From the IMG/VR virus record IMGVR_UViG_3300031992_000041, positions 1 to 64,000 of that record: DNA of 64,000 nt; one strand, given 5' to 3'. How positions within the stretch are numbered: the stretch's first letter is position 1; every line of letters starts with the position of its first letter. Below the pieces are notes generated by a model. That model did no database searches. It was given only the letters and a program-made list of their open reading frames with translations, and was not told where the DNA came from. The translations under genes and the position numbers were made by a program. This document shows, piece by piece, positions 1 through 64,000 of the stretch. The DNA is from a virus (Duplodnaviria; Heunggongvirae; Uroviricota; Caudoviricetes).

Positions 1-346
1 AGGCGATGGCCAGCACCCACACGTTGTACTCCACGAAGCAGAGCCACATGCCGACGCAGAAGCCTGCTGCCGACTCGATGACGCAGAGCACCGTGAACCA
101 CCGGATGGCCTTGCGGCGCACCCAGCCTTTCCATATCATGCCGATGAACAGCCCGACCACGGAATAGACGAGCGACTGGAAGGCGAGCCATTCGGCAGGC
201 AGTTCGGTCACCCACGCCTTCGAGATGGCTGGTCCGACGTAGGCATCCAGCAGCCCGACGATGAACAGTGTAGATAGCGTCCACCGCTGGTTCTCGTCGG
301 GGTGGATGTTCAGGAAATCCAATAGTCGTTTGAAGATTGTTTTCAT
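1..346 (-). CDS. integral membrane protein, N-terminal part (gene runs off the left edge of the window)
   Basis: ATG (rc) at 344-346 overlaps the stop of the upstream ORF (ATGA); frame open to position 1; translated N-terminus strongly hydrophobic (…LFIVGLLDAYVGPAI…, …VVGLFIGMIWKGW…). Confidence 0.35.
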   Translation of the reverse strand, partial: MKTIFKRLLDFLNIHPDENQRWTLSTLFIVGLLDAYVGPAISKAWVTELPAEWLAFQSLVYSVVGLFIGMIWKGWVRRKAIRWFTVLCVIESAAGFCVGMWLCFVEYNVWVLAIA

Positions 347-612
347 TTTATACCAAACATTGCTTTAAGTAATACACCGATATAGTGGAACAATCCGCTC
401 CAGTTATATTTCTCAGTCTTTGGCTCTACGTTTTTCCAACTTCTGATGAAGTGCTCGTCGAAGATACTCTTCATGGCTTCATCGTAAGTGTCCCACCGCT
501 TTTCGCAGACGTGGTTAGATGTCAGATTCACATAGCACCATTTGCCTGTGGCCTTGTCTTGCATTATTTCTACAAGTCTTTTTGAACCGTCTTTTCTTGT
601 TATTTCTATCAT
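343..612 (-). CDS. hypothetical protein (89 aa)
   Basis: ORF track; compact minus-strand array, 3-nt gap to RtcB. Confidence 0.5.
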   Translation of the reverse strand: MIEITRKDGSKRLVEIMQDKATGKWCYVNLTSNHVCEKRWDTYDEAMKSIFDEHFIRSWKNVEPKTEKYNWSGLFHYIGVLLKAMFGIK

Positions 613-615
613 CGC

Positions 616-1842
616 TCAGTACTCCTTAATCAGTTTGTGCTTGTTCGCCTTCCAGTCCGGCTTCTCCGGGGTCTTCGCCTTGAAATTATAAATCGGCTTG
701 ATGATGTCCACGATGCGCACGGTGTCCTTGATGCTGTCGATGATTTCCTGCATGGGCTTGTAGGCCATGGGGCTCTCGTCGATGGTCTCGGGGCATACGC
801 TGGTGGAGTAGATGCCGCTCATCTGCTGCTCGAACTCCTGCATCGAGAGCGTGTCGAGAGCCTGCCTGCGCGACATCAGGCGGCCTGCGCCGTGGGGTGC
901 CGAGTAGAGCCAGTCGATGTTGCCGCGCCCCTCGCACAGCAGCGAGCCGTCGCGCATGTTCATCGGGATGATCAGCCGCTCGCCGTTGAGCGCCCTCACG
1001 GCTCCCTTGCGCAGGATGCGGTGCTTGATGTCGATGTAGTTGTGGATGGTGGTGAAGTTGGCGACGCTCATGTGCATCCATCCCATAGCGTGGCAGATGA
1101 TTCTCGACATGGTATAACGATTCGTATTGGCATACATCTGGCATAGTTGCATGTCGTAGAGATATTTTTCGGCATCCTCGCCCTCGATGAAGGCCAGTTC
1201 CTTGTCGATCTTCGGTGCCTGATCCTTGGCCTCGCGGATGGCGGCTGAAATCTCGCGCTGACGGCCCTCTGCCTTCAGGCGGGCGATGATGGCCTGCTCG
1301 TCGTAGCCCAGCCGACGGCAATAGTCCTCCGCCCGCTTCTGCCAGTATTCACAGACGCGCTTGCCGAGGTTGCGCGAGCCGGAGTGGATGACCAGGTACT
1401 TCTCGCCGTCGCTGCCCTCGTCCACCTCGATGAAGTGGTTGCCGCCGCCGAGCGAGCCGATGCTGCGCTGTGCTATGTCGCTGTCGATGGCCTCGCGGCA
1501 ATGCAGGCGGTCGATGAGCAGTGCCTCTTCCACAGGCTTCTCGTGGATATTGAAGCCGGACGGAATCTCGTTGTTCACCACGCGGTCGAGCCGTTGCAGG
1601 TCGATGTCGCCCTTGCCGAGGTGCACCACCTGCATGCCGCAGCCGATGTCAACGCCCACGGTGTTCGGTACGATGCGGTCTTTCAGCGCAATCACCGTGC
1701 CGATGGTACAGCCAGCCCCTGCGTGGCAGTCGGGCATGATGCGCACGGTGCAGTCCCCGTAGGCCCCGCTTGTTGCCATTCTCTCAATCTGTGCCTTTGC
1801 GGTGTCCTCCACCGTCCTGGCGAAAATCTTCAGTTGTTCCAT
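616..1842 (-). CDS. rtcB: RtcB-family RNA 3'-phosphate ligase
   Basis: 408 aa; RtcB signatures MPDCHAGAGCTIGTV (metal-binding Cys/His) and GGGNHFIE, SGSRNLG; length typical of RtcB. Confidence 0.9.
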   Translation of the reverse strand: MEQLKIFARTVEDTAKAQIERMATSGAYGDCTVRIMPDCHAGAGCTIGTVIALKDRIVPNTVGVDIGCGMQVVHLGKGDIDLQRLDRVVNNEIPSGFNIHEKPVEEALLIDRLHCREAIDSDIAQRSIGSLGGGNHFIEVDEGSDGEKYLVIHSGSRNLGKRVCEYWQKRAEDYCRRLGYDEQAIIARLKAEGRQREISAAIREAKDQAPKIDKELAFIEGEDAEKYLYDMQLCQMYANTNRYTMSRIICHAMGWMHMSVANFTTIHNYIDIKHRILRKGAVRALNGERLIIPMNMRDGSLLCEGRGNIDWLYSAPHGAGRLMSRRQALDTLSMQEFEQQMSGIYSTSVCPETIDESPMAYKPMQEIIDSIKDTVRIVDIIKPIYNFKAKTPEKPDWKANKHKLIKEY

Positions 1843-1869
1843 GTTGTTTTGCTTGTTTGATTTTCAATA

Positions 1870-2251
1870 CTATTTCATCAGTTCTGGATTATCGTGGATG
1901 TTGCCGATGACCTCGACGTCTCCGACCACTTCACTCAGATAGTTGCCGCTCTTGTCCAGGGTGCTCCTGACATCGAGCTACCGCTGTCAAAATGCACCAC
2001 ATACCCATTGTTGCTGAAATGGTAATGGAGTATGTCGCCACGTAGATCTCCTGTCCGTTCCTGTCTTTCAGTCCCGTGTACTGCCCCAGCGTATCGGGGT
2101 CAATCTCGTAGTCGTCCCACGACTTGCCGGTGGTAAACTCGTCGGGAACGATGAAGTGCGCCCCATGGTTCTGCAGATAGAATCCGTAGAGCCAGACGTT
2201 GTTCTTGCGGTTGAATCCGCGGAATTTGATTTCTCTCATAACTATCTTCAT
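1870..2251 (-). pseudogene. YopX-domain gene disrupted by two frameshifts
   Basis: N-terminal MREIKFRGFNRKNNVWLYG…GQYTGLKDRNGQEIY in one frame; the expected continuation GDILHYHFSNNGYVVHFDSG is in a second frame; the canonical C-terminus VIGNIHDNPELMK* is in a third (stop at 1870-1872). Confidence 0.6.
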
Positions 2252-2270
2252 AATTTGTGTGATCTGTGGT

Positions 2271-3128
2271 TTATTCTTGCTCGCTGTCGGCAGGTATCCC
2301 TTCCTTGTGCTTCGTGATGTCCTTCACGCGGTGCGGCTCGATGCCGTTCTTGCGCAGGTATTTGTAGACGGAGTTCGCCGACTTGATGCCCAGTTGCTTT
2401 TGTATCTCAGCGACGGTGGCTCCCTGGCGGTAGAGTTCCACTATCCGGTTTGCCGTCTCCTCGCTTATCGGTTCAGTGGAACGCCTGCCATTCTTCGTCG
2501 GCAATTCGCTGGCGGCCGGCAGCGGCTCGTCGTCGGGCGATACCGTCGGGTTCCGTTGCTGTCTTGTGACCATAGGTCTGGGGCGCTTTTCTTCTAAGTT
2601 CATACGACGCAAGATATTACCGTGAACGTCCTCGACGATGGCCGTCAGCGGGTCGCCATCTTTCACCTCCACCAGTTCCCACGACTTGTACTGCTTGCCG
2701 TTCTCGTCGATGAACGAATAAGCCACGGTGGTGGCCACCCCGTCGGCTTCGAGGAAGTTTCTTACCATATCGACCAAGCGGCGGAACAACTTTTCCTTTT
2801 CCTCGCACGTATCGGCGCAGTTTTGCAAATACATGCGTTCCAGAAACTCCGCATTGAACCTGATGATGTACTTTGGTTTTTCCTTCGGCTTGATGTACTC
2901 CGCGATAGCCTTTGCCACCTGCTCGGTCACATCCATCTTTTCAGGAAAGCCCGACTGTCTGCCGCCCTTATACGGGATGCTGGTGATGTAGATGCGACCA
3001 TTTTCAAAGCGAAGGCAGTTGTCGATTTCCACCATTCTCGATGTCGCACGGCCTGAATTTGTTGTACCGCCAATCGTGGTGGCGGTTCCGTTTGGATTGT
3101 CTTTGTCTGCCATATTACTTTCCTCCAT
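2271..3128 (-). CDS. DNA-binding protein with C-terminal Hin/resolvase-type HTH
   Basis: 285 aa; C-terminus IVELYRQGATVAEIQKQLGIKSANSVYKYLRKNG is an HTH_23-like helix-turn-helix; true start may be the internal MVEIDN. Confidence 0.55.
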   Translation of the reverse strand: MEESNMADKDNPNGTATTIGGTTNSGRATSRMVEIDNCLRFENGRIYITSIPYKGGRQSGFPEKMDVTEQVAKAIAEYIKPKEKPKYIIRFNAEFLERMYLQNCADTCEEKEKLFRRLVDMVRNFLEADGVATTVAYSFIDENGKQYKSWELVEVKDGDPLTAIVEDVHGNILRRMNLEEKRPRPMVTRQQRNPTVSPDDEPLPAASELPTKNGRRSTEPISEETANRIVELYRQGATVAEIQKQLGIKSANSVYKYLRKNGIEPHRVKDITKHKEGIPADSEQE

Positions 3129-3417
3129 CGTCTATAAAGTCGTTACACTTGCCTTGCAGTCCAAGGCGAACCTTGTCGCCAACCCGTCGTGCGCCGTGCT
3201 CGTCCAGTTCCACGTTGTCGCTGTCGCAGTAGAACATATACGGCCCGACGGTGTAGTCGTACCAAATGTCTGTGCAGTGCTCGCAGAAGAAGCAACTGCG
3301 GGGGTGAGCCATCAGCGAGTAGTATTCGCAGACGTACTTCCGTGTCCGTTCCTCGGGCTTCACCACCTCGTCCAGGCTGTCGAGTATCTGCAATGATGCG
3401 AATCCTTCCTTGCTCAT
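3115..3417 (-). CDS. hypothetical Cys-rich protein (100 aa)
   Basis: ORF track; CEYY…CFFCEHC…YCDSD pattern suggests a zinc-binding fold. Confidence 0.4.
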   Translation of the reverse strand: MSKEGFASLQILDSLDEVVKPEERTRKYVCEYYSLMAHPRSCFFCEHCTDIWYDYTVGPYMFYCDSDNVELDEHGARRVGDKVRLGLQGKCNDFIDDGGK

Positions 3418-3704
3418 AGTTCAAACGTCGTATGAAATTGTTTCTTGATAAACTCCCTCGGCAGCGCGTCGATGACGATGGCCGCAGTCTTGGTGCCAGG
3501 CGGCACTTGCGTTATAGGCTCCCAGCCGTGAAACCTCTCCCAGTTCGGGTCGGGTTCAAACTCCATGTCGAAGCTGATGTCCTCGGGCTGCATCCGTTCG
3601 CACAGCCGCAGTTTCTGATTCGTCCTGAACATGATGGGCGCATCCTCGGGCAGCATCTTGCACTGCTCGCTGTTCAGCAGGTCTATTAAGTCTTTCTTCG
3701 TCAT
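3414..3704 (-). CDS. hypothetical protein (96 aa)
   Basis: ORF track; ATGA-type overlap with the neighbouring ORF. Confidence 0.45.
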   Translation of the reverse strand: MTKKDLIDLLNSEQCKMLPEDAPIMFRTNQKLRLCERMQPEDISFDMEFEPDPNWERFHGWEPITQVPPGTKTAAIVIDALPREFIKKQFHTTFEL

Positions 3705-3716
3705 ATCACCTTGCTT

Positions 3717-3908
3717 TTAGTCCCACTCCTTCCAGTCGAAGTCTGCGAGGAAGCGGAAATTGTAGTCAATAATCTTCTTTGCCAGTTGCTCTACGGTCTC
3801 GGGCTTGTAGATTTCTGGAGCCTTGCTGATGGTGTGCTCCCGCATATCGTGAACCAGCTTGCGGACTATCAGGCCCTCTGTGTCCACCATGTCGAGCCGC
3901 CACGCCAT
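3717..3908 (-). CDS. hypothetical protein (63 aa)
   Basis: ORF track. Confidence 0.3.
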   Translation of the reverse strand: MAWRLDMVDTEGLIVRKLVHDMREHTISKAPEIYKPETVEQLAKKIIDYNFRFLADFDWKEWD

Positions 3909-3932
3909 CCTGGGCTGCCGGCTGGTGCAGTA

Positions 3933-4271
3933 TCACTCGCCCGCCCGGTCGCCGTGCGGTGACAGTCGGTGCACCACCTCGTCCATCGTGTACGGCTCCT
4001 TGTCGAAGTCGCGCTCTTCCTTCACGGGCGGTTCCGGCATCGGGATGTGCGGCGGTATAACCACCGACCCCATATACTCCTGCGCCTTGTCGATTTGCCA
4101 CTCTTCGATGCCGAGCGACTTCATCGCCTCTCGCATCCTCCACGTCAGATGTGCCGTCACGCGGCAGTAGAGCCATTCGTGTCGGCTTAGCCCCCACAGC
4201 GCACCGAATCCTGCGCCAAGTGTGAAGGCCAGTGTCATGCCGATAATCATCGGAATTGTGTAGTCTGTCAT
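3933..4271 (-). CDS. hypothetical membrane-anchored protein (112 aa)
   Basis: N-terminal TM helix IPMIIGMTLAFTLGAGFGALWGL. Confidence 0.4.
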   Translation of the reverse strand: MTDYTIPMIIGMTLAFTLGAGFGALWGLSRHEWLYCRVTAHLTWRMREAMKSLGIEEWQIDKAQEYMGSVVIPPHIPMPEPPVKEERDFDKEPYTMDEVVHRLSPHGDRAGE

Positions 4272-4277
4272 ATTGCA

Positions 4278-4748
4278 TTACTTTTTACATTTATACTTCG
4301 GATTGTCGCTTACGTCGGTGATGGTACCATCGGCATTGCGGATATGGTGGCCACGGGCGAGGGTGATTAATCGGTCGGTCGCATCCTTGATGTCCTCAGC
4401 CGACACAGCGCACGCCGCCACTGCATTGTTGAGCGGTTCCGGGTTCTTCATATACTCCTTCAGCAACTCCTGTGAAAGTCTGTCGAGCACCATCACGGCC
4501 TGCCGTTTCATCTGCACACCGAAAATCCTGTCCTTGACCCATCCGACGAGTCCGCGACGTGGCGACGGCATCATTTCCACTCTCGGCGCATGAACCATTA
4601 CAGGCTCTTCGTCCTTGTAGGTCAGCATACCCGACTCCATCTCACGCTTTGCAATCTCCATGATTCGCTGGCGTCCGCGCTGCTTCTCTTCCTCCGACAT
4701 TTCCCATATCCGATGGTCGCTCATTATCTCTCCGAGACTTTTCTTCAT
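4278..4748 (-). CDS. hypothetical protein (156 aa)
   Basis: ORF track. Confidence 0.5.
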   Translation of the reverse strand: MKKSLGEIMSDHRIWEMSEEEKQRGRQRIMEIAKREMESGMLTYKDEEPVMVHAPRVEMMPSPRRGLVGWVKDRIFGVQMKRQAVMVLDRLSQELLKEYMKNPEPLNNAVAACAVSAEDIKDATDRLITLARGHHIRNADGTITDVSDNPKYKCKK

Positions 4749-4751
4749 GGC

Positions 4752-5096
4752 TTAGCCCTCCTTTTTATTTTCTTGTTCCGTTCTCGGTACATACTGAGCG
4801 CAGCCGTCGCACATCTTCTGCGGGCTGATGTCACAGCCCCATCCTTCCGTATAGCGTACACACGGAGCCTTGTGCCCATAATTCTTTTTGACATTATTCT
4901 CCTCCTCGAACACACTCGACGGATTAGAAACATCGCCAGCCCACAGATAACTCTCAGCGCAGTCAGCAAGTTTTACTGCGTCGTCGAAAATCCTTTTCTC
5001 CTTCGTCACCAACCGTTTTTTCTCAAACTGGTCTTTGTACTGTCCTGTGCCTGCCAATTGCAGCATGGCTTGCAGGATAAAATCTCTCTTTGTCAT
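4752..5096 (-). CDS. hypothetical protein (114 aa)
   Basis: ORF track. Confidence 0.5.
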   Translation of the reverse strand: MTKRDFILQAMLQLAGTGQYKDQFEKKRLVTKEKRIFDDAVKLADCAESYLWAGDVSNPSSVFEEENNVKKNYGHKAPCVRYTEGWGCDISPQKMCDGCAQYVPRTEQENKKEG

Positions 5097-5222
5097 AATC
5101 TCAATCCGTTTTTGGTTTACGTGTGTAGAGTTGTTTCTTTTCTTTCGGCTTCCAGCGTCCGCTGCTGGGCATGGGCTTTGCGTCGGCCATTATCCGTTGC
5201 GATCACGGGGTCAGACCCTTGA

Positions 5223-5483
5223 TCACCGGTCGAACTGCCAGCCGCACAGCTCCTCGTAGTAAGCGTATGCCATTTCCCCGTCTGGATTGAGCACGGGGTA
5301 TGGGTGTCTGTTGCCGGGGTTTTCCGACTCCTTGTGCCAGATCTCCGCCATCAGCTGCTTGCGGGCGGCTTCCATCAACTTGGGAGCGTGCTTCCCGATG
5401 AAGTGCTCCACCTCCTTCTCGCTGTTAAACTCGTTCTGCGCATCCTGCAGGAACGAGAGCATTGCAGTCTCAAAATCTGTCAT
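5223..5483 (-). CDS. hypothetical protein (86 aa; start moved to internal MTDFETAM)
   Basis: upstream part of the track ORF overlaps the next gene; ATG (rc) at 5481-5483. Confidence 0.45.
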   Translation of the reverse strand: MTDFETAMLSFLQDAQNEFNSEKEVEHFIGKHAPKLMEAARKQLMAEIWHKESENPGNRHPYPVLNPDGEMAYAYYEELCGWQFDR

Positions 5484-5517
5484 AATCGTATTCCTTTTAA
5501 TTCGTTTAATTCGTGGT

Positions 5518-6219
5518 TCAGGATGGCATGGGGTCGGCATCGTGACGCGCTGCAAGTTTCTGCCTTGCGCTGTCGATGAACTTGATCATCGACTCGCCGT
5601 AGAAGTCACGCATACGATGTGTGGCTCCGTTGCCCTGCGACAACTCCAGCATGGCTTTCACGGCATCGAGACAGCCCACGGCCTGCTGATAGTTGGCATC
5701 ATTCTCTTTCTTCATGCGCTCCCTGTCTTTTGCCGCCTTTACTACTTCACCCATCAGTCTTTGAATGGTCTCATTCTGATTGCTGATGGTGTCAAGGGTG
5801 GCTTTCGTGTCGTTTGTCAGCCTTGTGGTGATGTCCTCGGCCACAGGCTCCGCAAGCACGTAGCGGTCGAAGCGGTCCTTGCGACGGACGAACACCTCCT
5901 TGTCGTCCAATTCGTGCTCAGGAGTATTGCTATCCGTCCGTTTGATGCAGGTGTCTAAACAGGAATAGCGGTCGTCCTCGGGGTCGAGACCCTGCAGCTC
6001 CTTGTAGATATTCACCTGCTGACGGCCACCTTCGTAGTTGAACTCCATCAGCCACCCGCGCAACAGCCCGCGAAGGCACGACTTGTGCGACTGAGGCATG
6101 TCCTCGCTGCTGGTAGTGTTGGCAAGCACGAGGTTCCAGTAATTTTCCTTCTCATTAATCTCTACTTCCCAGCCGAGTGCTCTCAGCACATCGGCTGCAA
6201 TCATGTAAATCAGTCTCAT
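5518..6219 (-). CDS. hypothetical protein (233 aa)
   Basis: ORF track. Confidence 0.5.
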   Translation of the reverse strand: MRLIYMIAADVLRALGWEVEINEKENYWNLVLANTTSSEDMPQSHKSCLRGLLRGWLMEFNYEGGRQQVNIYKELQGLDPEDDRYSCLDTCIKRTDSNTPEHELDDKEVFVRRKDRFDRYVLAEPVAEDITTRLTNDTKATLDTISNQNETIQRLMGEVVKAAKDRERMKKENDANYQQAVGCLDAVKAMLELSQGNGATHRMRDFYGESMIKFIDSARQKLAARHDADPMPS

Positions 6220-6239
6220 TGTTTCGTTGTTTTTATAAA

Positions 6240-6500
6240 TTAACCTTCTATTCCTCCGTCCACTATCTTGATGTCGAGCCTGCCAAGCGTGGTCAGCTGA
6301 AATCTCATGTGTTTCAGCATCTCTTCCTCACTCAGTCCTGCCTTGTCGAGAATCCATTTCGTCATAAACGGCCATGTGCTCGGAAAGCCCGTAAAGCCCT
6401 CGTAGATGTCGTACACTTCGACGGGTTCGTCAGTCGGTGGCGTGATTTGCGACACATTCAGCTGCCGCCTCACAATCTTAATCTTTGTCTTAATCGTCAT
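6240..6500 (-). CDS. hypothetical protein (86 aa)
   Basis: ORF track. Confidence 0.45.
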   Translation of the reverse strand: MTIKTKIKIVRRQLNVSQITPPTDEPVEVYDIYEGFTGFPSTWPFMTKWILDKAGLSEEEMLKHMRFQLTTLGRLDIKIVDGGIEG

Positions 6501-6570
6501 AATTTGTATTCCTTTTAATTCGTTTAATTCGTTTAATTCCTTTTTAATCCGTTGTTCCGAATAGTCCTCC

Positions 6571-6837
6571 CTAAAGCACTTCCGGCTCGTTGGCTATCCT
6601 TTCGGCTATCTCCCTTGCCTTGTCGTAGTCGCCGTCGGCCTCGCGCAGGGCCTTTGAGCATCCGCCGAGTCCTGCACCTGGCACTTCGCGCCACAGCCGC
6701 TTGACGGTTTCGAGCCGTTCGGGGTCTATCGGGTAGAGCTGCTTCTTTTTCAGTCCGTCGAAGAATCGCTTTGCATCGACGCTTACGGGCATCGGTCGCG
6801 GTTCCTCTGCAATCATTGCGTTTGTTACTTCGTCCAT
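6571..6837 (-). CDS. hypothetical protein (88 aa)
   Basis: ORF track. Confidence 0.45.
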   Translation of the reverse strand: MDEVTNAMIAEEPRPMPVSVDAKRFFDGLKKKQLYPIDPERLETVKRLWREVPGAGLGGCSKALREADGDYDKAREIAERIANEPEVL

Positions 6838-7041
6838 ATCGCCAAAAATTCTAATTGTTATTACTCAACGCCACCATCCTGCCGGTTCCACGTCTTCTAT
6901 TCTCCCGTTCTTGACAAAGTAGAGGTTTGCCGTAGCATTATGCAGCCGCACCCATCTCCTTTTGTCGCTCTCGTAAAACAACTTGTTCGCATCGTCTTTC
7001 GACATTGCCCTTAATTCCTCGTCGGTCATATCGCCTTTATT

Positions 7042-7509
7042 TTATTTCCTTTTTACGTTTAACAATTTTAGAATCTGCAGGCACTTGTCGTATGTAATGC
7101 CCTTATAGTTGTCGTCGAAGTCCACATGGAAACGGCGGCTTGGCTTTGCGAACTTGTTCCACTGCTTGACGATTTTGCGGATGTGATACACCTCGGTGCC
7201 GTAGCCTGGCAGGTGGATGAAGTCGCACGGCTTGCAACCGCGATACCACTCATGCTTGCTTTTGTACTCGATGCCCCAGCGGATATTGCCCTCGACCCAT
7301 GCGTAGATAATCTTCTTGATGTACTCCTTGCGCTTCCTGCCGCTGCTGCGCTCCCTCGCCCAACACTGGACGTAGGCGTTGGCGATGGTGTACCACATGC
7401 CGTATGACGTGCCGTAGTCGCCGTGGCGCATCTGGTCGTACATCCATTCGAGGTAGTAGTAGGTGTGCAACGGGCCTCGCCCGTGCCGTGTCATTCTGAC
7501 GTGCTTCAT
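7042..7509 (-). CDS. hypothetical protein (155 aa, Trp/Tyr-rich)
   Basis: ORF track; GGAGGACAAGC-ATG context. Confidence 0.5.
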   Translation of the reverse strand: MKHVRMTRHGRGPLHTYYYLEWMYDQMRHGDYGTSYGMWYTIANAYVQCWARERSSGRKRKEYIKKIIYAWVEGNIRWGIEYKSKHEWYRGCKPCDFIHLPGYGTEVYHIRKIVKQWNKFAKPSRRFHVDFDDNYKGITYDKCLQILKLLNVKRK

Positions 7510-7528
7510 TGCTTGTCCTCCTTATAAT

Positions 7529-7933
7529 TTATAGCCCAAAGTTCACTATCTCATTCCATCCGTAACCGCAATTAACATTAGGCACGGGGAATATGCATAG
7601 ATAGTCGTATTCCTCGAAGTCATCATAGCTGTCGGCCCATAGTTCACCGCCAGCCTTGGCTTTGTCGAACTCCTCCTTACTGGCGATACCGTGCTCTGGA
7701 TATACGCCGTACCTGTCTTCGATGATGTCAACAAGTTCTTCAGCCAATTCGCAGTCGAGCGTCTGCTTGCTGTCAATCCTGAACAGCCATTCGTATGACG
7801 GCGTGGCAATCATATAGATGCTGACAAGTTGCAATCCGTCGCCAAGTACCTTTTCCATGAGAATGGTCTCATCGTCCATCCTCTCGTTTATCCACTCTTG
7901 AAGCGTCTTCCCGTCTATTCGCTTTTCTTCCAT
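7529..7933 (-). CDS. hypothetical protein (134 aa)
   Basis: ORF track; GGAGGATTGACCTATG context. Confidence 0.5.
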   Translation of the reverse strand: MEEKRIDGKTLQEWINERMDDETILMEKVLGDGLQLVSIYMIATPSYEWLFRIDSKQTLDCELAEELVDIIEDRYGVYPEHGIASKEEFDKAKAGGELWADSYDDFEEYDYLCIFPVPNVNCGYGWNEIVNFGL

Positions 7934-7936
7934 AGG

Positions 7937-8311
7937 TCAATCCTCCTTCAATAGTTTATGTTCCAACCATGCCGCATAGAAATTGCAGTCATTCTGCAAC
8001 TTCACCGTGCCGTCCTTGAAGAAGGCTACGATTTCCTTTGCCGTAGCCGTGTCGGCATCCGTCCACTCGTCCACCTTCTGACGGTCGAGCGTCTTCTGCA
8101 ACTCACGGAAGCACTTGTGATAGGCTTGGCGGCGTATCTCAATCGCCTGCTTCTCGTAGTTGAAGTTGTGTTCGTCCATGTATGCCATCCTGTCGTAGCA
8201 TTCATCCTCTAAGCGGTCGAACGTGTCGAGCACCGCCTGTAATTGTTCCATTTCTGCTTGTTTCATAAATTCCTTTTTAATCCTTTTTAATCCGTTTAAT
8301 CCGTTGTTCAT
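7937..8311 (-). CDS. hypothetical protein (start at 8311 or 8266 uncertain)
   Basis: the N-terminus of the track ORF overlaps the upstream ORF; ATG at 8309-8311 forms an ATGA overlap with the upstream stop; alternative ATG at 8264-8266 has an AAGGA 5 nt upstream. Confidence 0.45.
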   Translation of the reverse strand: MNNGLNGLKRIKKEFMKQAEMEQLQAVLDTFDRLEDECYDRMAYMDEHNFNYEKQAIEIRRQAYHKCFRELQKTLDRQKVDEWTDADTATAKEIVAFFKDGTVKLQNDCNFYAAWLEHKLLKED

Positions 8312-8586
8312 ACCTTCCTGACCTTGATCAGTTCGGGATTGTCGTAGCGGTTGCCGACCACCTTGATGGCCGCGCCGCCGCCGTTCCTGCACAGAGTGCC
8401 GCCGTGCCTGCCGTCGGGATGATAGAGGCAGAAGGCCGCCGCGCCGTTGTCGTAGCCGACGTAGGCCACCCGTCGCGGGTCATCGCCACGATGCCGGGCT
8501 GGCCAGCCATTCCGTGACCCAGCGCCGCGAACACGCTCTTCTTGTTTCCAGTCCAGTCTTTCATCATACGTGCTTACATTTCGCAT
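8308..8586 (-). pseudogene. degenerate YopX-like remnant
   Basis: one frame ends …AIKVVGNRYDNPELIKVRKV (YopX C-terminal signature) but the N-terminal part is in a different frame and Gly/Ala/Arg-rich. Confidence 0.4.
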
Positions 8587-9053
8587 TTGAAAACATTGAT
8601 GTCCTTCTCCAGCATCAGGTCAGGATTGTCGTGTACGTTGCCAATCACCTCGTATGTCAGTTCGCGGTTGTGGTCTGAGTAGCACTTCACCTGCTCCAGC
8701 GTGTCGAAGTGGGTCACGCTGCCCGACTCCCAATAGCTTGTGTAAGCCATGCCGAAGCGTGCGTTTGCCACGTCGTAAACCACCGCCCCGCGAATGTCGG
8801 GCATATCCTCCGCGTGCTGCACGATGATGTCGCCCTCGTAGATTCCACGGTTGTTCTTGTCGTGCAAGACCGTGAACTGACCGACCGTCGCAGGGTCAAC
8901 AGGCGTGAACTCCACGCAGGCATCCACCTCGTTGCGCTTGTCGCCGACGATGCACGTCACGTCCTCGCCGTCATCCTCGCGGTAGCAGACAAGGTTTCCC
9001 TTTATCCACTCGCCGCCTTCTGTCTTTCCTCTGAATTTGATGATTCTGGTCAT
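8574..9053 (-). CDS. YopX-domain protein
   Basis: MTRIIKFRGK…GEWIKGNLV…VGQFTVLHDKNNRGIYEGDIIV…VIGNVHDNPDLM. Confidence 0.8.
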   Translation of the reverse strand: MTRIIKFRGKTEGGEWIKGNLVCYREDDGEDVTCIVGDKRNEVDACVEFTPVDPATVGQFTVLHDKNNRGIYEGDIIVQHAEDMPDIRGAVVYDVANARFGMAYTSYWESGSVTHFDTLEQVKCYSDHNRELTYEVIGNVHDNPDLMLEKDINVFKCEM

Positions 9054-9451
9054 ACTTCGCTTTCCTTTTTAATGTTATAGTCTGGCTCCTCCAGCTTGTC
9101 GGTCTCATGCAGATACGGCAATATGGTGCCCTCCTTCTGCTCATAGAAGCCTACCTGCCAGTTTTTGCCTGGGGTCTTCAACGGAACAGGAATCTTGATG
9201 CCGTTGCCGAAGTCGAGGACTACTGGACGCTCGCCGTAATGTTCGGGGTCATTCTTTGCTTCCTCGCATTTCTTTTCGCAGGCCGCACGAAATTGCTCAA
9301 ACGCTTCTGCACGAGCGGCAATCTCACGCTTCTCTTCGTCTCTCTTGTTCTTACGTTGTACGGCAAAGCCCTCGCCGGCCTTGCCCTCACTCTCTTTCTG
9401 TTTCTCTACTGCGCCGAGATACTTCTCAGCCTGTTCATCAAAGTTTTGCAT
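9050..9451 (-). CDS. hypothetical protein (133 aa, Lys/Glu-rich)
   Basis: ORF track. Confidence 0.5.
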   Translation of the reverse strand: MQNFDEQAEKYLGAVEKQKESEGKAGEGFAVQRKNKRDEEKREIAARAEAFEQFRAACEKKCEEAKNDPEHYGERPVVLDFGNGIKIPVPLKTPGKNWQVGFYEQKEGTILPYLHETDKLEEPDYNIKKESEV

Positions 9452-9500
9452 TGTTTTTTGAATTTGGATTGTTAATACTATGCCTTGCGGCGTGAATTAT

Positions 9501-10292
9501 CTACAATCCCATCACGGCTCGCGCTGCTGCAATGTCGGGGCGCGGGCTTTCCATGAACTTCCGGTACTGCCTGCAGTGGCCGCACGGACGGAACTCGCGC
9601 ATCCGCTGCCAGATGTCGGCAAAGTTGTCGGTATTGACATTGCCGACTGACGGGCACAGGCGGCTCTCTGACATGTGTACGTTACCCTCGCAATCCACCG
9701 ACGGCTTGCACATCTGGCGGTGCAGCATCATCGTGATACCGAACTCCTGCGGATCGGGCTTCTGGATAGCCACAAGGGTAGCGTTCAGACACGACATGAA
9801 GTGCGGGTTCTGGTCCACCTCCCGCTGCGCCTCGGGGTTTGTCCTGGCACGTCCGAGGTCCTGCATGAAGATGTGAGAGTCGGCATCGACAATCACCTTG
9901 TTGTACCGCTCGTATTCGTGCTTGTGGCTCACCACATAGTCGTATTCCTTGTACCATTGCTTATTGGTATATACCTGCATACCGAGGTAGCTGTGCAGCC
10001 GGCTTATCCACTCGATGCGCTGACGTTTGCGCTCGTCCTTCAACCACATGCCGTTCGACACGATGGAGAAGTTGCAGCCGGTAGCGAGGTCGAACCATTC
10101 GCACATTTCCGTGATGTGCTCGTTCTCCGTCGGCTCGCCGCCAGACAGCACGAAATGGCTGTTGCCTATATACGTGCCGAATTTCACGGCCTGCTTGAAC
10201 GTGTCAAGCGTCATCATCAGCCCCATTTCCTGTGCGTCCTCCATGCAGTGCGGACACATCATCGAGCATTTACTTGTAAGTTTTATCAACAT
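9501..10292 (-). CDS. radical SAM enzyme with additional C-terminal Cys cluster (SPASM/twitch-like?)
   Basis: N-terminal CSMMCPHC (CX3CX2C) at residues 9-16; SGGEPT SAM-binding motif; C-terminal CKPSVDC…C…CGHC Cys-rich segment. Confidence 0.7.
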   Translation of the reverse strand: MLIKLTSKCSMMCPHCMEDAQEMGLMMTLDTFKQAVKFGTYIGNSHFVLSGGEPTENEHITEMCEWFDLATGCNFSIVSNGMWLKDERKRQRIEWISRLHSYLGMQVYTNKQWYKEYDYVVSHKHEYERYNKVIVDADSHIFMQDLGRARTNPEAQREVDQNPHFMSCLNATLVAIQKPDPQEFGITMMLHRQMCKPSVDCEGNVHMSESRLCPSVGNVNTDNFADIWQRMREFRPCGHCRQYRKFMESPRPDIAAARAVMGL

Positions 10293-10320
10293 ATCGCCTT
10301 TAATTTATTTACCTTTTAAT

Positions 10321-10656
10321 TTATTTATTCTTTCGGCGGTTCCTCGCTATCTCAAAGGCTCGCTGTATGCGCTGCAGCCCCTCTATCAGTTTCGGTTTGT
10401 CGGCTTCCATGCGCTGCCTTATCTCACGGGCGGAGCGGTTGCCGTTGGCACGCTCCTGCTCGGTGGTGCGGCTGTTGAGCCACTTGTTCCAGCAGTCCTT
10501 TGAACAGAAGAAGTGACGGCCCTCGATGCCAAAGAGTATCGGCACCTTGAACACAAAGCCCCTCTGCTGTGCCTCTGCGCCAGCCGCGCCGCCATCCTTC
10601 TCGCTGTCGAAGAGGTGCTTGCCGCACTCCTCGCAATAATACTGATGCTGTGCCAT
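10321..10656 (-). CDS. hypothetical zinc-ribbon protein (111 aa)
   Basis: CEEC…CSKDC pairs. Confidence 0.5.
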   Translation of the reverse strand: MAQHQYYCEECGKHLFDSEKDGGAAGAEAQQRGFVFKVPILFGIEGRHFFCSKDCWNKWLNSRTTEQERANGNRSAREIRQRMEADKPKLIEGLQRIQRAFEIARNRRKNK

Positions 10657-10660
10657 ACGC

Positions 10661-11098
10661 TTAATATCGTTTAAGGAGTTGCGGATCGTCGTAGATATTG
10701 CCTACCACCTTGGCCCATTCGTGGGTGGGTGCGTTGCAGGGGAACTCGTCGTCGAGGTCGCCGTTCCACAGGAAGGCGAACACGCCGCGAACGAAGCGCA
10801 CCTCCAGGCGGCTATCTTCGTCGGCATAGCTGACGTCGAGAATGTCACCTTCGTAGATGTCGTTTCCGTTGATGTCGCGCAGACCAGTAAACTGTCCGAC
10901 GGTATCGCACAGCACTTCCGTTTCGGTGCCGTAAAGATCAACGATACGTCCCTTATCGTTCCTTGGCTCTAACGTGCCGTTGTCCGTCGCTCCTGGTCTT
11001 ACGCGACGCTGGGCAATGTACTGGAATGTACCATATACCCATGCCGGTTGATTACCGACCATATAGCAGGGCTTTGCTCTGAATCTGATTGTTCGCAT
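10661..11098 (-). CDS. YopX-domain protein (start at internal MRTIRFRAK)
   Basis: ATG (rc) at 11096-11098 preceded by GGAGGACTGACT; YopX motifs TVGQFTGLRDINGNDIYEGDIL…VVGNIYDDPQLL; the upstream part of the track ORF overlaps the next gene. Confidence 0.8.
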   Translation of the reverse strand: MRTIRFRAKPCYMVGNQPAWVYGTFQYIAQRRVRPGATDNGTLEPRNDKGRIVDLYGTETEVLCDTVGQFTGLRDINGNDIYEGDILDVSYADEDSRLEVRFVRGVFAFLWNGDLDDEFPCNAPTHEWAKVVGNIYDDPQLLKRY

Positions 11099-11100
11099 AG

Positions 11101-11565
11101 TCAGTCCTCCAAATACCAAAGCATGATTGCATCGTCGCTGTCGCGGAACATTCCCTTGTTGTCGAAGATGTTTCCTACCACCTCCACATTCTCCATCTGC
11201 AAGTCGTAGAACGATTTGTTGGTGAAGTTGCTGATTCCGCGCCTTTCGGATTCCTTGGTGACGTAGAGCATCACATAAAACTCGCCAATAGCGTCGTGGG
11301 TGTCGCATGATACGATACCCAAATAGTTCGTTTTTCCATCATCCATGAATGGGTAGTCGGTCGATTTGATGATGTCGCCCTCGTAGATTTCCTTGCCGTT
11401 CTTGTCCTTCAGTCCGACAAACTGCCCGATGGTGTCACGTTTTACTTGTTCGCCCTTGTTACCTCCCTGCTCGAAGATGCAAACGTCGTCCTTATGGTGT
11501 CTCAGGTCTCCATACAACCATTTGTTGCTCGCAATGTCTTGCGCTCTGAATCTGATTGTTCGCAT
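11101..11565 (-). CDS. YopX-domain protein
   Basis: MRTIRFRAQ…WLYGDL…IGQFVGLKDKNGKEIYEGDII…VVGNIFDN; the first 25 nt of its 5' end are identical to the 5' end of the downstream paralog. Confidence 0.8.
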   Translation of the reverse strand: MRTIRFRAQDIASNKWLYGDLRHHKDDVCIFEQGGNKGEQVKRDTIGQFVGLKDKNGKEIYEGDIIKSTDYPFMDDGKTNYLGIVSCDTHDAIGEFYVMLYVTKESERRGISNFTNKSFYDLQMENVEVVGNIFDNKGMFRDSDDAIMLWYLED

Positions 11566-11568
11566 AGC

Positions 11569-12393
11569 TCAGTCCTCCTTTTGCTTCTTCCTTCTTTCCA
11601 CCAGCACCGACAGGCTGTGGTGGATGTTGCCGACGTACTGGTACTTCTTGCCCAATGCTTCGAGCATGTGGTTCGAGTAGAAATGCTTGTCATCGACGAA
11701 ATCCAGCTCACCGTCCTTGCCGACATAGCCACGGCTGGGGGTGTAGAGCAGCTTGCGCCAGCCCTTGTCGGTGGCCACATAGACGCCCGCGTCGTCGCCG
11801 TGGAAGATCCAGTCGTAGAAGATGCGGTCGGTGGGGTCGCCGAAGAGGAAGTAGATGTCGCCCTCGTAGTAGTCCACCATTATGCGCTTGCGGTTGCTGT
11901 CCACCTCGCCGGTGTCGAGTTGGTCGAGCTGGTACGCCACTCCCGTGATCTCGATGTCGGTGCGCTCCACGAACCTGGCGAGGCTGATGATGTCGGAACG
12001 CTGCGTCAGCGAGAAGTCCGCGTGCCCGTCCAGTCCGTCCTTCGTGCGGTAGAAGTAGCGTCGGCGGTCCTTGCTGTAGTATCGCCCCTCGTCGTTGATG
12101 CCGGGCACGGTGCCGTCGTTGTCGTCGCCGCCTGTCAGCGAGTAGGCCGCCTCGGCTATCTCAATGGCCTTGGGCAGGTATTTCTCCGTCAGATTCTCGC
12201 TCTTTGCCCTCGTGCGCCGCAAAATGTCGGGTATGCGGCAGAAGAAGCCGTACATGATGTCGACGCTCTTCTCGTCGTCGATGCCAAACTGCGTGAGCGC
12301 AGCCAGCGCGAAGCGTTCCTTGCTCACGTAACACTTCATCTTCATGGCGTGGCTGATCACAGCCGCCGCCTGTTTCAGTTCTTCGTAGGTCAT
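11569..12393 (-). CDS. hypothetical protein with C-terminal YopX-like domain
   Basis: 274 aa; C-terminus …RIMVDYYEGDIYFLFGD…YVGNIHHS resembles the YopX core. Confidence 0.55.
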   Translation of the reverse strand: MTYEELKQAAAVISHAMKMKCYVSKERFALAALTQFGIDDEKSVDIMYGFFCRIPDILRRTRAKSENLTEKYLPKAIEIAEAAYSLTGGDDNDGTVPGINDEGRYYSKDRRRYFYRTKDGLDGHADFSLTQRSDIISLARFVERTDIEITGVAYQLDQLDTGEVDSNRKRIMVDYYEGDIYFLFGDPTDRIFYDWIFHGDDAGVYVATDKGWRKLLYTPSRGYVGKDGELDFVDDKHFYSNHMLEALGKKYQYVGNIHHSLSVLVERRKKQKED

Positions 12394-12398
12394 AATGC

Positions 12399-12644
12399 TC
12401 AGTCCTCCTTGCTTATCATCAGATGGTTCTCGTCGTTGTCGCCATAGAGCGCACGCTTGCCGTTCTGCATAAACGTCTCGCGGCAGATGAACTCCACGTT
12501 TGTCACTACCCTGTCGCCCGAATATCCGTAGTCCTGGGCGTTCAGTTCCCTCGTCACTTCGCCTGCAGCGTAGTCGAAGGTCGTTGCTATGACGTGAAAA
12601 ACGCCACAGCCCCTTGTCTTTACTCTGAATAATGATTTCTCCAT
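12399..12644 (-). CDS. hypothetical protein (81 aa)
   Basis: ORF track; GGAGGACTGA junction. Confidence 0.45.
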   Translation of the reverse strand: MEKSLFRVKTRGCGVFHVIATTFDYAAGEVTRELNAQDYGYSGDRVVTNVEFICRETFMQNGKRALYGDNDENHLMISKED

Positions 12645-12713
12645 AATCGTATTCCTTTTTAAGATATTTATTTTCGTTCCTCGAAATACGGGCAGGTCTT
12701 AGGCTCTCCCCCG

Positions 12714-13253
12714 TTAGTCTGAGGTCTTCCCATGTTGCTGTGATTTATATTGTTCAACCTTGGCGATAAGCCTTGCTTCCGCCTGCTCGATGTTTTCTTT
12801 CTTGACGGCGAGCTTGGCCTTTATCCTGACCACCTCCTGGTCGGTGTCCTCGCTGAAGAACATGTTCGTTGCCTTCTGCTCGGATATGTAATTGTCGAGG
12901 ATGCGCTGCTGCTTGGTGTACTGTGCCTTGGCGGCCACGAAGGTGTCGATGTCCTTCTGCATGCCGATGTTCACACCCATCACCTTCTTGTAGGGACAGT
13001 GGTAGATGCGCACGCAATAGCGGGGGTACTGGCACTGCAGCCTGGCGGCACGCCACCGTATCACCCAGTCATACTTCTCTGCAAGCCATCGCGGCAGATC
13101 GTAGTGGTAGAGCCCGACGTACTCACCCGCCTTGTCGCCTTCGCGCTCGATGCTGATGCTGTCCCAGTGCTCAATGCCGAGACTTTTTTCCTGTCTGGCA
13201 ATCTCCTTTGCCATCAGGAAATAATCCTGAAGAGACTCCTGCTTGCCTGCCAT
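12714..13253 (-). CDS. hypothetical protein (179 aa)
   Basis: ORF track; GGAGGACTGAGCGATG start context. Confidence 0.5.
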   Translation of the reverse strand: MAGKQESLQDYFLMAKEIARQEKSLGIEHWDSISIEREGDKAGEYVGLYHYDLPRWLAEKYDWVIRWRAARLQCQYPRYCVRIYHCPYKKVMGVNIGMQKDIDTFVAAKAQYTKQQRILDNYISEQKATNMFFSEDTDQEVVRIKAKLAVKKENIEQAEARLIAKVEQYKSQQHGKTSD

Positions 13254-13256
13254 CGC

Positions 13257-13814
13257 TCAGTCCTCCTTGCTGATACCGTACTCCTTTTCCATCGCATCTT
13301 CCATAAAGCGAACGTCACTGATAAACTCCTCCTCGGGCCAGCGACCTTCGACAATGAGCGTGCGTACCGACCGCCACCAGGTATCAACCAGACACTCCGT
13401 TTCTTCCATCAGTACGTCGATGGCTTTCTGGATGTCGTCACCGCTCCTTGCGGCTTGCATCCAATGGATGAAGTGATAGCACATGTTGACGTACTTATAC
13501 ATCCTGCCTTGATAGAAGGCTGTGATTTCGGCCACGGGGTACGGCTCACGGCTGAGCGAGCCCAACTTGACAAACATATTGGCACTGACCGTCTGCTCGT
13601 CCGCTGTTCCTGTCTTGACCGCCATGTTCTTGAAGGCGATGTATTTGTACTCTTTCTCCAGGATGCTGAGGAACTTGGTGCAGTTCTCGCGGCTCCTGAA
13701 TCCGTAAGGCATCGGTGCAAACTCCGTCGGTGCATGGCCGAGCAGATAGAACCCGCGCTTCTCGAACTCATTGCGCAGCCTCTCGCTTAATTCTCTTTCT
13801 TGCCATGTTATCAT
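13257..13814 (-). CDS. hypothetical protein (185 aa)
   Basis: ORF track; GGAGGACTGAAATATG context. Confidence 0.5.
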   Translation of the reverse strand: MITWQERELSERLRNEFEKRGFYLLGHAPTEFAPMPYGFRSRENCTKFLSILEKEYKYIAFKNMAVKTGTADEQTVSANMFVKLGSLSREPYPVAEITAFYQGRMYKYVNMCYHFIHWMQAARSGDDIQKAIDVLMEETECLVDTWWRSVRTLIVEGRWPEEEFISDVRFMEDAMEKEYGISKED

Positions 13815-13817
13815 ATT

Positions 13818-14363
13818 TCAGTCCTCCTTATCTGTTAGTTCATAATTCTCCAATGCACATTTGCTCTTCAACTCTCGCTCGTGCTCTGCCTGGGCGAAAT
13901 CCTCCAGTCGCTTCTGGTAGGCATCGCGGTCTTTCAGGAACAGCCGATAGTCGAAACGAAGGCGATAGAATAGACTGATATATAGGCACTTCTCGTAGCC
14001 TACCAACTTCTCTTGTAGTTCAAACAGCGTCTTGACGTACTCGTCGCCGCTGTAGAACATGTTGACGTACTTGACAATCTCATCGACACAGTTGGCATTC
14101 CTGCCAGTGTTGCTCTCCTTGTCCCAGTCCCACCACTGCACGTCGTCCTGGTACTCGTGGCGCTTCATCAAGTCAAGCAGTCCAAGCAGGTAATTTGCAC
14201 GATCGTGCTTGATGAGATACTTACCCAGCCTAAACCACGTCGTGAGGTTCTTGCAAGCATAGACGTGCTCGCCGTTGATAGTCCCCTCTGACTTCATCGT
14301 CGGCTCCCTGCGTCCCGCATAGTCCTGTATTTTCCACTCGCGGATAAAAATTTCCTTTCTCAT
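13818..14363 (-). CDS. hypothetical protein (181 aa)
   Basis: ORF track. Confidence 0.5.
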   Translation of the reverse strand: MRKEIFIREWKIQDYAGRREPTMKSEGTINGEHVYACKNLTTWFRLGKYLIKHDRANYLLGLLDLMKRHEYQDDVQWWDWDKESNTGRNANCVDEIVKYVNMFYSGDEYVKTLFELQEKLVGYEKCLYISLFYRLRFDYRLFLKDRDAYQKRLEDFAQAEHERELKSKCALENYELTDKED

Positions 14364-14366
14364 CGC

Positions 14367-14681
14367 TCAGTCGTATTTACCAATGAATATATCGTCTCTA
14401 TCAGCCAGCGGACCGTAGAACCGCCGCTTCTCGTCCCAAGCCAGATGGTCGGCGCAGGATTTCGCCCGGGCCACCGTATTTTGCAGTTCGAGCATATCCA
14501 CGAACACTGCCGTGTTCCTCGGATGCTCCTTGATGTTCATCTTGCCCGTGGCTTCCTCCACGAGGCCGTCAACCAAAGCCTTTGCGTACTCAATGGCTTC
14601 GCATACCGTGGGGATGTCGTTGTGGATCTCCCCCGTCAGTTTGAAATTGTTTATCATATCGCCTTTGTTATTCCTTTGCAT
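14367..14681 (-). CDS. hypothetical protein (104 aa)
   Basis: ORF track; ACGAACTATG start context. Confidence 0.5.
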   Translation of the reverse strand: MQRNNKGDMINNFKLTGEIHNDIPTVCEAIEYAKALVDGLVEEATGKMNIKEHPRNTAVFVDMLELQNTVARAKSCADHLAWDEKRRFYGPLADRDDIFIGKYD

Positions 14682-14812
14682 AGTTCGTCATATCCTTCAC
14701 CATCATGGCATAGCCGTCGGAGAACTCACGCTCGTCGAAGCCCTGGCGGGTGTACCAGTCGAAGACCCACTTTGGGGAGTCGCGTCGGTCCCATTCCAGC
14801 GTTCAGTCCTCC

Positions 14813-15142
14813 TTAATCTATTTCGTACTGATCCCACACTTCGCCATCCTTCCTCAATGTCAGTTCGACCTCATGGTCTTCGACCTTGAGAAAGACTTCA
14901 TGCACTATCACCTCGTCCTTGATATCAGTCTTGCCTTCTTCGTTGGTGAACGGGCACCCGTCGCCACAACCATACTTTTTGAGACACTTGCGCAACTCTT
15001 TCCTCAGCCTTTCCTCGCAGGCATCAGACATCCAAAACACGTCGCCCACTCTCGGCAGGAACGGCAGCATTTCCTCTTCCTTGGTCTGACCGTACATATT
15101 CTTGCACTCCCAGAGACCAACCTTTATCTTCCAGTCTCCCAT
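14813..15142 (-). CDS. hypothetical protein (start at MGDWKIK)
   Basis: ATG (rc) at 15140-15142 preceded by GGAGGACTGACCAG. Confidence 0.5.
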   Translation of the reverse strand: MGDWKIKVGLWECKNMYGQTKEEEMLPFLPRVGDVFWMSDACEERLRKELRKCLKKYGCGDGCPFTNEEGKTDIKDEVIVHEVFLKVEDHEVELTLRKDGEVWDQYEID

Positions 15143-15146
15143 CTGG

Positions 15147-15512
15147 TCAGTCCTCCTCTGCATCTACTATATACGGGTATATGCCAAACATCGGAAACGA
15201 GAACCCTCTGGTGTGAATGCGGTATCTCTTTCCTTCCTGCAGTTTTCCGAAAGCCGATGAACACATTATGCCGTCCGGGCTTATTTCCATCGTTCCCATG
15301 TCGGTGCCGACGAGATAGGTGTACGACGTGATTACATTCCCTTCGTGGCCGCTCACATGCTGTTGCGTTGTTATCGACTGCACCGTGGCGGTCACGGTAT
15401 TTTCTTTCGCGTACTGAATGTAGGTACTGACGCCTACCAGTACGACAAACACAAGCAGACAGAATCCGTTAAATCCTATCATGCCGAAGAAACTCTTTCT
15501 TTTCTTAATCAT
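15147..15512 (-). CDS. hypothetical membrane-anchored protein (121 aa)
   Basis: N-terminal TM helix FNGFCLLVFVVLVGV. Confidence 0.5.
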   Translation of the reverse strand: MIKKRKSFFGMIGFNGFCLLVFVVLVGVSTYIQYAKENTVTATVQSITTQQHVSGHEGNVITSYTYLVGTDMGTMEISPDGIMCSSAFGKLQEGKRYRIHTRGFSFPMFGIYPYIVDAEED

Positions 15513-15561
15513 AATTCGGCCTCCTTAATAGTCATTTCTTATCACTTAAAATTCAATATAA

Positions 15562-15774
15562 TTATTTCAACACCAGCCGAAGCGCAAACAGCGCGTCGCC
15601 TTTACTTACCCCCCCCATCACGGTATTATATACATTCTCCAGGGCGCGAGGGTTGATGTCCTTGATGCGGTTCATCTCCGGAACCGTCAGTTTGTGGCCT
15701 GCCACTGTCGCGATCCTGAACACCATCGCCGTCCGGCTCAATCCATTCCCTGCGAATATCTTCTTCGTTGCCAT
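15562..15774 (-). CDS. hypothetical protein (70 aa; start at internal MATKKIF)
   Basis: ATG (rc) at 15772-15774; the upstream part of the track ORF overlaps the YopX gene. Confidence 0.4.
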   Translation of the reverse strand: MATKKIFAGNGLSRTAMVFRIATVAGHKLTVPEMNRIKDINPRALENVYNTVMGGVSKGDALFALRLVLK

Positions 15775-15776
15775 AG

Positions 15777-16214
15777 TCAATCCTTGTAGCTTGGTACGTT
15801 CATCAATTCCGGGTTGTCGTGTATGTTGCCAACCACCTCGCAGATGATGGCGTGCTTGAGGAAGGCGATCAGCGTGTGGTTCTTGAACTCCGGCCAATCG
15901 TCGCCATCCTTTATCGACTGGTATTCGTATGTATTCATGATACCCCACGATGCCGTCTCTTCGTTCCAGCCAACGAGTTGGTTCCCGCCGGACCTGTCGG
16001 CGAACTCCACGAAGAGGATGTCACCCTCGTAGATCTCCTGGTCTTTCTTGTCGTGCAGGCCGGTGTACTGGCCGACGGTTTCGGGGTCGATGACGAGGCA
16101 TCCTCTTTCGAGCGTAGTGATATGGGTATTGCCTTTGGTGTCGCGGTCGAACAGGTTCCCGTAGAACCATTCACCATCGCGCAACGATTTCCCTCTGAAC
16201 TTTATCTCTCTCAT
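15777..16214 (-). CDS. YopX-domain protein
   Basis: MREIKFRGKSLRDGEWFYGNL…TVGQYTGLHDKKDQEIYEGDILFV…VVGNIHDNPELM. Confidence 0.8.
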   Translation of the reverse strand: MREIKFRGKSLRDGEWFYGNLFDRDTKGNTHITTLERGCLVIDPETVGQYTGLHDKKDQEIYEGDILFVEFADRSGGNQLVGWNEETASWGIMNTYEYQSIKDGDDWPEFKNHTLIAFLKHAIICEVVGNIHDNPELMNVPSYKD

Positions 16215-16225
16215 AATCTATCGTT

Positions 16226-16717
16226 TTACATATTCAAAACTACATACTTCCCTTCGATGCCGCAGCGGCGCAGGCGGCGGTCGCACTCATGGCCCCATGC
16301 CACGAGGCATGACCCGAAGAACGGCGAGCTCTGGCGGCCGTCCGGCTGGATGAATTTCACGCGGTGGCGCATGAAGATCATCGAGGCTGCCGTGGGGAAG
16401 ATGACCTCCTGCCAGAGCAGGTTGTCCTGGCGGTTCACCAGCAGGGCGATGCCGTCGCCGTGGGCTGCCATCTTCTCGCAGAAGCGGCGCAGCGGCTCGC
16501 GGCTGTAGGGAGGGTTCATCCACACCGTGCCGTGCCAGTCGCGTGCCAGTCCGTCATCGTCCTTCGTGTAGCACACCGGCGCAATCTCGAACGGGCGCAC
16601 GTCCGCAGCAGGGGCGCACGGGTCGAGGTCGAAAGGTCCCAACTCGTCGATGATCCACTTTGGCGTGTACCACTCGTCGGTCGATACTTTCGGGTTATGC
16701 TGCTGTCGGGCATCCAT
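16226..16717 (-). CDS. dam: phage-type DNA N6-adenine methyltransferase (T1 Dam family)
   Basis: 163 aa; EWYTPKWIIDELGPFDLDPCA and VWMNPPYS (NPPY catalytic motif) match the small phage Dam family. Confidence 0.85.
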   Translation of the reverse strand: MDARQQHNPKVSTDEWYTPKWIIDELGPFDLDPCAPAADVRPFEIAPVCYTKDDDGLARDWHGTVWMNPPYSREPLRRFCEKMAAHGDGIALLVNRQDNLLWQEVIFPTAASMIFMRHRVKFIQPDGRQSSPFFGSCLVAWGHECDRRLRRCGIEGKYVVLNM

Positions 16718-17034
16718 CAGTCTTGCTCCTTTTCCTTCTCCTTCTTCTCAGGCTTTTCAAGCAGCCAGGACTTGACATAGAAATCGCCTTCGGACCGCCC
16801 GACAAAAGACAGCACGAAGAATACAATGCACAGCACGACATTGCCTATCGGCGCAAAGCACACGGCCACCATCAGAATATATACAATCCGTGGATAGACG
16901 ATGCACTCGTCGGTCGGCTCATAATCGTGTGTATCTACACAATACTTCGTCTTATACGTCCTGAAGGCCACCAGATAGGCGCAGTACAGACTGAGCAGCA
17001 CGCTCAGCAGGTAGAATATCGTATTCGTTCCCAT
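16717..17034 (-). CDS. hypothetical integral membrane protein (105 aa)
   Basis: three predicted TM helices. Confidence 0.5.
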   Translation of the reverse strand: MGTNTIFYLLSVLLSLYCAYLVAFRTYKTKYCVDTHDYEPTDECIVYPRIVYILMVAVCFAPIGNVVLCIVFFVLSFVGRSEGDFYVKSWLLEKPEKKEKEKEQD

Positions 17035-17038
17035 AGCC

Positions 17039-17887
17039 TTACTTGTTCATGATTTTCGACACGTCCATGATCATCCCGCTGCCGCTGACGATCTGGGGCA
17101 TCTTGCCGTCCCACTTCTCTATCATGTCCTCCTGCACGATCATAGGCGATAGCGACGCGGCGATGGTCTTGTTGTAGTACGCCTCCGCGTCGGCCTTGAT
17201 TTTCATGGCCTTGGCGTTACCCTCTGCCTTGGCCACGGCAATCTTGGCGTTCGCCTCGGCCTCCTTCACCTCGTTCTCTGCCTTCAGCGCCGACTGTATG
17301 GCGGTGTTCTTCGCGTCGATCATGGACACGAGCGACTTGGGCGGGGTTATCTTCGAGGTGAACTCCTCGACCACGAAGCCCTCTGCCTCCAGCGACTTCT
17401 CCAGGCGGCGGCGCACGTCGCTCTCGAAGTTGGCACGGTTCGACATCAGCGAGTCCGAGGTGTACTGGTTGCCGCAGGTGCGGTAAGCCTCGTAGATGCA
17501 GGTACGGATATACCCCTCCTCCAGTTCCTTCACGCCGACGCGGTACTTGGTGAAGATGTCACACGCCTTGTCGGGGTTGATGCGGTAGGCGATGGTGGGG
17601 TCCATCTCGAAGAGCGAGGCATCCTTGGCGTTCACCGAGAACGTCTCGTACTGCTTGCGCTGCGTGAACGTGGGGTAGGTGAACACGTCGGTGGTGACGG
17701 GATTGTAGAACACCCATCCCTTGCACGTGCCCTCCACGCCGCCGTAGTCCTGCTCGCTGACCGACCACTTGTGGAACTTGATGCCCACCTCGCCGGAATC
17801 GACCACCGTGCAGCAGGCAAAGAAGATGATTACTACCAGCAGGACCGAGCCTGCGATTGCGATTAAGTTACGAATCTGTTTTTCCAT
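17039..17887 (-). CDS. SPFH/band-7 (stomatin/HflC-like) domain protein
   Basis: N-terminal TM, GEVGIKFHKW core, Ala/Lys/Glu-rich coiled-coil AEANAKIAVAKAEGNAKAMKIKADAEAYYNK typical of SPFH proteins. Confidence 0.7.
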   Translation of the reverse strand: MEKQIRNLIAIAGSVLLVVIIFFACCTVVDSGEVGIKFHKWSVSEQDYGGVEGTCKGWVFYNPVTTDVFTYPTFTQRKQYETFSVNAKDASLFEMDPTIAYRINPDKACDIFTKYRVGVKELEEGYIRTCIYEAYRTCGNQYTSDSLMSNRANFESDVRRRLEKSLEAEGFVVEEFTSKITPPKSLVSMIDAKNTAIQSALKAENEVKEAEANAKIAVAKAEGNAKAMKIKADAEAYYNKTIAASLSPMIVQEDMIEKWDGKMPQIVSGSGMIMDVSKIMNK

Positions 17888-17909
17888 AATTGCTATTGTT
17901 TAAAAGTTG

Positions 17910-18293
17910 TTATTCCTCCTCATTAATATGGCTCTTCACCTTCGTCACGACGATCTCGCAGAGCTTGTCGCCGCAGATGTCCTTAAACTCCTTCAGTGCG
18001 TGCTCGGCGTTAAGCTCCATCTTTGCGATGGCTTTCTTCAGTTCCTCGGCATCCTCATACTGCTCGTTCTCCACGAGCCGGCGGAAGGCTGCCTTCATCT
18101 CGTTCAGTTGCTCAAAGTTGCCTTTCACGTACTGCCCCATCGTGATGGGTGTCACAATGGTCATGGCGCGCTCCATGCCTGTAAGTATACGCTTCATCCT
18201 GCGAAGCTCGAACCATGCCGTGATGGCAAACCACGTAATGAAACCGTTGGCAATAATTACCACGATTGTAAAAATGATGTTCAGTATCTGCAT
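17910..18293 (-). CDS. hypothetical membrane protein (127 aa)
   Basis: N-terminal TM IIFTIVVIIANGFITWFAITAWF then coiled-coil. Confidence 0.5.
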   Translation of the reverse strand: MQILNIIFTIVVIIANGFITWFAITAWFELRRMKRILTGMERAMTIVTPITMGQYVKGNFEQLNEMKAAFRRLVENEQYEDAEELKKAIAKMELNAEHALKEFKDICGDKLCEIVVTKVKSHINEEE

Positions 18294-18313
18294 AATCCTA
18301 TTTGTTTAATTGT

Positions 18314-18739
18314 TTACGGTTCCATGATTCCCATTGCCACGAACTCGCGGCACAGCTGTGCATACTCGGCATACTTCTGCGTCATAGCGAGCACCTTCAC
18401 GCCGTCTGTCAGCGAGTAGGAGGTGGTGCAGTACTCGCGCTTGCGCATCGTCGGGATGCTGCTTGGTATGGGCTGCGAGAGGTCGTTGCGCTCCGGGTCG
18501 CGGTAGATGCCGTAGCTCTCGCGCACCAGACTGTCGGGGACCTCCATCGTCACACAGCAGTCGGGATAGGTGCATCCGCTGAGCCAGTGGATGGCCTCGT
18601 CGGGATCTTCGGCAAAGAAGCAGAAGCCCACGCTGTCAGTCCTTTGTCCGCTCTTAGAATGGTCGGTGGCGTTCATCAGCCTCGCCCCGCCAATAAGGCA
18701 TTCGTATTCTGCCTCGCTCATGAATCTGTGTAGTATCAT
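18314..18739 (-). CDS. hypothetical protein (141 aa)
   Basis: ORF track. Confidence 0.5.
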   Translation of the reverse strand: MILHRFMSEAEYECLIGGARLMNATDHSKSGQRTDSVGFCFFAEDPDEAIHWLSGCTYPDCCVTMEVPDSLVRESYGIYRDPERNDLSQPIPSSIPTMRKREYCTTSYSLTDGVKVLAMTQKYAEYAQLCREFVAMGIMEP

Positions 18740-18754
18740 TGTCTTATATTTTGT

Positions 18755-20542
18755 TTAGTCGTTACTTAACTTCTCGCACAGGGCCTCGCAGAGCACGCGG
18801 GCCATGTTCACCTCCACGGCATTGCCGATGTATTTCTTCTGCTCGGCCTGCGTGCCGACGAGGGTGTAGTCCTCTGGGAATCCCATGATGCGCTTCAGCT
18901 CGCGGATGTTCAGCATGCGCATCTTTACGTCGATGATGCAGTACATGGCCATGAATTCCTTCACCTTGCGCGTCATCGGGCTATCGGTCTCGTAGATGGC
19001 GATGCCCAGGTCGCCGTGCTCAGTGGTTACGAGGTAGGGCGGCATCTTGTCCATGCGGGCAATCAGCGTGAAGCAGGGGCTGTCGATGCTGTTGCCGTCG
19101 CTCTTGTAGGAGAACGGGTTGGCCAGGAACTGGTCGGCAGATACGACGCTCTGCTTGGGGTTGTTGACGATGGTCGGTGCCACAGAGTCAATCGGCGACG
19201 GCGTGCCCTTGCCGTACTGGTTGTCGAGGAACCGGCGCGTCATCACCCTCACCTGATCCAGCGGCACGTCGGGCATGGGTTTGTCGAGGTCGATGCCGTC
19301 GGCGCTCACCAGCGCATGGCGCTCTTTAGTAGTCACGGTGGGGTTCGGCTCGTCGATGCTGGTGTTGTAGCCGTTGCCGAAGTAGGCGGTCACAAAGGCG
19401 TGCCTTGCCCTCGTGGTCAAAGTCGTCGCAGGTTTTTCGATGTTATGGTTATGTTCAGCACCCCCGTAATACTCAGTAAGGAACTTAGCCGATACTATTG
19501 CGTGGTGGTCTTTTGTTGTGACGGTGCCGGCGGGGCGGTCTATGCCCTGGTTCTTCCCCATGGGGTCGCCGCTGAACTGCTTCGACAGGAAGTTGACCTT
19601 TACGATGCCCAGCCGGTTCTGCACGGCCACCGTCGGACACGGCTCGTCTATCGACGGCGCGTTATGGTGGTGCTGCTGGTTCATTGAGTTATACTTCAGG
19701 ATCCATGCCTCGTGCTGTTTCTTGCCGCCTGCCACGAACTTGACGAGTCCGGCGTAGATGCGCTCCAGCGTCTTCTCGCACAGCGGCTTCTTCTTGCCGA
19801 AGATGCTTGTGCCCTCGTCCTGCAGGTCGAGCACGTCGCGCACCGCGTTCCACGGCTTGTACTGGTCGGGGAAGAGATTATTGAGGACGGCATCGACTTC
19901 TGCACGCTTGGCATGCGTCTGTCGTGGAAACACGATGGGCAGTCCCTTGCGGGCGAACTGTCCGAAGAACCGGCGGCGCGAGGTGTAGGCCCCGTAGTCG
20001 GCGGCGTTCAGGATGCGCCAGTCGTAGTCGTAGCCGTAGCCACGGACGGCGTTCACCCAACGGACGTAGCAGCGTCCCTTGTCACGGCTCACGGGCTTGC
20101 CGTTCTCGTCGAGGTCTCCCCAGCACATGAACTCCTCCACGTTCTCTATCTGTATGTAGTCTGGTCTGACGGCCTCGATGTATCGGAACAGGTGTTCTGC
20201 CAGCGTGCGGCTGTCGGCGTCACGGGGCTGACCGCCCTTCGCCTTCGAGAAGTTCGTGCATTCCAGCGACGCCCACAGCACGACGTGTGCCTCCGGGTAG
20301 CGTTTCTTCATCCGCTCCAGGTGCATCACCATCGGTGCCAGGTCGAGCGTGCGGATATCCTCGGTGAAATGTACCGCGTCGGGATGGTTGGCGGCATGCG
20401 AGGCGATGGCGTTGGCGTCGTGGTTGACGCAGGCTATCACCTTGGCGCACTTCCGGCCGTCGTGCCGTGCGCTCTCCACGCCGGTGGACGTGCCGCCCGC
20501 CCCGCAGAAGAGGTCGATGTATAGTAGTTGGATGTCGTTCAT
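18755..20542 (-). CDS. DNA (cytosine-5)-methyltransferase with six tandem repeat modules in the variable (target-recognition) region
   Basis: motif I DLFCGAGG, PC-type region, ENV (motif VI), motif IX/X RELKRIMGFPEDY…GNAV; variable region holds six repeats of ~[ST]I[DE]xPxPT[VLI]xTxxxxHAxV. Confidence 0.9.
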   Translation of the reverse strand: MNDIQLLYIDLFCGAGGTSTGVESARHDGRKCAKVIACVNHDANAIASHAANHPDAVHFTEDIRTLDLAPMVMHLERMKKRYPEAHVVLWASLECTNFSKAKGGQPRDADSRTLAEHLFRYIEAVRPDYIQIENVEEFMCWGDLDENGKPVSRDKGRCYVRWVNAVRGYGYDYDWRILNAADYGAYTSRRRFFGQFARKGLPIVFPRQTHAKRAEVDAVLNNLFPDQYKPWNAVRDVLDLQDEGTSIFGKKKPLCEKTLERIYAGLVKFVAGGKKQHEAWILKYNSMNQQHHHNAPSIDEPCPTVAVQNRLGIVKVNFLSKQFSGDPMGKNQGIDRPAGTVTTKDHHAIVSAKFLTEYYGGAEHNHNIEKPATTLTTRARHAFVTAYFGNGYNTSIDEPNPTVTTKERHALVSADGIDLDKPMPDVPLDQVRVMTRRFLDNQYGKGTPSPIDSVAPTIVNNPKQSVVSADQFLANPFSYKSDGNSIDSPCFTLIARMDKMPPYLVTTEHGDLGIAIYETDSPMTRKVKEFMAMYCIIDVKMRMLNIRELKRIMGFPEDYTLVGTQAEQKKYIGNAVEVNMARVLCEALCEKLSND

Positions 20543-21480
20543 ACTTCTTTATTATTCTGTTCTTCGATTCGCTTCAGGGCGATGTCGTAGTATTCTTTGT
20601 TGAGTTCAAACCCGACGTAGTGGCGGTGCAGCATCATGGCGGCAACGGCCGTCGTCGCCGTACCCATGAACGGGTCGAGTACCGTTCCGTCCTGCGGGCA
20701 TCCAAGGGATATACACTCAAAGGGCAACTCCACGGGGAATGTGGCGTGATGACCTTCGTAGCCCGGCTTCACCAGCACCGACCACACATCACGCTTGTTG
20801 CGCTTGCCGTCGCTCTGGTTGCCGCCACGGAACTGCTCCTGCCTGTGTCCGGGTACGACAAACTTCACCTTGCGGTGGTTGTACTCGTTCTTCCGAACTC
20901 CCGTGTTGGCAGGCTCGCGCAGGGCTTCCGAATCGAAATAGTAGCGGGCCGACTTGGTGAGCATGAAGATGTACTCGTGGCTCTTCGTACAGCGACACTT
21001 CACGCTCTCCGGCATCGGGTTCGGCTTGTGCCAGATGATGTCCTGACGCAGGAAGAACCCCATGTCGCGCAGGGCGAAGGCCAGCATCCATGGAATGCCG
21101 ATAAGGTCACGGTCTTTGGCCTCCGTCTTGAACTTGAATGAGATGGCGCGGTCTAACGTCCCACGGTTTGTCCCTTGCAGATACAGTTTGGCATTCTCGG
21201 GGTATCTTGCAGCCCCTTTGTTGCTTCCCGCATACGAGTCGCCGATGACCACCCAGCACGTCGCAGTTGGCTTCATCACGCGCAGCACCTCGCGGAACAC
21301 GTCGCACAGTCTGGCGATATACTCCTCCGGCGACGATTCCAGTCCAATCTGCCCTTCCACTCCGTAGTCACGCAGGGCATAGTAGGGCGGCGATGTCACC
21401 ACGCAGTCCACGCTCCCTTCTGGAATCCGCTTCATTCCTTCCAGGCAGTTCTCGTTGTATATCTTGTCAAGTTCCATCAT
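20539..21480 (-). CDS. beta-class DNA methyltransferase (N4-cytosine or N6-adenine; SPPY motif)
   Basis: DCVVTSPPY (motif IV) N-terminal, C-terminal LDPFMGTATTAVAA (motif I); start at MMELDK preceded by GGAGGAGTT. Confidence 0.85.
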   Translation of the reverse strand: MMELDKIYNENCLEGMKRIPEGSVDCVVTSPPYYALRDYGVEGQIGLESSPEEYIARLCDVFREVLRVMKPTATCWVVIGDSYAGSNKGAARYPENAKLYLQGTNRGTLDRAISFKFKTEAKDRDLIGIPWMLAFALRDMGFFLRQDIIWHKPNPMPESVKCRCTKSHEYIFMLTKSARYYFDSEALREPANTGVRKNEYNHRKVKFVVPGHRQEQFRGGNQSDGKRNKRDVWSVLVKPGYEGHHATFPVELPFECISLGCPQDGTVLDPFMGTATTAVAAMMLHRHYVGFELNKEYYDIALKRIEEQNNKEV

Positions 21481-21542
21481 AACTCCTCCTTTATCTCGTG
21501 AAACAATGTATATCTTGTCATCTCTATAGTCCGTTTGTCGTT

Positions 21543-22283
21543 TCACCACGAATCCCCTGGCATCATGCGGTATGTCTCACCGTCAAGCAAGAATCCATTC
21601 TTGTATTTCGACCGCTTCACTCCGTCTTCGCCCCATGCGCCCCACTGCTTGAAAAAGAAAGGCGTGTTCCAGCGCATACAGGCATCACGCAAGTTCGTGA
21701 ACCATTCAACAGGTGTACGACGGGCGCACGGTCCGCTCTCGCCGCCTGTTATGACCCAGTTGATGCCATCAAGGTTTATGTCGTTCATATTCCCAAGAAG
21801 CGGCTCACAACTAAGAAACTTCACGTTGTTGCACCTGATGTTACGCAAAGAGTCTATGCGGTCATAGTGCCGGCTGTTCTCGCACGTCACTCCCAGCCAC
21901 ACATTCTTCGGAAGCAAATGAGGATGACTTATAAAGTATTCCTCCATTCCCCACGGGCGTTTGGTCAGTATCTGGTAGGTGTGCTGCGGTGTCTTCTCAA
22001 TGACTCGCATAACTTGGTTTATCCATGTGTGAGGCACGTCTTCGTGGAACAGGTCGCCCATTGAGCAGACAAATACCATGCTTGGCTTCTTCCATTCGTA
22101 AGGATCCTTCATCACATTGACATTTCGCGCAACCTGAAATCCGTTCTCGTAACTCGAGATATGGTTGCCTTGCAACCTGCGAGCCATCACCTCCGCATAG
22201 CAGTTTTTGCACGCCTCGCTTACCTTCGTACAACCATGTATCGGATTCCAAGTTTTTTCAGTCCATTCAATTTTTCTCATCAT
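21543..22283 (-). CDS. phage Gp37/Gp68-family protein (DUF5131)
   Basis: N-terminal KIEWTEKTWNPIHGCTKVSEACKNCYAEVMARRL is the family's signature Cys motif; 246 aa. Confidence 0.75.
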   Translation of the reverse strand: MMRKIEWTEKTWNPIHGCTKVSEACKNCYAEVMARRLQGNHISSYENGFQVARNVNVMKDPYEWKKPSMVFVCSMGDLFHEDVPHTWINQVMRVIEKTPQHTYQILTKRPWGMEEYFISHPHLLPKNVWLGVTCENSRHYDRIDSLRNIRCNNVKFLSCEPLLGNMNDINLDGINWVITGGESGPCARRTPVEWFTNLRDACMRWNTPFFFKQWGAWGEDGVKRSKYKNGFLLDGETYRMMPGDSW

Positions 22284-22437
22284 ATTACTTTCTCATTATT
22301 TTCTTCCTTAACGACTATCAGTTTAACTTTATCTTCTTGACATAGCACTCTGGATTTGGGTAGGCGTAAAATCCTGCACATTTCCTATAAAGTTTTGCAC
22401 ATCCTTTACAATAGCCTTCATCTTTTTGCTTTCATAA

Positions 22438-22860
22438 CTATTCCTCCTTATCCCATGTTACATAATACGAGTCGCAATTATTGTGCGTACCAAGCAGATG
22501 ATCGTTACCGTCGTAGGGAATACATTGCTTCCACCATCCTCCAATGCAGTGGTACTGGTTGCCGCATAGTGGCTTGTATGTGCTGAACAGGTCCGCCTCC
22601 CAAGAGTCGCCATCATCAAGCCTTCTAAGCACCTTTTGGAATGGCTTGAACTTAGTTGGGTCATAATGTATAGAATCGTCAAATCTTTGTATATTATAGT
22701 CGCATAATACGGGAATACCGCATACTTTTCTCGCTCTTGAATCGCCGCAAATCCATTTCACCTCGTAATTCAAGTCAACGTCCGTGTAAAAGTCAACAAT
22801 GTCGAACACAGAATCGCCGTAAACGATTCTATCGCCTTTTGTAAATTTTGGTTGTGTCAT
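22438..22860 (-). CDS. hypothetical protein (140 aa), first gene of the low-GC island
   Basis: ORF track; marked drop in GC. Confidence 0.5.
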   Translation of the reverse strand: MTQPKFTKGDRIVYGDSVFDIVDFYTDVDLNYEVKWICGDSRARKVCGIPVLCDYNIQRFDDSIHYDPTKFKPFQKVLRRLDDGDSWEADLFSTYKPLCGNQYHCIGGWWKQCIPYDGNDHLLGTHNNCDSYYVTWDKEE

Positions 22861-23360
22861 ACTTTTCTGATTTGGATGTTTATTTTATCACCAGCAACTA
22901 TGTCAAGTGTATCTAATGTTGACTGTGGGACTTTGATAAGCATTCCCCCTGTAGATGCGCCTTTTACTACTTCTTTGGTTAACCCTCTTGCAGGCTCTTT
23001 AGGACACCCGTGAGCAAGAGCCATACTTTGCGCTTGAATTTCGACTTTTGCTTGATTCTTACCCCACTCAGAACCCCGATAGAATCCCTTTGCAAAGGCT
23101 AATTCTTGGGAATTGTCTTCCAGTGCATCAACAGTTGCTGCCCCTCTGTCATTGTAACCTTTCCATTCTCTTGCAAGTGCTTCTTCCAAATCCTCGCTTA
23201 CAGGCTCTTCTTGCATAGTGTCAAGTATAGCAAGAACCTCATTGTATGCCTCTTCCTTGCAACGTGTCTCCATTGCAATTTGTGAAGCGCAAACACCTCT
23301 TAATAATTGCGATTTCAGTTTTTCAACCTCTTCACGGATTTTCTGTACTTTGTCTGTCAT
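22857..23360 (-). CDS. hypothetical protein with C-terminal AbrB/MazE-like swapped-hairpin segment
   Basis: C-terminus GGMLIKVPQSTLDTLDIVAGDKINIQIRKV resembles the SpoVT/AbrB fold. Confidence 0.45.
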   Translation of the reverse strand: MTDKVQKIREEVEKLKSQLLRGVCASQIAMETRCKEEAYNEVLAILDTMQEEPVSEDLEEALAREWKGYNDRGAATVDALEDNSQELAFAKGFYRGSEWGKNQAKVEIQAQSMALAHGCPKEPARGLTKEVVKGASTGGMLIKVPQSTLDTLDIVAGDKINIQIRKV

Positions 23361-23363
23361 ACA

Positions 23364-23555
23364 TTATTCGCTTATTAAATTCATAACTTTATTGTACGAT
23401 TCTGCGTTTAAATTGTATTTCGTGCCATTTTTAAGGATAAGTATATAGCCTGTATAACTAAAACCTCCTTCTATGTGACACGAACTGATTTCGTCAACAT
23501 TGACCATTATTTCGCCACCTCTTCCTTGGGTTCTCAAACTAATAAAATGTGTCAT
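23364..23555 (-). CDS. hypothetical protein (63 aa)
   Basis: ORF track. Confidence 0.4.
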   Translation of the reverse strand: MTHFISLRTQGRGGEIMVNVDEISSCHIEGGFSYTGYILILKNGTKYNLNAESYNKVMNLISE

Positions 23556-23811
23556 ACCTCCTCTCCTTTCTGTGCTTTATTCCTTATACATCCCTCATAA
23601 GGTGATACATAACATTCATTATCTTTCTTCTGATACCAAAAACATTTAGTTGGTTTAAGACATTTATCTTCTGTCTCCACCTTCATAACTATTCAATTTT
23701 ATTTGTTGTATGTGTATTTGCTGGCTTTGGTTGCCTTTCATCGCAGAGAGCAGCACTGCAATACTGGCAGTGCCTATCTTCTGGTTTAATGTCAAATATA
23801 CACGGCATACT

Positions 23812-25020
23812 TTATTCCTCCCTTAGTTTCTTTAATTCATCTAAAATCTCTTTAAGTCCTATAGCATTAATACCACGATCTTTGTACATGCTAATAGCAT
23901 CTGTAATACACCCTAAATGAAATGCACTCGGCTTCCAAGTGTTCTGGGGTCTGAGGGATTTAAGCCAATCCATATCTTGATTCACAGCAAAACGTGTTCT
24001 GGTAAAGGTAGCACCTTTCTTACACATTCCATCAAGTCTTTTAAGGATACTTTCAATATGTTCTTCATCCTCTTTACTCCATTCTTGTTTTGGTACAAGT
24101 CCTAAGAGAATGTTTGCTTGTTCTTTTATTGCATTAGTATCATTCGGGTCTAAACCTGCATTTTCTCCAAAGAAGGAACCTCCTATATGCATCATTGCAT
24201 TTTCAAAATCAGTCAAATCACCTGTATTTTCTTGTCTCCATTCTTGCTTAGGTTGTGGTTGTACTTTGTCCTTGAGTGATTTAAGCCAATCCATCTCACT
24301 TGCATTTAATCTACTCATATAAGAAATACAATTATTGAGATGTATTATATCCTCTTCACTCCACTCAGCAGGCTTCTGTATAGTATCTATAAGTTCTTGT
24401 ATATGAGCATCAACATAATCTATTATATCCCCATTAGTTGGGGTTTCGTCTTTGCAATACCATCTAAATCTTTGGAATAGTTCTAACAACTTATCTTTTA
24501 GGATTGAATTGTTACATTCAGCAGACTTTTGTTTATATTTTGCTTTGGACGCAACATTGTAACCATCAGGAGTTTTTACTATCCATGCTCCAACTGGTAT
24601 TTCATAGTGACTACCATCTGCATTAAATAGTTTAAAAATACCATTGTGGTCATCGACATATTTCTCATACTCTTCAAAAGATTTGAACCACTTTCCAAAG
24701 TTCTTATCTTTACCTGTGAAGTCAATTACTTCTTTTAAATTATTACCTTTCCATTGAATCATATAAGGCTTCTGCTCGCCTTGCTTTTCAAGCAAAGCAA
24801 GAATTTTAGCCTTAAAAATATTTGAGTTGTCCACATAGTTATTAAGTATCGCAATGATACCTTTCCTTATCTCCTCATCCTCACTCTCTTTGAGTTCGGG
24901 GAAAAGGTCTTGCAAGTCGCTTATAAACGGCTTAGTTGTAGGATAGGCACATAATTGACGTGCCTTTTCTAAAGCCTTATCATAGGCTTTAGCCTTTTCT
25001 TCTATTGATAGTTCTTTCAT
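23812..25020 (-). CDS. hypothetical protein with internal repeats (402 aa)
   Basis: repeated EWS(E/K)ED…MDWLKSL(K/R) modules; low GC. Confidence 0.5.
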   Translation of the reverse strand: MKELSIEEKAKAYDKALEKARQLCAYPTTKPFISDLQDLFPELKESEDEEIRKGIIAILNNYVDNSNIFKAKILALLEKQGEQKPYMIQWKGNNLKEVIDFTGKDKNFGKWFKSFEEYEKYVDDHNGIFKLFNADGSHYEIPVGAWIVKTPDGYNVASKAKYKQKSAECNNSILKDKLLELFQRFRWYCKDETPTNGDIIDYVDAHIQELIDTIQKPAEWSEEDIIHLNNCISYMSRLNASEMDWLKSLKDKVQPQPKQEWRQENTGDLTDFENAMMHIGGSFFGENAGLDPNDTNAIKEQANILLGLVPKQEWSKEDEEHIESILKRLDGMCKKGATFTRTRFAVNQDMDWLKSLRPQNTWKPSAFHLGCITDAISMYKDRGINAIGLKEILDELKKLREE

Positions 25021-25104
25021 AATTCAATAAAGTTTATATTTAATTTCTGCCAATCAGCAAAATGTCTTGCAATACAAAACATATATATGTTTGTTATTAT
25101 CACT

Positions 25105-25413
25105 TTAACGCTTACAATATTGCTTTACTTCACTCCAAACTTCTTCTTTAAGTCTTATTTCGTCAGAACCATCATATTTCCAATGATAAGACTCATAAGA
25201 ATCTCTTTTTACTTTTTTGGAAAACATTCCGCAATATTTGCATTTTATTTCTGCCCAGAATGGTATAACAATAGAATCACCACTACCTTCATGGAAGTAC
25301 ATTTCTAAATTACCCCCACAAATAGGACATTTTGCTAAAGCGATTTCTTTATTTAATTTTTCCTCACGTTCAACATACTGTATCTGACGTTTAAGTAGTT
25401 CTTTATCTAACAT
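25105..25413 (-). CDS. hypothetical zinc-ribbon protein (102 aa)
   Basis: CPICGG…CKYCG. Confidence 0.45.
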   Translation of the reverse strand: MLDKELLKRQIQYVEREEKLNKEIALAKCPICGGNLEMYFHEGSGDSIVIPFWAEIKCKYCGMFSKKVKRDSYESYHWKYDGSDEIRLKEEVWSEVKQYCKR

Positions 25414-25415
25414 GT

Positions 25416-25760
25416 CTACAACATTTTAAGTTCATGTAATTTCTCTATCATAGCAACACAAGCATCAACAAGATTGTCTGCTTTAGTATATAAATCGCTC
25501 ATGTGTGGATATGTAATATAGTTGTCATCGAGATCTATTATTGGTTTACCACCTTGAATTTCTGGTAAGACACTAAGCAACGCTGCGAGACTCCAACATG
25601 GGTGTGCTAATCCGATTCCACTATAATGGCAGACAGGTTCTTTTGCATAGTTATATTCAAACGCATCTTTTGGATAGCACATATCCGCACTCTCTAATGG
25701 CAATATTTCTGCCAACTTCTTTGACTGCTCTATGTCTGTATAACTCTTAATTGTTGCCAT
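25416..25760 (-). CDS. hypothetical protein (114 aa)
   Basis: ORF track. Confidence 0.45.
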   Translation of the reverse strand: MATIKSYTDIEQSKKLAEILPLESADMCYPKDAFEYNYAKEPVCHYSGIGLAHPCWSLAALLSVLPEIQGGKPIIDLDDNYITYPHMSDLYTKADNLVDACVAMIEKLHELKML

Positions 25761-25896
25761 AGTTATATACTAAAAACATGATGTAATATTTTCAATCTCA
25801 TTTCCTTACCACATTCAGAACAGTAGGCATCACCATGTATATGCATGGTTGCAGGTTCTTCACATATAATACATTTTTCTGTAATTGTTGCCATAA

Positions 25897-26133
25897 TTAT
25901 TTCTTTTTAAGTTCTTCAATTAGTGCATCGGCATATCTTACAGCAAGGTTAGGAAAGGTATCTCCTTCTTTAAGATACACGCCACTATTTGCTAACAAAC
26001 CTTGCATAGCTGCTATTGCGGCCTGATTGCGCAGTGAGTTAATTGACTCAATGTAGCCCTCTTCATAACCTTCTTTATAGGCATAATATGATTCAGTACC
26101 ATACACTGCCTTGATTTCCTCTTTTGTTTTCAT
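25897..26133 (-). CDS. hypothetical protein (78 aa)
   Basis: ORF track. Confidence 0.45.
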   Translation of the reverse strand: MKTKEEIKAVYGTESYYAYKEGYEEGYIESINSLRNQAAIAAMQGLLANSGVYLKEGDTFPNLAVRYADALIEELKKK

Positions 26134-26156
26134 TGTTATTCCTCCTGCTTTTATTT

Positions 26157-26215
26157 GTGGAAGGCATGGACTCGAACCATTATAGACAGTCAGGCGAAAC
26201 CGCTCCTACAACTCT
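26157..26215 (-). other. tRNA-like 3' fragment (anticodon-arm 3' half, variable loop, T-arm and acceptor 3' strand); no complete tRNA
   Basis: rc reads …GACTGTCTATAATGGTTCGAGTCCATGCCTTCCACA: perfect T-arm ATGG/TTCGAGT/CCAT; no complementary 5' acceptor strand within 100 nt; sits at the boundary of the low-GC island. Confidence 0.4.
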
Positions 26216-26311
26216 CTGCCCCAACGGCAATCCCCCCAAATGGCCATCCGCCGATGGCCCAGAGTAGAAACTTTACTTGTTGATTTTAACATTGGATTGG
26301 AACAAAAGCCC

Positions 26312-26515
26312 TCACGGGCATATTCTGGTGCCAGTGCCGTCACACTGGCGGCTTAACTCTTCTGCAAACTCGATGGCAATATATTCTTTCAGCCTGTCGA
26401 AAGTGCGGCGCTGAAGCAGACCTGCCGAATCCATCAGGCTGTACAACTCACCAATTTCTTCATGCGACGCTATGATCTCCAGATCGCCATGTGGCGTCTT
26501 TCCGTAATGTATCAT
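26312..26515 (-). CDS. hypothetical protein (67 aa)
   Basis: ORF track. Confidence 0.4.
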   Translation of the reverse strand: MIHYGKTPHGDLEIIASHEEIGELYSLMDSAGLLQRRTFDRLKEYIAIEFAEELSRQCDGTGTRICP

Positions 26516-26527
26516 TCTTTTGATTCT

Positions 26528-27529
26528 TTATCTTGTTACATTTTTCTTGATCTTTGCATTCATCCGTTCAATCTCCTTGGCCTCCTTGGTCATCGTGTTC
26601 AGGATGTCCAGCACGAAAGGCAGGTTGCTGTCATACACTTGCTGCTGCTCGGCATAGCCGGCGTACTTCATGATCGTGTTGACGGTGCCCACCTCGCCGG
26701 TCAGCGCGTCGCGCAGGGGATCGCTCTTGCCGTCAGACTGGAATAGGAGAGGGTAGGAAGCGGCATAGTAGGACATGGCGGTCTGGTAGGCCTGGAAGCA
26801 GATGTGGAAGAGGGTTTCCAAGGATTGCGTCTTCATCTTCGCGGTGAACCACTTTGCCAGCCCGTCAGCCCGGTCATCATCGTACCTGTATTCATAGTGC
26901 AGGCGCAGGTGGATGCTGCCGCCCGTGGTGTCAAGCAGCGACAGGGAGCGCGGCGTGAGGATATGTGCAAGAAACTGTGCCTGCAAGTCCAGAGCCTGGG
27001 CGTCTGTAATGTCTTCTGCAAACAGTTGCGGCGCGATTGCCTGAAGGCTCCGATACTGGCACCATGTGATGTTGTTGCAGGCGGCCTGGGGTAGGGCAAA
27101 GTGCCTGCGGCCTACCCTGACATGCTCCAGCGGCATGATCATCGCGTCGCGCATGCTACTGACATAGCCACGCACGGGGTCACGGCCCTCCCTGACCACC
27201 TTTCCATTCTCGTCCTTCACGGCATCCTCGCCACGGTCACCATACGGATAGTCAAACCAGGCCATGGCATGCCTTGCCACGTGTGCGGCCTCCCTGGCCG
27301 TCACCGCCCAAAGCCCGCCGTCCCTGTCCCGCAGGCGGTAGACCGTCTCTCCGCTGCGGTCGCTGACCGTGGCCTCCTGCCTCCCTGCCTTCAGCCCCAG
27401 CAGCGCAAGCATCGCGGACACCCTGGCCACGTCGGCATTGCCGCCATATCGCCGCTTCACGCTCCACATCATGGAGAGTTGCTGCCACGTGAGCGCGCTC
27501 CAACTTCCGGGTAGTGACTTCAAAACCAT
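26528..27529 (-). CDS. hypothetical protein (334 aa; start at internal MVLKSL)
   Basis: ATG (rc) at 27527-27529, 10 nt downstream of the upstream gene stop; part of the replication module. Confidence 0.5.
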   Translation of the reverse strand: MVLKSLPGSWSALTWQQLSMMWSVKRRYGGNADVARVSAMLALLGLKAGRQEATVSDRSGETVYRLRDRDGGLWAVTAREAAHVARHAMAWFDYPYGDRGEDAVKDENGKVVREGRDPVRGYVSSMRDAMIMPLEHVRVGRRHFALPQAACNNITWCQYRSLQAIAPQLFAEDITDAQALDLQAQFLAHILTPRSLSLLDTTGGSIHLRLHYEYRYDDDRADGLAKWFTAKMKTQSLETLFHICFQAYQTAMSYYAASYPLLFQSDGKSDPLRDALTGEVGTVNTIMKYAGYAEQQQVYDSNLPFVLDILNTMTKEAKEIERMNAKIKKNVTR

Positions 27530-27539
27530 ACTTGCTTGC

Positions 27540-28235
27540 TTATATGAGAGACTTGATCCATCCCAGGGCCTGCCATGTGTTCCAAGAAGAGCGCAGGGCA
27601 TCGTAGAGCGCGTCGTGCGCCTCCTTACCGCTGGTGTACTGTTCAGGCAGGGGGTCAAAGAGTCTGTATGCCGAAGAAGGATCTGCAAGGATCTGTAAAG
27701 GCAAGGCTATGCCGTTGGCCTTCGTACTCTTTCCGTTCATGCTGCGCTCCGCCTCAATAAGTGCCGCCTCCAGAATGATCGTCCGGCAGTCGCGGAACTG
27801 GGTGTGCGGCACGATGTCCTCCAGATTGATGTCATACTTACGGCAGAGGTTCCTGAGGATGGCAATATCTACGTCAGGCCCCTGGCACCACAGGCAGATG
27901 CTCTGCAACTCGTAGCGTTTCACAATTCTACGGATATAGTCAAGCGTGTTTATCAGCACGTCCGTGATCGCCTCCGGCAGTTCCGCCGTCACCGCCGCCT
28001 TCGCGGCATCTCCACGCTGTTCCCACCACCTGATCGTAGCCGGGTCGAAGTCAAATCCGTCCACCACGCACGTCCGCAGGTCCACATAGCCAACGAAAGG
28101 CTCCGTGTCCTGACAGTCAAAGAAGGGGTCACTCTCGTCGTCCCGCTTCCAGGGAACGACGGCCACCTGCATCACAGCCGCATTGGCCGATAGGCTGCAG
28201 GTCTCAAAGTCGATTGTAAAGTCAAGATGTGTCAT
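27540..28235 (-). CDS. DnaQ-like (DEDDh) 3'-5' exonuclease
   Basis: Exo I LDFTIDFETCS, Exo III HDALYDAL motifs; 231 aa. Confidence 0.75.
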   Translation of the reverse strand: MTHLDFTIDFETCSLSANAAVMQVAVVPWKRDDESDPFFDCQDTEPFVGYVDLRTCVVDGFDFDPATIRWWEQRGDAAKAAVTAELPEAITDVLINTLDYIRRIVKRYELQSICLWCQGPDVDIAILRNLCRKYDINLEDIVPHTQFRDCRTIILEAALIEAERSMNGKSTKANGIALPLQILADPSSAYRLFDPLPEQYTSGKEAHDALYDALRSSWNTWQALGWIKSLI

Positions 28236-28263
28236 ATTCGTTACTTATTTATCATAATTCTGA

Positions 28264-28662
28264 TTATGTCGATTTTTCACGCTCCCGCATCCTGCGGCGT
28301 ATCTCGCGGTCTGCTGCGCGTCGGCTGCGCTCTTCCATGATATGCTCGTAGAAGTCGCGGTGACAGGCGATGCCCTTCTTCTGGATGGCCTGCAACTGGC
28401 GTACCGCCTCCTTTTGCCATGCTGTGAGTTCCGCATTGACCGGCAGGCCCGCCATGCAGTCGGACAGGATCCTCGCGATATTGCCGAAACGCCGCGCTGC
28501 TACGGCGCTGAAGCGGCGCATCCTCTCCGTCTCCTGCCTGCATGCACGCCAGTATGCGAGTCCGGCAGACCGCTCCGAAGGGCCCCTGTAGATCCAAACG
28601 GCCTTGCCTGTGAGGCAGGACTTCCTGATGACCGTCGTAGAAGCATTGTGATTCTGATTCAT
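28264..28662 (-). CDS. hypothetical protein (132 aa, Arg-rich)
   Basis: ORF track. Confidence 0.45.
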   Translation of the reverse strand: MNQNHNASTTVIRKSCLTGKAVWIYRGPSERSAGLAYWRACRQETERMRRFSAVAARRFGNIARILSDCMAGLPVNAELTAWQKEAVRQLQAIQKKGIACHRDFYEHIMEERSRRAADREIRRRMREREKST

Positions 28663-28677
28663 ACCTTTCCTCCTTTT

Positions 28678-31600
28678 CTATTCTTCTGCCTCCGGATCAG
28701 TCTCGCCGGCTCCCTGTACCCAGTCGGCGTCGCCGGCATGGGCTTCGTCGTAGAAATGGCGCGGCACGCGGCCCTTGCGGTAGAAATAGTACACGCGCGG
28801 GTACGGAGCCCTCCTCACCAACTCACGGGGCAGGCGGTTGCCGGAGTCATCGGTGGCTACGCTGTAGCCGTCGGTGCCACGGGGGTGCTGCCACGCGGCA
28901 CAGCGGCGGAAGCCGTTCTCCCTGTCCGTCGGCGTGCTCAGCACCACGGGCGGGTCAGCCACGTAGACGCTTGTGCGGATGTAGTCGTCGATGTTGTCGC
29001 GGATGCGCTTGTAGGCACTCTTCAGCGTCTTCTCGCCGACGGTGACACCGCAGTAGTCGAGCAGCGAGATGGCCAGTTCGCGCTGGGCGATGGGCTGGCC
29101 GATATGCCTGCTGTCGGAGAGATACCCAGCAATCCATCGGGTGAACTGCTCGTCCTTCGATGCCGCCAGTGCCTGGCGCAGCATGGCGCGGCTGTCACGC
29201 GGCGGCCTCATGGTCTCGTCAGGGAACTGCAGGAACAGCCTCACGCAGCCGAGCAGCACATTCCTCGCCTCGTTCAGGAGTGCCGGCGGCAGGTTCCTTG
29301 CCACCTCCTTGATGCCGTACTGCATCCTGAAGTCGTCGGCAGGCGTATGAGCCGGTCGCGAGCCGTCGATGCTCCGGGGGTGGTACCAGTCTGACACCAG
29401 CACCTGATAGGTACGCCGCGACGTCGAGTCGCTGCTGAGATCCAACTGCTCGTTCGATGCCACCACGAACTTCGGCAGGTCATCGCCCTCCAGCACGACG
29501 CTGGAGCGGTAGAGCCCGCGCGAGGTTAGTGAGAGCGTATAGTTGTAGAGCGTCTTCGGCGAGAAGCCCTGAGGCAGTTCGTCGAGTGCCACGATGGTGT
29601 GCAGACCCGGCACTACCTTGTCGAGTTCCTGCGTCAGCGTGACGTTTCCACCCTCCAGTGCCTTGCCGTCCACCTTCAGCACGCGGCGCACCAGTCCAAG
29701 GAGTTCCAGGATGGCAGTCTTTCCCGTTCCGCCACTGGCCAGGTCCTCGCGGCGTGTCCCGTTGTCGGTGATATGTATGTACTGCTGTCGGTTGGCAGGT
29801 CGGTGGCGCACCAGTGCAGAGCCGATGGCATGGAGCATGGCCACGAAGTACATGTCCTGCACCTGTCTCTCGGTAGCCGTTAGTTCGGCACCGGCAGCCT
29901 CCTTCTCCCAGAAGATGCGTGATGTGTTGTACAGGAAGCGGAAGTGCAGGGGCATCTCGTCGAGGGGCTTGTCCATGACCAGACGGTACTTCCAGAGCGA
30001 AGCCCATGCGTCCCAGCGCATGTTCTCCTGCGCGCACTCGTCGGTGGTGTGTGCCGCCCGGATAATCTCGTCGTGCTTCTCCAGTTCCCCCTGATAGAGC
30101 GGGTTCACGACTACGCGCCATGCCTGTGGCAGCAGCGTGAACGTACCGCCGAGGATGGCCTCCGAGTTGGTCCACCATTTCATGCGGCCGTAGGGCACGG
30201 TCTCGATGCCGTCCTTCGTCACGAGCACGGCGGTGTTGTCAAAGAAGAAGTGGTCGAAGTCCTCGCCGAAACTCTTCTCGTCGAAGTCGAGCGTCTCGAT
30301 CGACTCCATCGTCGACTGCTCCAGTTTCGCGGAGTAGATGGCGCGGCTCAGGGCTCCCTTGCCGTCGTTATACTCCTTGTGAGCCCGCAGCCACTCTGCC
30401 ATCAGGTCGCGCGACTGCGCCACGATCTTGTTGGGGCTTCCCTTCTCACCGGGGAAGCACTCGGTGTATTTCCTGTCGTTGCCCAGCAGGAAGAAACGGC
30501 TGAACGACACCTTGCCCTGCTGCATCACGCGGCGCACCATGCCGCGTGCCCGCAGGAAGACCGGGGTGTTGCGCAGGTCGAACTTATACCTTGCCCTTCC
30601 GGTGCCGTCGGCATCCTTGCGCTCGCTCTCCCACTGCCAGAACTGCGTCGTCGGCGTGTCGAAGAGGGCGTTGTCGAACCAGTCCACGGGGTCGTCGTGC
30701 TGCAGGTCGGCGGGCATCCTGCCCTCCACCTCCTGAAAACGAGTGATGAAGTCGGTCACGTCCTTGCACCGGCGCTCCGCCGTCCTGCCGTTCACAATCT
30801 CTCGTAGTTCCTTCGGCAGGCGGAGCCAGTGGATGTTCGGAGAGTTGAGCGCTATCGCCTGACTGGCGGCCAGCCCCGTCTCGTCCTCGTCGTAGCACAC
30901 GTACAGGCCGCCGTCGGCCGTCACGGCCTGCAACTTCCTCAGCAGCGCGCGCAGCCAGCGGTTGGGCCGAAGGTTATCACCCTTCTTGTTAAAGCCGCTC
31001 TGCTCGCTATGCAGCCATACGACGTGCGCGTCGCTGTGGCTCCACACGGCGATGGCGTCACGCGGCCCTGAACAGAGCACCACACGACCGAAGCGCGGCC
31101 TCGCCGTCTTTTCTTCCTTGTCGCCGTCCTTGTCTCTCCTCTGTTCAACAAGCGGATGCCGGCTGTCCGGCTGCGGCACCACGCCGTCATCAAGATAGTC
31201 GCGCAACGCGGCGTCGGCATACCAACGGTGGTCAAGGTCGGCATCCTCGCTGACGTGCCACCAGGTCCACTTCGTATTGGCGTAAGTAGTCCTCGGCTCG
31301 TATTTCTTGATACCCCACGGATAGCGGAAGATAAACATCGGGTAGTTCTTCGTAGCCCTGACGATCATGACCACCGCACCGCCCTGCTTCGGCGTCTCGC
31401 GCTTGATGAACCGGCTGATCGGCTCAACGCCGAACACGCCGCACACCTCTTCGCCCCAGGCCTGTATGGTCCTGGTCTCCGCCTTCTGCCCGCGATAAAA
31501 ATCCCTGCCAAAGGAGCAGCGGTAAAGCGCCGCTCCAGTGTCAGGGTCAAAATCTGTCATTAAATCGCCAAATCTCACTTCCGATCTTCTGTTTCCCGTA

Positions 31601-32154
31601 TATTCGTCTAATTCGTTCTTTTTCATCCGGTGCGTCGACATCTCCACCTTCAGGCCCAGGGCCTTCAGGCCTTCCTCGGTCCACTGGCCAGGCTCGAAGA
31701 GCGGCTGGTCGCCACTCCAGTCGGCATACTGTTTCTCTTCCTTGCGGAACTCGTCCCATCCCACGATGCTCACACGCAGACTGCCCGAGCCGTGCCTGCC
31801 ATCCTCCTTCGGCTCCGGCTCCAGTTCCACCTCGCAGCGCGTCATAAGTTCCGAAAGCACCATCGCCAGATCCTCGGCGGGCACCTTGCCGGCAGGCAGC
31901 CCCATCAGCCTCGCAGCCAGTTGTATGGCGCCATAGCCCGTCTCGCCGCAGGCAAAGCACTTGAAGCCAAGGTCTGTGGCATCGTCGCGCAACGCCTTGT
32001 CAACCACCAGCGACGGGTGATGGTCGTCATGCCATGGACATTGGTACGTGGCAAACGCGCCGGTCTTCGACTCGTGCTTCGGCACATAGCCCCAGCCTCG
32101 CATCACCTCCACGAGCGGTATGGCATTCAGTATCTTCAGGTTAGTATCCGTCAT
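28678..32154 (-). CDS. DNA primase / helicase (CHC2 zinc finger N-terminus, P-loop NTPase in the C-terminal half)
   Basis: 1158 aa; CPWHDDHHPSL…FKCFACGETG (DnaG-type CHC2 zinc finger); Walker A ASGGTGKTA. Confidence 0.8.
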   Translation of the reverse strand: MTDTNLKILNAIPLVEVMRGWGYVPKHESKTGAFATYQCPWHDDHHPSLVVDKALRDDATDLGFKCFACGETGYGAIQLAARLMGLPAGKVPAEDLAMVLSELMTRCEVELEPEPKEDGRHGSGSLRVSIVGWDEFRKEEKQYADWSGDQPLFEPGQWTEEGLKALGLKVEMSTHRMKKNELDEYTGNRRSEVRFGDLMTDFDPDTGAALYRCSFGRDFYRGQKAETRTIQAWGEEVCGVFGVEPISRFIKRETPKQGGAVVMIVRATKNYPMFIFRYPWGIKKYEPRTTYANTKWTWWHVSEDADLDHRWYADAALRDYLDDGVVPQPDSRHPLVEQRRDKDGDKEEKTARPRFGRVVLCSGPRDAIAVWSHSDAHVVWLHSEQSGFNKKGDNLRPNRWLRALLRKLQAVTADGGLYVCYDEDETGLAASQAIALNSPNIHWLRLPKELREIVNGRTAERRCKDVTDFITRFQEVEGRMPADLQHDDPVDWFDNALFDTPTTQFWQWESERKDADGTGRARYKFDLRNTPVFLRARGMVRRVMQQGKVSFSRFFLLGNDRKYTECFPGEKGSPNKIVAQSRDLMAEWLRAHKEYNDGKGALSRAIYSAKLEQSTMESIETLDFDEKSFGEDFDHFFFDNTAVLVTKDGIETVPYGRMKWWTNSEAILGGTFTLLPQAWRVVVNPLYQGELEKHDEIIRAAHTTDECAQENMRWDAWASLWKYRLVMDKPLDEMPLHFRFLYNTSRIFWEKEAAGAELTATERQVQDMYFVAMLHAIGSALVRHRPANRQQYIHITDNGTRREDLASGGTGKTAILELLGLVRRVLKVDGKALEGGNVTLTQELDKVVPGLHTIVALDELPQGFSPKTLYNYTLSLTSRGLYRSSVVLEGDDLPKFVVASNEQLDLSSDSTSRRTYQVLVSDWYHPRSIDGSRPAHTPADDFRMQYGIKEVARNLPPALLNEARNVLLGCVRLFLQFPDETMRPPRDSRAMLRQALAASKDEQFTRWIAGYLSDSRHIGQPIAQRELAISLLDYCGVTVGEKTLKSAYKRIRDNIDDYIRTSVYVADPPVVLSTPTDRENGFRRCAAWQHPRGTDGYSVATDDSGNRLPRELVRRAPYPRVYYFYRKGRVPRHFYDEAHAGDADWVQGAGETDPEAEE

Positions 32155-32156
32155 CG

Positions 32157-32444
32157 TTATTCCGGTTTCACCAACAGTTCGTTCCTGAGCGGTTCGAGCA
32201 GGGCGCGGTACAGCACGCGCTTCTCCTCTGGAAAGTCACTCTCCTCAATGACCTGCAACTGAAACAAGGCCTGCGAGATGCCGAACACCTCGCAGATCTT
32301 CTCCACGGTGCCCTTCTGCGGATATGTCCTGCCGGTCTCGATGGAGCACACGGCATTGGTGCTCATGCCACAGCACTCCGCCAGTTGCGCCTGCGACATG
32401 TTATGCTTCAGCCGAAGCGTCTTTATTGCCTGTCCTATGTCCAT
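32157..32444 (-). CDS. XRE-family HTH transcriptional regulator (Cro-like position)
   Basis: LRLKHNMSQAQLAECCGMSTNAVCSIETGRTYP helix-turn-helix. Confidence 0.85.
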   Translation of the reverse strand: MDIGQAIKTLRLKHNMSQAQLAECCGMSTNAVCSIETGRTYPQKGTVEKICEVFGISQALFQLQVIEESDFPEEKRVLYRALLEPLRNELLVKPE

Positions 32445-32853
32445 GACTCGTTCTGTTTTTCGTTTTCTTGCCGGCAGCCTGCAACTTCTCCACCTGTCCC
32501 GACTTCTCGGCCAGTTCTTTCTTCATCTCTTCGATCGCGATATTGTACTCTCCGATCTGCTGCTGGTACCCGGACTTCATCTGCTCCATACGCTCGCGGT
32601 AGTCAGTACCCTGACGCTCCAGTTCCGCATCCTTCTCCCTGACACGCTCACGAAGATTCTCGATGAGCGTCTGGCTGCTGGTCAGCATCCTGGAGTCCTC
32701 CTCCATCTTATCGACAACATGACAATACAGGTCCTGCAAACACTTCACATGCTTTGCTGTCTTCTCATACTTCTCGCTCAACTCGTCCAGGTCATCCTGA
32801 TACGGGTTCTTGCCAAGAAAGGCCTTCCACAGGTTCGTTAAATATCGCGCCAT
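32401..32853 (-). CDS. coiled-coil protein (start at MARYLTNLW)
   Basis: ATG (rc) at 32851-32853; first gene of the leftward operon downstream of the divergent promoter region; the upstream part of the track ORF covers the AT-rich promoter region. Confidence 0.45.
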   Translation of the reverse strand: MARYLTNLWKAFLGKNPYQDDLDELSEKYEKTAKHVKCLQDLYCHVVDKMEEDSRMLTSSQTLIENLRERVREKDAELERQGTDYRERMEQMKSGYQQQIGEYNIAIEEMKKELAEKSGQVEKLQAAGKKTKNRTSHGHRTGNKDASAEA

Positions 32854-32892
32854 AGAATATTTTTTTTGAAAATTTAGTCCATAATTCACGAA

Positions 32893-32918
32893 TTTGTTGT
32901 AACTTTGGCGCAAAGATA
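32893..32918. promoter_or_regulatory. interleaved divergent promoters / operator palindrome TTGTAACTTTG-gcg-CAAAGATACAA
   Basis: TAACTTTG (rightward, 32897-32904) and rc TATCTTTG (leftward, 32908-32915) both match the Bacteroidota -7 consensus TAnnTTTG; together they form a near-perfect inverted repeat. Confidence 0.5.
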
Positions 32919-33015
32919 CAACTTTTTCGTGATACGACAATCGTTTTAGTATAGTTTTAACATCATTTTCGTATGTTTAAATTTTGAAAGCAACAACCTA
33001 TAAAGATGATGAAAT

Positions 33016-33720
33016 ATGAAAAAATGGAGTTTTAACAGACTGCTATTTAGCAGATTATCAGACGTTTTAGACATCTCTGGCACAGAGATAGCCAAGCGAT
33101 GCGGAATAACACAGCAAGTCCTGAGTCGTTACACGACAAACGAAATTGTTGTATCTGTGCAGACGCTTATAAAAATCTGCAACGCATTGCGCATGCCTAT
33201 CCACTTCTTCGTGTCAGAGGATGACAACCACATTATCCCGAACCGCGAGAGCGCCACCGTCGCTGCAGACAGATGGTGCCCGGTGACGTGGGACAGCCAG
33301 GCCGTTGAACAGACCTTTGGCGACGGGCGCATCTTTTGGAAAGATGTGGCAAAGGCGATGGGCATCACCTCGCAGAAACCGCACGAGCGCTTCTTGTTGC
33401 GCACCAGATTCCCGGTAACAGACTTCCTTTCCACGTGCAGCCATTTCGGCATCTCGCCATTTACGTTTCTTGTTGACAACAACCGCTACAACAAGCAGAA
33501 GGCAACCACCCCTGCCGTGCCAAAGGACGGCGACGCAACCCTGCGGGCACAGATCAAAGACCTGCAGAAGAAAGTAGAGAGACTTTCCACCACCGTCGAT
33601 GACCTCACAACCAGATACAGGGCTCTTCTGGATAGGCACGACCTTCTGGAGCAGACCGTGCGCCAACACCTCGGCTACAGTCCTATTGACCTGGCCGCCG
33701 ACGACCCTGACCAGAAATGA
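33016..33720 (+). CDS. double-HTH transcriptional regulator with C-terminal coiled-coil (CI-like repressor candidate)
   Basis: only plus-strand gene in the first 58 kb; DISGTEIAKRCGITQQVLSRYT (HTH) and a second HTH-like segment; divergent from the XRE/primase operon. Confidence 0.7.
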   Translation: MKKWSFNRLLFSRLSDVLDISGTEIAKRCGITQQVLSRYTTNEIVVSVQTLIKICNALRMPIHFFVSEDDNHIIPNRESATVAADRWCPVTWDSQAVEQTFGDGRIFWKDVAKAMGITSQKPHERFLLRTRFPVTDFLSTCSHFGISPFTFLVDNNRYNKQKATTPAVPKDGDATLRAQIKDLQKKVERLSTTVDDLTTRYRALLDRHDLLEQTVRQHLGYSPIDLAADDPDQK

Positions 33721-33735
33721 GAAGACCACAACAAA

Positions 33736-33776
33736 AAAAAACGCCCTTCGCTGCAAAGCGAGGGGTGTTTTTAAAA
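33736..33776. terminator. bidirectional rho-independent terminator
   Basis: A-run, GCCCTTCGCT-gcaa-AGCGAGGGG hairpin, T-run; lies between convergent genes. Confidence 0.6.
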
Positions 33777-33844
33777 TCACGGTCAAAAGGAACCGTCTCT
33801 CACGCGCACGTATGCGCATTAATAAAATATGTGCGCTACTCAGG

Positions 33845-34060
33845 TCAAAGTCCTCCGTATTCTTCGCCCACTTCCATATAACTGACAAGTTCGCGGAGTT
33901 CGTTTATCGTCTCGTCGAAGACCTTGGAGTCGCGGTGCTCCCGCAACTCCGAGGCCTGCATGAACTCCATGAGTTCCTGAAAGTCGGCCTTCGTGCCCGT
34001 GATCTTCAGCGTCGCCGTGTACTCCTTTCGCGGCGGGTGCGTCTCAAAGTCCGTCTTCAT
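33845..34060 (-). CDS. hypothetical protein (start at MKTDFETH)
   Basis: ATG (rc) at 34058-34060 preceded by AAAACAAGTAAC. Confidence 0.4.
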   Translation of the reverse strand: MKTDFETHPPRKEYTATLKITGTKADFQELMEFMQASELREHRDSKVFDETINELRELVSYMEVGEEYGGL

Positions 34061-34070
34061 GTTACTTGTT

Positions 34071-34571
34071 TTAATCCTCGTCGTCAAAATATCCGTACTC
34101 TAATTCCTTGATGGCGGCAATCATCTGCTCACGGATGTCCTCTCCGGTCAGTCCATCATTGTCACGCTCGAACCACAGGATGGCATCGTCAAGACTGGTC
34201 TCGTTGCAGTACTCCCAGTCATTCTCGCTGTAGCGTTCGATGAACTCCTCCTTGTCCATGTCCTTGAAGTGGCGGTACATGGTGCAGATGTCACAGCCGC
34301 AGGCTTCTGCGCTTTCGGAGCAGATGTTGTAGATGCTGGCAACCTCCTTCGTCTGGTACTTGATCCAGTGCGTCGTGTTGTTGTCGGCTTCCTCCGTCTC
34401 ATGCACCGTGCCGTCAGGCATCACCTCCATCCACTGATGTGTAGTGCCGCCATGTGAGCGCACCACCATATCATCCAGTTTGTCATCGTCCATGCTTTCA
34501 ACAAACGCTATTGCTTTGTGTCGCAGCGAATCGTTCTTAGTCATGTTTGTTTTCTTCAGTGTCTTGTTCAT
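34071..34571 (-). CDS. hypothetical acidic protein (166 aa)
   Basis: ORF track. Confidence 0.5.
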   Translation of the reverse strand: MNKTLKKTNMTKNDSLRHKAIAFVESMDDDKLDDMVVRSHGGTTHQWMEVMPDGTVHETEEADNNTTHWIKYQTKEVASIYNICSESAEACGCDICTMYRHFKDMDKEEFIERYSENDWEYCNETSLDDAILWFERDNDGLTGEDIREQMIAAIKELEYGYFDDED

Positions 34572-34610
34572 AACGATTTTGTTTTAATTGTTATTGTCTT
34601 GTCTCTACTA

Positions 34611-35342
34611 TTATCTGGTTTGACATTCTTCCCACTTCTCCACGCTGTAGCCCTCGTCGGTCTTCACGCCGAGGAAGGTGAAGGAGTAGCCGTGCGACTC
34701 AGGATCAGCCCACGACTCCAGCATCGCTATGTTTCCGCGATGGGTGAAAGTATCGTTCTTGATGTCCTTTACCGCCTTGTCGTAGGCATCCATGCCGCTG
34801 TCGGCAATCACGTTGCCTGAAAAAGTCATATCTGTGCGGTAGTCGTTGCCGTGGTTATTGAACACCGACAAGCGGAGGTCCAGTTCCACATGATACCAGC
34901 CGCGCTTCTGCTCGTAGAGTTCTGCCAGGCGGCGCTGCTTGGCGGCTTCCGCCTGGCGCATGCGCTCCTGCTTGTTGCGCTCACGTATCTCGTTGTAGAT
35001 ACGCTCGTGCTCTTCAAGAGTGTCTGCCAGTGCAAGGTAGAATGTGATGTCCCAGCAGCCGCAGCCCGTGGTGCGCATCGTCTCGCAGGTACGGACCGCC
35101 CCGCTTGGATAGCTGCCAAGCCCGTCACGGAACAGCGTGCGGATCTTTTGCTCCGTCGTGGCGTTCACTTTGATGTGGAACCATTCAGGATCAGCCGCCA
35201 GAGAGTCCGGCTTTCCATAGGTATTCCAGGAGTTAATCACTGCAATAGCCTCGTCAGCCGTGTGTGCTATTGCCTTGTAGGGTACATACGTGTTCCCGTT
35301 GCTGGCGCGTCCGCCGTAAGTAATACAAAATACGTTTGCCAT
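34611..35342 (-). CDS. hypothetical protein (243 aa)
   Basis: ORF track. Confidence 0.5.
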   Translation of the reverse strand: MANVFCITYGGRASNGNTYVPYKAIAHTADEAIAVINSWNTYGKPDSLAADPEWFHIKVNATTEQKIRTLFRDGLGSYPSGAVRTCETMRTTGCGCWDITFYLALADTLEEHERIYNEIRERNKQERMRQAEAAKQRRLAELYEQKRGWYHVELDLRLSVFNNHGNDYRTDMTFSGNVIADSGMDAYDKAVKDIKNDTFTHRGNIAMLESWADPESHGYSFTFLGVKTDEGYSVEKWEECQTR

Positions 35343-35388
35343 AATGCTTAACTGTTTAACCGATCAGTCCGGGGTCTTAAATAATGTT

Positions 35389-35595
35389 CTAAAGTTTCTT
35401 GTAATCCAGGTTATAATCCCTGCAAAATTTACGCCATGAACTATCGCTCATAGTCAGCCACCCATACACTTCGTCATCGCCTTTATCCGACCACCATGTG
35501 GTACGCGGATGGCAGTCAAGCCAGAAACGAATGTAGTGATTAAACAGACTGCCTTTTGTTTCAAGGCATACCATTTTCTGATTCTTGATTTTCAT
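35389..35595 (-). CDS. hypothetical protein (start at MKIKNQ)
   Basis: own leftward promoter TATCTTTG (rc of 35621-35628) about 25 nt upstream of this ATG. Confidence 0.4.
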   Translation of the reverse strand: MKIKNQKMVCLETKGSLFNHYIRFWLDCHPRTTWWSDKGDDEVYGWLTMSDSSWRKFCRDYNLDYKKL

Positions 35596-35600
35596 ACTCG

Positions 35601-35630
35601 TTGCAACTTTCGCCTGCAAAGATACGAATA
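35601..35630 (-). promoter_or_regulatory. leftward promoter with operator-like inverted repeat TTGCAACTTT…CAAAGATACGAA
   Basis: same motif family as at 32893 and 60528. Confidence 0.45.
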
Positions 35631-35727
35631 AGTGAGCGAAATACCAAATTTATTTGAGTATTTCCGCGCTCGGCTTGCCGCTTGCTACCGAAGGGACGCA
35701 AGAACGTGAGTATCTTTGAAATATTTT

Positions 35728-35765
35728 CCAATTCTTGCAAGAATTGGCAAGAATTAGCAAGAATT
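35728..35765. repeat. 20-bp perfect palindrome CCAATTCTTGCAAGAATTGG overlapping 3 tandem copies of nGCAAGAATT
   Basis: directly read; abuts the stop of the small lipoprotein ORF. Confidence 0.6.
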
Positions 35766-35921
35766 TTACTTCCATCCCTTCAGCCAGGCCAGCAGGCAGA
35801 CGATGGCCAGGAACCAGTTGCCCACGGTGCCGTCGTCCTCGCCGCCCGTGTCGCAGGAGGTGAGCAGGAGAGTTGTTGATACTGCGAAGATGATGTTTGC
35901 GATGATGATGTTCTTTTTCAT
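35766..35921 (-). CDS. small putative lipoprotein/membrane peptide (51 aa)
   Basis: MKKNIIIANIIFAVSTTLLLTSC… signal peptide plus lipobox-like LTSC; high-GC3 codons; the track's alternative-frame ORF 35650..35940 is compositionally implausible. Confidence 0.35.
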   Translation of the reverse strand: MKKNIIIANIIFAVSTTLLLTSCDTGGEDDGTVGNWFLAIVCLLAWLKGWK

Positions 35922-36073
35922 TGTTTGTTTCAATTTTCAATTTTCAATCACGGTTAGTCCGCGCTTGCGGGCCTTTTCGTAGAAGTCCTGCCGCACCTCC
36001 TCGGTCGGGAACCAGGCGAGCATTCGCCGTTCCCGTCCGTCCGGTGCGCGGAGGGTAAGTTCATAGATGCGGT

Positions 36074-36394
36074 TCATAGCTTCTCGCATAGTTTGTTCAT
36101 CTTAGTCCAGAGGTTATGCAGGTCGTTCCAAAACTCGGGCACCTGCGTCTGTTCTCCGTGCCGGTTATACTCTTTGAGCATAGCGTCACGCAATTCATGG
36201 ACAGCGGCGAAGTATTCATGCCGCAATTCCTTCCAAGTCATCTTACTGGGTTCCTCAATAGTGTAATCCGTGGAAACACTGTCTGCTTCAAGAGATTCCG
36301 TAGCGAACGCTACGTTTCCGTGCTCGAGTTCGTGTTCGGCGCCTTGTATAAGCGTTGATTCAGGTACGATAAACGTCAATGTTACTTTCTTCAT
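36074..36394 (-). CDS. hypothetical protein (106 aa)
   Basis: ORF track; AAACAAGTAACGACTATG context. Confidence 0.5.
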   Translation of the reverse strand: MKKVTLTFIVPESTLIQGAEHELEHGNVAFATESLEADSVSTDYTIEEPSKMTWKELRHEYFAAVHELRDAMLKEYNRHGEQTQVPEFWNDLHNLWTKMNKLCEKL

Positions 36395-36399
36395 AGTCG

Positions 36400-36636
36400 T
36401 TACTTGTTTATGTTTCCTTTTTGTTTGAACTTGCCATACTCCCAGAGTTCTATCACCCCGTATGTCAGTTTGGGGAATTCATGGAACATCATGGTGAGAT
36501 AGTTTTTGTATTGCTTTCGTTCGTCCTTACTGAAATTTACTCCAGTAAGATTGTTGAAGATGATAGCGCAGGAAGGATTGTCCTCTCCAGGTGCCGTCAT
36601 TATCACTTGTCCGTTCTGTTTGATTTGCTGTGCCAT
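36400..36636 (-). CDS. hypothetical protein (78 aa)
   Basis: ORF track. Confidence 0.45.
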   Translation of the reverse strand: MAQQIKQNGQVIMTAPGEDNPSCAIIFNNLTGVNFSKDERKQYKNYLTMMFHEFPKLTYGVIELWEYGKFKQKGNINK

Positions 36637-36651
36637 AGTTCGTTTGATGTT

Positions 36652-36957
36652 TCAATGTTTGACAACAGTAAAATACTGCGAGTCGTCAACTACACTACGG
36701 TCTTTCCCTACCCATGTCACGGCTCTGACAGGCTCCAGTGTCCTGACGTGATCCTTCATTTTGAAGTGAAGTTCATAGTCAGCATTTTCTCCTGCGAAGT
36801 AGATGCCCCACGTTTTTCCATCGTTCCATTCCTCGTCAACGATGTCGGTCGCCTGGTTCTTCTTCGACTTACTGAGTGTTGTCAGATCGTCACTGACGAT
36901 GGCCGTCACCTTGACGACCTCGCCGTTTGACTTGAATGTGCATTTGATAGTTCTCAT
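36652..36957 (-). CDS. hypothetical protein (101 aa)
   Basis: ORF track. Confidence 0.5.
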   Translation of the reverse strand: MRTIKCTFKSNGEVVKVTAIVSDDLTTLSKSKKNQATDIVDEEWNDGKTWGIYFAGENADYELHFKMKDHVRTLEPVRAVTWVGKDRSVVDDSQYFTVVKH

Positions 36958-36972
36958 AATTCGCTTGATGTT

Positions 36973-37167
36973 TTAATGATTACCTTCCACTTCTATGACC
37001 TCATGAGCCATGCCGATGAACGTCAGCCAGTCGCTTGCACGCTTCGCTTCTGCCTCGTCCATCTTCAGGCAGTACACGATGTCGTCGATAAATCTCGTAG
37101 GTCGGAGCCTGTACAGGTACTCCGTGCAGTTCTTCCTGGTGTTCCAGATCTTGATTGTCTTTGCCAT
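36973..37167 (-). CDS. hypothetical protein (64 aa)
   Basis: ORF track; CTAAAACAAGTAACGACTATGG context. Confidence 0.45.
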   Translation of the reverse strand: MAKTIKIWNTRKNCTEYLYRLRPTRFIDDIVYCLKMDEAEAKRASDWLTFIGMAHEVIEVEGNH

Positions 37168-37186
37168 AGTCGTTACTTGTTTTAGT

Positions 37187-37453
37187 TCATGCCCCTAAGT
37201 CGTCGAAATAATCCGTCCAGCGGTCTCTGCACCACGGATGGCTCTCCGGGAAGTACGGCCAGGCATGCCATTGCATACGCTGGTTGTCTGTGATGAAGCC
37301 GCAGTTGTACTTAGCGCCTGGATATGGCGAATCCTGCTCGCTTCTATACACTCTGCCTTTGGTGTAGGCTTCTTCAGACTTACCGCCTACACCTTTCCGG
37401 TTGACGGTCTTCTTGCACAGATACCTGTGTCCTTTGATGATTCTTGGTTCCAT
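37187..37453 (-). CDS. hypothetical protein (88 aa)
   Basis: ORF track; same start context. Confidence 0.45.
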   Translation of the reverse strand: MEPRIIKGHRYLCKKTVNRKGVGGKSEEAYTKGRVYRSEQDSPYPGAKYNCGFITDNQRMQWHAWPYFPESHPWCRDRWTDYFDDLGA

Positions 37454-37621
37454 AGTCGTTACTTGTTTTAGTTTATGCCACTCTCTTGTATCTCTCCCGT
37501 GAATAGTACGGCGTGTGCCAGTTCGTGCGCCACACCGCCTTGCGCTTGCCGGGCGGCACGATGGCCTTGCTCAGCACGTCTAACAGTTCCCGCATCTCAT
37601 TGTCCATAACTGTGATGTTTT

Positions 37622-37852
37622 TCAACGCTTGTCAATCCATGCCGTCACACCGTTGTAGATGCAACGGTCGTTCTGGCTCAGTGAGTTCACGAAGTCCCTG
37701 TCGACGCGCTGCCCGCCCATATACCCGAAGCCGGACAGCAGGCATTGCCGCACCTTCGTCATGCAGTCAATTACGCCGTGGCGCATGCTCCACTTTTTCA
37801 TTACAGGGTTTTCAACTTTGTATTTCAAGCTGGCGATTTGTTGATTGCCCAT
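37622..37852 (-). CDS. hypothetical protein (start at MGNQQIASL)
   Basis: ATG (rc) 37850-37852 preceded by AAACGAATACGAACT. Confidence 0.4.
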   Translation of the reverse strand: MGNQQIASLKYKVENPVMKKWSMRHGVIDCMTKVRQCLLSGFGYMGGQRVDRDFVNSLSQNDRCIYNGVTAWIDKR

Positions 37853-37865
37853 AGTTCGTATTCGT

Positions 37866-38456
37866 TTAATTCGTAGTCTTCTTCCATTCGCAATACACAT
37901 ACTGCATGAGTCGCTCGGCCCACTTACTGTCGAGTTCCCTGTAGAACTTCATCCATGCTCCCATCGTGTCGTCGTGGCAGACATCGCATAGGTGAGAGAA
38001 CTTCGAGCAAAAGTGCTGGTAGAGATAGTGCTGCTTCGAGCCCACCATCCAGAGTATCACCTCTTCGTAGGGCGGGTGGTTGTAGCAGAAGCCTGCCCAG
38101 CGGTCCATCATAGCCGTGAGTTGCTTCACGTCCGGCTTATCCTCCTGCTTCCGCTCGATGTCCTTGGCGAACTGGTCGAGGGTGTAGATGCCATCGACGG
38201 TGTGGCCGTGGTCGAAGAAGGCGTGGAACACTCCTGCATTGAACATGAACTCGTACTTACGGATGGCCTTGCTGCCGTCCATGGCGATCACGTCGATGGG
38301 GAACAGCCCGCCGCCCTTGTCTATCAGCACTTCGGGATAGTCCTCGTGCCAGAACTGCTCCAGTGCATCCCAAACTTCGGGTGCCTCGTCATACTGGAAG
38401 ATGAATACCTCGCCGTCAACCACGGCCTTCAGAATGTAATTCGCTGTTGTTGTCAT
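37866..38456 (-). CDS. hypothetical protein (196 aa)
   Basis: ORF track. Confidence 0.5.
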   Translation of the reverse strand: MTTTANYILKAVVDGEVFIFQYDEAPEVWDALEQFWHEDYPEVLIDKGGGLFPIDVIAMDGSKAIRKYEFMFNAGVFHAFFDHGHTVDGIYTLDQFAKDIERKQEDKPDVKQLTAMMDRWAGFCYNHPPYEEVILWMVGSKQHYLYQHFCSKFSHLCDVCHDDTMGAWMKFYRELDSKWAERLMQYVYCEWKKTTN

Positions 38457-38550
38457 AGTCGTAAAGTTTAAATTCGATTTGTTTTGTTTATGACTCCCGA
38501 TTTCGTAGGATTCTCACGAAAAGTGGGGTGTAAATGTGATTTTTTCTCGT

Positions 38551-38898
38551 TTACGCCACCTCTGCCACATACACCGGCAGGCCGGAGGCGGTCATAATTG
38601 TGCGCCAGCGGCGGTTGAGTATATCTATCTTCATCCGCAGTGTGCGGTAGGTGGTCTTGATTTCTGTGCGCTTCAGCAGTTTGTTCTTCACTCGCTGGCG
38701 CACTTCCACCATGACCGAACTGATGCCGTCCGTATCGGCGCCCTTGATGCCGTACCAGTAGCGTGGCAGTTTCCCGAAGGCACCATGCATGCGGTCATGC
38801 TCCACCAGTGTCTTCACCTCCTTCAGTATGCGCTCGCCGTCGGCGGGTGTCTCGTCAGCAAAGCCGATGTTTACTTTCCATTTCTTTTCCTGTGCCAT
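38551..38898 (-). CDS. hypothetical protein (115 aa)
   Basis: ORF track. Confidence 0.5.
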   Translation of the reverse strand: MAQEKKWKVNIGFADETPADGERILKEVKTLVEHDRMHGAFGKLPRYWYGIKGADTDGISSVMVEVRQRVKNKLLKRTEIKTTYRTLRMKIDILNRRWRTIMTASGLPVYVAEVA

Positions 38899-38911
38899 AG
38901 TCGTATTCGGT

Positions 38912-39670
38912 TTAGTGTTTTTTGTTTCTCTCGATTTCTCGCTGCTCTGCCTTGTTAGCCCATCGGCACAGTGGAATGTCGTTCCTGCCCGTTGCCTCCT
39001 TAATCAGTCCAATACCAAGGCGCATATTATAGTGTTCCTCCACAAAGTCCGTGAGTGGCTTGCGGTCACGGTAGCAGCCGGTGCCTATGTCGTTCAGGTC
39101 GGTGCGACGGTTGGGGATAGCCAGACGGCCTGCCACACCTCTCAGCACGTCCCACTTGCACTTGTAGAGGTTCTTGCGCTTTGTGGTGGCCATCGCAACA
39201 AGTGCGTCCGTCACGTCGGTGTTGGAGTAGGTGTCCCAGTAGAGCTGCCGCTCGTCCTCTTCCGACGTGGTGACGATCACGTCGCCGTAGTTGTCAGTCC
39301 AGCGGTACTTGCACGATTGCATACCACGGAACGCGGCTTCCAGTGCCTCGATGTCTTCCGGCTTCACCTCGCCGCTGATATCCTGCGGATGACAATACAG
39401 ATACTGCGACCCTTTCGTCAGCTCAGGACATTCGCCTGGTCCGTAACTCTCCTTGCGGAGCACCCAGCCTCTTGCCAATAGCAGCTGCACCACCTCGTTG
39501 TCGAATGCGGCCACAGCCTTTTCTTCTGCCTCTCGTGCCTCCTGGCTATAATCGTTCAGTGCCACGACGTAATCGCGGATGTCAATGCGGAAGTAGACGT
39601 CAGCCAATACCTCACGTCCGAATCCCTCATAATGCTTAACCTGTGGTCTCATGTCGATTGTTGTAATCAT
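38912..39670 (-). CDS. hypothetical protein (252 aa)
   Basis: ORF track. Confidence 0.5.
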   Translation of the reverse strand: MITTIDMRPQVKHYEGFGREVLADVYFRIDIRDYVVALNDYSQEAREAEEKAVAAFDNEVVQLLLARGWVLRKESYGPGECPELTKGSQYLYCHPQDISGEVKPEDIEALEAAFRGMQSCKYRWTDNYGDVIVTTSEEDERQLYWDTYSNTDVTDALVAMATTKRKNLYKCKWDVLRGVAGRLAIPNRRTDLNDIGTGCYRDRKPLTDFVEEHYNMRLGIGLIKEATGRNDIPLCRWANKAEQREIERNKKH

Positions 39671-39684
39671 AGTCGTATATGTTT

Positions 39685-39981
39685 TTAATGTTTCAAAATA
39701 AATCTTCTACAGTCAATTGCCGTGTCTCTCCACGAGCTAACCTTTGTGGGTTTCGGTCTTTCTGAATGATACCATGCCACAAGGTGATGTCTCGCATAGT
39801 TGGCGTGACCTGTATCATACCCGTCGTGAATGGCATTGTCTATCATCGTGAGCATGTAGCCGTTGGGGTTCGGTAGCCTCCAGTTTCCCCACGACTTTGC
39901 ATTGATTTTCTCGTCGATGGTCAGGTCTTTATAGAACTCAGACCACGGACCGATCACTAATGGTTTTGCATACTTTGCCAT
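39685..39981 (-). CDS. hypothetical protein (start at MAKYAKPL)
   Basis: ATG (rc) 39979-39981 preceded by CTAAAACGAATACGAACT. Confidence 0.45.
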   Translation of the reverse strand: MAKYAKPLVIGPWSEFYKDLTIDEKINAKSWGNWRLPNPNGYMLTMIDNAIHDGYDTGHANYARHHLVAWYHSERPKPTKVSSWRDTAIDCRRFILKH

Positions 39982-40003
39982 AGTTCGTATTCGTTTTAGT
40001 TTG

Positions 40004-40585
40004 TTACTCGATAATAGAAAACACGTCGCCGTCGCCTTCAAGGTCTCTCCAGCGAAACTCCAGCCAGTTACGGTCTTCCTCCATGATGCCGTTACCCTTG
40101 TCACGCACGCCGAACCTCATGCTGCTGATTTCGGACACATGGCGCAGAGAGATATGCTTTGCAAAGATCTTGGCTTTTCTCATGGCCTCGCGCTTATCGT
40201 CGCCTGTGAAGTCGACTATGATATCGCGCAATTCCTGAACAGTCATGCCGTACTTCCGCCTGTCGGTGGCGGTTGGCACATCGACTTCTTTCGCCTCCAG
40301 CTTTACTTGCACCTTGTAGCCGTCGTATGCTGAACTGCTGACGATATACAAATCCATGCCTCGCTGCTCTTCCACGTCATACTTACAGTCCTCATCACGG
40401 CTGTCTTCGTTCTCGTCCCACTGGCTGCCCCATTCACACTCATCGTATGCCAGATTGCAGTCGCTTTCAAACTGCTTGCGAGCTTCCGCTTCATCCGTGA
40501 ATGTCTTAACATCGCTGTACAGATAGTCGTCACCGTCGGCGTAGCTGCACCAACTCAAAATAAAAATCGTTGCCTTCATAATCAT
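40004..40585 (-). CDS. putative secreted/lipoprotein (193 aa, acidic)
   Basis: N-terminal signal-like MIMKATIFILSWCSYADG. Confidence 0.5.
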   Translation of the reverse strand: MIMKATIFILSWCSYADGDDYLYSDVKTFTDEAEARKQFESDCNLAYDECEWGSQWDENEDSRDEDCKYDVEEQRGMDLYIVSSSAYDGYKVQVKLEAKEVDVPTATDRRKYGMTVQELRDIIVDFTGDDKREAMRKAKIFAKHISLRHVSEISSMRFGVRDKGNGIMEEDRNWLEFRWRDLEGDGDVFSIIE

Positions 40586-40619
40586 TTTTTCTTGTAAAAT
40601 TCTTGTAACTTTTGTTATC

Positions 40620-40952
40620 TTACGCTGCTTCGTTGAGTGTCCACTCTTCGAGGTTCAGGTTCTCTTCAAGTGTGGGCGTTTGATTATTGTCGAAGAAATA
40701 GTCGAGCCAGCTTTCTATCTGTTTCTCGCGGGCTTCCTCCAGTTCTTTCTTTACCCACTTGCCAAAGCACTTACGCACATCCCACTCTGCAGGGTCGAAG
40801 TCGTTGCACTCATGGGTAATTCTGCGAAGTTCGCTACGCACAGTCTCGCTCAGTGCTTCGTCGTTGTTGAATACACCTATCAGTTCCATGCTGCCGGTGC
40901 TCATCCACTGGTCGCTCCTGTATAGCAGGAACACGCTGTCGTTCTCTTCCAT
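40620..40952 (-). CDS. hypothetical protein (110 aa)
   Basis: ORF track; TTAAAACGAATACGACTATGG context. Confidence 0.5.
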   Translation of the reverse strand: MEENDSVFLLYRSDQWMSTGSMELIGVFNNDEALSETVRSELRRITHECNDFDPAEWDVRKCFGKWVKKELEEAREKQIESWLDYFFDNNQTPTLEENLNLEEWTLNEAA

Positions 40953-41004
40953 AGTCGTATTCGTTTTAATTATTCGTGAAATTGGTAGTCGTTAAGGAAG
41001 GAAA

Positions 41005-44000
41005 TCAGGCGGCTTCGCGGAAGTCGTCTGATTTCTTGTCCTTGTTGAGCTCGCTGTTGATCTTGCGGTCGAGGATCGCCAGGTCGCCGCGCAACTTCTG
41101 CAGGTCGGCCTCCCTGCCCCACTCTATGCCGAGGATGCTGTCGAGTTGGGCGATGCTCTCGCTGTTGCGCTGCATCAGCCGCTTCCACCCGTCGATGCGC
41201 TCCGGTATGGCCATCAGCGCCTTCAGCGGGAACTCCGCAGAGGTGCGGGCACTGGCATGGTTCAGGTAGCCGTCGTTCCACGTGTGCTTCACGCTGCCCG
41301 TGCCCTCCACGCTGAACCTGTTCTCATGCACCATCCTTCCGTCGCCGTCCATATAGGTCCTCACCGTACGGATGAGCAGTCTGAAACCGTAGATGCTGCC
41401 CACGGGGATGTGGGCGTCGCTGGTATCGACGTTCCTGTCGAGTTGCAGCAGGCGCTCGCCGATAGCCTTCTTCCACTCGTCGCTGTCAGGCTCCATATCC
41501 TCAGGCACCGTGAAGCCGTCGATGACGATGTCGTTAGCCACGAAGCCGTCCTTGTCGGCACGCTTGCGCTCCAGAAACAGGTCGTAGTCGGCCTGTGCGT
41601 CCTTGCAGTGCCGGGCATACAACTCGTTCTGCTTCTGCAGCGTGCTGCGCTTGTCCTCCTGCTCACGCTTGTCACGGTAGAAATTCTTCTTCTCGCTCTC
41701 CAGGGCGGCGATCTTCTTCTCCAACTTGGCACGCTCCAGCAGGTCGGTGTTGCCTGACAGGATGGCCATGTACTCGGAGAAGTTCATGCCGGTGTTCTCG
41801 TCGAACGAGCCCTCGTCCAGCGTGCGGATGTCGAGTTGTCCGCGCTTCAGTTGGTTGATGAACGTCTGCTTGCAGTGCAGCAGGTTGAACTTGTAACTGT
41901 CAAGGCTCCGCTCCACGGCATAGATTATAATATCTACCTTGTTGTCGGCAAAGTCACGGGCAATCTCGTTACCCTTGCGGATGGCACGGCCGTCGCGCTG
42001 CTCCAGGTCGCTGGGTCGCCACGGCGTGTCGAGGTGATGCACCGCCACCACCCTCTCCTGGGCGTTGACGCCCGTGCCGAGCATGCTGGTCGAGCCGAAC
42101 AGCACCCTCACCTTGCCGTCGTTGACATCCTTGATGAGCGCCTGCTTCTTCGAGTCGCACTTGCACTCCTGGATGAAGCGTATCTCCCTGGCGGGGATGC
42201 CGTAGTCGTCCGTGAGCTTGCGCTTGATCTCCTCATAGACGTTCCACTTGCCGTCGCCCTGATAGGTTGAGAGGTCGCTGAACACCAACTGCGTGCCCTT
42301 CTGCTCGTCGTACTGGTCGTAGTAGCGCTTGATGAGCTGTGCGCACTTGCTGGCCTTGCTCCTCGGGTGGTCTGCATAGCCGGCATCAATCAGACGCATG
42401 TCGAGCGACATCTTGCGTGCCATGTCGGTGGCATAGAGCATCTTCGCCTTCTGCTGCTTGTCCGTCGGATTATTGATGCCTATCAGCGAGAAGTCGCCGC
42501 TCTGTGCGAACTTCATCAGCCGCTTGATAAATTCCTCCTGATCGGGGGTGGGCTTGATGTTCAGCAGCATGGCGTGCTTCGCCGGACGCTCGATGCCCAC
42601 GTCCTCCGCCGTGCGGAAGTCCGTTATCTCGTTGTAGAACATCGCCAACTCAGGCACCTTGATGAAATAGCGGAAGCGCTCCTTCAGCACGATCTGGTTG
42701 GTGATCGAGAACTCGAACTCCTGGCTCTTCTTGGTGAAGATGGCAGCCCATGCGTCAAAGCAGGTGATGCCCTGCTTGGCAAGCGCCTTCGGACGCAGAT
42801 AGCGGAACAGCGAGTACAGTTCCGTCAGCGAGTTAGTCACCGTGGTACCGCTCAGGAACGTCGCCCCGAGGTCACGCCCCGTCTTCTGCTGGATGGTGCG
42901 AATGGCCATCAGCAGGTTATAGGCACGCTTGCTTCCCTCGGTGTTGCCCATGCCTGCCACACGGTCGTGGCGGCTGCTGAAGCCGAGGTTCTTGAACTGG
43001 TGCGACTCATCCACGAAGATATGGTCGATGCCCAGCAGGTCGAAGTCCGTCACGTCGTCCTTCTTCTTGCGGATATCGTTCTGCAGGCCGAGGATTTTCG
43101 CCTCCATGTTACGCTTGCGCTGCTCCAGGCCGCGGCGCACACGGCTCGACATCTGATAGCCCCAGCCGTTGATGGCCTTCAGGCTTTCCTCTATCTGAGC
43201 CACCTCCTCACGCATCAGTTCCATCTGCACACGGTCGCTCTGCGGTATGCGTCCGAACTGGTCGTGGCTCATGATCACGCAGTCCCAGTCGTTGTTCTTC
43301 ATGCGGTTGAAGAAGTCGATGCGGTTCTGACCGCTGTAGTCGGCCTCACGGGCAAAGAGTATCTTTGCCTCAGGGTATGCAGTCCTGTAGGTCTCTGCGA
43401 TGGCACTGACGTTAGCCTTCAGCCCGATAATCATCGGCTTGTGGCACATGCCCAGCCGCTTCATCTCATGGGCTGCCATACACATGATGAGCGTCTTGCC
43501 TGCGCCTACCTCGTGGTCGCAGATGCCGCCGCCGTTCAGCAGCAGCATCCACACGCAGTCCTTCTGACTCTGGTAGATGCTCCTGATGCCGTACTTCTTC
43601 TCCAGCCCCTTCAGGTCGATGCCGGGGAAGGTCTGGTGCGAGCCGTCATACTTCGGCTTCACGAAGCAGTTGAACTTGCGGTTGTACACATCGGCCAGAT
43701 GCTCCTTGAACTCACGGCTCTGGCGCTGCAGCCAGTCGGCATAGCCCTGGCGTATCTCCTCCACCTTGGTATTGGCCAACTGCGTCTTCTCGGGGTCTTC
43801 CTCCTTCAGGTAGTCGCCACGGTCGTTCTGCATCTTACACCCTCTGGAGTCACGGATATAGCGCATCATCTTCGGACAGGTGTTCTGCAGGGCATGCACC
43901 AGCAGGTCCATGCCGTCGAGGTCGGTCACCTCGCTCCTCACGGCATACTGCGTGTATATCTTCTGGTTGCCTCGGTCGTTCTCGACGGCGTACTGGTCGA

Positions 44001-46008
44001 TGAGCGGCTGGTACTTCACGGTGATCTCCACCTTGCCGCCCATCCATGAGCGGTCGGGGTTCTCCGGCATGGAGAAGAACTCCGAGGCAAAGTCACCATA
44101 GACCTTCGGGTCCACCCAGCGCTCGCCGAGGTTGAAGTCCAGGTCCTCGAAGGGGATGGGCGTAGGGATGGCAGCCCGCATGGCCTCTATCGACCGCTTC
44201 ACACGAAGGGAAGAATCATGGGGACTGGAATCATGGGGACTGGCTCCCTGATGCGTAGCTTGCGGAGAATCAGGTGCCTGTCCCCGTGATTCTTCCGGAT
44301 ACATCCGCTCTATCGCTTCTATCTTCTCAATCACATTCCCGCAGATGAACTTCGCCTTGATCTCGTACTCACCGTTCAGGGGGTTATAGAACACCTCACC
44401 GTCGAGTGCCTCCAGCAACTCGTCCTCGTCCATGCCGGTCATAGCCGTCATGTACTTCATGTCGGGCCTGCCGTAGTCGTTCAGGCTCTGTGCCAGCGCC
44501 TCCTGCGGCGTGTCTGCGCCGTGCAGTTCCTCGGTCGAGAAGGCGATAGGGCGCAGCATGATGTCGGCCTTCTGCCAGCATCCCTGCTCGTCGCGTATCT
44601 CCAGGGCAAGAAGATCTTGCAGGTTCAGCTTCTTGATAACCCTTACATTCACCTCCTTGTTCAGACAGCCGAACTTCTCAACGAAACCGTCGTAGGTGTC
44701 GTTCAGGCGCTTGCGGCAGTCGGCGTTCTCCTCCTGCTCCTTCTGCTCATAGTCGTACAACTCATGGTAGTGATAATTGATGGCGGTCAGGTACATGAAT
44801 CTCTCCGAGGTCTCCGCATCCATCTCCGGCTCCTCTTTCTTCTCTGCCTTTGCCTTCTTCTGTGACCTGTTTTCAAATAGGGTCACGTCGCAGTTGTTCT
44901 TCATGTCCTCTGCCAGCACCTTCGCCATGTCGGCTGCGATGCCGCTTACGCCGTCGCGGTGCATATAGACGAAAGCCCGCTTGCCATAGGCATCAGTATC
45001 TACCGTCCACGCCGTTGATATCACATGGTCGGGATAGCACTGGAAGTACATGTTCGTCGGGCAGCCGCCGTCCTCATAGGTTGTCAGCAGCATGCTCTCG
45101 TCGGCAGTGAGGCCTGCCCTGCCCTCTTCCTTCTGCAGCACCAGCAGGTCGGTACCCACCTCCGTGCCGCTCTCCTTGAACAGGTTGTTGGCCAGACGGT
45201 ATGCACCGATGAGCCTTGCGCTCTTCAGCGCCTCTGCCAACTGGTCGCTGTCGCGGTTCAGGTAGTTCGATGTGATGATGTAAGCCTCGATGCCGCCGTT
45301 CTTCAGGCAGTCGAGACCCTTCAACACATAGTAGCGGTGTATCATCTTCGCAGCGTCGCGTCTCACCGCGTCCTTGCTGTTGGTATAGGCATCATCAAAC
45401 ACGCTGATGTTTCCGAACGGCACGTTCGTTGCCACCAGATCATACATGCCGAGTTCATCCTTCGGGAAGTTCTCAAAGCCGTCGCAATAAACGAACGCCT
45501 TGTCGTTCATCTTCGCCTTCAGCATCATAGCCGTCAGGATATCCTTCTCAAAAGCTGTTGCGTGTTTAGCACCACTTCCAAGTTTCATAAACACACCCAT
45601 GCCAGAGGCAGGGTCGAGAAAATTTCCGATATTCACAACACCAACTGCGTAAAGCGCAGCGTTAATGGCGTTCACAATACCCTCCGGCGTATAGTATGCC
45701 GTCAGCGTGCTTGCCTTCAGGCTCTCCACCCATGCGTCATACTCACGCTCGCTGCTGCTTGCGCCTCTCAGCAGCGTATGCAGTTCGATCGTGTCGTCCA
45801 CATATATCTGGTCGCTCTTGCTCCAGGGGCGGTCCAGCGGGTTTAGTACGAACGTCATGCCGCCGAATCCCGTGTACTTGTTCAGCACACTCTTGTCGCC
45901 CTCGCCCGTCAGGGCATACTTCAATGCCGCGATATTGTCGCGTAAACGTTGTAACTTACTCATGTTGCTATCGTGTTTTAATTGTTTATAGTTTGTTACA
46001 AAACTCAA
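41005..46008 (-). CDS. N6-adenine methyltransferase-SNF2/DExH helicase fusion (P1 DarB-like antirestriction candidate)
   Basis: 1667 aa; N-terminal methyltransferase-like (AYYTPEG…, DPASGMG, ATNVPFG); helicase motifs GAGKT (I), DESHQFKN (II), …LEQRDGRAIRKGN (VI). Confidence 0.8.
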   Translation of the reverse strand: MSFVTNYKQLKHDSNMSKLQRLRDNIAALKYALTGEGDKSVLNKYTGFGGMTFVLNPLDRPWSKSDQIYVDDTIELHTLLRGASSSEREYDAWVESLKASTLTAYYTPEGIVNAINAALYAVGVVNIGNFLDPASGMGVFMKLGSGAKHATAFEKDILTAMMLKAKMNDKAFVYCDGFENFPKDELGMYDLVATNVPFGNISVFDDAYTNSKDAVRRDAAKMIHRYYVLKGLDCLKNGGIEAYIITSNYLNRDSDQLAEALKSARLIGAYRLANNLFKESGTEVGTDLLVLQKEEGRAGLTADESMLLTTYEDGGCPTNMYFQCYPDHVISTAWTVDTDAYGKRAFVYMHRDGVSGIAADMAKVLAEDMKNNCDVTLFENRSQKKAKAEKKEEPEMDAETSERFMYLTAINYHYHELYDYEQKEQEENADCRKRLNDTYDGFVEKFGCLNKEVNVRVIKKLNLQDLLALEIRDEQGCWQKADIMLRPIAFSTEELHGADTPQEALAQSLNDYGRPDMKYMTAMTGMDEDELLEALDGEVFYNPLNGEYEIKAKFICGNVIEKIEAIERMYPEESRGQAPDSPQATHQGASPHDSSPHDSSLRVKRSIEAMRAAIPTPIPFEDLDFNLGERWVDPKVYGDFASEFFSMPENPDRSWMGGKVEITVKYQPLIDQYAVENDRGNQKIYTQYAVRSEVTDLDGMDLLVHALQNTCPKMMRYIRDSRGCKMQNDRGDYLKEEDPEKTQLANTKVEEIRQGYADWLQRQSREFKEHLADVYNRKFNCFVKPKYDGSHQTFPGIDLKGLEKKYGIRSIYQSQKDCVWMLLLNGGGICDHEVGAGKTLIMCMAAHEMKRLGMCHKPMIIGLKANVSAIAETYRTAYPEAKILFAREADYSGQNRIDFFNRMKNNDWDCVIMSHDQFGRIPQSDRVQMELMREEVAQIEESLKAINGWGYQMSSRVRRGLEQRKRNMEAKILGLQNDIRKKKDDVTDFDLLGIDHIFVDESHQFKNLGFSSRHDRVAGMGNTEGSKRAYNLLMAIRTIQQKTGRDLGATFLSGTTVTNSLTELYSLFRYLRPKALAKQGITCFDAWAAIFTKKSQEFEFSITNQIVLKERFRYFIKVPELAMFYNEITDFRTAEDVGIERPAKHAMLLNIKPTPDQEEFIKRLMKFAQSGDFSLIGINNPTDKQQKAKMLYATDMARKMSLDMRLIDAGYADHPRSKASKCAQLIKRYYDQYDEQKGTQLVFSDLSTYQGDGKWNVYEEIKRKLTDDYGIPAREIRFIQECKCDSKKQALIKDVNDGKVRVLFGSTSMLGTGVNAQERVVAVHHLDTPWRPSDLEQRDGRAIRKGNEIARDFADNKVDIIIYAVERSLDSYKFNLLHCKQTFINQLKRGQLDIRTLDEGSFDENTGMNFSEYMAILSGNTDLLERAKLEKKIAALESEKKNFYRDKREQEDKRSTLQKQNELYARHCKDAQADYDLFLERKRADKDGFVANDIVIDGFTVPEDMEPDSDEWKKAIGERLLQLDRNVDTSDAHIPVGSIYGFRLLIRTVRTYMDGDGRMVHENRFSVEGTGSVKHTWNDGYLNHASARTSAEFPLKALMAIPERIDGWKRLMQRNSESIAQLDSILGIEWGREADLQKLRGDLAILDRKINSELNKDKKSDDFREAA

Positions 46009-46237
46009 TGTTGCTGCTCTGCATAATCACCAGCGGTGACATGCGTAACACCTTGGCCACCTTGGCGGCCATCTCCGGCGTGACGTTACGTCTGCCGTTA
46101 AGCACCTTGCAGAAGTTCATGGGATGCTCGCCGATCGCTTCAGCCAGTTCCGCGTAACTCAACCCCCTGTACTTCATCACGGCCTCTATCAGCCGCCCTG
46201 TCGTCAGCATCTCATTCCCACGTCTTACATTTGCCAT
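45986..46237 (-). CDS. XRE/HigA-like HTH protein
   Basis: GLSYAELAEAIGEHPMNFCKVLNGRRNVTPEMAAKVAKVL. Confidence 0.7.
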   Translation of the reverse strand: MANVRRGNEMLTTGRLIEAVMKYRGLSYAELAEAIGEHPMNFCKVLNGRRNVTPEMAAKVAKVLRMSPLVIMQSSNIEFCNKL

Positions 46238-46250
46238 AGTCGTAATCGCT

Positions 46251-46490
46251 TTACTCCGTTATCAATGTCAGTGTACTCTCCTCGCGCATGCTGCCGTACA
46301 GGTCGCCCTTCTGGTCGATGGGCTTAATCTGGTAGCGCACTTGGGTATTGTTCTCATACTGCGGGTAGGAAGGCTTCTTGTAGCCCGGCTCCTTCAACGT
46401 ATTGTCGATTTCAAAACCAACAATCTCACCCACCCTATCCATGTCGAAGACCACCTTGTCCCCGATGCTGTACTTTGTTTCAATCTTCAT
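46251..46490 (-). CDS. hypothetical protein (79 aa)
   Basis: ORF track. Confidence 0.45.
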   Translation of the reverse strand: MKIETKYSIGDKVVFDMDRVGEIVGFEIDNTLKEPGYKKPSYPQYENNTQVRYQIKPIDQKGDLYGSMREESTLTLITE

Positions 46491-46503
46491 AGTCGTAATT
46501 GTT

Positions 46504-47082
46504 TTAGTCCTTCAAAATTGCACTCTCTGTCAAATAGGCTGTGTAGAGTTTGTTGTCCCGCAGCAGATTTGTCGTGTAAATAATCTCAGCAGGCTCATCT
46601 GGCTCCTGTTCTGCAAGGATGCCGGAAATAACCGTTTCAACCTCATTACCGTCTGGGGATATCCATTTCACCTTGTCGCGTATCTTTCTCTCAGAATAGA
46701 AGAGGTTGCCCGGCTCTTTCATTCGGATATCATGCTCACCCTCCACCTTCTCCGCTATCTGTTCGATGAGATAGCCGAAGTCCGTGATGTCGAGCAGGTC
46801 GTCCTCCTCCGTCCAAGGGTCAGGGTCATCGTCCACAACGAAAGAGCCGTGATTTTCCGTCCCTGTAAAACAGAGGATGCCATCGTCGTTTATCCACACC
46901 TTATCCACGCACAGGTCACGTGGCTCATAGTCGCACTCCGGCGACACCACAATGCGGCACAGGCTGCCGCCCTCAATCGTCTTCTCCGGCAGCAGTTCGA
47001 GCGCCGCCTTCACCTCTGCCACAATCATCTTGTTCAGCGCATCATGTATTGCGCTGTAGTCATGTCTGATAAATTTTGCCAT
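46504..47082 (-). CDS. hypothetical protein (192 aa)
   Basis: ORF track. Confidence 0.5.
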   Translation of the reverse strand: MAKFIRHDYSAIHDALNKMIVAEVKAALELLPEKTIEGGSLCRIVVSPECDYEPRDLCVDKVWINDDGILCFTGTENHGSFVVDDDPDPWTEEDDLLDITDFGYLIEQIAEKVEGEHDIRMKEPGNLFYSERKIRDKVKWISPDGNEVETVISGILAEQEPDEPAEIIYTTNLLRDNKLYTAYLTESAILKD

Positions 47083-47095
47083 AGCCGTAATCGTT

Positions 47096-47287
47096 TTAGA
47101 TTTCGTTTGAATTATAATACTCCTCGTTGGTCAGGAGCCACACCTTCAGACCAACAATCTTACCACCCTTCTTCACGAGCCTGGTTCTTGTATACTTCAG
47201 TCCCGTCTCGTCCTTCTTCTGCTGCACAATAGCCTTGTCCTCGCCTTTGCGGCACTGTTCTTCATTGAATTGTCCTACGTAAAACAT
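47096..47287 (-). CDS. hypothetical protein (63 aa)
   Basis: ORF track. Confidence 0.4.
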   Translation of the reverse strand: MFYVGQFNEEQCRKGEDKAIVQQKKDETGLKYTRTRLVKKGGKIVGLKVWLLTNEEYYNSNEI

Positions 47288-47335
47288 AATCTTTTCTCCT
47301 ATAGTTTTCAGTTTATTCTGAGTGAGGCGGCCATA

Positions 47336-48736
47336 TCATGCAGACGCCTTCGCTTTCTTCTTTGATGCCTTCGCATAGCCCGTATGCCTGAAGATGAAAC
47401 TCACGGCCTGCGCCGGGGTCACCGTGCGGCGGCCGTCGGCGTGCATCGTACTCATGCAGAGCCTTGCGTCGGGGTCGCTCACTGCGATACCCACCAGGGC
47501 ATGCAGCATCATCCACGAGAAGTCATCCACCGTCACCTCGTCGTAGAACTCGGTCTTGGTGAACACGTCCGTCACCTGTCCCAGCTGCTGCAGGATAGAT
47601 GCCTTGGTCAGCGTCGACATCTTGCGGTCATAGTCGCCGGCATTGATGCACACAGTACCGAAGCGCTCCTGCCACGGCGTCAACTCACGCGGCTGCAGCC
47701 ATGTATTGAACAGGTCGGTAGCCATCAGCACATCTTCTACCATGGGACCGTCCTCCCACGCCACGCTCGTCTCGCCATAGCGGTTGGTCTTGATACGGAA
47801 CGTCACGCCGGGGAAATTGGCCTTCAACACCTTCTTCATGTTGTCGACGGCCACCGTCTGGCGCTCACTCTGGCTCAGTCCGGCACTCATGGCAATCAAC
47901 TTCGGCGACCACTCGTCGATCAGCGGTTGCTGCTCTGCCAGCAACTTGACCTTCTTCTCCGCCTCGATGCGCGCCTTCTCCATCGCCTCGCGCTCCAGGT
48001 CGGCCTTGATGCGGTGCAGACGGTCGCTGTACATCGTCTCGTAGTTGCAGGGCACATAGTAGTCGGAGATAGTGCTGTCGCCCATCGGGTTGCCGAAGCA
48101 GCAGTAGTGCTCCGAGCGGAACATCACCACCTTGGCCACCCTCTGCCCCTTGCGGATGCCGTTGGCAGGGTCGGGCTTTTGCAGCACCTCCCATCCGCCG
48201 TAGATACAGCCAGTCTCAGCGCAGTTCATCAACTTGCTCAATGAGGCGTTGAACAGGTCGAAGTCCTTGCATTCAAAGACATGCTCGACCATCACCACGC
48301 ACTCCTGCTTCACGCCATTGGCGAGGACCACACGCAGCAGGTCGTCGGCAGTCAGATCGCTCCAGCCGAACATCGAGCGGGTGGACTCCACGCCCCTGGC
48401 GTAGATATAGTCGCCTGCCTTCAGGTCTCGGTGGCTCCTGCTGCGGTTCAGCCTTGCCTGCTCCACGGCCATCTCCACCTTGCGGCGCTCACGCTCCTTG
48501 CGTTCCTTCTCTTCGCGCTCCCTGGCCTCACGCTCGCGGCGCTCCCTACCCTTGCGGGCCTTCGTATAGTCGCCGTTCAACTCGGCCTTGCGTTCTTCGT
48601 ACTGGGCCTGCATCTCCTGAAACTCCGCCGTGGCGTCCGGATTGTCCGCGTTCCTGTCGGGGTGCATCTTTATCACGAGCCGCCTGTGCTCCTGCTCCAG
48701 TTGCTCGATGGTCATACAATTTTCAAAGTACATCAT
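47336..48736 (-). CDS. J-domain (DnaJ-like) protein
   Basis: N-terminal TIEQLEQEHRRLVIKMHPDRNADNPDATAEFQEMQAQYE with HPD tripeptide; remainder uncharacterised. Confidence 0.7.
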   Translation of the reverse strand: MMYFENCMTIEQLEQEHRRLVIKMHPDRNADNPDATAEFQEMQAQYEERKAELNGDYTKARKGRERREREAREREEKERKERERRKVEMAVEQARLNRSRSHRDLKAGDYIYARGVESTRSMFGWSDLTADDLLRVVLANGVKQECVVMVEHVFECKDFDLFNASLSKLMNCAETGCIYGGWEVLQKPDPANGIRKGQRVAKVVMFRSEHYCCFGNPMGDSTISDYYVPCNYETMYSDRLHRIKADLEREAMEKARIEAEKKVKLLAEQQPLIDEWSPKLIAMSAGLSQSERQTVAVDNMKKVLKANFPGVTFRIKTNRYGETSVAWEDGPMVEDVLMATDLFNTWLQPRELTPWQERFGTVCINAGDYDRKMSTLTKASILQQLGQVTDVFTKTEFYDEVTVDDFSWMMLHALVGIAVSDPDARLCMSTMHADGRRTVTPAQAVSFIFRHTGYAKASKKKAKASA

Positions 48737-48780
48737 AAACTGTTCACTTTTCGCTTTTCACTTTTCGCTTCTCACTTCTC

Positions 48781-49713
48781 TCACGCCGCCTGCTTCATCT
48801 GCGCCAGCAGCACGGCCCGCAGCCGCTCGGCCAGCGTCGGCTCGTGGTTAGCGGTGCATGGCTCTGGGTTCTTGACTCTCACCTCTTCCTTCTTCCCTGC
48901 CATCATCCACTTGGCCAGGTCGAAGCGGTCATAGTCCTTATCCTCAATCTTGCAGGTCATGTCGATATTGCCAAGCAGCGGCATCAGCAGCACCAGCGTC
49001 TCGTCGCCGGTGAACATCACCGCCCTGGTGCTCTCCACGAATCGCATACCCGTAGGCTGGAAGGCCATGACGTCGCGCAGCCTCTTGCAGTTGAACGAGG
49101 CGAACATCTTGTAGGGCATCCACCCCACCTCCACGTCGCGGCTCCACTCCTTGTCGGCGATGTCGTCGTAGTGGCTCAGCCGGATCGTCCTGCCGTCACG
49201 CTCGCCGTAGACACGCATCGGGCAGTTGACCGCCGACTTGTCGATTACAGCCTGCATATCCTTCAGCACGGCGTCCCACGCCTTGGCATCCACCGTAATC
49301 GGATAGCCTGATCTCCACGGCATCACGCTGCGCCATACCGGATAGCGTGCATCCAGTTTCATCTCGGCCGTCGCGCCCTGGCTGTCGGACACCCTCACGA
49401 ACTCGTCATAGGTGTCGCTGAGTATCTCCACCGTCACCACTCCTTTCATCTTCGTCACCTCGACGGGCATCATGTGGGCACCGTTCACCACAAACACGCC
49501 CTCGCCCATCTCGCAGCGGTAGTCCTGCAACTTATGCACCGCCAGGATGTGGCCGTCGGTGGCCATCATCAACCCCGAATCAGGCTCGATGGCCGGAAAC
49601 ATCCTAAACTGGCAGAGTCTGTCTTTCCTCTCCAGACACTTCCTCATGTTCTGCACCATCTTGTCGGCCACGAACGTCATTCGCGCCAACATCTTCAATT
49701 CATTCTTTGCCAT
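48781..49713 (-). CDS. hypothetical protein (start at MAKNELKML)
   Basis: ATG (rc) 49711-49713 preceded by CTAAAACATATACGACT. Confidence 0.5.
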   Translation of the reverse strand: MAKNELKMLARMTFVADKMVQNMRKCLERKDRLCQFRMFPAIEPDSGLMMATDGHILAVHKLQDYRCEMGEGVFVVNGAHMMPVEVTKMKGVVTVEILSDTYDEFVRVSDSQGATAEMKLDARYPVWRSVMPWRSGYPITVDAKAWDAVLKDMQAVIDKSAVNCPMRVYGERDGRTIRLSHYDDIADKEWSRDVEVGWMPYKMFASFNCKRLRDVMAFQPTGMRFVESTRAVMFTGDETLVLLMPLLGNIDMTCKIEDKDYDRFDLAKWMMAGKKEEVRVKNPEPCTANHEPTLAERLRAVLLAQMKQAA

Positions 49714-49726
49714 AGTCGTATATGTT

Positions 49727-49966
49727 TTAGGGTAAAATCTTTGCTTTCTTCGTATCATCCTCAGTAGCGAGGCGTATAGGGTCGGCGTCGTTGTGGACGG
49801 AAATCACCACGAGGTTGCCGAAGAGGTCATAGCACACGCGGCTCAGCGCATCACCGCCGAGCACGACTACCTTGCCGCGCTTGATGGCGCGGTCTATCTG
49901 CTTTCTTGTCATAAGCCAAAATATTTTATGTCCATCTGTTCTCCTCCAAAAGGACTGCCGCGTCAT
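49727..49966 (-). CDS. hypothetical small protein (79 aa; start at internal MTRQSFW)
   Basis: the start codon lies in the loop of a 13-bp hairpin; the upstream part of the track ORF looks intergenic and structured. Confidence 0.3.
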   Translation of the reverse strand: MTRQSFWRRTDGHKIFWLMTRKQIDRAIKRGKVVVLGGDALSRVCYDLFGNLVVISVHNDADPIRLATEDDTKKAKILP

Positions 49967-50094
49967 CCCGACGCAGCAGTCCGAATAATAACATCTCAAA
50001 AATTTACAAGTTATGAATTTGTAATTATCCATAGTTCCCGCAGTCGCATCAAAGCACAGGTCGTAGCCGCTGCGGGATAGTTGTTTCGTTGTTT

Positions 50095-50403
50095 CTAACG
50101 TTCGTCCAACAATTCCTTTACCGTCTCGTTCTCCGCATCCTCGTCGCTCAGCACGGCAGCACCCAGCCATCCGTATGCATCGTCGATGCCCATGATATAC
50201 GCCTTGCGCTCTGCCTCCGTGTCGAACTCCCGCACCGTCAACTGGCCCTCGTCGTAGTGCTCACGTATGCCATCCACGCCGTCGGTCATATACGCCTTGG
50301 CGGCATACTCACCGAAGATGACAGTCACTCTGTGCTTCTTGCGAGTGGCGGGAAGATCCGGGTTCTTGTTGTCAATAGGTGCTGCAATCTTTTCCATAGT
50401 CAT
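50095..50403 (-). CDS. hypothetical protein (102 aa)
   Basis: ORF track. Confidence 0.45.
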   Translation of the reverse strand: MTMEKIAAPIDNKNPDLPATRKKHRVTVIFGEYAAKAYMTDGVDGIREHYDEGQLTVREFDTEAERKAYIMGIDDAYGWLGAAVLSDEDAENETVKELLDER

Positions 50404-50415
50404 TTCTCGTTTTAG

Positions 50416-50763
50416 TCAATATTCCCTCACCACTCTCCTTACCTCGCCATAGACAGCCTGCAGGCCGTCAAGCGAGAGAAACATGTCACTTCTTGGCGGC
50501 ACATACTCGTCGCTGCCCATGCTGACGATGTAGTATGGCGTACTTCCATCACGTCCGGCGTATGCGATGCGGTCGCATACCACCGTCTCGCTCGTTCCGT
50601 CCGGCTTCGTCTGAAACAGGATGAGCATCCGCTTGAACAGTACGTCCTGCCCAGGCTCCGCCCCTATCTGCTTCAGCAGACCAATAGTCTCTGTCACCAG
50701 CACCTCGCGGCAGTTCGCCACCGCCGCACTCACATTCTTTCCGATAGTTGTCTTAATCTTCAT
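50416..50763 (-). CDS. hypothetical protein (115 aa)
   Basis: ORF track. Confidence 0.5.
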   Translation of the reverse strand: MKIKTTIGKNVSAAVANCREVLVTETIGLLKQIGAEPGQDVLFKRMLILFQTKPDGTSETVVCDRIAYAGRDGSTPYYIVSMGSDEYVPPRSDMFLSLDGLQAVYGEVRRVVREY

Positions 50764-50775
50764 AGTCGTTTCGTT

Positions 50776-51420
50776 TTATGGATTACCCGTCTCTCTCAGA
50801 AATGCGTCTTTCTCGCTGTCCATCAGTCCGAAGTAGAACTCCGTCATCAGATTCACCTGATCCGTACCGTTCAGGTGTCCCCATAGTTGGCGTATCTGCG
50901 CCATCCTGTCCTGCCCCTGCTGCAACTTCTTCGGGTTCTTTACCCTTGCCAGCACATGAGCCAGGCACTCATAGATGCTACCCTGCACCTCGTGCTCGAA
51001 GTCACCATCGACATAGCAGTCAGGATTGTCCCCGTCCATGTCGGTGCTGCCCACCGACCAATAGCCCTCGCCGTCATAGTCCACCACGATGCGCTTGCCG
51101 AAGGGCTGCAGCGTCTCGTTGGCCTCGCGCAGTGTCTCGTCGAAGTCGTGCTCAGTCACTTCCAGCAGGGTCAGCTCCGTAATGTGTGCCGTCTCTGCCT
51201 CGTCACTGCTCTCATACTCCGCCACATAGCCATCCTGCGTCAGCTGTCCGTCCTTGTCCTTGCGGATGTTCAGCTCGAAGTAGCCCTCCGTGTCGGCATG
51301 GTGTTCGTCCTCCACGAAGATGAGTGCCGTCTCTTCGTCGGGATAGTTGCGGTCCAGTTCCGTCCGCATCCCCTCAACAATCTGTCCGTCGAATGACGTG
51401 AATTTGAATCTAATAATCAT
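50776..51420 (-). CDS. hypothetical acidic protein (214 aa)
   Basis: ORF track. Confidence 0.5.
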   Translation of the reverse strand: MIIRFKFTSFDGQIVEGMRTELDRNYPDEETALIFVEDEHHADTEGYFELNIRKDKDGQLTQDGYVAEYESSDEAETAHITELTLLEVTEHDFDETLREANETLQPFGKRIVVDYDGEGYWSVGSTDMDGDNPDCYVDGDFEHEVQGSIYECLAHVLARVKNPKKLQQGQDRMAQIRQLWGHLNGTDQVNLMTEFYFGLMDSEKDAFLRETGNP

Positions 51421-51439
51421 TGTCTCGTCGTTTTAATAG

Positions 51440-51826
51440 TTATGCCCATTTGCATTTCCCGTTCCTGACCGTTCCGTGGTCGCAGCCGGAATCGGGCCAG
51501 ATTTTAATTTCAGAGCCGTCAGCCATATAAGGTGCAATAACCTCAAAGGCATCCATCATAACACCTTCCCAGCCATAACAGGCATCGAAGTCGGCATACA
51601 TCCACTCCTTGTCAGGGGCGGTGTCGAGCCTGCCTTTCCAACCGCCGAAGAATATGCCCATCAGGTCATGCAGGTTGTCAGTACCTATACCAAGTTCCTT
51701 GAAGTGGTCAAGGTTATAGTTGATACGTTCCTCTTCATGCCTGTCAAGTTTAGCCTGCAGTGCTTTCTTTGCACCGTCCTCGTCAGTGAATCGTGCTTTA
51801 ATTTCTACAGAATAACATTGTCCCAT
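51440..51826 (-). CDS. hypothetical protein (128 aa)
   Basis: ORF track. Confidence 0.5.
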   Translation of the reverse strand: MGQCYSVEIKARFTDEDGAKKALQAKLDRHEEERINYNLDHFKELGIGTDNLHDLMGIFFGGWKGRLDTAPDKEWMYADFDACYGWEGVMMDAFEVIAPYMADGSEIKIWPDSGCDHGTVRNGKCKWA

Positions 51827-51841
51827 AATTCGTTGTTCTTT

Positions 51842-52639
51842 TTAGTCCACAATCCCGCCGCCGTAGAACTTGTCGAAGTCAGACTTCAATCCCTTAGCGG
51901 TCTTCTTCCATTCCTCATAGCTTGCCTTCGCCTTGTCGTTGACGATTTCCCATTCAGAAGCCATCTGGCGGCGATAGTTGCGGTAGCCTGTATAGTTGTC
52001 CGTATAGTCACGGAACACATCATCAAGGGTCCCGCCCTCAATCGTGGTGTAGTTGCCGTGCTGGTCTTTCACCACCAGGCGAATACCCTCGCTGCTTGCC
52101 GTGAATGTCGATTTGTTGCCCCACAACTCCGCGTTGATAGCGGCATGCAGAGAGTCGCACATCCGGTATATCAGTCCACCGTCAGTCAGAATAGGGAAGT
52201 CAACATACTTCAGTTCCATCTTCCGCTGGACGTGGTACTCATGGTTCCAATTCGGTGAGCACGCATTGGAGAATGATATAAGATACAGCTGCCTATCGTC
52301 TTTGCCGATAGAGATAGCGTAGAAGTACCGCCATTCCCATTCTCCGTCGTAGTGTCCTAAGTGGTTTATCGCTTCTTCAGTCAAGTCTTTCTGCTCAAAC
52401 TGGATGATAGTGTGATAATATTTACCGCATGTTCCGCAAGTACCCTCGCTTGGTCTGTGTCCGTTGTCGCTTGGGTAGTCAAACTTTCGGTCAGGACCAT
52501 AGACATCATTCACAATCCTCTCGAACATCGCCCTGCTTTCCTTGTCCTCCGAGCGCAGAAACGATAGCGCCGAGGTCATTCTGATCTTCTCGTCGTTTGC
52601 GAGATAGTTCAAATAAATCTTCGTTTTCTCCATTGTCAT
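51842..52639 (-). CDS. hypothetical protein (start at MTMEKTKIY)
   Basis: ATG (rc) 52637-52639; the upstream part of the track ORF overlaps the next gene. Confidence 0.5.
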   Translation of the reverse strand: MTMEKTKIYLNYLANDEKIRMTSALSFLRSEDKESRAMFERIVNDVYGPDRKFDYPSDNGHRPSEGTCGTCGKYYHTIIQFEQKDLTEEAINHLGHYDGEWEWRYFYAISIGKDDRQLYLISFSNACSPNWNHEYHVQRKMELKYVDFPILTDGGLIYRMCDSLHAAINAELWGNKSTFTASSEGIRLVVKDQHGNYTTIEGGTLDDVFRDYTDNYTGYRNYRRQMASEWEIVNDKAKASYEEWKKTAKGLKSDFDKFYGGGIVD

Positions 52640-52646
52640 TACTATT

Positions 52647-53489
52647 TTAGTCGTTGATGTCTCTTTGCAGGCAGAGCACGTCGCCCGTCCAGACTTGGAA
52701 CAGGGTGTGCATGGCTGCCAGGTCGGCAGGCTCGTAGCCGTCGGGGATGACGCCAAACACGTCGCAGCCCTCGCAGTCGCCGATATGCTCGGCGTTATAT
52801 ACCACCACCGAGCCGTCCTCGTTAAGCGCAAAGGCGATATGCGCCTCCTGCATCCTCTCATAGAGTGCCTGCATCTCTTTGGCCAGTGCCTCCTGTGCAG
52901 GGGTAAGCCGTATCAGCAGGTCGATGTCCTGCCGACTGCTTGTCTGCTCAAAGTAATAGTCGCGTCCGAGGAACGTTCCACTCTTTCCGGCGGAAAGGTT
53001 CTTCGTGAGCAGATAGAATCTGGCACCGCACGTCGCCCCCTTTTTCGAGGCGGCACTCATATAGTCGTCCAGTTCCTTGCCGAGACGCTCACGCAGGGCT
53101 GTGTCGATAAGGCTATACGCCCCGCCCTGGAGCATGTGGCTCCCAACCACGAGGATAGGAGTCACCGTTCCGTCGGCCGCCCGCTCCATCAGCGTCCGAG
53201 GCTCATACTTACGGCCGTAGATATACATAAACAGTCGCTCGAATATCTCCTGCTGCATATCTGGTGCAAGGTCGTCAAAGTCCTTCTCTTCTTTATAGCC
53301 ACTGTAGTCCATGCCCACGGCTATCTCGCCGCCGCACGGATCCTGATAGAGATATTCGGCCTTGGCACAGGAACCCCTACGCTCCATCCAAATATCACAC
53401 TCTCTCTTATTTCCATCACTGGTATCCATGAGGATAGCCGACAGCGAACGACGAATGTCGTCACGCTTCAATTCTTTTAATACTTCCAT
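52647..53489 (-). CDS. hypothetical protein (280 aa)
   Basis: ORF track. Confidence 0.5.
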   Translation of the reverse strand: MEVLKELKRDDIRRSLSAILMDTSDGNKRECDIWMERRGSCAKAEYLYQDPCGGEIAVGMDYSGYKEEKDFDDLAPDMQQEIFERLFMYIYGRKYEPRTLMERAADGTVTPILVVGSHMLQGGAYSLIDTALRERLGKELDDYMSAASKKGATCGARFYLLTKNLSAGKSGTFLGRDYYFEQTSSRQDIDLLIRLTPAQEALAKEMQALYERMQEAHIAFALNEDGSVVVYNAEHIGDCEGCDVFGVIPDGYEPADLAAMHTLFQVWTGDVLCLQRDIND

Positions 53490-53516
53490 GTCTTAATCTC
53501 TTTAATCTGTGGTTTC

Positions 53517-54572
53517 TTACGCTGCCAGCGGCAGGGCCAGCGGGTGCATGGCCTTGGCCACAGCGTCGTACTTACGCAGGATATAGTTCGTCGCCTTCTG
53601 CACATGGTCGATGACGCTTGGGATAAAGTCCTTGTCGTCGCGCAGCGCCTGCCGCCAGTTCTGCACATAGGCGATGTGGTTCTCATCAAGTAACTTGCCG
53701 ATGCCCAGCATGGAGCATACGCAGGCAGCCGTCAACTCCGCCACGAACTCCTCCTTGGCATAACTCTCCGTGCCGAACGAGCCGCCCAGATCGCGCTTCA
53801 CGTCGGGAGCTGTAGAGTGCGCCATCTCATGTATGGCCGTGGCATAGAACTGATGGTCGCCCTTGAACTGGCTCCGATTGGGCAGATGCACACAGTCCTC
53901 CTTGGGGCTGTAGTAGCACTCATGGCCGCCGAACACCACCTTGCAGCGCCACTCGCCACCCTCGATCATCTTGTCGAGCACCTCGTCCACCGTGCCCTGC
54001 TCATAGTCGTGCGGCGGGATAGCCGTCAGTTTCTCCCACTTCTCGGGGAACTTCTCCCTGAAGTTGGTCTGGGATAGGTTGAACTCGGGGAAGGCCCGCA
54101 TAGAGAAGAACTTTCTGCACTCGGCCTTTTCCTCGTCCGATAGTTCGTCGTACTCCTTTGGCGTCAGTCGCTTGCCGTCCTTGTAGAAGTTAGGCAGCAT
54201 CTTCACCACGGGGAAACTGCTCTGGAACACGGGCAGGCCCTTGTCGTTGAACACAGGCATGCCGTCCTCGTCCGTCTTCATATTCAGGCTCAGTCCCATG
54301 TCCGTCAGTTGATCGAAGGTCAGGAAGTAAGGCGTCTCCCACCCCTTGATGCTGCACAATAGCGTCAGCAGGAAGTTGTTCATGCCCCGATAGGGCTTGC
54401 TCCTGCGCTGATAGTTGGCGGGCTCCCCGTGCGCCGGTGCCACCCACGGCTTATTATACTTTGCGCCCTCCATCTCATCAAGGGCGACGGTGAATAACTC
54501 GGCATACTTCGCCTTCTGTTTGTCGTTCATCTGGAACCCCTTACGGGCTCCGTTAGTCTTTGTCTGTTTCAT
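53517..54572 (-). CDS. ardC: ArdC-like antirestriction protein (ArdC_N/DUF1738 plus zincin HExxH domain)
   Basis: N-terminal YNKPW…PYRGMNNFLL…GWETPYFLTFDQ pattern of ArdC_N; C-terminal AIHEMAHST zinc-metallopeptidase motif. Confidence 0.75.
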   Translation of the reverse strand: MKQTKTNGARKGFQMNDKQKAKYAELFTVALDEMEGAKYNKPWVAPAHGEPANYQRRSKPYRGMNNFLLTLLCSIKGWETPYFLTFDQLTDMGLSLNMKTDEDGMPVFNDKGLPVFQSSFPVVKMLPNFYKDGKRLTPKEYDELSDEEKAECRKFFSMRAFPEFNLSQTNFREKFPEKWEKLTAIPPHDYEQGTVDEVLDKMIEGGEWRCKVVFGGHECYYSPKEDCVHLPNRSQFKGDHQFYATAIHEMAHSTAPDVKRDLGGSFGTESYAKEEFVAELTAACVCSMLGIGKLLDENHIAYVQNWRQALRDDKDFIPSVIDHVQKATNYILRKYDAVAKAMHPLALPLAA

Positions 54573-54710
54573 AACTCGTAATTTTTTGTTTAATTTTGAA
54601 TTTAATTTTGTTCAATTTCCACCCGTCAGGGTGTTAAAAAAGGGGAGCCTGGGGCAGCCAAGCATCGTCCTCCCTCTCCATAGGCATTTGGGCTCCCCTA
54701 TAGATATCGC

Positions 54711-55511
54711 CTACGCTGCCTTACCCATAGCGTTCACGATATCCATCGCCTCCTTGTCGCCGGCGATAACGCGTTTGATCAGGTCGGCCACCTCCTGCTC
54801 GGTATAGACCTTACCCTCGGGCTTCTCTGCCTTGTGCTCCTCGCGCTCGGCCTTCGCCTGAGCCTTGTCAGCGGCACGCTTTTCGTCGTACTTGGCCAGC
54901 ATAGCCTTGCAATCGTCGATGCTCTTGCCCTCGTTCAGCGCGTCGCACAGTTGCTTGGCGAACGCCACGTATGCCTTGCCGAACAGCAGGCAGCCGTCCT
55001 GCGGGCTTCCGTGCAGCACGGCGGCTGTATCTTTCTTATAGACCGCATCGTCATCCTTGAACCCTGCAATCTTGGCACAGGTCTTGCCCTTCTTGTTCTG
55101 ATAGGTCGAATAGGTGAATGACTGGCTCTTCTTATTCGCAGCCTGCGAAGAATCAGGTGCCTGTCCCTGTGATTTGCCGCCCTTAGCCTTGCCCTTGGGC
55201 TTTTCGGCCTTAGGCTCGCCCATCTTCACGGTCTTGGCCTTGGGCTTCTCAGGCTTGATGTCCTCGACCTCCTCCACGTCGTCGCTCGCCTTGGTCTCCG
55301 TAGCGGTAGTGCCGTCAGCAAACTTCCAACCGCCTGCCAGCAGTTTCTCCACCTGCGCCACAGGCATAGGCATCGCCACTGGTGCACGGTCGCCAGAGGT
55401 AAACTCCACCTTGATTTTCTCGTCGTCGATAGCCTCGGTGACGACATACTTCATGTTACCATTCACGATTGTCTTGCCGATAAGGTCGGCGGCCTTTACA
55501 TTCTTTGTCAT
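54711..55511 (-). CDS. hypothetical Lys-rich protein (266 aa)
   Basis: ORF track. Confidence 0.5.
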   Translation of the reverse strand: MTKNVKAADLIGKTIVNGNMKYVVTEAIDDEKIKVEFTSGDRAPVAMPMPVAQVEKLLAGGWKFADGTTATETKASDDVEEVEDIKPEKPKAKTVKMGEPKAEKPKGKAKGGKSQGQAPDSSQAANKKSQSFTYSTYQNKKGKTCAKIAGFKDDDAVYKKDTAAVLHGSPQDGCLLFGKAYVAFAKQLCDALNEGKSIDDCKAMLAKYDEKRAADKAQAKAEREEHKAEKPEGKVYTEQEVADLIKRVIAGDKEAMDIVNAMGKAA

Positions 55512-55676
55512 AGTCTCTGAATTTTTATTGTTACGATTTTGTTCCGTTAATACTCACGCTGCCATAGCCAGCGTATCCTGCTCGTCCTCGTCGTACTCTA
55601 CGCCGAGCGAGTTCATAAAGCGCTCCATCTTGGCACGTTCTCTTCTGTCTAATCTTCTCATAGTCGTTTTGATAGT

Positions 55677-55964
55677 TTACGCTGCCATAGCCATCTGCAC
55701 GGGCAGGGCCATGTTCAGCAGTTGCACGTTCACTTCGGGTAGGAATGGCATATCGAGCCATACAACCGTATAGCCCCAGTCCTCGTCTATAGGCGAGAAC
55801 GTCCCGAAGAACGCCTCGCAAATCATTCTCACGTCGGCCATCACGGGCACGTTAGCCTTGTCGATAGCCAACTGGTCTTCGTCACTCCAGTCGCAGAACT
55901 TTGCACCGTGCGCAGTAGCACACTTCTGCATAGCCTCTTTCAGATTCTCCAAATTTGCTTTCAT
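55677..55964 (-). CDS. hypothetical protein (95 aa)
   Basis: ORF track; ends …AMAA. Confidence 0.45.
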   Translation of the reverse strand: MKANLENLKEAMQKCATAHGAKFCDWSDEDQLAIDKANVPVMADVRMICEAFFGTFSPIDEDWGYTVVWLDMPFLPEVNVQLLNMALPVQMAMAA

Positions 55965-55966
55965 AA

Positions 55967-56314
55967 TTATGCTGCCTTAGTGTTCATTCCAAAATCTTCT
56001 CTCTCGTCCCAGGGGATATAGAGCAGTTCGCTCTCGATGAGTGCGTCGATAGCCACACGGGCACACTTACAGGCCCACTCGTTGCGCGGATCGAAGCGAC
56101 CCTTGCGTTCACAGATAGCCAACTGCTTCAAATACTCGATACACAACTTGGCACGCTCCTGCACCAGATAGCGGTGGTCTTGCGCCATAGCCTGCGCCAC
56201 CTCTTTCGTGTGGCTCAGACCGCCGTTAATAAACCTGCTCTCCGTCTCCACGAACTCCACTTCTCGCTCGTAGAGTTTTGCCTTAATCTCATCATACATA
56301 GTCTTGCCCTCCAA
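55967..56314 (-). CDS. hypothetical protein (115 aa)
   Basis: ORF track. Confidence 0.45.
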   Translation of the reverse strand: MEGKTMYDEIKAKLYEREVEFVETESRFINGGLSHTKEVAQAMAQDHRYLVQERAKLCIEYLKQLAICERKGRFDPRNEWACKCARVAIDALIESELLYIPWDEREDFGMNTKAA

Positions 56315-56487
56315 TTTTTAGTTCGACATCATGCAGCCGATAGTCAATAAGGCTGCATCAACAATCCCCATAAACGTCAGCGCGGTAAGAGTCCGCACAA
56401 TAATGCGCTCGCCACGTGGCGTGTTCGCCCAGCGACGCGCTTGTGCCAGGCGATAGTAAACCTTCCGTTTCATAGCCGTATAGTCGT

Positions 56488-56766
56488 TTAATAGTGACGA
56501 ATACCCAATACCCGATGCCCAGTCAGGCGGTCGAGTCGCCTGCTGATTTCGATATAGAGAAACTCCACGCTCAGCGGAGCCACAAAGATGCACGGCAGAC
56601 CGATAGCCAGCCGTACCCATGTCGGTGTGCCGTCGGGGATAGCGTTTGCCAGCGTCGCTGCCGTCAGATACATAGCGTAGAACGTGATGGAAAAACCCGC
56701 TACCATCCACAAAAATCGCACCATCTTAATAGCAACCTTAGTTGCAATAGCCTTAATCTTCTTCAT
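56488..56766 (-). CDS. hypothetical membrane protein (93 aa; start at MKKIKAIA)
   Basis: ATG (rc) preceded by GGGAGGACAAGACT; two predicted TM helices. Confidence 0.4.
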   Translation of the reverse strand: MKKIKAIATKVAIKMVRFLWMVAGFSITFYAMYLTAATLANAIPDGTPTWVRLAIGLPCIFVAPLSVEFLYIEISRRLDRLTGHRVLGIRHY

Positions 56767-56783
56767 AGTCTTGTCCTCCCATA

Positions 56784-56981
56784 TTAGGCGCAAAACCCGT
56801 CGAAGGGGTTCATGTCGATGATAACGGCGTGCTCGCCATACTCCTCCGCCATGTCGGCGAAGGCACACTCCATAGCCTTTGCGTCGGCGGATGTCAGGTG
56901 CATACTTGCAGCCATAGTCGCTGCGATAGATACGATACGCGCACTCTTCTTGGCGGTGCTTACCATAGTCTTTGCTTTCAT
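56784..56981 (-). CDS. hypothetical protein (start at MKAKTM, or at MVSTAKK 15 nt downstream)
   Basis: ORF track with the start moved past the overlap; AGACTATGG context at the alternative start. Confidence 0.35.
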   Translation of the reverse strand: MKAKTMVSTAKKSARIVSIAATMAASMHLTSADAKAMECAFADMAEEYGEHAVIIDMNPFDGFCA

Positions 56982-57162
56982 AATTGTAATTTTTGAATTG
57001 TTGAACACTTGGTTTATTATAACACGTTAAACACATCATTCTCGGTCACACTCTCCACACGCACCTGCTGCCCGTGGTCTTGCATAGTCTGTGCAATAGA
57101 CTCGCACGTTATCCTCTCGCCAATAAACAGGGTGGCGATGCCCATCATAATCTTTGCCATAG

Positions 57163-57396
57163 TTATGCTGCTTTTTTAATACCTGTTTTATGCCTGATAG
57201 AGTCATACTTTGTCGGCTCGTCTGCCGTGAAGATCTGGCGCACGAACTCGCGCACCGTCAGCCCCTGAATCCACGCACCGCCCATGAGCAGCATAGCCAC
57301 TGCCACGGGCGCCTGCCACACGTTTACCACTGCACCGGTAGCCACTGCGAGCCCCAGCGCCATCAGGATAGCACCTGCAATTTGTTTATTCTTCAT
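57163..57396 (-). CDS. hypothetical membrane protein (77 aa)
   Basis: two TM helices; ends …KKAA. Confidence 0.5.
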   Translation of the reverse strand: MKNKQIAGAILMALGLAVATGAVVNVWQAPVAVAMLLMGGAWIQGLTVREFVRQIFTADEPTKYDSIRHKTGIKKAA

Positions 57397-57421
57397 AATT
57401 TCGTCCTCCGAATTTTAGGGG

Positions 57422-57607
57422 TTAGTCAAAATCAAAAACTGTCTCGATAAAGTCACGCAGCCGCTCGTCGTCCCACTTGCAGCCGAGGTCACGGGCAAAT
57501 CCGAACAGGATGTCCTTGACCTCAGGCTCGCTATAGGTGCGCTCGTCGCGCAGTTCATGCAACTTGGGGCGCAACTGCATAATGATACACTTTGCTTCTT
57601 CTGCCAT
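57422..57607 (-). CDS. hypothetical protein (start at MAEEAKCII)
   Basis: ORF track; start adjusted to the ATG after the AGGACTATGG context. Confidence 0.4.
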   Translation of the reverse strand: MAEEAKCIIMQLRPKLHELRDERTYSEPEVKDILFGFARDLGCKWDDERLRDFIETVFDFD

Positions 57608-57620
57608 AGTCCTGATGCCG

Positions 57621-58031
57621 TTAGTAAATTCTACTTTTGCATACACACGTCAGACGACTACCCTCAAAGCGTTTCACCACGATAGTCCTGCCGATGGTTC
57701 CGGCCTGCTCCCTCGATGCGCCATTCTTTGCTTTCTTGGGCTGCAACTGTCCTTTGCCCTCGTTGAACATACGGCTGCGGTTCTCCAACTGGGGCATAGT
57801 GTCCGCCATAGTCTCACGACGCACACGGCTGCGGTCGCTCTCCATAGACCGGCCAGATACACCCCGACGCTCCGCACGAATCCGTTCACGCTCACGATAC
57901 GCCATCAGGCGGTCGTGCTGCTTGCGCTTGGCGATTAGCCACTCACTGCGTTTGCTCATGCCAATCTGCTCTGAAATAGAGGGTGTGCCCCACTCCTCGG
58001 GCAGGACACACATCTGCGATAATGTAGCCAT
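57621..58031 (-). CDS. hypothetical Arg-rich protein (136 aa)
   Basis: ORF track; GCATACGACTATGG context. Confidence 0.5.
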   Translation of the reverse strand: MATLSQMCVLPEEWGTPSISEQIGMSKRSEWLIAKRKQHDRLMAYRERERIRAERRGVSGRSMESDRSRVRRETMADTMPQLENRSRMFNEGKGQLQPKKAKNGASREQAGTIGRTIVVKRFEGSRLTCVCKSRIY

Positions 58032-58079
58032 AGTCGTATGCTTTGATTGTTAATAATTCGTTCTGTCAATTCCCACCGA

Positions 58080-58754
58080 TTAGGCTGCTTTGCGGCTGCT
58101 CTTCTTGGTGCTGCTCTTCTTAGTTCCGGCGGCTGCTTTCTGTGCATTAGAGGCCACTTTCTTCTCTTCTGCTGCGATAGCCCAGGAGCCATTGACGAGT
58201 TTTGCAACACGTACCCACTTCTCGCTCTTCTTGTCGCCCATATTCACCCAACCACTCTTCAGGGCTGCGCACTTTTCTGCGCTCTTCTGAATTTTCTCCA
58301 TAGTCGAGGTAATAAACACACTCTGCTGCAAGCCACGCAGCACGTTAGTAGCATTGACTACGACATCGGTCTTGTCACCTTTGTCTGCTGCTGATACGAG
58401 GGGTACGAGAACTGACTGCGATACGGTCTTAAATTCTCCGTCTTTCTCACTGCAAAGGGTGTACTCCTTGCCGTTGATAGTCACCTGATAGCCGACGGAG
58501 CGCATGATGCACACTTTGCCGTCTTTCATCATTCGAGCACTCCACGCAGTGAAGATGTCCTTTGGGGTGTAACTGTTCTTCAGAACATGAACACCCAGAG
58601 ACTGCATAAGTTCAAGTGGGCGAACTTTCTCCTTATCGCTGATAGCGATATAACCACCGATGCCGGACAGTTGCTTTGCAACCTGACTCCACGACATTGC
58701 TTTTGCACTGAATGACTTAACACCTGCGTTGATAGACTTCTTTGTAGTAATCAT
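58080..58754 (-). CDS. hypothetical protein (224 aa, Lys-rich C-terminus ending …RKAA)
   Basis: ORF track. Confidence 0.5.
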   Translation of the reverse strand: MITTKKSINAGVKSFSAKAMSWSQVAKQLSGIGGYIAISDKEKVRPLELMQSLGVHVLKNSYTPKDIFTAWSARMMKDGKVCIMRSVGYQVTINGKEYTLCSEKDGEFKTVSQSVLVPLVSAADKGDKTDVVVNATNVLRGLQQSVFITSTMEKIQKSAEKCAALKSGWVNMGDKKSEKWVRVAKLVNGSWAIAAEEKKVASNAQKAAAGTKKSSTKKSSRKAA

Positions 58755-58810
58755 AACTTGTCCTATTTAGCCCATAGGTTGGGGGTCTTAAAAGTGAAAC
58801 ATAAAATAGT

Positions 58811-58880
58811 CCCAAACTCATCGGAATCGAACCGATGACAACCGATAATAGACGCAGTCCGCCACCTACTGCATTGTCGC
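58811..58880 (-). other. tRNA-like 3' fragment, paralogous to the element at 26157
   Basis: rc reads …GGACTGCGTCTATTATCGGTTGTCATCGGTTCGATTCCGATGAG: T-arm ATCGG/TTCGATT/CCGAT; shares the ATAGAC…CAGTC flank with the first copy; no 5' acceptor strand. Confidence 0.35.
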
Positions 58881-59235
58881 GATAATGCCCATTATACCCA
58901 TAGGGTTGCAACCATTTTGGGAATGGTACGTGCCCCGCTCCTACAAAAACCGCATACAAAATCCGTACAACTGAAATTTGCGCTAATGATTGCAAAAGTT
59001 TTTTACACCTTTTCGTGATGTTATTAAACGCAGTCTATTGTTACATCATCCAGGTTACATCCGCTGACTACCCTCCGGACTTATGGTTGTGCATCCAGTC
59101 GCATTGCGAACCCAACAAATTGTAGGCGTTTGGCAAATTTACCAAACCTTTGCAACTTAGTGCTGCGCCCCTCGCATCGTATGTAAACAAGTCAAAGTAA
59201 GAACGTCAACGTGACACGCTTGTCGATTGTTGACG

Positions 59236-59250
59236 ATGCAAAGATACGAC
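59236..59250 (-). promoter_or_regulatory. candidate leftward promoter (-7 box TATCTTTG) for a long leader or ncRNA spanning the tRNA-like element
   Basis: GCAAAGATACGA, same motif family as 32906/35618/60549; about 480 nt upstream of the next leftward start codon. Confidence 0.35.
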
Positions 59251-59382
59251 TCGTTCGGCGCAGCATCTGCAGGAAGGTTTTTTTTTATCAAAAAGCATTA
59301 AATCAGAGATTTAACGCTTTTTAATAAAATAAAACCCGCACGCGTCCGTGCCGAACTGCGCGTCCGTGTGCGCCGTCTAACA

Positions 59383-59410
59383 ATCCCGCGCCATGCGGGA
59401 TTTCTTTATG
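59383..59410 (+). terminator. hairpin plus T-rich tract (weak rho-independent terminator-like)
   Basis: CCCGC-gccat-GCGGG followed by ATTTCTTTAT. Confidence 0.3.
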
Positions 59411-59417
59411 CGCGAGG

Positions 59418-59815
59418 ATTTTTGACCCCCATTTTTGGCCCATAAATAACAACCTGCGCAGGTTATTGCTTATTCATGCGTGCAGTGGAAAATAACAGGC
59501 GGGTGTTATTTACTATGACCTATTCTGCCCACCATTTTGGCCCCATAAATACTAACAGGCATGCAGGGTTGTCTATTTATGGCGCACTGAGAACTAACCT
59601 GCGCAGGTTGTTGCTTATTCATGCGTGCAGTGGAAAATAACAGGCGGGTGTCGTTATTTATGACCCATTCTGCCCACCATTTTGGCCCCATAAATACTAA
59701 CAGGCATGCAGGGTTGTCTATTTATGGCGCACTGAGATCTAACCTGCGCAGGTTATTGCTTATTCATGCGTGCAGTGGAAAATAACAGGCGGGTGTCATT
59801 ATCTATGGGGCATAT
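59418..59815. repeat. 145-bp tandem repeat array (about 2.6 copies plus a degenerate lead-in), each unit carrying the perfect palindrome AACCTGCGCAGGTT
   Basis: units start at 59451, 59596 and 59741 with >95% identity; internal CCATAAATA/TATTTATGG inverted elements; lies in non-coding DNA. Confidence 0.85.
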
Positions 59816-60100
59816 TTGCAGCCGTTTGCACCGTGGTTGCACCCACCCCAGCACCCCAGCGAGGCGCGGGGTCTTCTCTGTGATGAAGAAAAAAAAACTG
59901 AAAACGTTGTACGTTGGTGGTTGTTTATTCTTATAAAACAAAAAAGATAAAGATAAATATTCTTTGTTTGTATGTCCGCAAAGAACCATTCGTTGATATA
60001 AACAACAATTTGGCAGAAGAATAATCTGCCATTAACATACTATTAAGGAGAATGTTTTTATATGGTTTAGATTATTATATATATTATAAAGGTACTCTAT

Positions 60101-60160
60101 ATATAATTTATAAAGGTATATACGCACGCATACGCACTCATACGCACGTGCGTATATACA
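60101..60160. repeat. 12-bp inverted repeat TATATACGCACG/CGTGCGTATATA flanking two CATACGCA direct repeats (terminator-like structure after the 60171 gene)
   Basis: directly read; immediately 3' of the stop of the minus-strand gene 60171..60521. Confidence 0.5.
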
Positions 60161-60170
60161 AAAAGAAGGA

Positions 60171-60521
60171 TCACCATTTTATGCCCATCTTCTTCATTAC
60201 TTTGTTTGTCTTTTCCAATGTGCCAGGACCTATCCCGTCAAGATCAAGCAACTGACCCGGTGTCATTGAAAGAAACTGGCTGAGCGTGGTTACACCTTTT
60301 CGAGCCAGTGCATTACGCAGGCGAACGGCATAGGATTTATGCTTATGGCCAAACGCCTCGCACAAATCATCCATCGTGAATTGCACATCTATTTCTTTCT
60401 CCGTGTCTGATGTCGGAGGTGTAAGCAGTTCAGTAAGACATTTACAAATGTCGCTAAGTTCGTACTCTACTTTTTCTATCCTCTTCAGGATGACGGTAAT
60501 GTTTTGATTATTCTCTTTCAT
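60171..60521 (-). CDS. helix-hairpin-helix DNA-binding protein (116 aa)
   Basis: C-terminal TTLSQFLSMTPGQLLDLDGIGPGTLEK resembles an HhH / RNAP alpha-CTD-like motif. Confidence 0.5.
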   Translation of the reverse strand: MKENNQNITVILKRIEKVEYELSDICKCLTELLTPPTSDTEKEIDVQFTMDDLCEAFGHKHKSYAVRLRNALARKGVTTLSQFLSMTPGQLLDLDGIGPGTLEKTNKVMKKMGIKW

Positions 60522-60527
60522 TTATCG

Positions 60528-60560
60528 TTGTAACTTTTGTTTGACGTTGCAAAGATACAA
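60528..60560 (-). promoter_or_regulatory. leftward promoter (-7 TATCTTTG) embedded in inverted repeat TTGTAACTTTTG…CAAAGATACAA
   Basis: about 28 nt upstream of the 60521 start; third copy of the operator-like inverted repeat. Confidence 0.45.
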
Positions 60561-60786
60561 AAAAATCTAAAACAAACTTTCTCTCCTACAAAAAAACAGC
60601 CCGCCAGCACACTAGATGCCCTACGGTGCCCACTTTCTCGTTCTCATTCTGTACAATGTAAATTCTAAGCATGGTCTAAAAAAATATTGTAAAACAGATG
60701 CATACAAAAATAGCCCTTCGTTTTTTAAAAACAAGGGCTGGAATGAAAAATCCAAGGGCCGGAATAAAAGGACTGGATGGAGTGAC

Positions 60787-61236
60787 CTATTTGTCGGTGG
60801 ACTCATTTTCAACCTTCTTCTCCACCTTCCCGATGTGCAGGGGTTCGCCGTCGCCCTGGTAGTGCATGTGCTGGCGCTTGCGGATGATGGGATCCTGGGG
60901 ATGGCGGGTGAAGGAGCGGCGCGTGGGGTCGAACCGCCCCTGCTGCAACTCGCGCTTCATGTTCTTCGCCGGACGGAACTTCAGGCGCTTCTCCGGCGGG
61001 TAGTGGCGTATCTCATCCACATCCTTGTAGGTGTAGCGACGCTCACGCTCAGGGATATCGACAACGGCGAAGGTGCCGAACGAGTCGATGGGCACGCACG
61101 GCTCACGGGCCTCACACAGTTGATAACGTATCTCGTCGAACACGGCGGGCAGCACGGCCTCGACCGTGGCCTGGCAGATGCCGCTGCGCCTGACGACGGC
61201 GGCGGCGAACTTCTGGAGGTATTGCTTGGGTAACAT
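60787..61236 (-). CDS. HU/IHF-family DNA-binding protein with C-terminal extension
   Basis: …AVLPAVFDEI…SFGTFAVVDIPERERRYTYKDVDEIRHYPPEKRLKFRPAK follows the HU beta-arm pattern; 149 aa as in Bacteroidota HU-like proteins. Confidence 0.7.
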   Translation of the reverse strand: MLPKQYLQKFAAAVVRRSGICQATVEAVLPAVFDEIRYQLCEAREPCVPIDSFGTFAVVDIPERERRYTYKDVDEIRHYPPEKRLKFRPAKNMKRELQQGRFDPTRRSFTRHPQDPIIRKRQHMHYQGDGEPLHIGKVEKKVENESTDK

Positions 61237-61247
61237 ATTTCTTTAGT

Positions 61248-61550
61248 TTAGACACGGAGGATGAAGTCGTCGGCACGGAGGATGCAGCAGTCGCGCAGAC
61301 GGCGCGTCTGACCGGAAGCCGTGAACTGCACCAGACGGGAGGGGAAGGCACCGGGGCCGTTGACATCGACGGCGAGCGTGACACACTCCTCACCACGGAT
61401 GCAGTCGCCGTTCGACGCTGCCACGTACCACACGCGCCAGGGGATGCGCTCCTGGCACTCCTGCACGTTGCCGTTAAGGTTGGTTTTTATGAGGCGCGTG
61501 CGCTCGGCCACACGACGCAGTTCGGAAAGGGAAAGGGTCTTCAAAGACAT
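61248..61550 (-). CDS. hypothetical protein (100 aa)
   Basis: ORF track. Confidence 0.45.
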   Translation of the reverse strand: MSLKTLSLSELRRVAERTRLIKTNLNGNVQECQERIPWRVWYVAASNGDCIRGEECVTLAVDVNGPGAFPSRLVQFTASGQTRRLRDCCILRADDFILRV

Positions 61551-61619
61551 ATTAATTTGTGTTAAATGTTTATTTCATAATCGTCGTTTCTGTCCGAAAC
61601 GGAAACCACCGCCCCGGAA

Positions 61620-62381
61620 TCAGATGATTTTTCGGAGCAGACGGAGCCAGAAGGCCTTCTTGCGGAGCATCCACACGGCCACGAGCACCGCCAGCGCTAC
61701 GAGGATGACGTCGGCCAGACGGAGCCGCGCCTGCTGCCACAACGAGAGAGGCCTGTCCACCTCCCTCACCTCGGTCTCCTGCCGCGACTGCAGCAGCGAG
61801 TCGGAGTGAGAGACATGCTGACTCATCACGCTGATGATGGAGTCCTGCACGTCGAGACGGTGCAACAGCATCTCGCGCTCCTGGCGGTCGCTCTCGCTGG
61901 TACGCTCGCGCACATTATTTATAATAAGCGTCTCCCTGACCACCTTACCGGCGGTATCGACCACTACGGTATGGCTGGTGTCGCTATGCTCACGGATACT
62001 GTCGAACTGCCTGAGCACCACCTCGCGCCAGGCACTATCCTGCTGCACCACCGTCCTGGAAGCCAGCAGCGAGTCAAGACGGTCGGTCAGCGACTCCAGG
62101 CGGTGGTGCTCAGCGTATGACATCTCCCTCGTGCTGCCGCACGACACGAAGAGTCCGCACAGGCAGAAGATGAGAAAGACGATAAACAGGCTGATGGCAC
62201 TGCTGAGACAGCCGGTGACAATGGTTTGGTCCGGGTCGTCGGACGACGGGAGGGGATCCAGCATGTAGGGATCCATCGGGCTGAGCGGGTCGTAGTTGTG
62301 GAACATAGATACGTCGTTTTTCCATCCAAGATAGTATTTGGTATCGTCTAAGACAAGGGCAGCAAAAAAATGTGCCGTCAC
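61620..62381 (-). CDS. hypothetical membrane protein (253 aa)
   Basis: two predicted TM helices (…ISLFIVFLIFCLCGLFV…, …ADVILVALAVLVAVWML…). Confidence 0.45.
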   Translation of the reverse strand: MTAHFFAALVLDDTKYYLGWKNDVSMFHNYDPLSPMDPYMLDPLPSSDDPDQTIVTGCLSSAISLFIVFLIFCLCGLFVSCGSTREMSYAEHHRLESLTDRLDSLLASRTVVQQDSAWREVVLRQFDSIREHSDTSHTVVVDTAGKVVRETLIINNVRERTSESDRQEREMLLHRLDVQDSIISVMSQHVSHSDSLLQSRQETEVREVDRPLSLWQQARLRLADVILVALAVLVAVWMLRKKAFWLRLLRKII

Positions 62382-63113
62382 CCAAAAAGTTACAACAGGG
62401 CGGCGGCACGGATGCCTATAGGCGATTATGTGGTAATTATGGCATCCTTACAAGATTGCTGGTGCTGACGTTTATCTGCAACGTCTTGCGGGTGCAAAGG
62501 TAGTGGTTTTTTGCGTAAGTGCCAAAATATTAGCGGGTTATCTGCCGCCTGAAAGAAAATTTTTCGGCGTGTTTATCCCGTTATCTGGGGGTTGTATAAT
62601 CGCTTAAAAACTCACAAATCACTGATAGTCAGTCACTTATATTTAAAAATTGCGCATTTTTCTATTTTCCCTTGATAGAAAAGTAGTTAAAATAAATAAT
62701 GGAGATATCTCTATTATATACCTAACTATCTGATTATCAATCTTTTTCCTTATTTGTGTATATTTTTTATTATTATATGGAGTGCGAGGAGGACGCGCAT
62801 ACATGATGAGATTGTGCTTAGAGGAAAGAAAGAGATGTAGTATTACATAGATAAGGAAGAAGCGGCGAAAAACGCGATTTTCAGATAAACGTGCGTTTTT
62901 TGGCTTGTAAATATTTGATATTCAGCGGGTTTTGTTTTATTTTCTGGTTAGATAACTAAAAGCCCGCAAAAGGCGGGGAAACGTCACGTAACTTTCTGAT
63001 TGTCAGGTGTTATTCGATTTTATCACAATCGTTATGCCGCCAAGGCAAAAGGGGAGAAAAACGGGCAATTGCAGATAAACGGAAATCATTCGCCGGTTGT
63101 CGGAAATAATGTG

Positions 63114-63121
63114 TAACTTTG
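63114..63121 (+). promoter_or_regulatory. -7 promoter box TAACTTTG for the 63131 gene (near-leaderless mRNA)
   Basis: exact TAnnTTTG match 10 nt upstream of the ATG. Confidence 0.4.
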
Positions 63122-63130
63122 CCGTCGGAT

Positions 63131-63742
63131 ATGGCAGAGAAAATTTACAAGTTGCCGGCGATTGTCTGGCTACGGATGACGGACTACATGCACGGGTGGC
63201 TGCAGGAGGAACTGGGCGGCGCGTGCAGGGTGAGAGACCAACTGGTGCTGAGCGTGCAGCATCTGCCTGGGGCCAGGGAGGTGCTGCGGATGGAGACGGC
63301 GGAGGACATGATGGACCCCAAGCCGGTGGGCAACTCGATGTCGGCCAACTGGAAGAACTGCATCGAGGCGGGCCTGGAACTGGACCCTGGCGTGGTGGAG
63401 CGTATGTACGGCATGACGAAGGCCGGCCTGAGGCTGTTTGTGCCAGTGGAGTGCCCGAAGATGTGTCTGACGAAGAACGGGGTACTGCGGCCGTGGACGC
63501 TCGACGTGAACTTCGGCCAGCGGCAGGCCACGGCGCTGCAGCGGCTGCTCAGGGCGGAGTTCTGGAACGCCGTGGAGGAGCACAACCGCGACTATGCGCG
63601 GCGGATGAACGGCAGGAAATACCCTTCTGTGGACATGATAGAGGACTTCTGCGCGTCCACGAGGACGCCCGACCTGTATGTGGAGGCGATGCGCCGCGAG
63701 TGGCAGCGCCGCGTGAAGCGCGGCGAAGGCCATGGCGGATGA
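63131..63742 (+). CDS. hypothetical protein (start at MAEKIYKL)
   Basis: balanced composition versus the Gly/Ala/Arg-rich alternative frames; the track's TTG start at 63119 lies upstream of the predicted transcription start. Confidence 0.5.
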   Translation: MAEKIYKLPAIVWLRMTDYMHGWLQEELGGACRVRDQLVLSVQHLPGAREVLRMETAEDMMDPKPVGNSMSANWKNCIEAGLELDPGVVERMYGMTKAGLRLFVPVECPKMCLTKNGVLRPWTLDVNFGQRQATALQRLLRAEFWNAVEEHNRDYARRMNGRKYPSVDMIEDFCASTRTPDLYVEAMRREWQRRVKRGEGHGG

Positions 63743-63745
63743 CCG

Positions 63746-64000
63746 TCAGCGGCGCATGTCAGGGCCTTCGAGCACGACCACCTTGGTGATGGCACGGAGG
63801 CGGCTGATGACGGCCTCTCCGTATCGCCGCAGGATGGAGTCCGGATAGCGCTGGTCGCTGACGGGCGTGGTGCTCAGGCCGGTGTTGATGATCAGCAGTT
63901 TGCCGTCCTGCTCGGCGGCATTGCAGAGGTCGTAGAATGGCTTCTGCTCGGTGCCGTAGCGCTTGGGCGACGGGTCCTCGGTACCAAGCCCGTCGATGAT
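63746..64000 (-). CDS. DnaC/IstB-like AAA+ ATPase, C-terminal part (gene continues beyond the window end)
   Basis: rc translation …LLIINTGLSTTPVSD…IIDGLGTE… resembles Walker B / sensor regions of DnaC-type helicase loaders; stop at 63746-63748. Confidence 0.45.
   Translation of the reverse strand: MIDGLGTEDPSPKRYGTEQKPFYDLCNAAEQDGKLLIINTGLSTTPVSDQRYPDSILRRYGEAVISRLRAITKVVVLEGPDMRR

Follow-up and report, generated by a model that had tools for sequence, protein, structure and literature searches.

The described systems closest to the locus analysed here are the bidirectional promoters of Warman and Grainger, the conjugation switch of pLS20, and the repressor systems of the phages lambda, TP901-1, and P1. 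In the bidirectional promoters, the core elements are symmetric on opposite strands and their start spacings fall into classes of 29, 23, 18, 12, 10, and 7 bp (10.1101/2020.01.31.928960, PMC12825309), with divergent starts defined as lying 7-25 bp apart. At such promoters the binding of one RNA polymerase precludes that of the other, and in E. coli competition between polymerases was seen only if one direction was strongly activated (PMC12825309). The extended palindrome in our locus, here called palindrome P1, likewise has symmetric core elements on opposite strands; its predicted starts are about 6-10 bp apart, within the range known for such promoters, and binding of one polymerase would similarly prevent binding of the other. 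However, while the described promoters are built from sigma-70 -10 hexamers that overlap by virtue of their own symmetry, palindrome P1 contains two separate 8-bp -7 boxes 3 bp apart, and while the former are presented as a by-product of motif symmetry, the latter appears to be a deeply conserved phage regulatory hub with predicted starts. As far as the same source could be consulted, the Bacteroidota are not among the phyla analysed for bidirectional promoters (10.1101/2020.01.31.928960).

In the conjugation switch of pLS20, the divergent promoters Pc and Pr overlap and are controlled by the XRE-type repressor Rco together with DNA looping (PMC4207663). There, as would be the case at palindrome P1, the strong promoter of a long operon lies over the weak divergent promoter of an oligomerising regulator with an N-terminal HTH, and both systems belong to mobile elements. 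[quoted passage not shown] The phylum and the promoter grammar are different, and Rco has one HTH and forms tetramers whereas the regulator here combines two HTH domains in tandem with a coiled coil. The lambdoid immunity region (cI - PRM/OR/PR - cro) shares with our locus a divergent pair of XRE genes, a short control region, and the adjacent early and replication genes. The lambda promoters lie side by side with three tandem operators, whereas the core elements of palindrome P1 are interleaved. In addition, the regulator here does not have the S24 autocleavage domain, and the Cro-like gene is the second and not the first gene of its operon. The CI/MOR system of TP901-1 resembles our locus in the N-terminal XRE HTH, the helical C-terminal oligomerisation region, the absence of S24, and the divergent promoters PR and PL, and its structure PDB 6tri is among the fold matches of the regulator. 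MOR is a small repressor-binding protein encoded by the first gene of the lytic operon, and the coiled-coil protein, as the product of the first gene of the leftward operon, could by analogy have a MOR-like role. The C1 repressor of phage P1 uses dispersed single and paired operators. The likeness extends to a large phage with DarB-type anti-restriction genes, and in our window (the whole 64,000-nt stretch of DNA that was analysed) the element TTGTARC is found at the start regions of early promoters, singly at 35600 and 60527 and in the form of an inverted pair at the regulator locus. However, no homology to C1 was seen, and TTGTARC may be a feature of the promoters and not an operator.

Table 1. 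Features of the regulator locus and of related promoters in the window.
Feature	Position	Strand	Remarks
Primase-like gene, third leftward gene, 1158 aa	28678-32154	-	CHC2 zinc finger and TOPRIM region
XRE/Cro-like gene, second leftward gene, 95 aa	32157-32444	-	Single-domain HTH; Pfam HTH_31 and HTH_3
Coiled-coil protein gene, first leftward gene, 150 aa	32401-32853	-	ATG at 32853
Extended palindrome P1	32886-32932		Arms 32886-32907 and 32911-32932, 3-bp centre
Rightward -7 box	32900-32907	+	TAACTTTG; candidate distal promoter of the regulator gene
Leftward -7 box	32911-32918	-	TATCTTTG; candidate promoter of the coiled-coil/XRE/primase operon
Leftward -33-like element	32938-32941	-	ATTG; 19 nt upstream of the -7 box
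Second conserved element P2	32955-32981		Imperfect inverted repeat TTTTAACAT-N9-ATGTTTAAA
Weak rightward -7-like box	32972-32979	+	TATGTTTA; right half of P2, 36 nt upstream of the regulator ATG
Regulator gene, 234 aa	33016-33720	+	Two tandem XRE-type HTH and C-terminal coiled coil
Terminator-like hairpin	33733-33772	both	A9, stem-loop 33742-33767, T5
Family-type leftward promoter	35600-35624	-	TATCTTTG-caggcg-AAAGTTGCAAC; -33 TTG at N20
Family-type leftward promoter	60527-60557	-	TATCTTTG-N13-AAGTTACAAC

The core inverted repeat TTGTAACTTTG-GCG-CAAAGATACAA is present in a single copy in the window, at 32897-32921. It is part of palindrome P1 (Table 1), whose 22-nt arms are 82% complementary and end in the outer repeats TCACGAA (32886-32892) and TTCGTGA (32926-32932). 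The preliminary description had rightly reported an inverted repeat with two boxes 3 bp apart, but the arms are longer than it claimed and its box coordinates were 3 bp too low, CAAAGATA being the plus-strand form of the leftward box. Single-stranded DNA of this region is predicted to fold into a strong hairpin (z-score of -5.05), and the composite TAnnTTTG-N3-CAAAnnTA is found once in the 64 kb and in none of 100 dinucleotide shuffles. Palindrome P1 contains two opposed Bacteroidota -7 boxes, TAACTTTG on the plus strand and TATCTTTG, read from 32918 to 32911, on the minus strand. Both match the -7 consensus of the Bacteroidota sigma-A factor, and the predicted starts do fall within each other's -7 box if the usual box geometry is applied.

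Promoters of Bacteroidota differ from the textbook sigma-70 type. A sigma-70 promoter scan is irrelevant to this type of host, and only its terminator output was used. The consensus for Bacteroidota sigma-A (sigma-ABfr) is TAnnTTTG at -7 and TTTG at -33, with about 19-21 bp between the two, and the -33 element is not universal in this phylum and could not be identified in Flavobacterium (PMC7366714). In the window, nine of the eleven leftward-oriented boxes fall in the intergenic 11%, where about two would be expected, and TAnnTTTG is depleted in coding DNA. Judged by this distribution, TAnnTTTG is a genuine promoter signal in this genome. Judged also by the MAG contigs of the relatives and by the phage match of the primase-like protein (both below), the host is a member of the Bacteroidota. 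The promoters of the whole phage family can be summarised as TTGC-N19-TAnCTTTG-CA-N1-8-AAAGYTACAAC, and palindrome P1 fits this consensus in both directions, including a CAAC on its right side that is conserved in palindrome P1 and unconserved at one-way promoters. At the same time, the left arm also corresponds to the ordinary downstream element (AAAG-YTACAAC) of the one-way leftward promoters of the family. A perfect antisense box is found in 21 of 27 lineages at palindrome P1 compared with 2 of 11 promoters that lack a plus-strand gene. The one-way promoters L003 4559 and L007 4513 carry such a perfect box although there is no gene on the plus strand that it could serve, and therefore a perfect box is no proof of purpose.

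Among 33 aligned intergenic regions of relatives in rumen and gut metagenomes, palindrome P1 is the most conserved block, and its consensus was drawn from 22 unique 53-bp segments. The relatives were recovered by an alignment-based scan and a palindrome-only scan of viral contigs, the latter of which added five IMG/VR lineages. Relatives also lie on contigs that were assigned to MAGs of Bacteroidaceae and Prevotellaceae. Scans of the viral contigs with single proteins found nothing. Because neither a blastn search of 28001-36000 against phage and plasmid collections nor a tblastn search of the regulator against phages gave a match, no annotated relative is available for support. Neither the Rfam scan nor the tRNA scan of the whole window gave a match, so that no known RNA element accounts for the conservation. 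The spacing between the boxes is fixed at 3 bp across the diverse phage family, and is 4 bp in one clade (L010/L041), in which the generic downstream element is displaced and the opposed box is retained. The central 25 bp are identical even where the regulators are only about 29% identical and have different recognition helices, as in L046 and L050. An invariant core next to diverging recognition helices argues against the regulator as the source of its constraint; the pattern points to the host transcription machinery instead. A change in one arm is sometimes matched in the other (L008, L028) but in many cases is not (L034, L040). Base-by-base covariation of the arms, which might have been a sign of a dimer operator, is therefore too inconsistent to be used as evidence.

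In their elements, the two halves of palindrome P1 are not equivalent. By its sequence, the leftward half is a complete canonical promoter and nearly invariant: the -7 box is a perfect TAnnTTTG in 26 of the 27 distinct relatives, the -33-like element of the relatives is mostly TTTG in agreement with the sigma-ABfr consensus (PMC7366714), and a TTG is found at exactly the 19-nt spacer in 27 of 31 relatives. Its start is predicted at about 32904-32906 from the consensus geometry, and the extended box TATCTTTGCA is reused by the leftward promoters at 35617, 59239, and 60550. The rightward half has a -7 box that is perfect in 21 of 27 relatives and all five further IMG/VR lineages but degenerate (TTAG, TTCG, TTTA) in six of the 27, and no conserved -33 was found in the rightward direction, where a TTG within 17-23 nt is present at variable spacing in 14 of 31 relatives. 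TAACTTTG is the sole consensus rightward box in the intergenic region. The downstream element specific to the family, TACAAC, accompanies it, and the octamer recurs ahead of the gene at 63114, which is the only further gene on the plus strand. From the box geometry the rightward start would lie at about 32912-32914, resulting in a leader of about 100 nt, whose sequence is poorly conserved outside P2. The centre of P2 is about 60 bp upstream of the predicted leftward start. Its conserved part is GTTAAA, at a fixed distance of 66-71 nt from the leftward box, while the 'TA' of its box is present in only about 10 of 19 lineages. A TTG at N21 is found in 10 of 19 lineages, and L050 has a perfect TAACTTTG at the position homologous to the P2 box. 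Given that the 'TA' is absent in about half of the lineages, P2 as a sigma-A promoter was demoted to a rival or auxiliary role.

The regulator encoded to the right of palindrome P1 had been described as a double-HTH protein with a coiled coil, and this agrees with a match to Pfam HTH_3 (PF01381; 37.6 bits compared with a cut-off of 23), with a second, homologous HTH domain that is an internal duplication (hhalign E = 6.7e-6), and with an AlphaFold2 model (pLDDT 82) of two HTH domains and one long C-terminal helix at residues 172-218. By codon-usage scoring, no plus-strand gene other than its own is credible up to about 62 kb. The homologues of the regulator form 88 clusters. The nearest folds of the HTH are those of mobile-element repressors, among them P22 c2, 434, TP901-1 CI, ImmR, Stl, and DdrO, but the fold search gave no full-length structural analogue, and the Pfam matches comprise the HTH and the coiled coil and no S24 domain. 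Directly 3' of its stop codon lies a terminator-like hairpin, and the relatives have strong hairpins at the matching position, often with flanking A and T runs. Such a hairpin would isolate the regulator gene from the array of leftward genes upstream; because the terminator is conserved, the leftward operon would depend on its own promoter. The synteny of the regulator and the leftward operon is conserved in the relatives. Of the leftward unit as it had been described, the coiled-coil, XRE, and primase-like genes stand, while the supposed exonuclease does not, as the products of 26528-27601 and 28264-28662 match no family. The real start of the coiled-coil protein is the ATG at 32853 and not the TTG at 32940, and members of this conserved family are 26-48% identical and always found at the same position. 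The XRE protein (HTH_3 score of 41.8 bits, cut-off 23) is 52-68% identical in the relatives and was not detected in L047 and L050, both of which have an identical palindrome. The primase-like protein, 59-79% identical in the relatives, has weak matches to Zn_ribbon_DnaG and PHROG primases, and its only match among isolated phages is the primase/TOPRIM protein of Polaribacter phage Leef_1 (tblastn, E = 3e-10).

We consider it slightly more probable than not that palindrome P1 is a two-way promoter of the sigma-A type whose directions exclude each other, with the HTH proteins biasing the choice. A large, uncultivated phage or phage-like element of the Bacteroidota would have its control hub here. 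The leftward half of palindrome P1, comprising TTG, 19 nt, TATCTTTG, 4 nt, and AAAGTTACAAC, would strongly drive the replication operon of the coiled-coil, XRE, and primase-like genes, while its rightward half, comprising TAACTTTG, 4 nt, and AAAGATACAAC and not having a -33, would provide weaker transcription of the regulator gene, which the weak proximal P2 box probably supplements. As the predicted starts lie inside the opposite -7 boxes, one bound RNA polymerase would exclude the other, and strong firing to the left should lower transcription to the right, and vice versa. The phage HTH proteins are expected to bias the direction by acting on the outer repeats and P2 and not on the invariant core. 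On grounds of conservation, the outer repeats, P2, and the TTGTARC copies are candidate regulator sites. While the sequence, its conservation, the motif statistics, gene content, and protein architecture were observed directly, the start sites, the mutual exclusion, and the binding partners of palindrome P1 are those that its sequence suggests.

It is also possible, with a smaller likelihood, that only the leftward promoter is active, that the regulator is transcribed from TATGTTTA in P2, and that a dimeric protein bound to the palindrome represses the replication operon. The left arm would then be a downstream promoter or operator element of the family, and its likeness to an inverted -7 box would follow from the quasi-palindromic consensus. 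The unequal conservation of the arms (26/27 leftward, 21/27 rightward) and the restriction of the conserved -33 to the leftward direction would be expected in this case, and many one-way promoters have AAAGYTACAAC after the -7 box. P2 is kept at a fixed distance, with a TTG at N21 in 10 of 19 lineages, the perfect TAACTTTG of L050 is situated there, and with about 30 nt the leader would be of a more usual length than with about 100 nt. However, the critical 'TA' of P2 is missing from about half of the lineages, and the TTTG in the left arm is far more often perfect than at promoters without a plus-strand gene. The leftward promoter can do without the CAAC on the right side, yet this CAAC is conserved, and the invariance of the core while the recognition helices diverge speaks against a phage-encoded operator constraint.

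The preliminary description regarded the locus as a CI/Cro-type bistable switch. In such a lysis/lysogeny switch, the 234-aa protein would be the maintenance repressor and the 95-aa protein a Cro-like counter-repressor, both competing at the palindrome. Two divergent XRE regulators do share one conserved control region, the HTH of the regulator is closest in structure to mobile-element repressors, and relatives are found on MAG contigs of Bacteroidaceae and Prevotellaceae. But among the about 60 window proteins scanned, the window being part of the genome, there is no integrase, partition protein, or excisionase, and three independent contigs of about 135 kb have the appearance of free genomes. 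The regulator has neither S24 nor another inducible cleavage domain, control of the antirepressor type being possible, and the XRE protein is the product of a second operon gene and undetected in two lineages with the identical palindrome. Because no integrase, S24, or other lysogeny marker was found, the bidirectional hub is supported while the bistable switch is conjecture, and we regard the latter as rather unlikely. It is very improbable that palindrome P1 is not primarily a promoter but a replication origin, a cruciform or other DNA-level site such as one for primase loading or packaging, or a site bound by a host transcription factor. The palindrome adjoins the primase gene in an AT-rich intergenic region, its long inverted repeat is predicted to form a strong hairpin, and an invariant core would also fit a conserved host protein as the binder. 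However, the same composite of -33, -7, and downstream element is found upstream of many unrelated leftward genes, the intergenic region contains no iterons, and the cumulative GC skew has no inflection at 32.9 kb and its only turn at about 61-62 kb. The absence of a skew inflection at this place and the recurrence of the composite at many promoters led us to reject the origin.

To our knowledge, gene regulation in Bacteroidota phages is almost unexplored. If the leftward promoter alone is active, what remains is an ordinary early promoter under the control of a repressor. The candidate natural two-way promoter in -7/-33 grammar would extend the concept of bidirectional promoters to the Bacteroidota, and the consensus TTGC-N19-TAnCTTTG-CA...AAAGYTACAAC can be tested for an abundant uncultivated phage family of rumen and gut. 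Together with the regulator genes, the compact conserved part of about 50 bp may also serve as a switch in the engineering of Bacteroides or Prevotella. Only tentatively can the locus be understood as a minimal toggle, in which host RNA polymerase picks the direction at the symmetric core, the tandem-XRE, coiled-coil regulator biases this choice through the flanking repeats and P2 and may bind single TTGTARC copies at the starts of other early promoters, and the coiled-coil protein acts as antagonist. If such a toggle exists, its master regulator with tandem XRE domains and a coiled coil would represent a previously undescribed class, and the toggle would be the first defined decision circuit, for lysis/lysogeny or for early/replication timing, of a large family of Bacteroidota phages of about 65-140 kb in rumen and gut.

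Positions 28001-36000 of the window have no nucleotide match in annotated phage or plasmid collections. Compared to isolated phages, the primase-like protein matches a single protein, a Polaribacter phage primase/TOPRIM, at 20% identity, and relatives are found on viral contigs in IMG/VR (52-140 kb), on three contigs of about 135 kb that are independent of one another, and on contigs assigned to rumen MAGs of Bacteroidaceae and Prevotellaceae. Therefore, the source element is a Bacteroidota phage or phage-like element that is large and uncultivated, and the promoter grammar to apply is that of Bacteroidota with TAnnTTTG at -7 and TTTG at -33 (PMC7366714). Nine of the eleven TAnnTTTG boxes oriented for minus-strand genes are intergenic, compared to about two expected from the intergenic share of the window (11%), and in coding DNA the motif is depleted. 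Because of this enrichment and depletion TAnnTTTG is, judged by its distribution, a promoter signal in the window. Intergenic boxes of the window (among them those at 35600-35624 and 60527-60557) were aligned with sites from related loci (L001 5117-5144, L003 4543-4566, L007 4497-4520, L011 2880-2903, and sites in L018, L019, L021, and L041), resulting in the family promoter consensus TTGC(-33)-N19-TAnCTTTG-CA-N1-8-AAAG(C/T)TACAAC on the transcribed strand. The conserved YTACAAC of these promoters lies at about +1 to +12, and its position is tied to the -7 box and not to the start codon; it may serve as an initiator, an operator, or a leader signal.

Features of the palindrome region and selected proteins of the window
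Feature	Position	Remark
-7 box TAACTTTG of P1	32900-32907	rightward (+)
-7 box CAAAGATA of P1	32911-32918	leftward, as read on the plus strand
P2, imperfect inverted repeat TTTTAACAT-N9-ATGTTTAAA	32955-32981	between P1 and regulator ATG
P2 right half TATGTTTA	32972-32979	candidate weak proximal -7 box
Terminator-like hairpin	33733-33772	flanked by A9 and T5; 3' of regulator stop codon
ArdC-like protein		encoded in window
DarB-like methylase/helicase		1652 aa; encoded in window
DNA methyltransferases		two; encoded in window
RtcB		encoded in window
YopX proteins		two; encoded in window
DUF5131		encoded in window
HU-like protein		encoded in window
Primase-like protein		1158 aa; encoded in window

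By codon-usage scoring essentially all genes between 0.3 and 62 kb are located on the minus strand, and the regulator gene (33016-33720), described before as the sole plus-strand gene, is indeed the only credible one in this range. The leftward order proposed before was confirmed, with a 150-aa coiled-coil protein (from ATG 32853), a 95-aa XRE protein, and the primase-like protein, and is kept in relatives, but the label "exonuclease" is unsupported because the two ORFs next after the primase-like gene match no family. In many relatives the ATG of the coiled-coil gene immediately follows the outer repeat of P1. In the window this position is taken by a mini-ORF of two codons (ATG GAC TAA; 32874-32882, minus strand), with the true start 29 nt on, which could reflect a short upstream ORF or merely the loss of an N-terminal extension. 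Hairpins are found at the same position downstream of the regulator in relatives, and given the hairpin after the regulator stop the leftward operon needs its own promoter. The motif GCGCGTATATAT(A/T)ATATGTGTGCG recurs between the regulator terminator and the next leftward gene in six related loci (L001, L003, L006, L007, L010, L012), and the window contains the variant GCGCACGTATGCGCATTAATAAAATATGTGCGC at 33800-33835. In two loci, L004 (3950-6714) and L008 (3960-6771), the regulator is followed not by converging minus-strand genes but by more plus-strand genes, encoding a 594-aa protein, a Flg_new_2 protein, and a 1943-aa LRR_5 protein. There, the palindrome marks the true divergence point of two long transcription units.

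Elsewhere, a dense anti-restriction/repair set (41005-45963, 53517-54572, 18755-21480, 616-1842) comprises the DarB-like protein, an ArdC-like zincin, C5 and N6/N4 methyltransferases, and the RtcB RNA ligase. A low-GC island at 22000-26000 (34-40% versus 53% overall) contains about six minus-strand ORFs without confident family, one of which has a sub-threshold Lar restriction-alleviation match; the 402-aa ORF at 23812-25020 had no match in the family search. The island looks like a recently acquired cassette within the anti-restriction region. Gene orientation and cumulative GC skew both turn at about 61-62 kb, near two long non-coding stretches (58755-59505, about 750 bp; 62307-63108, about 800 bp) with several -7 boxes and hairpins. 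An Rfam search of these gave no match, and they are candidates for an origin or regulatory region.

The palindrome P1 is a real, non-random, and deeply conserved element. Its core TTGTAACTTTG-GCG-CAAAGATACAA is found at a single site of the window (32897-32921), and the composite TAnnTTTG-N3-CAAAnnTA, also present in one copy, is absent from 100 dinucleotide-preserving shuffles. The inverted-repeat boxes of the preliminary description exist, but had been placed 3 bp too low, and the repeat extends further than noted there, with arms of 22 nt (32886-32907 and 32911-32932) that are 82% complementary around a 3-nt spacer. Folded as single-stranded DNA it has a z-score of -5.05. The regulator homologues form 88 clusters, and 45 loci yielded 33 non-identical upstream regions, whose top-conserved block is the palindrome at a nearly constant 94-108 nt from the regulator ATG. 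The 22 unique segments of 53 bp have the consensus ATTTCACGAAATTGTTGTAACTTTG-CGG-CAAAGGTACAACTTTTTCGTGAATC, in which TTGTA/TACAA, CTTTG/CAAAG, and TTCAC/GTGAA mirror each other, whereas the 3-bp centre and the "nn" positions vary freely. One clade (L010, L041, L042, L044) has a 4-bp centre. In the left flank, upstream of the regulator, it also carries an insertion of 33 bp, producing three direct TTGTAG/TGTATC copies, which hints that TTGTA may be a reiterated recognition unit. Scanning IMG/VR with the palindrome only revealed six contigs, and in all readable cases it has a coiled-coil gene on one side and a homologue of the regulator on the other. Four of these homologues are only about 29-30% identical and have altered recognition helices (QQVLSRY to STWYxIM, QKPHERF to RDNLRKS), yet the central 25 bp of the palindrome are identical.

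The two halves of P1 are not equivalent. The leftward half fits the family consensus fully, with a perfect -7 box in 26/27 relatives and TTG at exactly 19 nt in 27/31, and sequence comparison gives good support for its function as a leftward promoter. The rightward -7 box is perfect in 21/27 relatives and degenerate (TTAG, TTCG, TTTA) in four lineages, and no rightward -33 has a consistent position (TTG in 14/31). It could be that the opposed box is only a by-product of a one-way promoter, because CTTTG...CAAAG is inherently symmetric and partial antisense boxes are therefore seen at one-way promoters too, and the left arm of P1 is also the usual downstream element of leftward promoters. However, perfect antisense boxes are far rarer where plus-strand genes are missing nearby (2/11; L003 4559 and L007 4513) than at P1, and the box is also perfect in all five additional lineages from the palindrome-only scan. 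Only P1 has GTTG/CAAC on both sides; its right-side CAAC, between the leftward -7 and -33 and thus at a position unconserved in other family promoters, is exactly where the downstream element of a rightward promoter is expected. The generic AGCTACAA element is found farther downstream in the L010/L041 clade, where the opposed box still stands beside the leftward box. In addition, the core is invariant while the DNA-reading helices of the regulator diverge, which suggests that the constraint comes from the host polymerase. The P1 box is the only consensus rightward box of the intergenic region, and its octamer is found again in front of the one other plus-strand gene. On balance, we slightly favour the view that P1 is also a rightward promoter, which would make its core a two-way promoter with mutually exclusive directions.

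The second element, P2, could provide a weak proximal -7 box with its right half: TTG is found at N21 in 10/19 lineages, and the related locus L050 has a perfect TAACTTTG there, but about half of the lineages lack the essential TA. Equally, P2 could be a site through which a regulator acts on the leftward promoter, since its centre is upstream of the predicted leftward start by about 60 bp. Its GTTAAA keeps a fixed 66-71 nt to the leftward box.

From the -7 geometry of P1, transcription would start at about 32912-32914 rightward and 32904-32906 leftward, 6-10 bp apart and each within the opposite box. This predicted spacing is within the range for bacterial bidirectional promoters, defined by starts 7-25 bp apart with one class at 7 bp (10.1101/2020.01.31.928960). 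At such promoters, binding of one polymerase blocks the other, and competition counts only if one direction is strongly activated (PMC12825309). The CI/Cro-type switch proposed before is supported in part: the divergent topology is shared with lambda-type switches, but the regulator lacks an S24 domain, lysogeny genes are absent among the scanned window proteins, and the regulator-binding sites are only candidates. A bistable lysis/lysogeny switch at P1 is accordingly speculative and rather unlikely. The nearest regulated analogue that we found is the pLS20 Pc/Pr switch, in which an XRE-type repressor that forms oligomers binds two operators 75 bp apart and controls divergent promoters that overlap and differ in strength (PMC4207663).

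Follow-up and report, generated by a model that had tools for sequence, protein, structure and literature searches.

A two-part motif at gene starts in one module of a large phage, a candidate Shine-Dalgarno-independent translation initiation region

Introduction

Why would a phage place nearly the same text directly before the start codons of many different genes? The question is raised by a large phage from gut or rumen, of which we analysed a 64,000-nt window (IMG/VR record IMGVR_UViG_3300031992_000041, positions 1 to 64,000). At these starts the minus strand reads TAAAAC-n2-4-(T/A)ACGACT-ATG-R, with about 20 bases of shared text directly before the ATG of the gene. The initial annotation had offered three readings: a translation signal that works without Shine-Dalgarno pairing and would suit a Bacteroidota-type host, a phage promoter and an RNA processing site. 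Our analysis supports its interpretation in part. The phage most likely infects Bacteroidales, as judged from an ArdC-like protein whose best plasmid relatives are all Bacteroidales and from family contigs of 108-124 kb that fall in Bacteroidales, Bacteroidaceae and Alistipes genome bins. In this order, ribosomes reportedly initiate without Shine-Dalgarno pairing.

Results

The motif marks gene starts of one module

The association of the motif with gene starts is confirmed. The core A[CA][GA][AG]CT-ATG or TACGAYT-ATG is present at 17 of the 46 curated starts between 34 and 58.8 kb, and variants with one mismatch or one insertion bring the count to about 22, so that the earlier figure of about 18 was fair; all six examples quoted with it lie where they had been placed, read on the minus strand. 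To the left of this module only 2 of 45 genes have the motif (p = 1.7e-4). The pattern TAAAAC-n3-4-TACGA matches exactly four times against 0.04 expected, and ACGACTATG with at most one mismatch matches 59 times against 12.5 +/- 3.4 expected, with 54 of the 59 on the minus strand. A position weight matrix derived from 15 instances gave 53 minus-strand and 2 plus-strand sites at scores of at least 10. Every site scoring at least 24 stands at the head of an ORF of 64 codons or more, and the ORFs begin precisely at the motif ATG (Table 1). As had been noted, the motif contains no GGAGG-type Shine-Dalgarno match.

Three points of the earlier account need correction. The motif is to be read on the minus strand. 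Two exact ACGACTATG copies, those at 44750 and 54004, fall within ORFs and do not start genes. The proposed sharing of a GACT-ATG core with the left-module GGAGGACTGA cassette mostly fails: in GGAGGACTGA-nn-ATG, GACT occupies roughly positions -10 to -7, and the letters after it are GA instead of ATG. What the two have in common is a general T at -1, found in 85% of 172 family starts, while GGAGGACAAGACT-ATG is an element shared within the right module.

Table 1. Motif instances and host-type promoter boxes in the window
Element	Position	Strand	Context	Gap to upstream stop (nt)	Score
AATCAAAGCATACGACT-ATG-G	58028..58048	-	opens 136-aa ORF 57621-58031; 5' half degenerate	48	30.6
TAAACTATCAAAACGACT-ATG-A	55658..55679	-	before 35-codon ORF, within 165-nt gap preceding gene 55511		18.9
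TAAAATAGTAATGACA-ATG-G (variant)	52630..52649	-	opens 263-aa ORF; TAA is upstream stop	13	24.6
TAAAACGAAACGACT-ATG-A	50760..50778	-	opens 115-aa ORF 50416-50763; TAA is upstream stop	12	28.6
TAAAACGAGAAATGACT-ATG-G	50394..50414	-	opens 100-aa ORF	18	31.9
TAAAACATATACGACT-ATG-G	49710..49729	-	opens 310-aa sliding-clamp-like gene; TAA is upstream stop	13	35.4
TAAAACGATTACGGCT-ATG-G	47079..47098	-	opens 192-aa ORF	13	33.3
TAAAACAATTACGACT-ATG-A	46487..46506	-	opens 79-aa ORF	13	33.4
TAAAGCGATTACGACT-ATG-G	46234..46253	-	opens 83-aa ORF	13	30.4
TAAAACGAATACGACT-ATG-G	40949..40968	-	opens 110-aa ORF; TAA is not upstream stop	52	33.5
TAAAACGAATACGAACT-ATG-G	39978..39998	-	opens 98-aa ORF; one-base insertion in 3' block		18.7
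TAAAAACATATACGACT-ATG-A	39667..39687	-	opens 252-aa ORF	14	32.7
TAAACCGAATACGACT-ATG-G	38895..38914	-	opens 115-aa ORF	13	35.3
TAAACTTTACGACT-ATG-A	38453..38470	-	opens 196-aa ORF	94	29.6
TAAAACAAGTAACGACT-ATG-G	37450..37470	-	opens 88-aa ORF	19	35.7
TAAAACAAGTAACGACT-ATG-G	37164..37184	-	opens 64-aa ORF	19	36.8
TAAACAAGTAACGACT-ATG-A	36391..36410	-	opens 106-aa ORF	5	34.9
TTAAAACAAGTAAC-ATG-A (truncated variant)	34057..34077	-	lacks GACT; left boundary in the initial annotation
-7 promoter box TATCTTTG	59239..59246	-	Bacteroidota-type; outside motif; ~490 nt upstream of first module gene (58754)
-7 promoter box TATCTTTG	35617..35624	-	strict; TTTG ~21 nt upstream; downstream end of box-free stretch

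The motif outlasts its surroundings in relatives

Many starts in syntenic relatives, whose marker proteins are 81%, 58%, 56%, 52% and 44% identical, carry the motif, and the same text stands before genes whose proteins are merely 44-58% identical. In loci fetched by protein similarity rather than by motif, ATG comes directly after the two-part motif in 43 of its 44 distinct occurrences. The orthologous motif junction is conserved while the flanking sequence has diverged, and the junction of the sliding-clamp-like gene is kept in 10 relatives. Dense arrays also occur in other viral contigs of 50-145 kb that have family proteins in common (G+C 45-61%), one of which has the motif before seven consecutive genes. 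Across these genomes six consecutive positions hold 1.5-2 bits each; in more distant relatives the motif decays gradually (ACAACT, AAGACT, GAGACT). It is absent from Bacteroidota-like elements that share solely a DarB-like gene, and TACGACT is specific to the phage group.

No paralogy was found among the 46 module proteins, most of which have no family match, and the motif-bearing genes are unrelated; even the identical 22-nt junctions at 37167 and 37453 precede two unrelated proteins. This lack of paralogy, the presence of the motif in syntenic relatives and the survival of the junction beyond its flanks suggest that conservation reflects selection rather than duplication. The module itself is strongly mosaic between relatives. 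In blastn comparisons 30 of 64 homology blocks start within -10..+30 nt of a gene start, against 7.5% by chance, and the motif at 46487..46506 with its 79-aa gene forms a single block, 93% identical, in common with one relative (L009).

The start context follows Bacteroidia determinants in its 5' half

In Flavobacterium johnsoniae, initiation is promoted by an AUG start codon and by adenines at -3, -6, -12 and -13 (PMC6847099), and in a published initiation complex the purine at -3 stacks on 16S G693 (PMC13000457). The motif has adenines at -3, -6 and -12 to -15; in 52 core instances their frequency is 90% at -3, 100% at -6, 75% at -13 and 58% at -12. Mean folding energy in 40-nt windows is -0.9 kcal/mol at core starts versus -7.5 in 40-mers drawn at random from the module, and ATG is depleted at -20..-3 (31 occurrences versus 65.5 expected).

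A Bacteroides plasmid served as control. Before its 50 annotated CDS, A stands at -13 in 68%, and a TAAAA-like run is a common feature around -16 to -11, while ACGACT is absent. By this control the TAAAA half is generic; the invariant 3' block (T/A)ACGACT lies outside host-generic rules and is kept throughout the phage group.

The motif also often overlaps the end of the preceding gene. Across 149 distinct instances the commonest distance from stop to ATG is 12-14 nt (41 of the 109 that have a nearby upstream stop), and TAAA at -16 is the actual upstream stop in 21 of 56 cases.

Host-type promoter boxes lie elsewhere

The consensus of the Bacteroidota-type -7 box is TANNTTTG / TAHHTTTG (PMC6847099). 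Strict TAnnTTTG boxes on the coding strand are intergenic at 62502, 60557, 59246, 35624 and 32918, and the stretch from the third to the fourth of these is free of them; they are elements separate from the motif. In seven relatives a conserved terminator-like hairpin and T-run lie 30-35 nt before the motif and the sliding-clamp-like gene, and since the module contains hairpin and T-run elements it may be more than one transcript.

Discussion

On balance we favour the view that the motif is a standardised intergenic junction that acts in RNA as a Shine-Dalgarno-independent translation initiation region. The TAAAAC block (adenines at about -15 to -12), with A at -6 and -3, would keep some 40 nt around the AUG single-stranded and provide adenines upstream, where Bacteroidia ribosomes prefer them. 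Contact with the anticodon loop of the initiator tRNA could be lengthened by U at -1 and a purine at +4, and AUG would be the sole start codon, with rival upstream AUGs depleted. Between closely spaced genes, TAA in the 5' block doubles as the upstream stop; a terminating ribosome would then come free 12-14 nt before the next AUG, and internal cistrons of long transcripts would be more readily translated by coupled re-initiation. The stop within the motif recalls termination-re-initiation coupling; unlike pure coupling, the motif keeps its TAA even with the upstream stop at a distance of 19-94 nt, and coupling therefore cannot be its sole role. The 3' block (T/A)ACGACT may be a phage-group-specific optimum or a recognition site.

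The likeness to the 'Kozak-like' adenines of Bacteroidia start regions (Baez et al. 2019, PMC6847099; Arpin et al. 2026, PMC13000457) extends from the absence of a Shine-Dalgarno sequence, the adenine positions and the AUG to low RNA structure and AUG depletion near the start. It was this reading among those first proposed that gained most from the comparison, including the presence of the 5' half in the Bacteroides plasmid. The Bacteroidia context is, however, a weak statistical preference, whereas here a 7-nt block adjoining the AUG is almost invariant, with fixed C, G and T positions (T at -1 in 85%), and the signal is restricted to one module and one phage group.

Several observations count against the favoured reading. 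Canonical GGAGG at canonical spacing precedes 11 of 45 left-module starts in the same genome, which would be odd if the host ribosome ignores Shine-Dalgarno sequences. Six positions of 1.5-2 bits resemble a specific binding or pairing site more than a low-information context, and confinement to one module is not what a plain 'best start signal' would lead one to expect. Nor do we know of a role for C at -2, G at -4 or C at -5.

In a second reading, which we regard as unlikely, an RNA-binding protein of phage or host, or a small RNA, would bind (T/A)ACGACU-AUG as an operator in the mRNA start region and, as repressor or activator, switch a whole temporal gene class together. Such an operator would extend the initiation region rather than exclude it. 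T4 RegA is a repressor at translational operators of early mRNAs, and the parallel is a conserved unstructured start-codon sequence on many early genes that allows joint control. RegA sites differ from the present motif in being AU-rich and in showing more degeneracy. In favour of an operator are the high information content in fixed register with the AUG, the confinement to a module next to a regulatory region (17/46 versus 2/45 starts), the invariance across genomes of very different G+C, and the absence from both the plasmid control and the elements that have the DarB-like gene alone in common. Against it, no candidate RNA-binding regulator was identified among module proteins that mostly lack family matches; no complementary small RNA was seen, AGTCGT being rare on the coding strand (10 copies versus 46); and the gradual decay in distant relatives is more in keeping with a tunable context than with a lock-and-key site.

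Alternatively, and in our judgement improbably, the motif might do little beyond permitting a start, serving as short homology for cassette swaps while gene conversion spreads one version. Identical junctions before unrelated genes, the strong mosaicism, blocks that begin at junctions and the L009 block, which comprises exactly the motif and one gene, are consistent with this. Yet cassette mosaic blocks end at gene borders regardless of the motif, some 20 nt offers little length for homologous recombination, and the position-specific adenines suit a translational role. Persistence at 45-61% G+C and around 50% protein identity would moreover call for purifying selection, not just conversion.

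The motif is probably not a promoter, and we give very little credence to the idea that phage-specific machinery initiates at or next to the A of each ATG to make a leaderless or near-leaderless mRNA per gene. A compact motif of ~17 nt in fixed register with the ATG, before nearly all genes in some arrays, could be so read, and the hairpin and T-run before the sliding-clamp-like gene in seven relatives would fit. The T7 promoter TAATACGACTCACTATAG also contains AATACGACT, up to nine bases, at -16 to -8, in its polymerase-binding part. However, the motif lacks the melting and initiation part CACTATAG; T7 geometry would put the start 8 nt past GACT, within the coding sequence; and no T7-type polymerase was seen, the window proteins that were scanned including neither an RNA polymerase nor a sigma factor. 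The T7 likeness is most likely coincidence. The upstream half has the pattern read by Bacteroidia ribosomes, which would be purposeless outside the mRNA, and with TAA as the upstream stop and genes 12-14 nt apart without terminators, most copies of each cistron would be internal anyway. The motif has no TAHHTTTG box, such boxes being located elsewhere; the late TATG promoter of phiKZ starts transcription at its G (PMC4666361), which in this motif would cost the gene its start codon; and most transcripts of F. johnsoniae are reported to be leadered (PMC6847099).

Least credible of all is an endoribonuclease that cuts long early transcripts at or just before the AUGs, releasing translatable units or inactivating an mRNA class later in infection: a short, single-stranded, module-specific sequence repeated at cistron boundaries would suit it, and an RtcB RNA ligase gene (616-1842) places RNA cutting and repair within the phage's biology, but no nuclease candidate is linked with the motif, its sequence does not separate cleavage from ribosome binding, and a cleavage site does not predict the adenine match to translation determinants. 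T4 RegB cuts at GGAG to inactivate an mRNA class.

In the favoured reading of the motif as an initiation region, the uniformity of its 3' block is probably reinforced by recombination at junctions during gene-cassette exchange, which may help to hold it uniform since homology blocks between relatives begin there. T4-type phages carry mobile regulatory cassettes in which promoter-early stem-loops border small ORFs in hyperplastic regions. Unlike these, the motif has neither promoter nor stem-loop, is unstructured and adjoins the ATG; like them, it is a repeated text before many small, unrelated, fast-changing genes at which homology blocks begin.

A start-context motif concentrated in the right module

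A conserved start context, TAAAAC-n3-4-TACGA, had been proposed for the right module (34-58.8 kb, 46 curated genes), and it proves to be real, with 4 exact matches against 0.04 expected. Allowing at most one mismatch, ACGACTATG has 59 matches (12.5 +/- 3.4 expected), 54 of which lie on the minus strand, the coding strand for nearly all genes from 600 to 58,750. A weight matrix made from 15 instances gives 53 minus-strand sites with a score of at least 10 versus 2 on the plus strand, and all sites scoring at least 24 coincide with the first ATG of an ORF that has 64 codons or more. The initial annotation placed the motif at gene starts, where it is indeed present; that picture is amended in that the strand is minus and two exact copies (44750 and 54004) fall within ORFs. 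The hexamer ACGACT has 46 coding-strand copies, 16 of them with ATG next. With the core motif defined as A[CA][GA][AG]CT or TACGAYT abutting the opening ATG, 17 of 46 curated starts in the right module carry it versus 2 of 45 in the left module (0.6-33 kb; Fisher p = 1.7e-4). The motif had also been described as free of a Shine-Dalgarno match, and 15 of the 17 core starts of the right module do lack GGAGG, GAGGA and AGGAG, as does the consensus TAAAAC-nnn-TACGACT. A canonical Shine-Dalgarno site, with at least 4-5 nt pairing to the 16S 3' end at 5-10 nt upstream, is absent from the motif.

Across 172 starts of the family (the window and its relatives on viral contigs), the favored nucleotides are T at -1 (85%), C at -2 (51%), A at -3 (72%), -6 (62%), -12 (51%), -13 (69%) and -14 (75%), and a purine at +4 (93%). 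In the core class (n=52), A reaches 90% at -3, 58% at -12 and 75% at -13, and 100% at -6, where A defines the class. The ACGACT block carries 1.5-2 bits at each position in these 52 instances, preceded by T at -7 and -8 (54% each) and by A at 58-81% across -15 to -12. At loci chosen without use of the motif, 43 of 44 distinct two-part motifs have ATG next. Among 149 distinct instances, the upstream stop most commonly lies 12-14 nt before the ATG (41 of 109), and 88 of those upstream stops are TAA. Of 56 TAAA at -16, 21 serve as a real upstream stop and 35 do not, which argues that the 5' block is an element of its own that often doubles as a stop codon.

Conservation within a group of large uncultured phages

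Only 43 homologues of the clamp-like protein occur in a large protein collection. They are encoded on metagenomic and IMG/VR viral contigs of 50-133 kb with the same gene order as the window, and the element is thus part of a large uncultured phage. The motif text stands in front of many genes in relatives at marker-protein identities of 81%, 58%, 56%, 52% and 44%, with traces only at 32%. Upstream of the orthologous clamp-like gene in 10 relatives, positions -15 to -1 are nearly invariant while flanks and synonymous sites vary. A scan of IMG/VR with TAAAACNNNTACGACTATG returned 61 loci, the dense ones with 6 to 11 motif-bearing genes each; in one of them (L048) it stands at 7 consecutive genes within 3.5 kb. 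These dense loci have proteins in common with the family and a G+C content of 45% to 61%. As a negative control, the 'Bacteriophage sp.' records MT835707 and MT835677, which have only the DarB-like gene in common with the window, lack the motif.

Tandem gene duplication as the source of the repeats is ruled out by the absence of paralogy among the 46 module proteins. Since the motif is also kept in diverged relatives, it is selected in the phage group and does not stem from duplication. We conclude from these sequence comparisons that the junction between genes is real, strongly selected and phage-group-wide. The IMG/VR relatives came from an alignment-based scan; the module had no megablast match among 50,697 phage records, and single-protein IMG/VR scans with two window proteins and a look-up of one window-edge protein were also negative. 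Start calls are visibly wrong at at least three genes of relatives (L009 4159, L009 8449 and L014 2207), and with the motif, gene finders could correct such calls in these phages, which are abundant in gut and rumen. For the L009 4159 gene the called start is 33 nt too far downstream, and the ATG of the motif is in frame.

Indications of the host

Five indirect lines point to a host in Bacteroidales. The Bacteroidota -7 promoter element, TANNTTTG or TAHHTTTG, ends about 5 nt before the transcript start (PMC6847099), and strict TAnnTTTG boxes occur on the coding strand only at 62502, 60557, 59246, 35624 and 32918, all intergenic and in the form TATCTTTG or TACCTTTG. Of the ArdC-like protein's 3,039 plasmid matches, the best 15 all come from Bacteroides, Phocaeicola or Parabacteroides. 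A reverse-transcriptase gene of the family is found on contigs of 108-124 kb in genome bins of Bacteroidales, Bacteroidaceae, Alistipes and Barnesiella, and on two of these binned contigs the motif precedes it. A further line is a weak HU-HIG domain match, and the start contexts of the window are similar to those in a Bacteroides plasmid. Among 185,579 reference genomes the marker protein has no relative and therefore gives no prophage or plasmid link; no CRISPR spacer or other direct link to a host was found.

A probable role in translation initiation

The best-supported role of the motif is Shine-Dalgarno-independent translation initiation in a probable Bacteroidales host, where initiation would often be coupled to termination of the upstream gene. 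In Bacteroidia, the choice of start codon without Shine-Dalgarno is only partly understood, and the known determinants are weak adenine preferences. Ribosomes of F. johnsoniae disregard the Shine-Dalgarno, A at -3, -6, -12 and -13 together with an AUG start increases translation, and AUG is scarce near starts (PMC6847099); in the initiation complex, a purine at -3 stacks on G693 (PMC13000457). The motif resembles such an initiation region. Its adenines occupy the same -3, -6, -12 and -13 positions. Its starts are almost without secondary structure, the mean minimum free energy (kcal/mol) over -25 to +15 being -0.9 at core starts, as compared with -1.9 at the remaining starts and -7.5 in random 40-mers drawn from the module. 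Finally, AUG is under-represented near starts of the family: the 172 starts have 31 ATG at -20 to -3 versus 65.5 expected from strand frequency, an approximately two-fold depletion, and 44 at -40 to -23, with a weaker depletion downstream of the start (52).

Among 50 annotated genes of the Bacteroides plasmid, TAAAA-like runs are common at about -16 to -11 (A 68% at -13), and the 5' half of the motif is thus host-generic. The same genes show no ACGACT, with A at 22% at -3 and T at 44% at -1, and the 3' half, with ACT abutting ATG, is thus specific to the phage group. A likeness of TTAAACGAAT to the leader of a high-expression Bacteroides vector (PMC10781749) was set aside because the distance to the ATG differs. 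The phage group places one rigid 20-nt solution before dozens of unrelated genes. The motif is thereby a natural test sequence for what Bacteroidia ribosomes, or a phage factor, read beside AUG, and could be put to use as a strong, portable start signal in engineered Bacteroides and Prevotella.

Host-type promoter boxes lie apart from the motif

The motif is probably not a promoter. The right module does contain at least two elements made of a hairpin and a T-run, so it probably comprises several transcription units, and 7 relatives have such an element, with compensatory changes in its stem, 30-35 nt upstream of the clamp-like gene's motif. However, the host-type boxes stand apart from the motif, with no strict box between 59246 and 35624, and the motif itself holds no TAHHTTTG or TANNTTTG box, as a leaderless promoter of host sigma-A would. 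The genes lie 12-14 nt apart without terminators, so that most copies of each cistron would be internal, and the window proteins scanned yielded neither a polymerase nor a sigma factor. A sigma-70 promoter scan gave 14 hits versus 12.3 in shuffles.

Phage-type promoters were considered and rejected. A T7-type promoter has a 23-bp consensus with binding at -17 to -5, initiation at -4 to +6 and a cognate polymerase gene; here AATACGACT alone matches, CACTATAG is absent, the geometry fails and the window proteins scanned include no polymerase family. The phiKZ late promoter TATG was discarded as an ATG-overlapping precedent, as its transcription starts at G (PMC4666361).

The element upstream of the clamp-like gene reads TCATAACTTGTAA ... 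TTGATTTTGARTGTTGA, then a G+C-rich hairpin of 12-14 bp, then the T-run, with conserved TTGATTTTGA-like text immediately 5' of the hairpin. This text could be a weak host-type promoter, and the whole looks like such a promoter with an attenuator, or like a short hairpin RNA. Read-through or attenuation at the hairpins of the module is possible.

Two features lie near the start of the module. A leader of about 490 nt (58760-59240, minus strand) separates the TATCTTTG box at 59246 from the first gene at 58754; it contains a T-arm-like GGTTCGATTCCGATGA at ~58,850, has no ARAGORN or Rfam match, and may be a structured non-coding RNA or tRNA-like element. A 145-bp unit is repeated in tandem about 2.5 times at 59451-59807, the copies being 91-96% identical, within a gene-poor region of ~2 kb between divergent regulatory genes and the module start; the repeats could be replication-origin iterons or regulator binding sites.

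Sources of the uniformity

Generic context leaves the information content of the 3' block and the restriction to one module unaccounted for. Either a specific reader (a protein, a small RNA or a ribosomal site) or homogenization by recombination would underlie this uniformity. Of 64 homology blocks between relatives, 30 begin in the interval from -10 to +30 nt around a gene start, versus 7.5% by chance, and one block in L009, 93% identical, comprises exactly the motif and one 79-aa gene. Such block starts fit cassette exchange at junctions, although any gene-wise mosaic also ends its blocks at gene borders. The arrangement is akin to the promoter-early stem-loop cassettes of T4, in that a repeat borders small unrelated ORFs and homology breakpoints fall there, the motif and the gene border being inseparable as breakpoint; in contrast to the T4 cassette, which has a promoter and a stem-loop, the motif is unstructured and has no promoter box.

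As to a ribosomal site, UUACGACU is the 3' end of universal primer 1492R (GGTTACCTTGTTACGACTT), and is hence complementary to 16S rRNA 1493-1500 (AGUCGUAA) in the decoding center. An 8-mer match to a 1.5-kb rRNA has a chance probability of ~2%, other RNAs being left out of this figure, and 16S 1493-1500 is paired in helix 44. We treat the complementarity as a lead only. If UUACGACU did pair with 16S, messenger and ribosome would touch in a way that is new, or the block would be where a phage factor docks.

Other start classes

Canonical Shine-Dalgarno sites mark another class of starts in this genome, examples being GGAGGACAAGACT-ATG (56766) and, in the left module, AAGGAGGACTGA-nn-ATG. Shine-Dalgarno-like signals occur at 11 of 45 left-module starts, which is unexpected if the host ribosome ignores Shine-Dalgarno. 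Many starts at 3,400-16,800 of the left module and in the relative L011 read the strong canonical AAGGAGGACTGA-n2-5-ATG, the TGA therein being the upstream stop; in an IMG/VR scan with this pattern, unrelated phages were among the matches listed. The presence of the motif and of strong Shine-Dalgarno classes in one genome raises the idea of class-specific translational control. A far-reaching version, which we regard as very improbable, holds that there are two translation codes for two states of the host ribosome, with UUACGACU possibly a pairing site: normal Bacteroidia ribosomes, which disregard Shine-Dalgarno, would use the TAAAAC-TACGACT-AUG junctions, and the strong AAGGAGG signals of the left module would come into use only once phage or infection has freed the anti-Shine-Dalgarno tail, for instance by loss of bS21.

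At 12644, 5483 and in L011, the junction reads TTAAAAGGAATACGATT-ATG, a second type that is a local variant of the motif. A third class has GCAGCGTGA, GCAGCGTAA or GCAGCATAA as the end of the upstream gene, 2-5 nt ahead of the ATG, as in AGCAGCGTGAGGT-ATG, which suggests a family of small proteins that share their C-terminus, or a further coupling signal.

Features of the window and of its relatives (L numbers, loci on viral contigs)
Feature	Position	Remarks
Hairpin element upstream of clamp-like gene	~50,030-49,930 (minus); L008, L009, L013, L014, L017, L018, L019	conserved, non-coding
Sliding-clamp-like protein (distant)	48781-49713	right module
DarB-like methylase/helicase	41005-45963	right module; 1,652 aa
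ArdC-like protein	53517-54572	right module
DnaJ plus LPD29 protein		right module
Two DNA methylases, RtcB, YopX-domain proteins, SPFH protein, repressor-like HTH protein		left part of window
Reverse transcriptase and ~360-aa protein	L006 4222-5838; L009 4159-5805; L013 5197-6804	
Third junction class	upstream of 57160, 55964, 55661, 55511; L006 413, L008 3033, L009 760, L013 924	

Gene content

The right module also encodes many small proteins without family match. The window contains no structural genes, no tRNA (ARAGORN) and no Rfam families. In L006, L009, L013, L024, L083 and L084, a reverse transcriptase of 535-548 aa is followed by a conserved protein of ~360 aa; the pair belongs to the same anti-defence module of the relatives, has the motif in front and is absent from the window. 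An island at 22,300-26,300 has a G+C content of 34-40% in a genome of 54%, holds about seven ORFs without family match, the largest of 402 aa, and is probably a recent insertion from a source of lower G+C. Right after a TATCTTTG box, a small gene (60171-60521, minus strand) encodes a product that weakly matches the RNA polymerase alpha C-terminal domain (E = 6e-4, short of the Pfam cut-off); L009 and L010 show a similarly faint match, and the product could be a transcription modulator.

Follow-up and report, generated by a model that had tools for sequence, protein, structure and literature searches.

A recurring intergenic motif in a large phage-like element of rumen Bacteroidota as a probable composite of ordinary expression signals

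Bacteroidota promoters have a consensus in which TAnnTTTG is centred at -7 and TTTG lies near -33, and in B. thetaiotaomicron 81% of the primary start sites have this consensus upstream of them (PMC7366714); according to the literature, the -33 element is sometimes undetectable. The sigma-ABfr promoters have these same -7 and -33 elements, as Bayley et al. 2000 is quoted in PMC7366714. Regarding opposed promoters, the face-to-face switch of P2/186 places them between divergently placed regulator genes, with a separation of 40-60 bp. Bidirectional promoters also exist in E. coli, where the -10 elements of a pair overlap and the transcripts diverge. According to PMC12825309, these pseudo-symmetrical promoters are short symmetrical segments on which polymerase can face either way, the two directions being mutually exclusive.

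We analysed a window of 64 kb (the whole stretch of DNA studied), which is part of a large phage-like mobile element whose hosts are, by binning, rumen bacteria of the Bacteroidaceae / Prevotella type. Its relatives are viral by IMG/VR, with contigs up to 144 kb, and five related loci were found in rumen MAGs labelled Bacteroidaceae or Prevotella (again by binning). A first-pass annotation of the window had proposed that one inverted repeat recurs at four leftward promoters (sites 1 to 4, Table 1) and acts there as the operator of a single regulator. We consider it probable that the motif would instead be a composite of ordinary expression signals carried by the element.

Occurrence of the motif and its promoter half

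The recurrence itself was confirmed and is well above chance. We found 6 copies of the right half, CAAAGATAC, where 0.38 were expected in the 64-kb window, and 5 copies of the left half, TTGYAACTTT, where 0.28 were expected; none of 100 dinucleotide shuffles reached 6 or 5 copies, respectively. From these two expectations we estimate that finding both halves together within 20 nt three times has an expectation of around 1e-5. Two of the positions given before for the left half (35601 and 60528) were correct, but its first copy begins at 32897 and not at 32893. The proposed association with promoters also holds: intergenic DNA makes up only 11.1% of the window but contains 13 of its 21 TAnnTTTG boxes, and each of the four cited sites lies in such DNA, therefore the motif is not evenly scattered over coding DNA.

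The right half, judged by its match to the consensus, is the reverse complement of the -7 element TAnnTTTG of the host primary sigma factor (sigma-ABfr), as had already been recognised for CAAAGATA. The related elements contain 20 independent TTTG-N18-21-TAnnTTTG sites, compared with 2.25 in shuffles, and they give the family consensus tTyG-TA(t/c)C-TTTG-CA, in which nn is TC in 9 and CC in 5 of the sites; the commonest local form is tyG-TATC-TTTG-ca. Every position of CAAAGATACRA, including the flanking YG and CA, equals this consensus and leaves no extra specificity. An exact TAnnTTTG is present at five leftward sites, namely the four cited ones and another at 62495-62502 which is as good as them, and at two rightward sites (32900 and 63114). 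Neither the fifth leftward promoter nor the two rightward TAACTTTG boxes had been noticed before. In the orthologous locus of L020, TATCTTTG lies ahead of the same plus-strand gene that follows the box at 63114.

The four right-half copies and the box at 62495-62502 would be promoters for the host RNA polymerase, each heading a leftward unit in a region that is almost wholly leftward-coded, and transcription would presumably start at these boxes. As proposed, the four sites do lie at the upstream ends of leftward transcription units. For the distance between box and start codon, where 25-30 nt had been claimed, we found 22-29 nt at site 2 and 29-36 nt at site 3, but 58-65 nt at site 1.

Compared with the sigma-ABfr promoters, the -7 element is here exact, the sites likewise lie in AT-rich intergenic DNA, and the leaders of sites 2 and 3, of around 15-25 nt, come close to the 23-nt mode in B. 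thetaiotaomicron (PMC7366714). However, those are chromosomal promoters whereas these lie on a mobile element, the local consensus is extended by tyG before TA and CA after G, and the -33 element is missing or imperfect at sites 1, 3 and 4. We counted the -33 gaps of sites 3 and 4, the ATTG of site 1, the lack of a conserved -33 for the reversed box of site 1 and the imperfect form of that box in L021 against the interpretation as ordinary expression signals.

Table 1. Positions of the motif copies, predicted signals and associated genes in the 64-kb window
Feature	Position	Strand	Details
Left half TTGYAACTTT, exact copies	32897, 35601, 60528, 40603	+
Left half TTGYAACTTT, exact copy	62386	-
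Right half CAAAGATAC, exact copies	32911, 35617, 59239, 60550	+
Right half CAAAGATAC, exact copies	35710, 43359	-
Site 1 near-palindrome, 48 bp	32886..32933		TCACGAA-N7-TAACTTTG-gcg-CAAAGATA-N8-TTCGTGA
Site 1 leftward -7 box TATCTTTG	32911..32918	-	ATTG 19 nt upstream at 32938-32941
Unit headed by site 1 leftward box	32401-32853; 32157-32444; 28678-32154	-	coiled-coil protein; XRE HTH; primase-like
Site 1 rightward -7 box TAACTTTG	32900..32907	+	3-nt gap to facing leftward box
Site 2 -7 box TATCTTTG	35617..35624	-	-33 TTTG at 35645-35648, spacer 20 nt
Site 2 leader AAAGTTGCAACGAGT	35596..35610	-	abuts ATG 35595; ORF 35389-35595, 68 aa
AAAGTTACAA	40603..40612	-	intercistronic gap, 17 nt before ATG 40585; no -7 box nearby
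Site 4 -7 box TATCTTTG	59239..59246	-	downstream of intrinsic terminator hairpin 59290-59317 (-); no well-placed -33 TTTG
Site 4 half-site GCAAAGATACGAC	59237-59249
Site 4 non-coding leader, ~480 nt	58755..59234	-	precedes gene 58080-58754
Predicted tRNA-like 3' domain	58810-58922	-	acceptor-like helix UCCCAAA/UUUGGGA
Predicted T-arm GGTTCGATTCC	58824-58834	-	within tRNA-like 3' domain
Site 3 -7 box TATCTTTG	60550..60557	-	no well-placed -33 TTTG
Site 3 leader AAAGTTACAACGATAA	60522..60537	-	ahead of ATG 60521
Predicted fifth leftward promoter TACCTTTG	62495-62502	-	-33 TTTG at 62523-62526, 20-nt spacing
Genes behind fifth promoter	61620-62306; 61248-61550; 60787-61236	-	last one HU-like
Rightward -7 box TAACTTTG	63114..63121	+	ahead of + gene, likely ATG 63131

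The facing -7 boxes of site 1, a predicted promoter pair

Of the four sites, site 1 alone is a genuine palindrome that has been conserved. Its folding energies were -18.5 and -20.4 kcal/mol, with z-scores of -4.8 and -3.6. In the window and in 12 relatives each arm is an exact TAnnTTTG box, the two being 3-4 nt apart. In a 13th relative, L021, which is the closest one, the reversed box is mutated to TAACTTAG. Upstream of the leftward box, most of the 12 relatives carry TTTG or ATTG at a distance of 19-22 nt; for the reversed, rightward box no conserved -33 was found in the relatives. The rightward box is the sole exact one between the two divergent units and it probably serves the HTH gene 33016-33720 (234 aa), since in 10 of the 10 relatives examined the divergent HTH gene, of 228-252 aa, begins 68-116 nt past it. 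A distant subgroup keeps the face-to-face boxes, but 117 nt apart. The subgroup with a different HTH protein, of 186 aa, has another intergenic layout.

In the window and the relatives two predicted promoters face each other between divergent units with HTH genes at their sides. Either promoter would begin transcription within the box of the other, and because each start would lie inside the opposite box, polymerase could hold only one orientation at a time, serving either the primase operon or the divergent 234-aa HTH gene. With this geometry the two directions would be mutually exclusive, and site 1 possibly represents a minimal switch that works by promoter competition between two -7 boxes 3 bp apart.

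The layout resembles the P2/186 switch in having opposed promoters between divergently placed regulator genes, as far as the sequence tells, and the 117-nt separation in the distant subgroup gives a comparable geometry. In contrast with the 40-60 bp of P2/186, the -7 boxes here are 3-4 bp apart, so that the polymerase footprints would coincide nearly fully. The likeness is one of layout, and neither an integrase nor proof of lysogeny was seen within the 64-kb window: a scan of 30 of its proteins against Pfam or PHROGs gave no integrase, the window being 64 kb of an element of around 110-145 kb. Like the E. coli bidirectional promoters, site 1 is a short symmetrical segment that could take polymerase either way; however, two separate -7 boxes face each other here, and therefore the two RNAs would share around 5 nt at their 5' ends.

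It is possible, although we do not favour it, that the site 1 palindrome is in addition the operator of one of the two adjacent HTH proteins and biases the choice of promoter, sites 2-4 being unrelated. This would agree with the outer arms TCACGAA/TTCGTGA of the 48-bp palindrome and with the fact that this type of palindrome goes with the 228-252 aa type of HTH protein, the 186-aa subgroup being laid out differently. The flanks were also slightly more symmetrical within genomes (13.2 of 24) than between genomes (11.9 of 24; permutation p 0.008), a pattern that would fit a dimeric protein recognising the palindrome as well, and which we counted against ordinary expression signals as the sole explanation. 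Nevertheless, this excess is small, and the arms and flanks fit the generic promoter consensus, which is itself enough to give a palindrome. Such an operator would be compatible with site 1 being built of ordinary promoters.

The left half in front of start codons

Pope and colleagues are said to have described, in 2011, start-associated sequences (SAS) with a Shine-Dalgarno core in Cluster K mycobacteriophages. At sites 2 and 3 the left half lies 5-6 nt from the ATG, at site 2 corresponding to the leader 35596..35610, and by this placement it belongs to a leader motif linked to start codons, AAAG(C/T)TACAAC. In 479 kb we found 42 matches to AAAG[CT]TACA[AC], many of them 1-5 nt before internal ATGs, right after a TAA stop and without a -7 box. 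In the window, the copy at 40603..40612 lies 17 nt before its ATG with no -7 box nearby, which means that the left arm exists without a promoter.

Between 33.8 and 52 kb, TAAAAC..TA(A)CGACT-ATG precedes 19 of 29 genes, and among the 29 there is A at -3 in 24, at -6 in 18 and at -13 to -15 in 21-23. Baez et al. reported A-3, A-6, A-12 and A-13 as initiation determinants in Bacteroidia (PMC6847099), and the pattern of A in these start regions, which have no Shine-Dalgarno sequence, fits that Kozak-like, SD-independent initiation. At sites 2 and 3 the variant is shifted in register, and a rigid matrix gives it low scores. Their A-rich leader would belong to a family-wide motif suited to this type of initiation, and a translational role is what its position suggests. 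The motif is like the SAS in being short, conserved and placed just before many start codons of one phage genome, but it is A- and C-rich, without SD, and Kozak-like (PMC6847099). Family-wide, the leader motif also matches the extended -7 consensus almost exactly when reverse-complemented, which we counted against a composite of ordinary signals.

We find it doubtful that AAAG(C/T)TACAAC and TAAAAC..TACGACT are more than good initiation regions and are recognised by a factor that the element encodes, for instance a translational repressor like RegA or an enzyme of RNA processing. In that case several tens of genes would form a post-transcriptional regulon. The sequence before the start of many genes is almost equal in the window and in diverged relatives, and it varies less than the loosely A-rich pattern described for host genes. 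However, the conserved A positions coincide with known ribosome-related determinants, no candidate RNA-binding protein was identified, and the motifs could also be recombination linkers between gene cassettes.

Regarding the orthologues, L014 and L016 have the 45-nt promoter region of site 2 in nearly unchanged form, and L021 and L010 have this promoter without the small ORF; the leader reads AAAGCTATAACGA in L021, where the inverted repeat has decayed. The spacer between -33 and -7 at site 2 is near-identical even in relatives whose primase-like proteins are just 64-71% identical to that of the window; we counted this, too, against ordinary signals, as a hint that more than the binding of polymerase constrains the spacer. 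The gene behind site 3 (60171-60521) encodes a 116-aa product with a weak match to the RNA polymerase alpha-CTD (helix-hairpin-helix). At the place of the site 3 -7 box its orthologues have TATCTTTG (L027) and TACCTTTG (L029), and the orthologous leaders, AAAGCTACAAC-att-ATG and AAAGCTACAAT-N9-ATG, still mirror the box, but with different spacing and no hairpin signal.

These observations make it very improbable that the four promoters share a palindromic operator through which a single HTH protein (33016 or 32157) co-controls them. The halves do co-occur three times, well beyond chance, HTH genes flank site 1, and the operator would overlap the -7 box and the start site, which is the classical position for a repressor. 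However, the right half is wholly generic promoter consensus, and the left arm follows the ATG and is also present without promoters. The two halves are separated by 3, 5 and 11 nt at sites 1-3, site 4 has no second arm, and only 7 of 11 positions match between the arms of site 2. RNA hairpins at sites 2 and 3 were no better than in shuffled sequence (z -0.65 and 0.06, compared with -4.8 at site 1). In the orthologues of sites 2, 3 and 4 the -7 box is kept, with nn (TC, CC, AC) and flanks that vary, and the inverted repeat is not, and the fifth promoter lacks the repeat. Because just one copy is a true conserved palindrome, there is no signal of a shared operator. With two different left halves, unequal gaps, weak hairpins and a repeat that is not kept, the regulon is not supported. 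Finally, a chance resemblance among AT-rich intergenic sequences is negligible as an explanation: whole-window shuffles do understate the frequency of AT-rich words, because the intergenic regions are AT-rich, but six exact 9-mers against 0.38 expected speak against it, and so does the presence of orthologous boxes at sites 1 and 4 in no fewer than 12 relatives.

The site 4 promoter and its leader RNA

At least 12 orthologues of site 4 have TATC, TACC or TAAC boxes 55-62 nt ahead of a conserved ACATACGA block, and the flank upstream of them is not conserved. A long non-coding leader does follow the box, as had been proposed. This leader is structured and conserved, and its 3' domain is tRNA-like: in this domain 90% of the cells pair, compared with 33-48% in slid controls, 14 pairs changed on both sides, and 0 of 500 shuffles reached the score. 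The leader had no match among Rfam families.

We see about even chances that the site 4 promoter drives an undescribed class of structured RNA and, separately, that site 1 is a minimal promoter-competition switch. If so, the 3' module of the RNA could be a signal for processing by RNase P or RNase Z, or it could mimic tRNA and thereby attract factors that bind tRNA. Members of the putative class, around 450-550 nt long, would occur in large mobile elements from Bacteroidota of the rumen and gut, always upstream of an uncharacterised protein of around 200-225 aa. Their 3' module would consist of a 7-bp acceptor-like helix and a canonical T-arm, GGTTCRATTCC, with an optional inserted two-helix domain.

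Promoter boxes at the four sites

The copies of the motif cited by the first-pass annotation were all found. On the + strand of the window, TTGYAACTTT occurs at 32897, 35601 and 60528 and CAAAGATAC at 32911, 35617, 59239 and 60550; GCAAAGATACGAC is located at 59237. We counted 5 copies of TTGYAACTTT against 0.28 expected and 6 copies of CAAAGATAC against 0.38 expected, numbers that none of 100 dinucleotide shuffles reached. The table gives the four sites in - strand orientation; this strand has nearly all the genes of the window.

The right half of the sites is the reverse complement of a TAnnTTTG box. For the primary sigma factor of Bacteroidota, the published consensus combines a TTTG near -33 with TAnnTTTG, centred at -7, and in B. 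thetaiotaomicron it is present upstream of 81% of the primary start sites, the commonest leader length being 23 nt (PMC7366714). There are only 11 TAnnTTTG boxes on the - strand in 64 kb and, taking both strands, 13 of the 21 boxes are intergenic, yet the intergenic share of the window is 11.1%. The earlier view of these sites as promoters stands, and the counter-evidence named with it, a similar density of the motif inside coding regions, was not observed. In the related loci (identified by L numbers) we found 20 sites with TTTG-N18-21-TAnnTTTG versus 2.25 in shuffles. Their flank consensus was tTyG-TA(t/c)C-TTTG-CA, with nn being TC in 9 cases and CC in 5. The CAAAGATACRA of the supposed operator is generic at every position, because any promoter of the family has those bases. 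The nn dinucleotide and the upstream flank differ among orthologues: at site 4 (at least 12 contigs) the boxes are TATC, TACC or TAAC with unrelated upstream flanks, and at site 3 they are TATC and TACC. Generic scans for sigma-70 promoters and for terminators gave no useful information in this type of host.

Regarding the regulation, a single HTH regulator (encoded at 33016 or 32157) had been proposed to act on one palindromic operator common to the four promoters. This operator fails in three ways: the spacing between the halves is not fixed, there is no specificity beyond the promoter consensus, and the two arms are not both kept at orthologous sites. Both HTH proteins are generic members of the XRE family, and PDB sequence searches with them gave generic XRE-family matches only, with no informative solved relatives. 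The striking regulon-like repeat is explained by two generic signals that happen to be mirror images: the promoter box of the host and the leader before a start codon.

Coordinates of the motif sites and related features (window positions unless a related locus, L number, is named)
Feature	Position	Strand	Sequence or remark
Site 1	32897 and 32911	-	GTATCTTTGcgcCAAAGTTACAAC
Site 2	35601 and 35617	-	GTATCTTTGcaggcgAAAGTTGCAACGAgtATG
Site 3	60528 and 60550	-	GTATCTTTGcaacgtcaaacaAAAGTTACAACGAtaaATG
Site 4	59239-59246	-	GTATCTTTGcatcgtcaac...
Fifth leftward promoter	62495-62502	-	TACCTTTG, -33 at 20 nt; equal quality
Rightward boxes	32900 and 63114	+	TAACTTTG
Extra copy of AAAGTTACAA	40612-40603	-	same kind as leader copies at internal, promoter-less starts
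Extra copy of CAAAGATAC	35710	-	within doubtful ORF 35650-35940
Extra copy of CAAAGATAC	43359	-	coding
Example starts with TAAAAC..TA(A)CGACT-ATG	46490, 46237, 40952, 39981, 38898, 37453, 37167, 36394	-	
Promoter-less AAAG[CT]TACA[AC], examples	L001 18336, L007 23070, L016 16438 and 15017, L023 10083 and 12319		
Example SD-like starts	13814, 13253, 12393, 7933, 7509, 4748, 612, 28662, 23555		
Facing boxes, distant subgroup	L007 9310/9437, L008 3133/3258, L012 9316/9440, L016 4986/5111		
Structured leader RNA	58755-59234	-	about 450-550 nt in homologues
Leader RNA homologues	L017/L020, L018, L026, L027, L029, L031, L032, L035, L037, L041-L044, L046-L049, L051		

The 1158-aa primase-like protein of the element (28678-32154) has 16 relatives in IMG/VR, with 64-79% identity and on contigs of up to 144 kb, and five more in metagenome-assembled genomes from the rumen with the label Bacteroidaceae or Prevotella. 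The window also encodes a DarB-like antirestriction protein, another antirestriction protein, DNA methyltransferases, RtcB, a HU-like protein and the two XRE-type HTH proteins. Structural genes did not turn up among the scanned window proteins, and a megablast of window 28-40 kb against the INPHARED phages gave no match. The finding is host-type promoters on a mobile element, which is a known kind, ordinary and largely explained, and its value is mostly corrective. In Bacteroidota phage sequence, the few promoters for the host polymerase are marked by TAnnTTTG boxes flanked by tyG and CA, and therefore such boxes offer a practical way of dividing these genomes into transcription units. Regarding base composition, the genes at 22857-26133 form an island with a GC3 of 0.20-0.32 in surroundings of otherwise 0.6-0.88, probably a recently acquired module.

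Start-codon leaders

At sites 2 and 3 the left arm ends 5-6 nt before the ATG, and its distance to the -7 box differs. We read the left half at both sites as a start-codon leader. We found two versions of the leader motif, AAAGTTACAACGA and TAAAAC..TACGACT. The form TAAAAC..TA(A)CGACT-ATG is nearly uniform and precedes the start in 19 of the 29 genes between 33.8 and 52 kb, usually where a short gap without a promoter separates two cistrons; the version before the starts of the relatives is AAAGCTACA(A)CGAAT(T)-ATG. In the same 29 genes there is an A at -3 in 24, at -6 in 18 and at -13 to -15 in 21-23, and A positions of this kind promote SD-independent initiation in a Bacteroidetes model (PMC6847099). 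Searching the window and its relatives (479 kb) for AAAG[CT]TACA[AC] gave 42 copies, many of which immediately follow a TAA stop, have no -7 box and stand 1-5 nt ahead of an internal ATG. The orthologues of the site 3 gene have the box, then AAAGCTACAAC or AAAGCTACAAT and then the ATG, with differing spacing. At site 2 of the closest relatives (L021 3453-3520 and L010 3197-3270) the repeat is decayed and the 68-aa ORF that follows the site in the window (35389-35595) is absent.

Across the whole family the leader motif and the extended -7 consensus are reverse complements of each other almost base for base, and therefore a promoter beside a start codon looks like an inverted repeat. A rigid 12-nt matrix made from the pre-ATG motif of the window scored sites 2 and 3 poorly because the register is shifted, and what it detected instead was the -7 flank in reverse complement; therefore, the assignment of the left arm rests on the family-wide regular-expression survey. 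A hairpin hiding the start codon in read-through transcripts of sites 2 and 3 was rejected, since the hairpins fold no better than shuffled sequence (z -0.65 and 0.06).

In window 1-28700, a strong SD-like AAGGAGG stands 5-10 nt ahead of the ATG in about 20 of 50 genes, and it frequently overlaps the upstream stop codon. Reports on the inferred host class say that it does not use SD sequences; therefore, with the SD-like genes and the start-associated motifs, two classes of initiation region occur in one element. Nearly uniform start-associated motifs beside SD-like sites are, in such a host class, beyond routine.

Regarding the neighbourhood of site 2, the 68-aa ORF is bounded exactly by the leader motif on one side and the conserved ...ttaagaccccggactgatcgg on the other, and it resembles a cassette inserted at the start-associated motif. 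The region upstream of the box (35625-35720) is almost identical in L014 (6300-6392) and L016 (16780-16860), loci in which the primase-like protein has 71% and 64% identity, respectively, to that of the window. The near-identical stretch takes in the -33/-7 spacer TTTCGCTCACTTATTCG and the upstream GAAGATACTCACGTTC. The hairpin GTATCTTTGAcctgcggTCGAAGATAC is present in both loci, and the window retains only its right arm, which is the orphan + strand box at 35711.

Facing promoter boxes at site 1

In the window and 12 relatives, site 1 consists of two exact TAnnTTTG boxes facing each other across 3-4 nt; in L021, a further relative, one of the arms is mutated to TAACTTAG. Most genomes have a TTTG or ATTG 19-22 nt upstream of the arm directed toward the primase operon. 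Past the reversed arm, a gene for an HTH protein of 228-252 aa starts after 68-116 nt in all the 10 genomes examined, several of them without any other exact box in between. We read site 1 as a real palindrome built from two predicted promoters. With each box centred at -7, each start site would be inside the opposite box, the two polymerases would cover the same stretch and the RNAs would have about 5 nt in common.

The palindrome reaches 48 bp (32886-32933), and its folding is far superior to that of shuffled sequence (z -4.8 and -3.6). The symmetry of the flanks was 13.2/24 within a genome versus 11.9/24 between genomes (p 0.008). This excess is slight, and therefore most of the symmetry comes from two copies of one promoter type. 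The small residue could come from a dimeric protein, and binding of this palindrome by one of the HTH proteins is a tentative and rather doubtful suggestion.

A distant subgroup (L007, L008, L012 and L016) keeps facing TACCTTTG boxes about 117 nt apart, placed between the primase operon and a different HTH gene, of 186 aa. Thus, the face-to-face layout appears to be the conserved trait. It recalls the P2/186 phages, where the lytic and lysogenic promoters face each other with a separation of 40-60 bp (PMC7498355). Facing -7 boxes 3 nt apart in a dozen relatives make a compact candidate arrangement in which the promoters of divergent regulator genes may compete. Face-to-face pairs as a general design of the family were rejected, as there were only three exact pairs besides the site 1 orthologues. 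Between the facing boxes of the distant subgroup there is also a palindrome, AGTTAATTAACT. Next to site 1, a two-codon mini-ORF (ATG GAC TAA) is found at 32864-32872 (- strand), where the coiled-coil protein of the L001 orthologue begins; that of the window starts at 32853 instead.

A structured RNA after site 4 and the HhH gene

The site 4 promoter comes after a terminator hairpin (59290-59317, - strand) and is followed by about 480 non-coding nt before the gene at 58080-58754. Among IMG/VR and metagenome contigs this leader consists of conserved blocks separated by variable hairpins, and the downstream gene always encodes an unannotated protein of about 200-225 aa. In a five-sequence RNAalifold alignment, compensatory double changes were found in 29 of 77 pairs. 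We specified the structure of the 3' domain as an acceptor-like helix (UCCCWAA/UUWGGGA), a GGTTCRATTCC T-arm and an inserted two-helix domain. In 14 sequences, 90% of the cells pair versus 33-48% with slid partners, both sides change in 14 of 29 pairs, and the covariation score is 0.200 versus 0.070 in shuffles, none of 500 reaching 0.200. The leader is a real structured RNA; its 3' module, formed by the acceptor-like helix and the T-arm, is tRNA-like.

The 3' domain was not classed as a tRNA gene: ARAGORN called no tRNA in the window, and its relaxed calls disagree between homologues. Rfam 15 at gathering thresholds gave no known RNA in the window, and permissive Rfam searches of the leader and a compact homologue gave chance-level matches only. 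A literature search found no description of this RNA, which is weak evidence of novelty. The RNA with its tRNA-like domain is beyond routine and worth a follow-up, as is the geometry of site 1.

Regarding the predicted first transcribed bases, sites 3 and 4 (60538-60557 and 59239-59258, - strand) share TATCTTTGCAwCGTCAA(A)CAA with a promoter at L002 5480. At site 4 this stretch is the 5' arm of a conserved hairpin, CGTCAAC...GTTGACG, and it is absent from the site 3 orthologues.

Relatives of the HhH protein (gene 60171-60521, - strand) were sought in IMG/VR and none was found; its homologues were taken from the protein database. In L026 (686-2998) the HhH orthologue is directly after an IS605 OrfB/TnpB (Cas12f-like) gene, not after a promoter. 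Between the HhH gene and site 4 there is a 145-bp tandem repeat (59451-59807; 2.5 copies, 94% identical) built around the perfect palindrome AACCTGCGCAGGTT, with similar arrays in L026 (3700-4060) and L029; it could be a replication origin or a protein-binding array. Directly downstream of the HhH gene (60120-60160) lies a conserved alternating purine-pyrimidine tract, ACGCACGCATACGCAC...GTGCGTATATAC, which holds the perfect palindrome ATACGCACGTGCGTAT and is found at the same place after the HhH stop codon in L026, L027 and L029.
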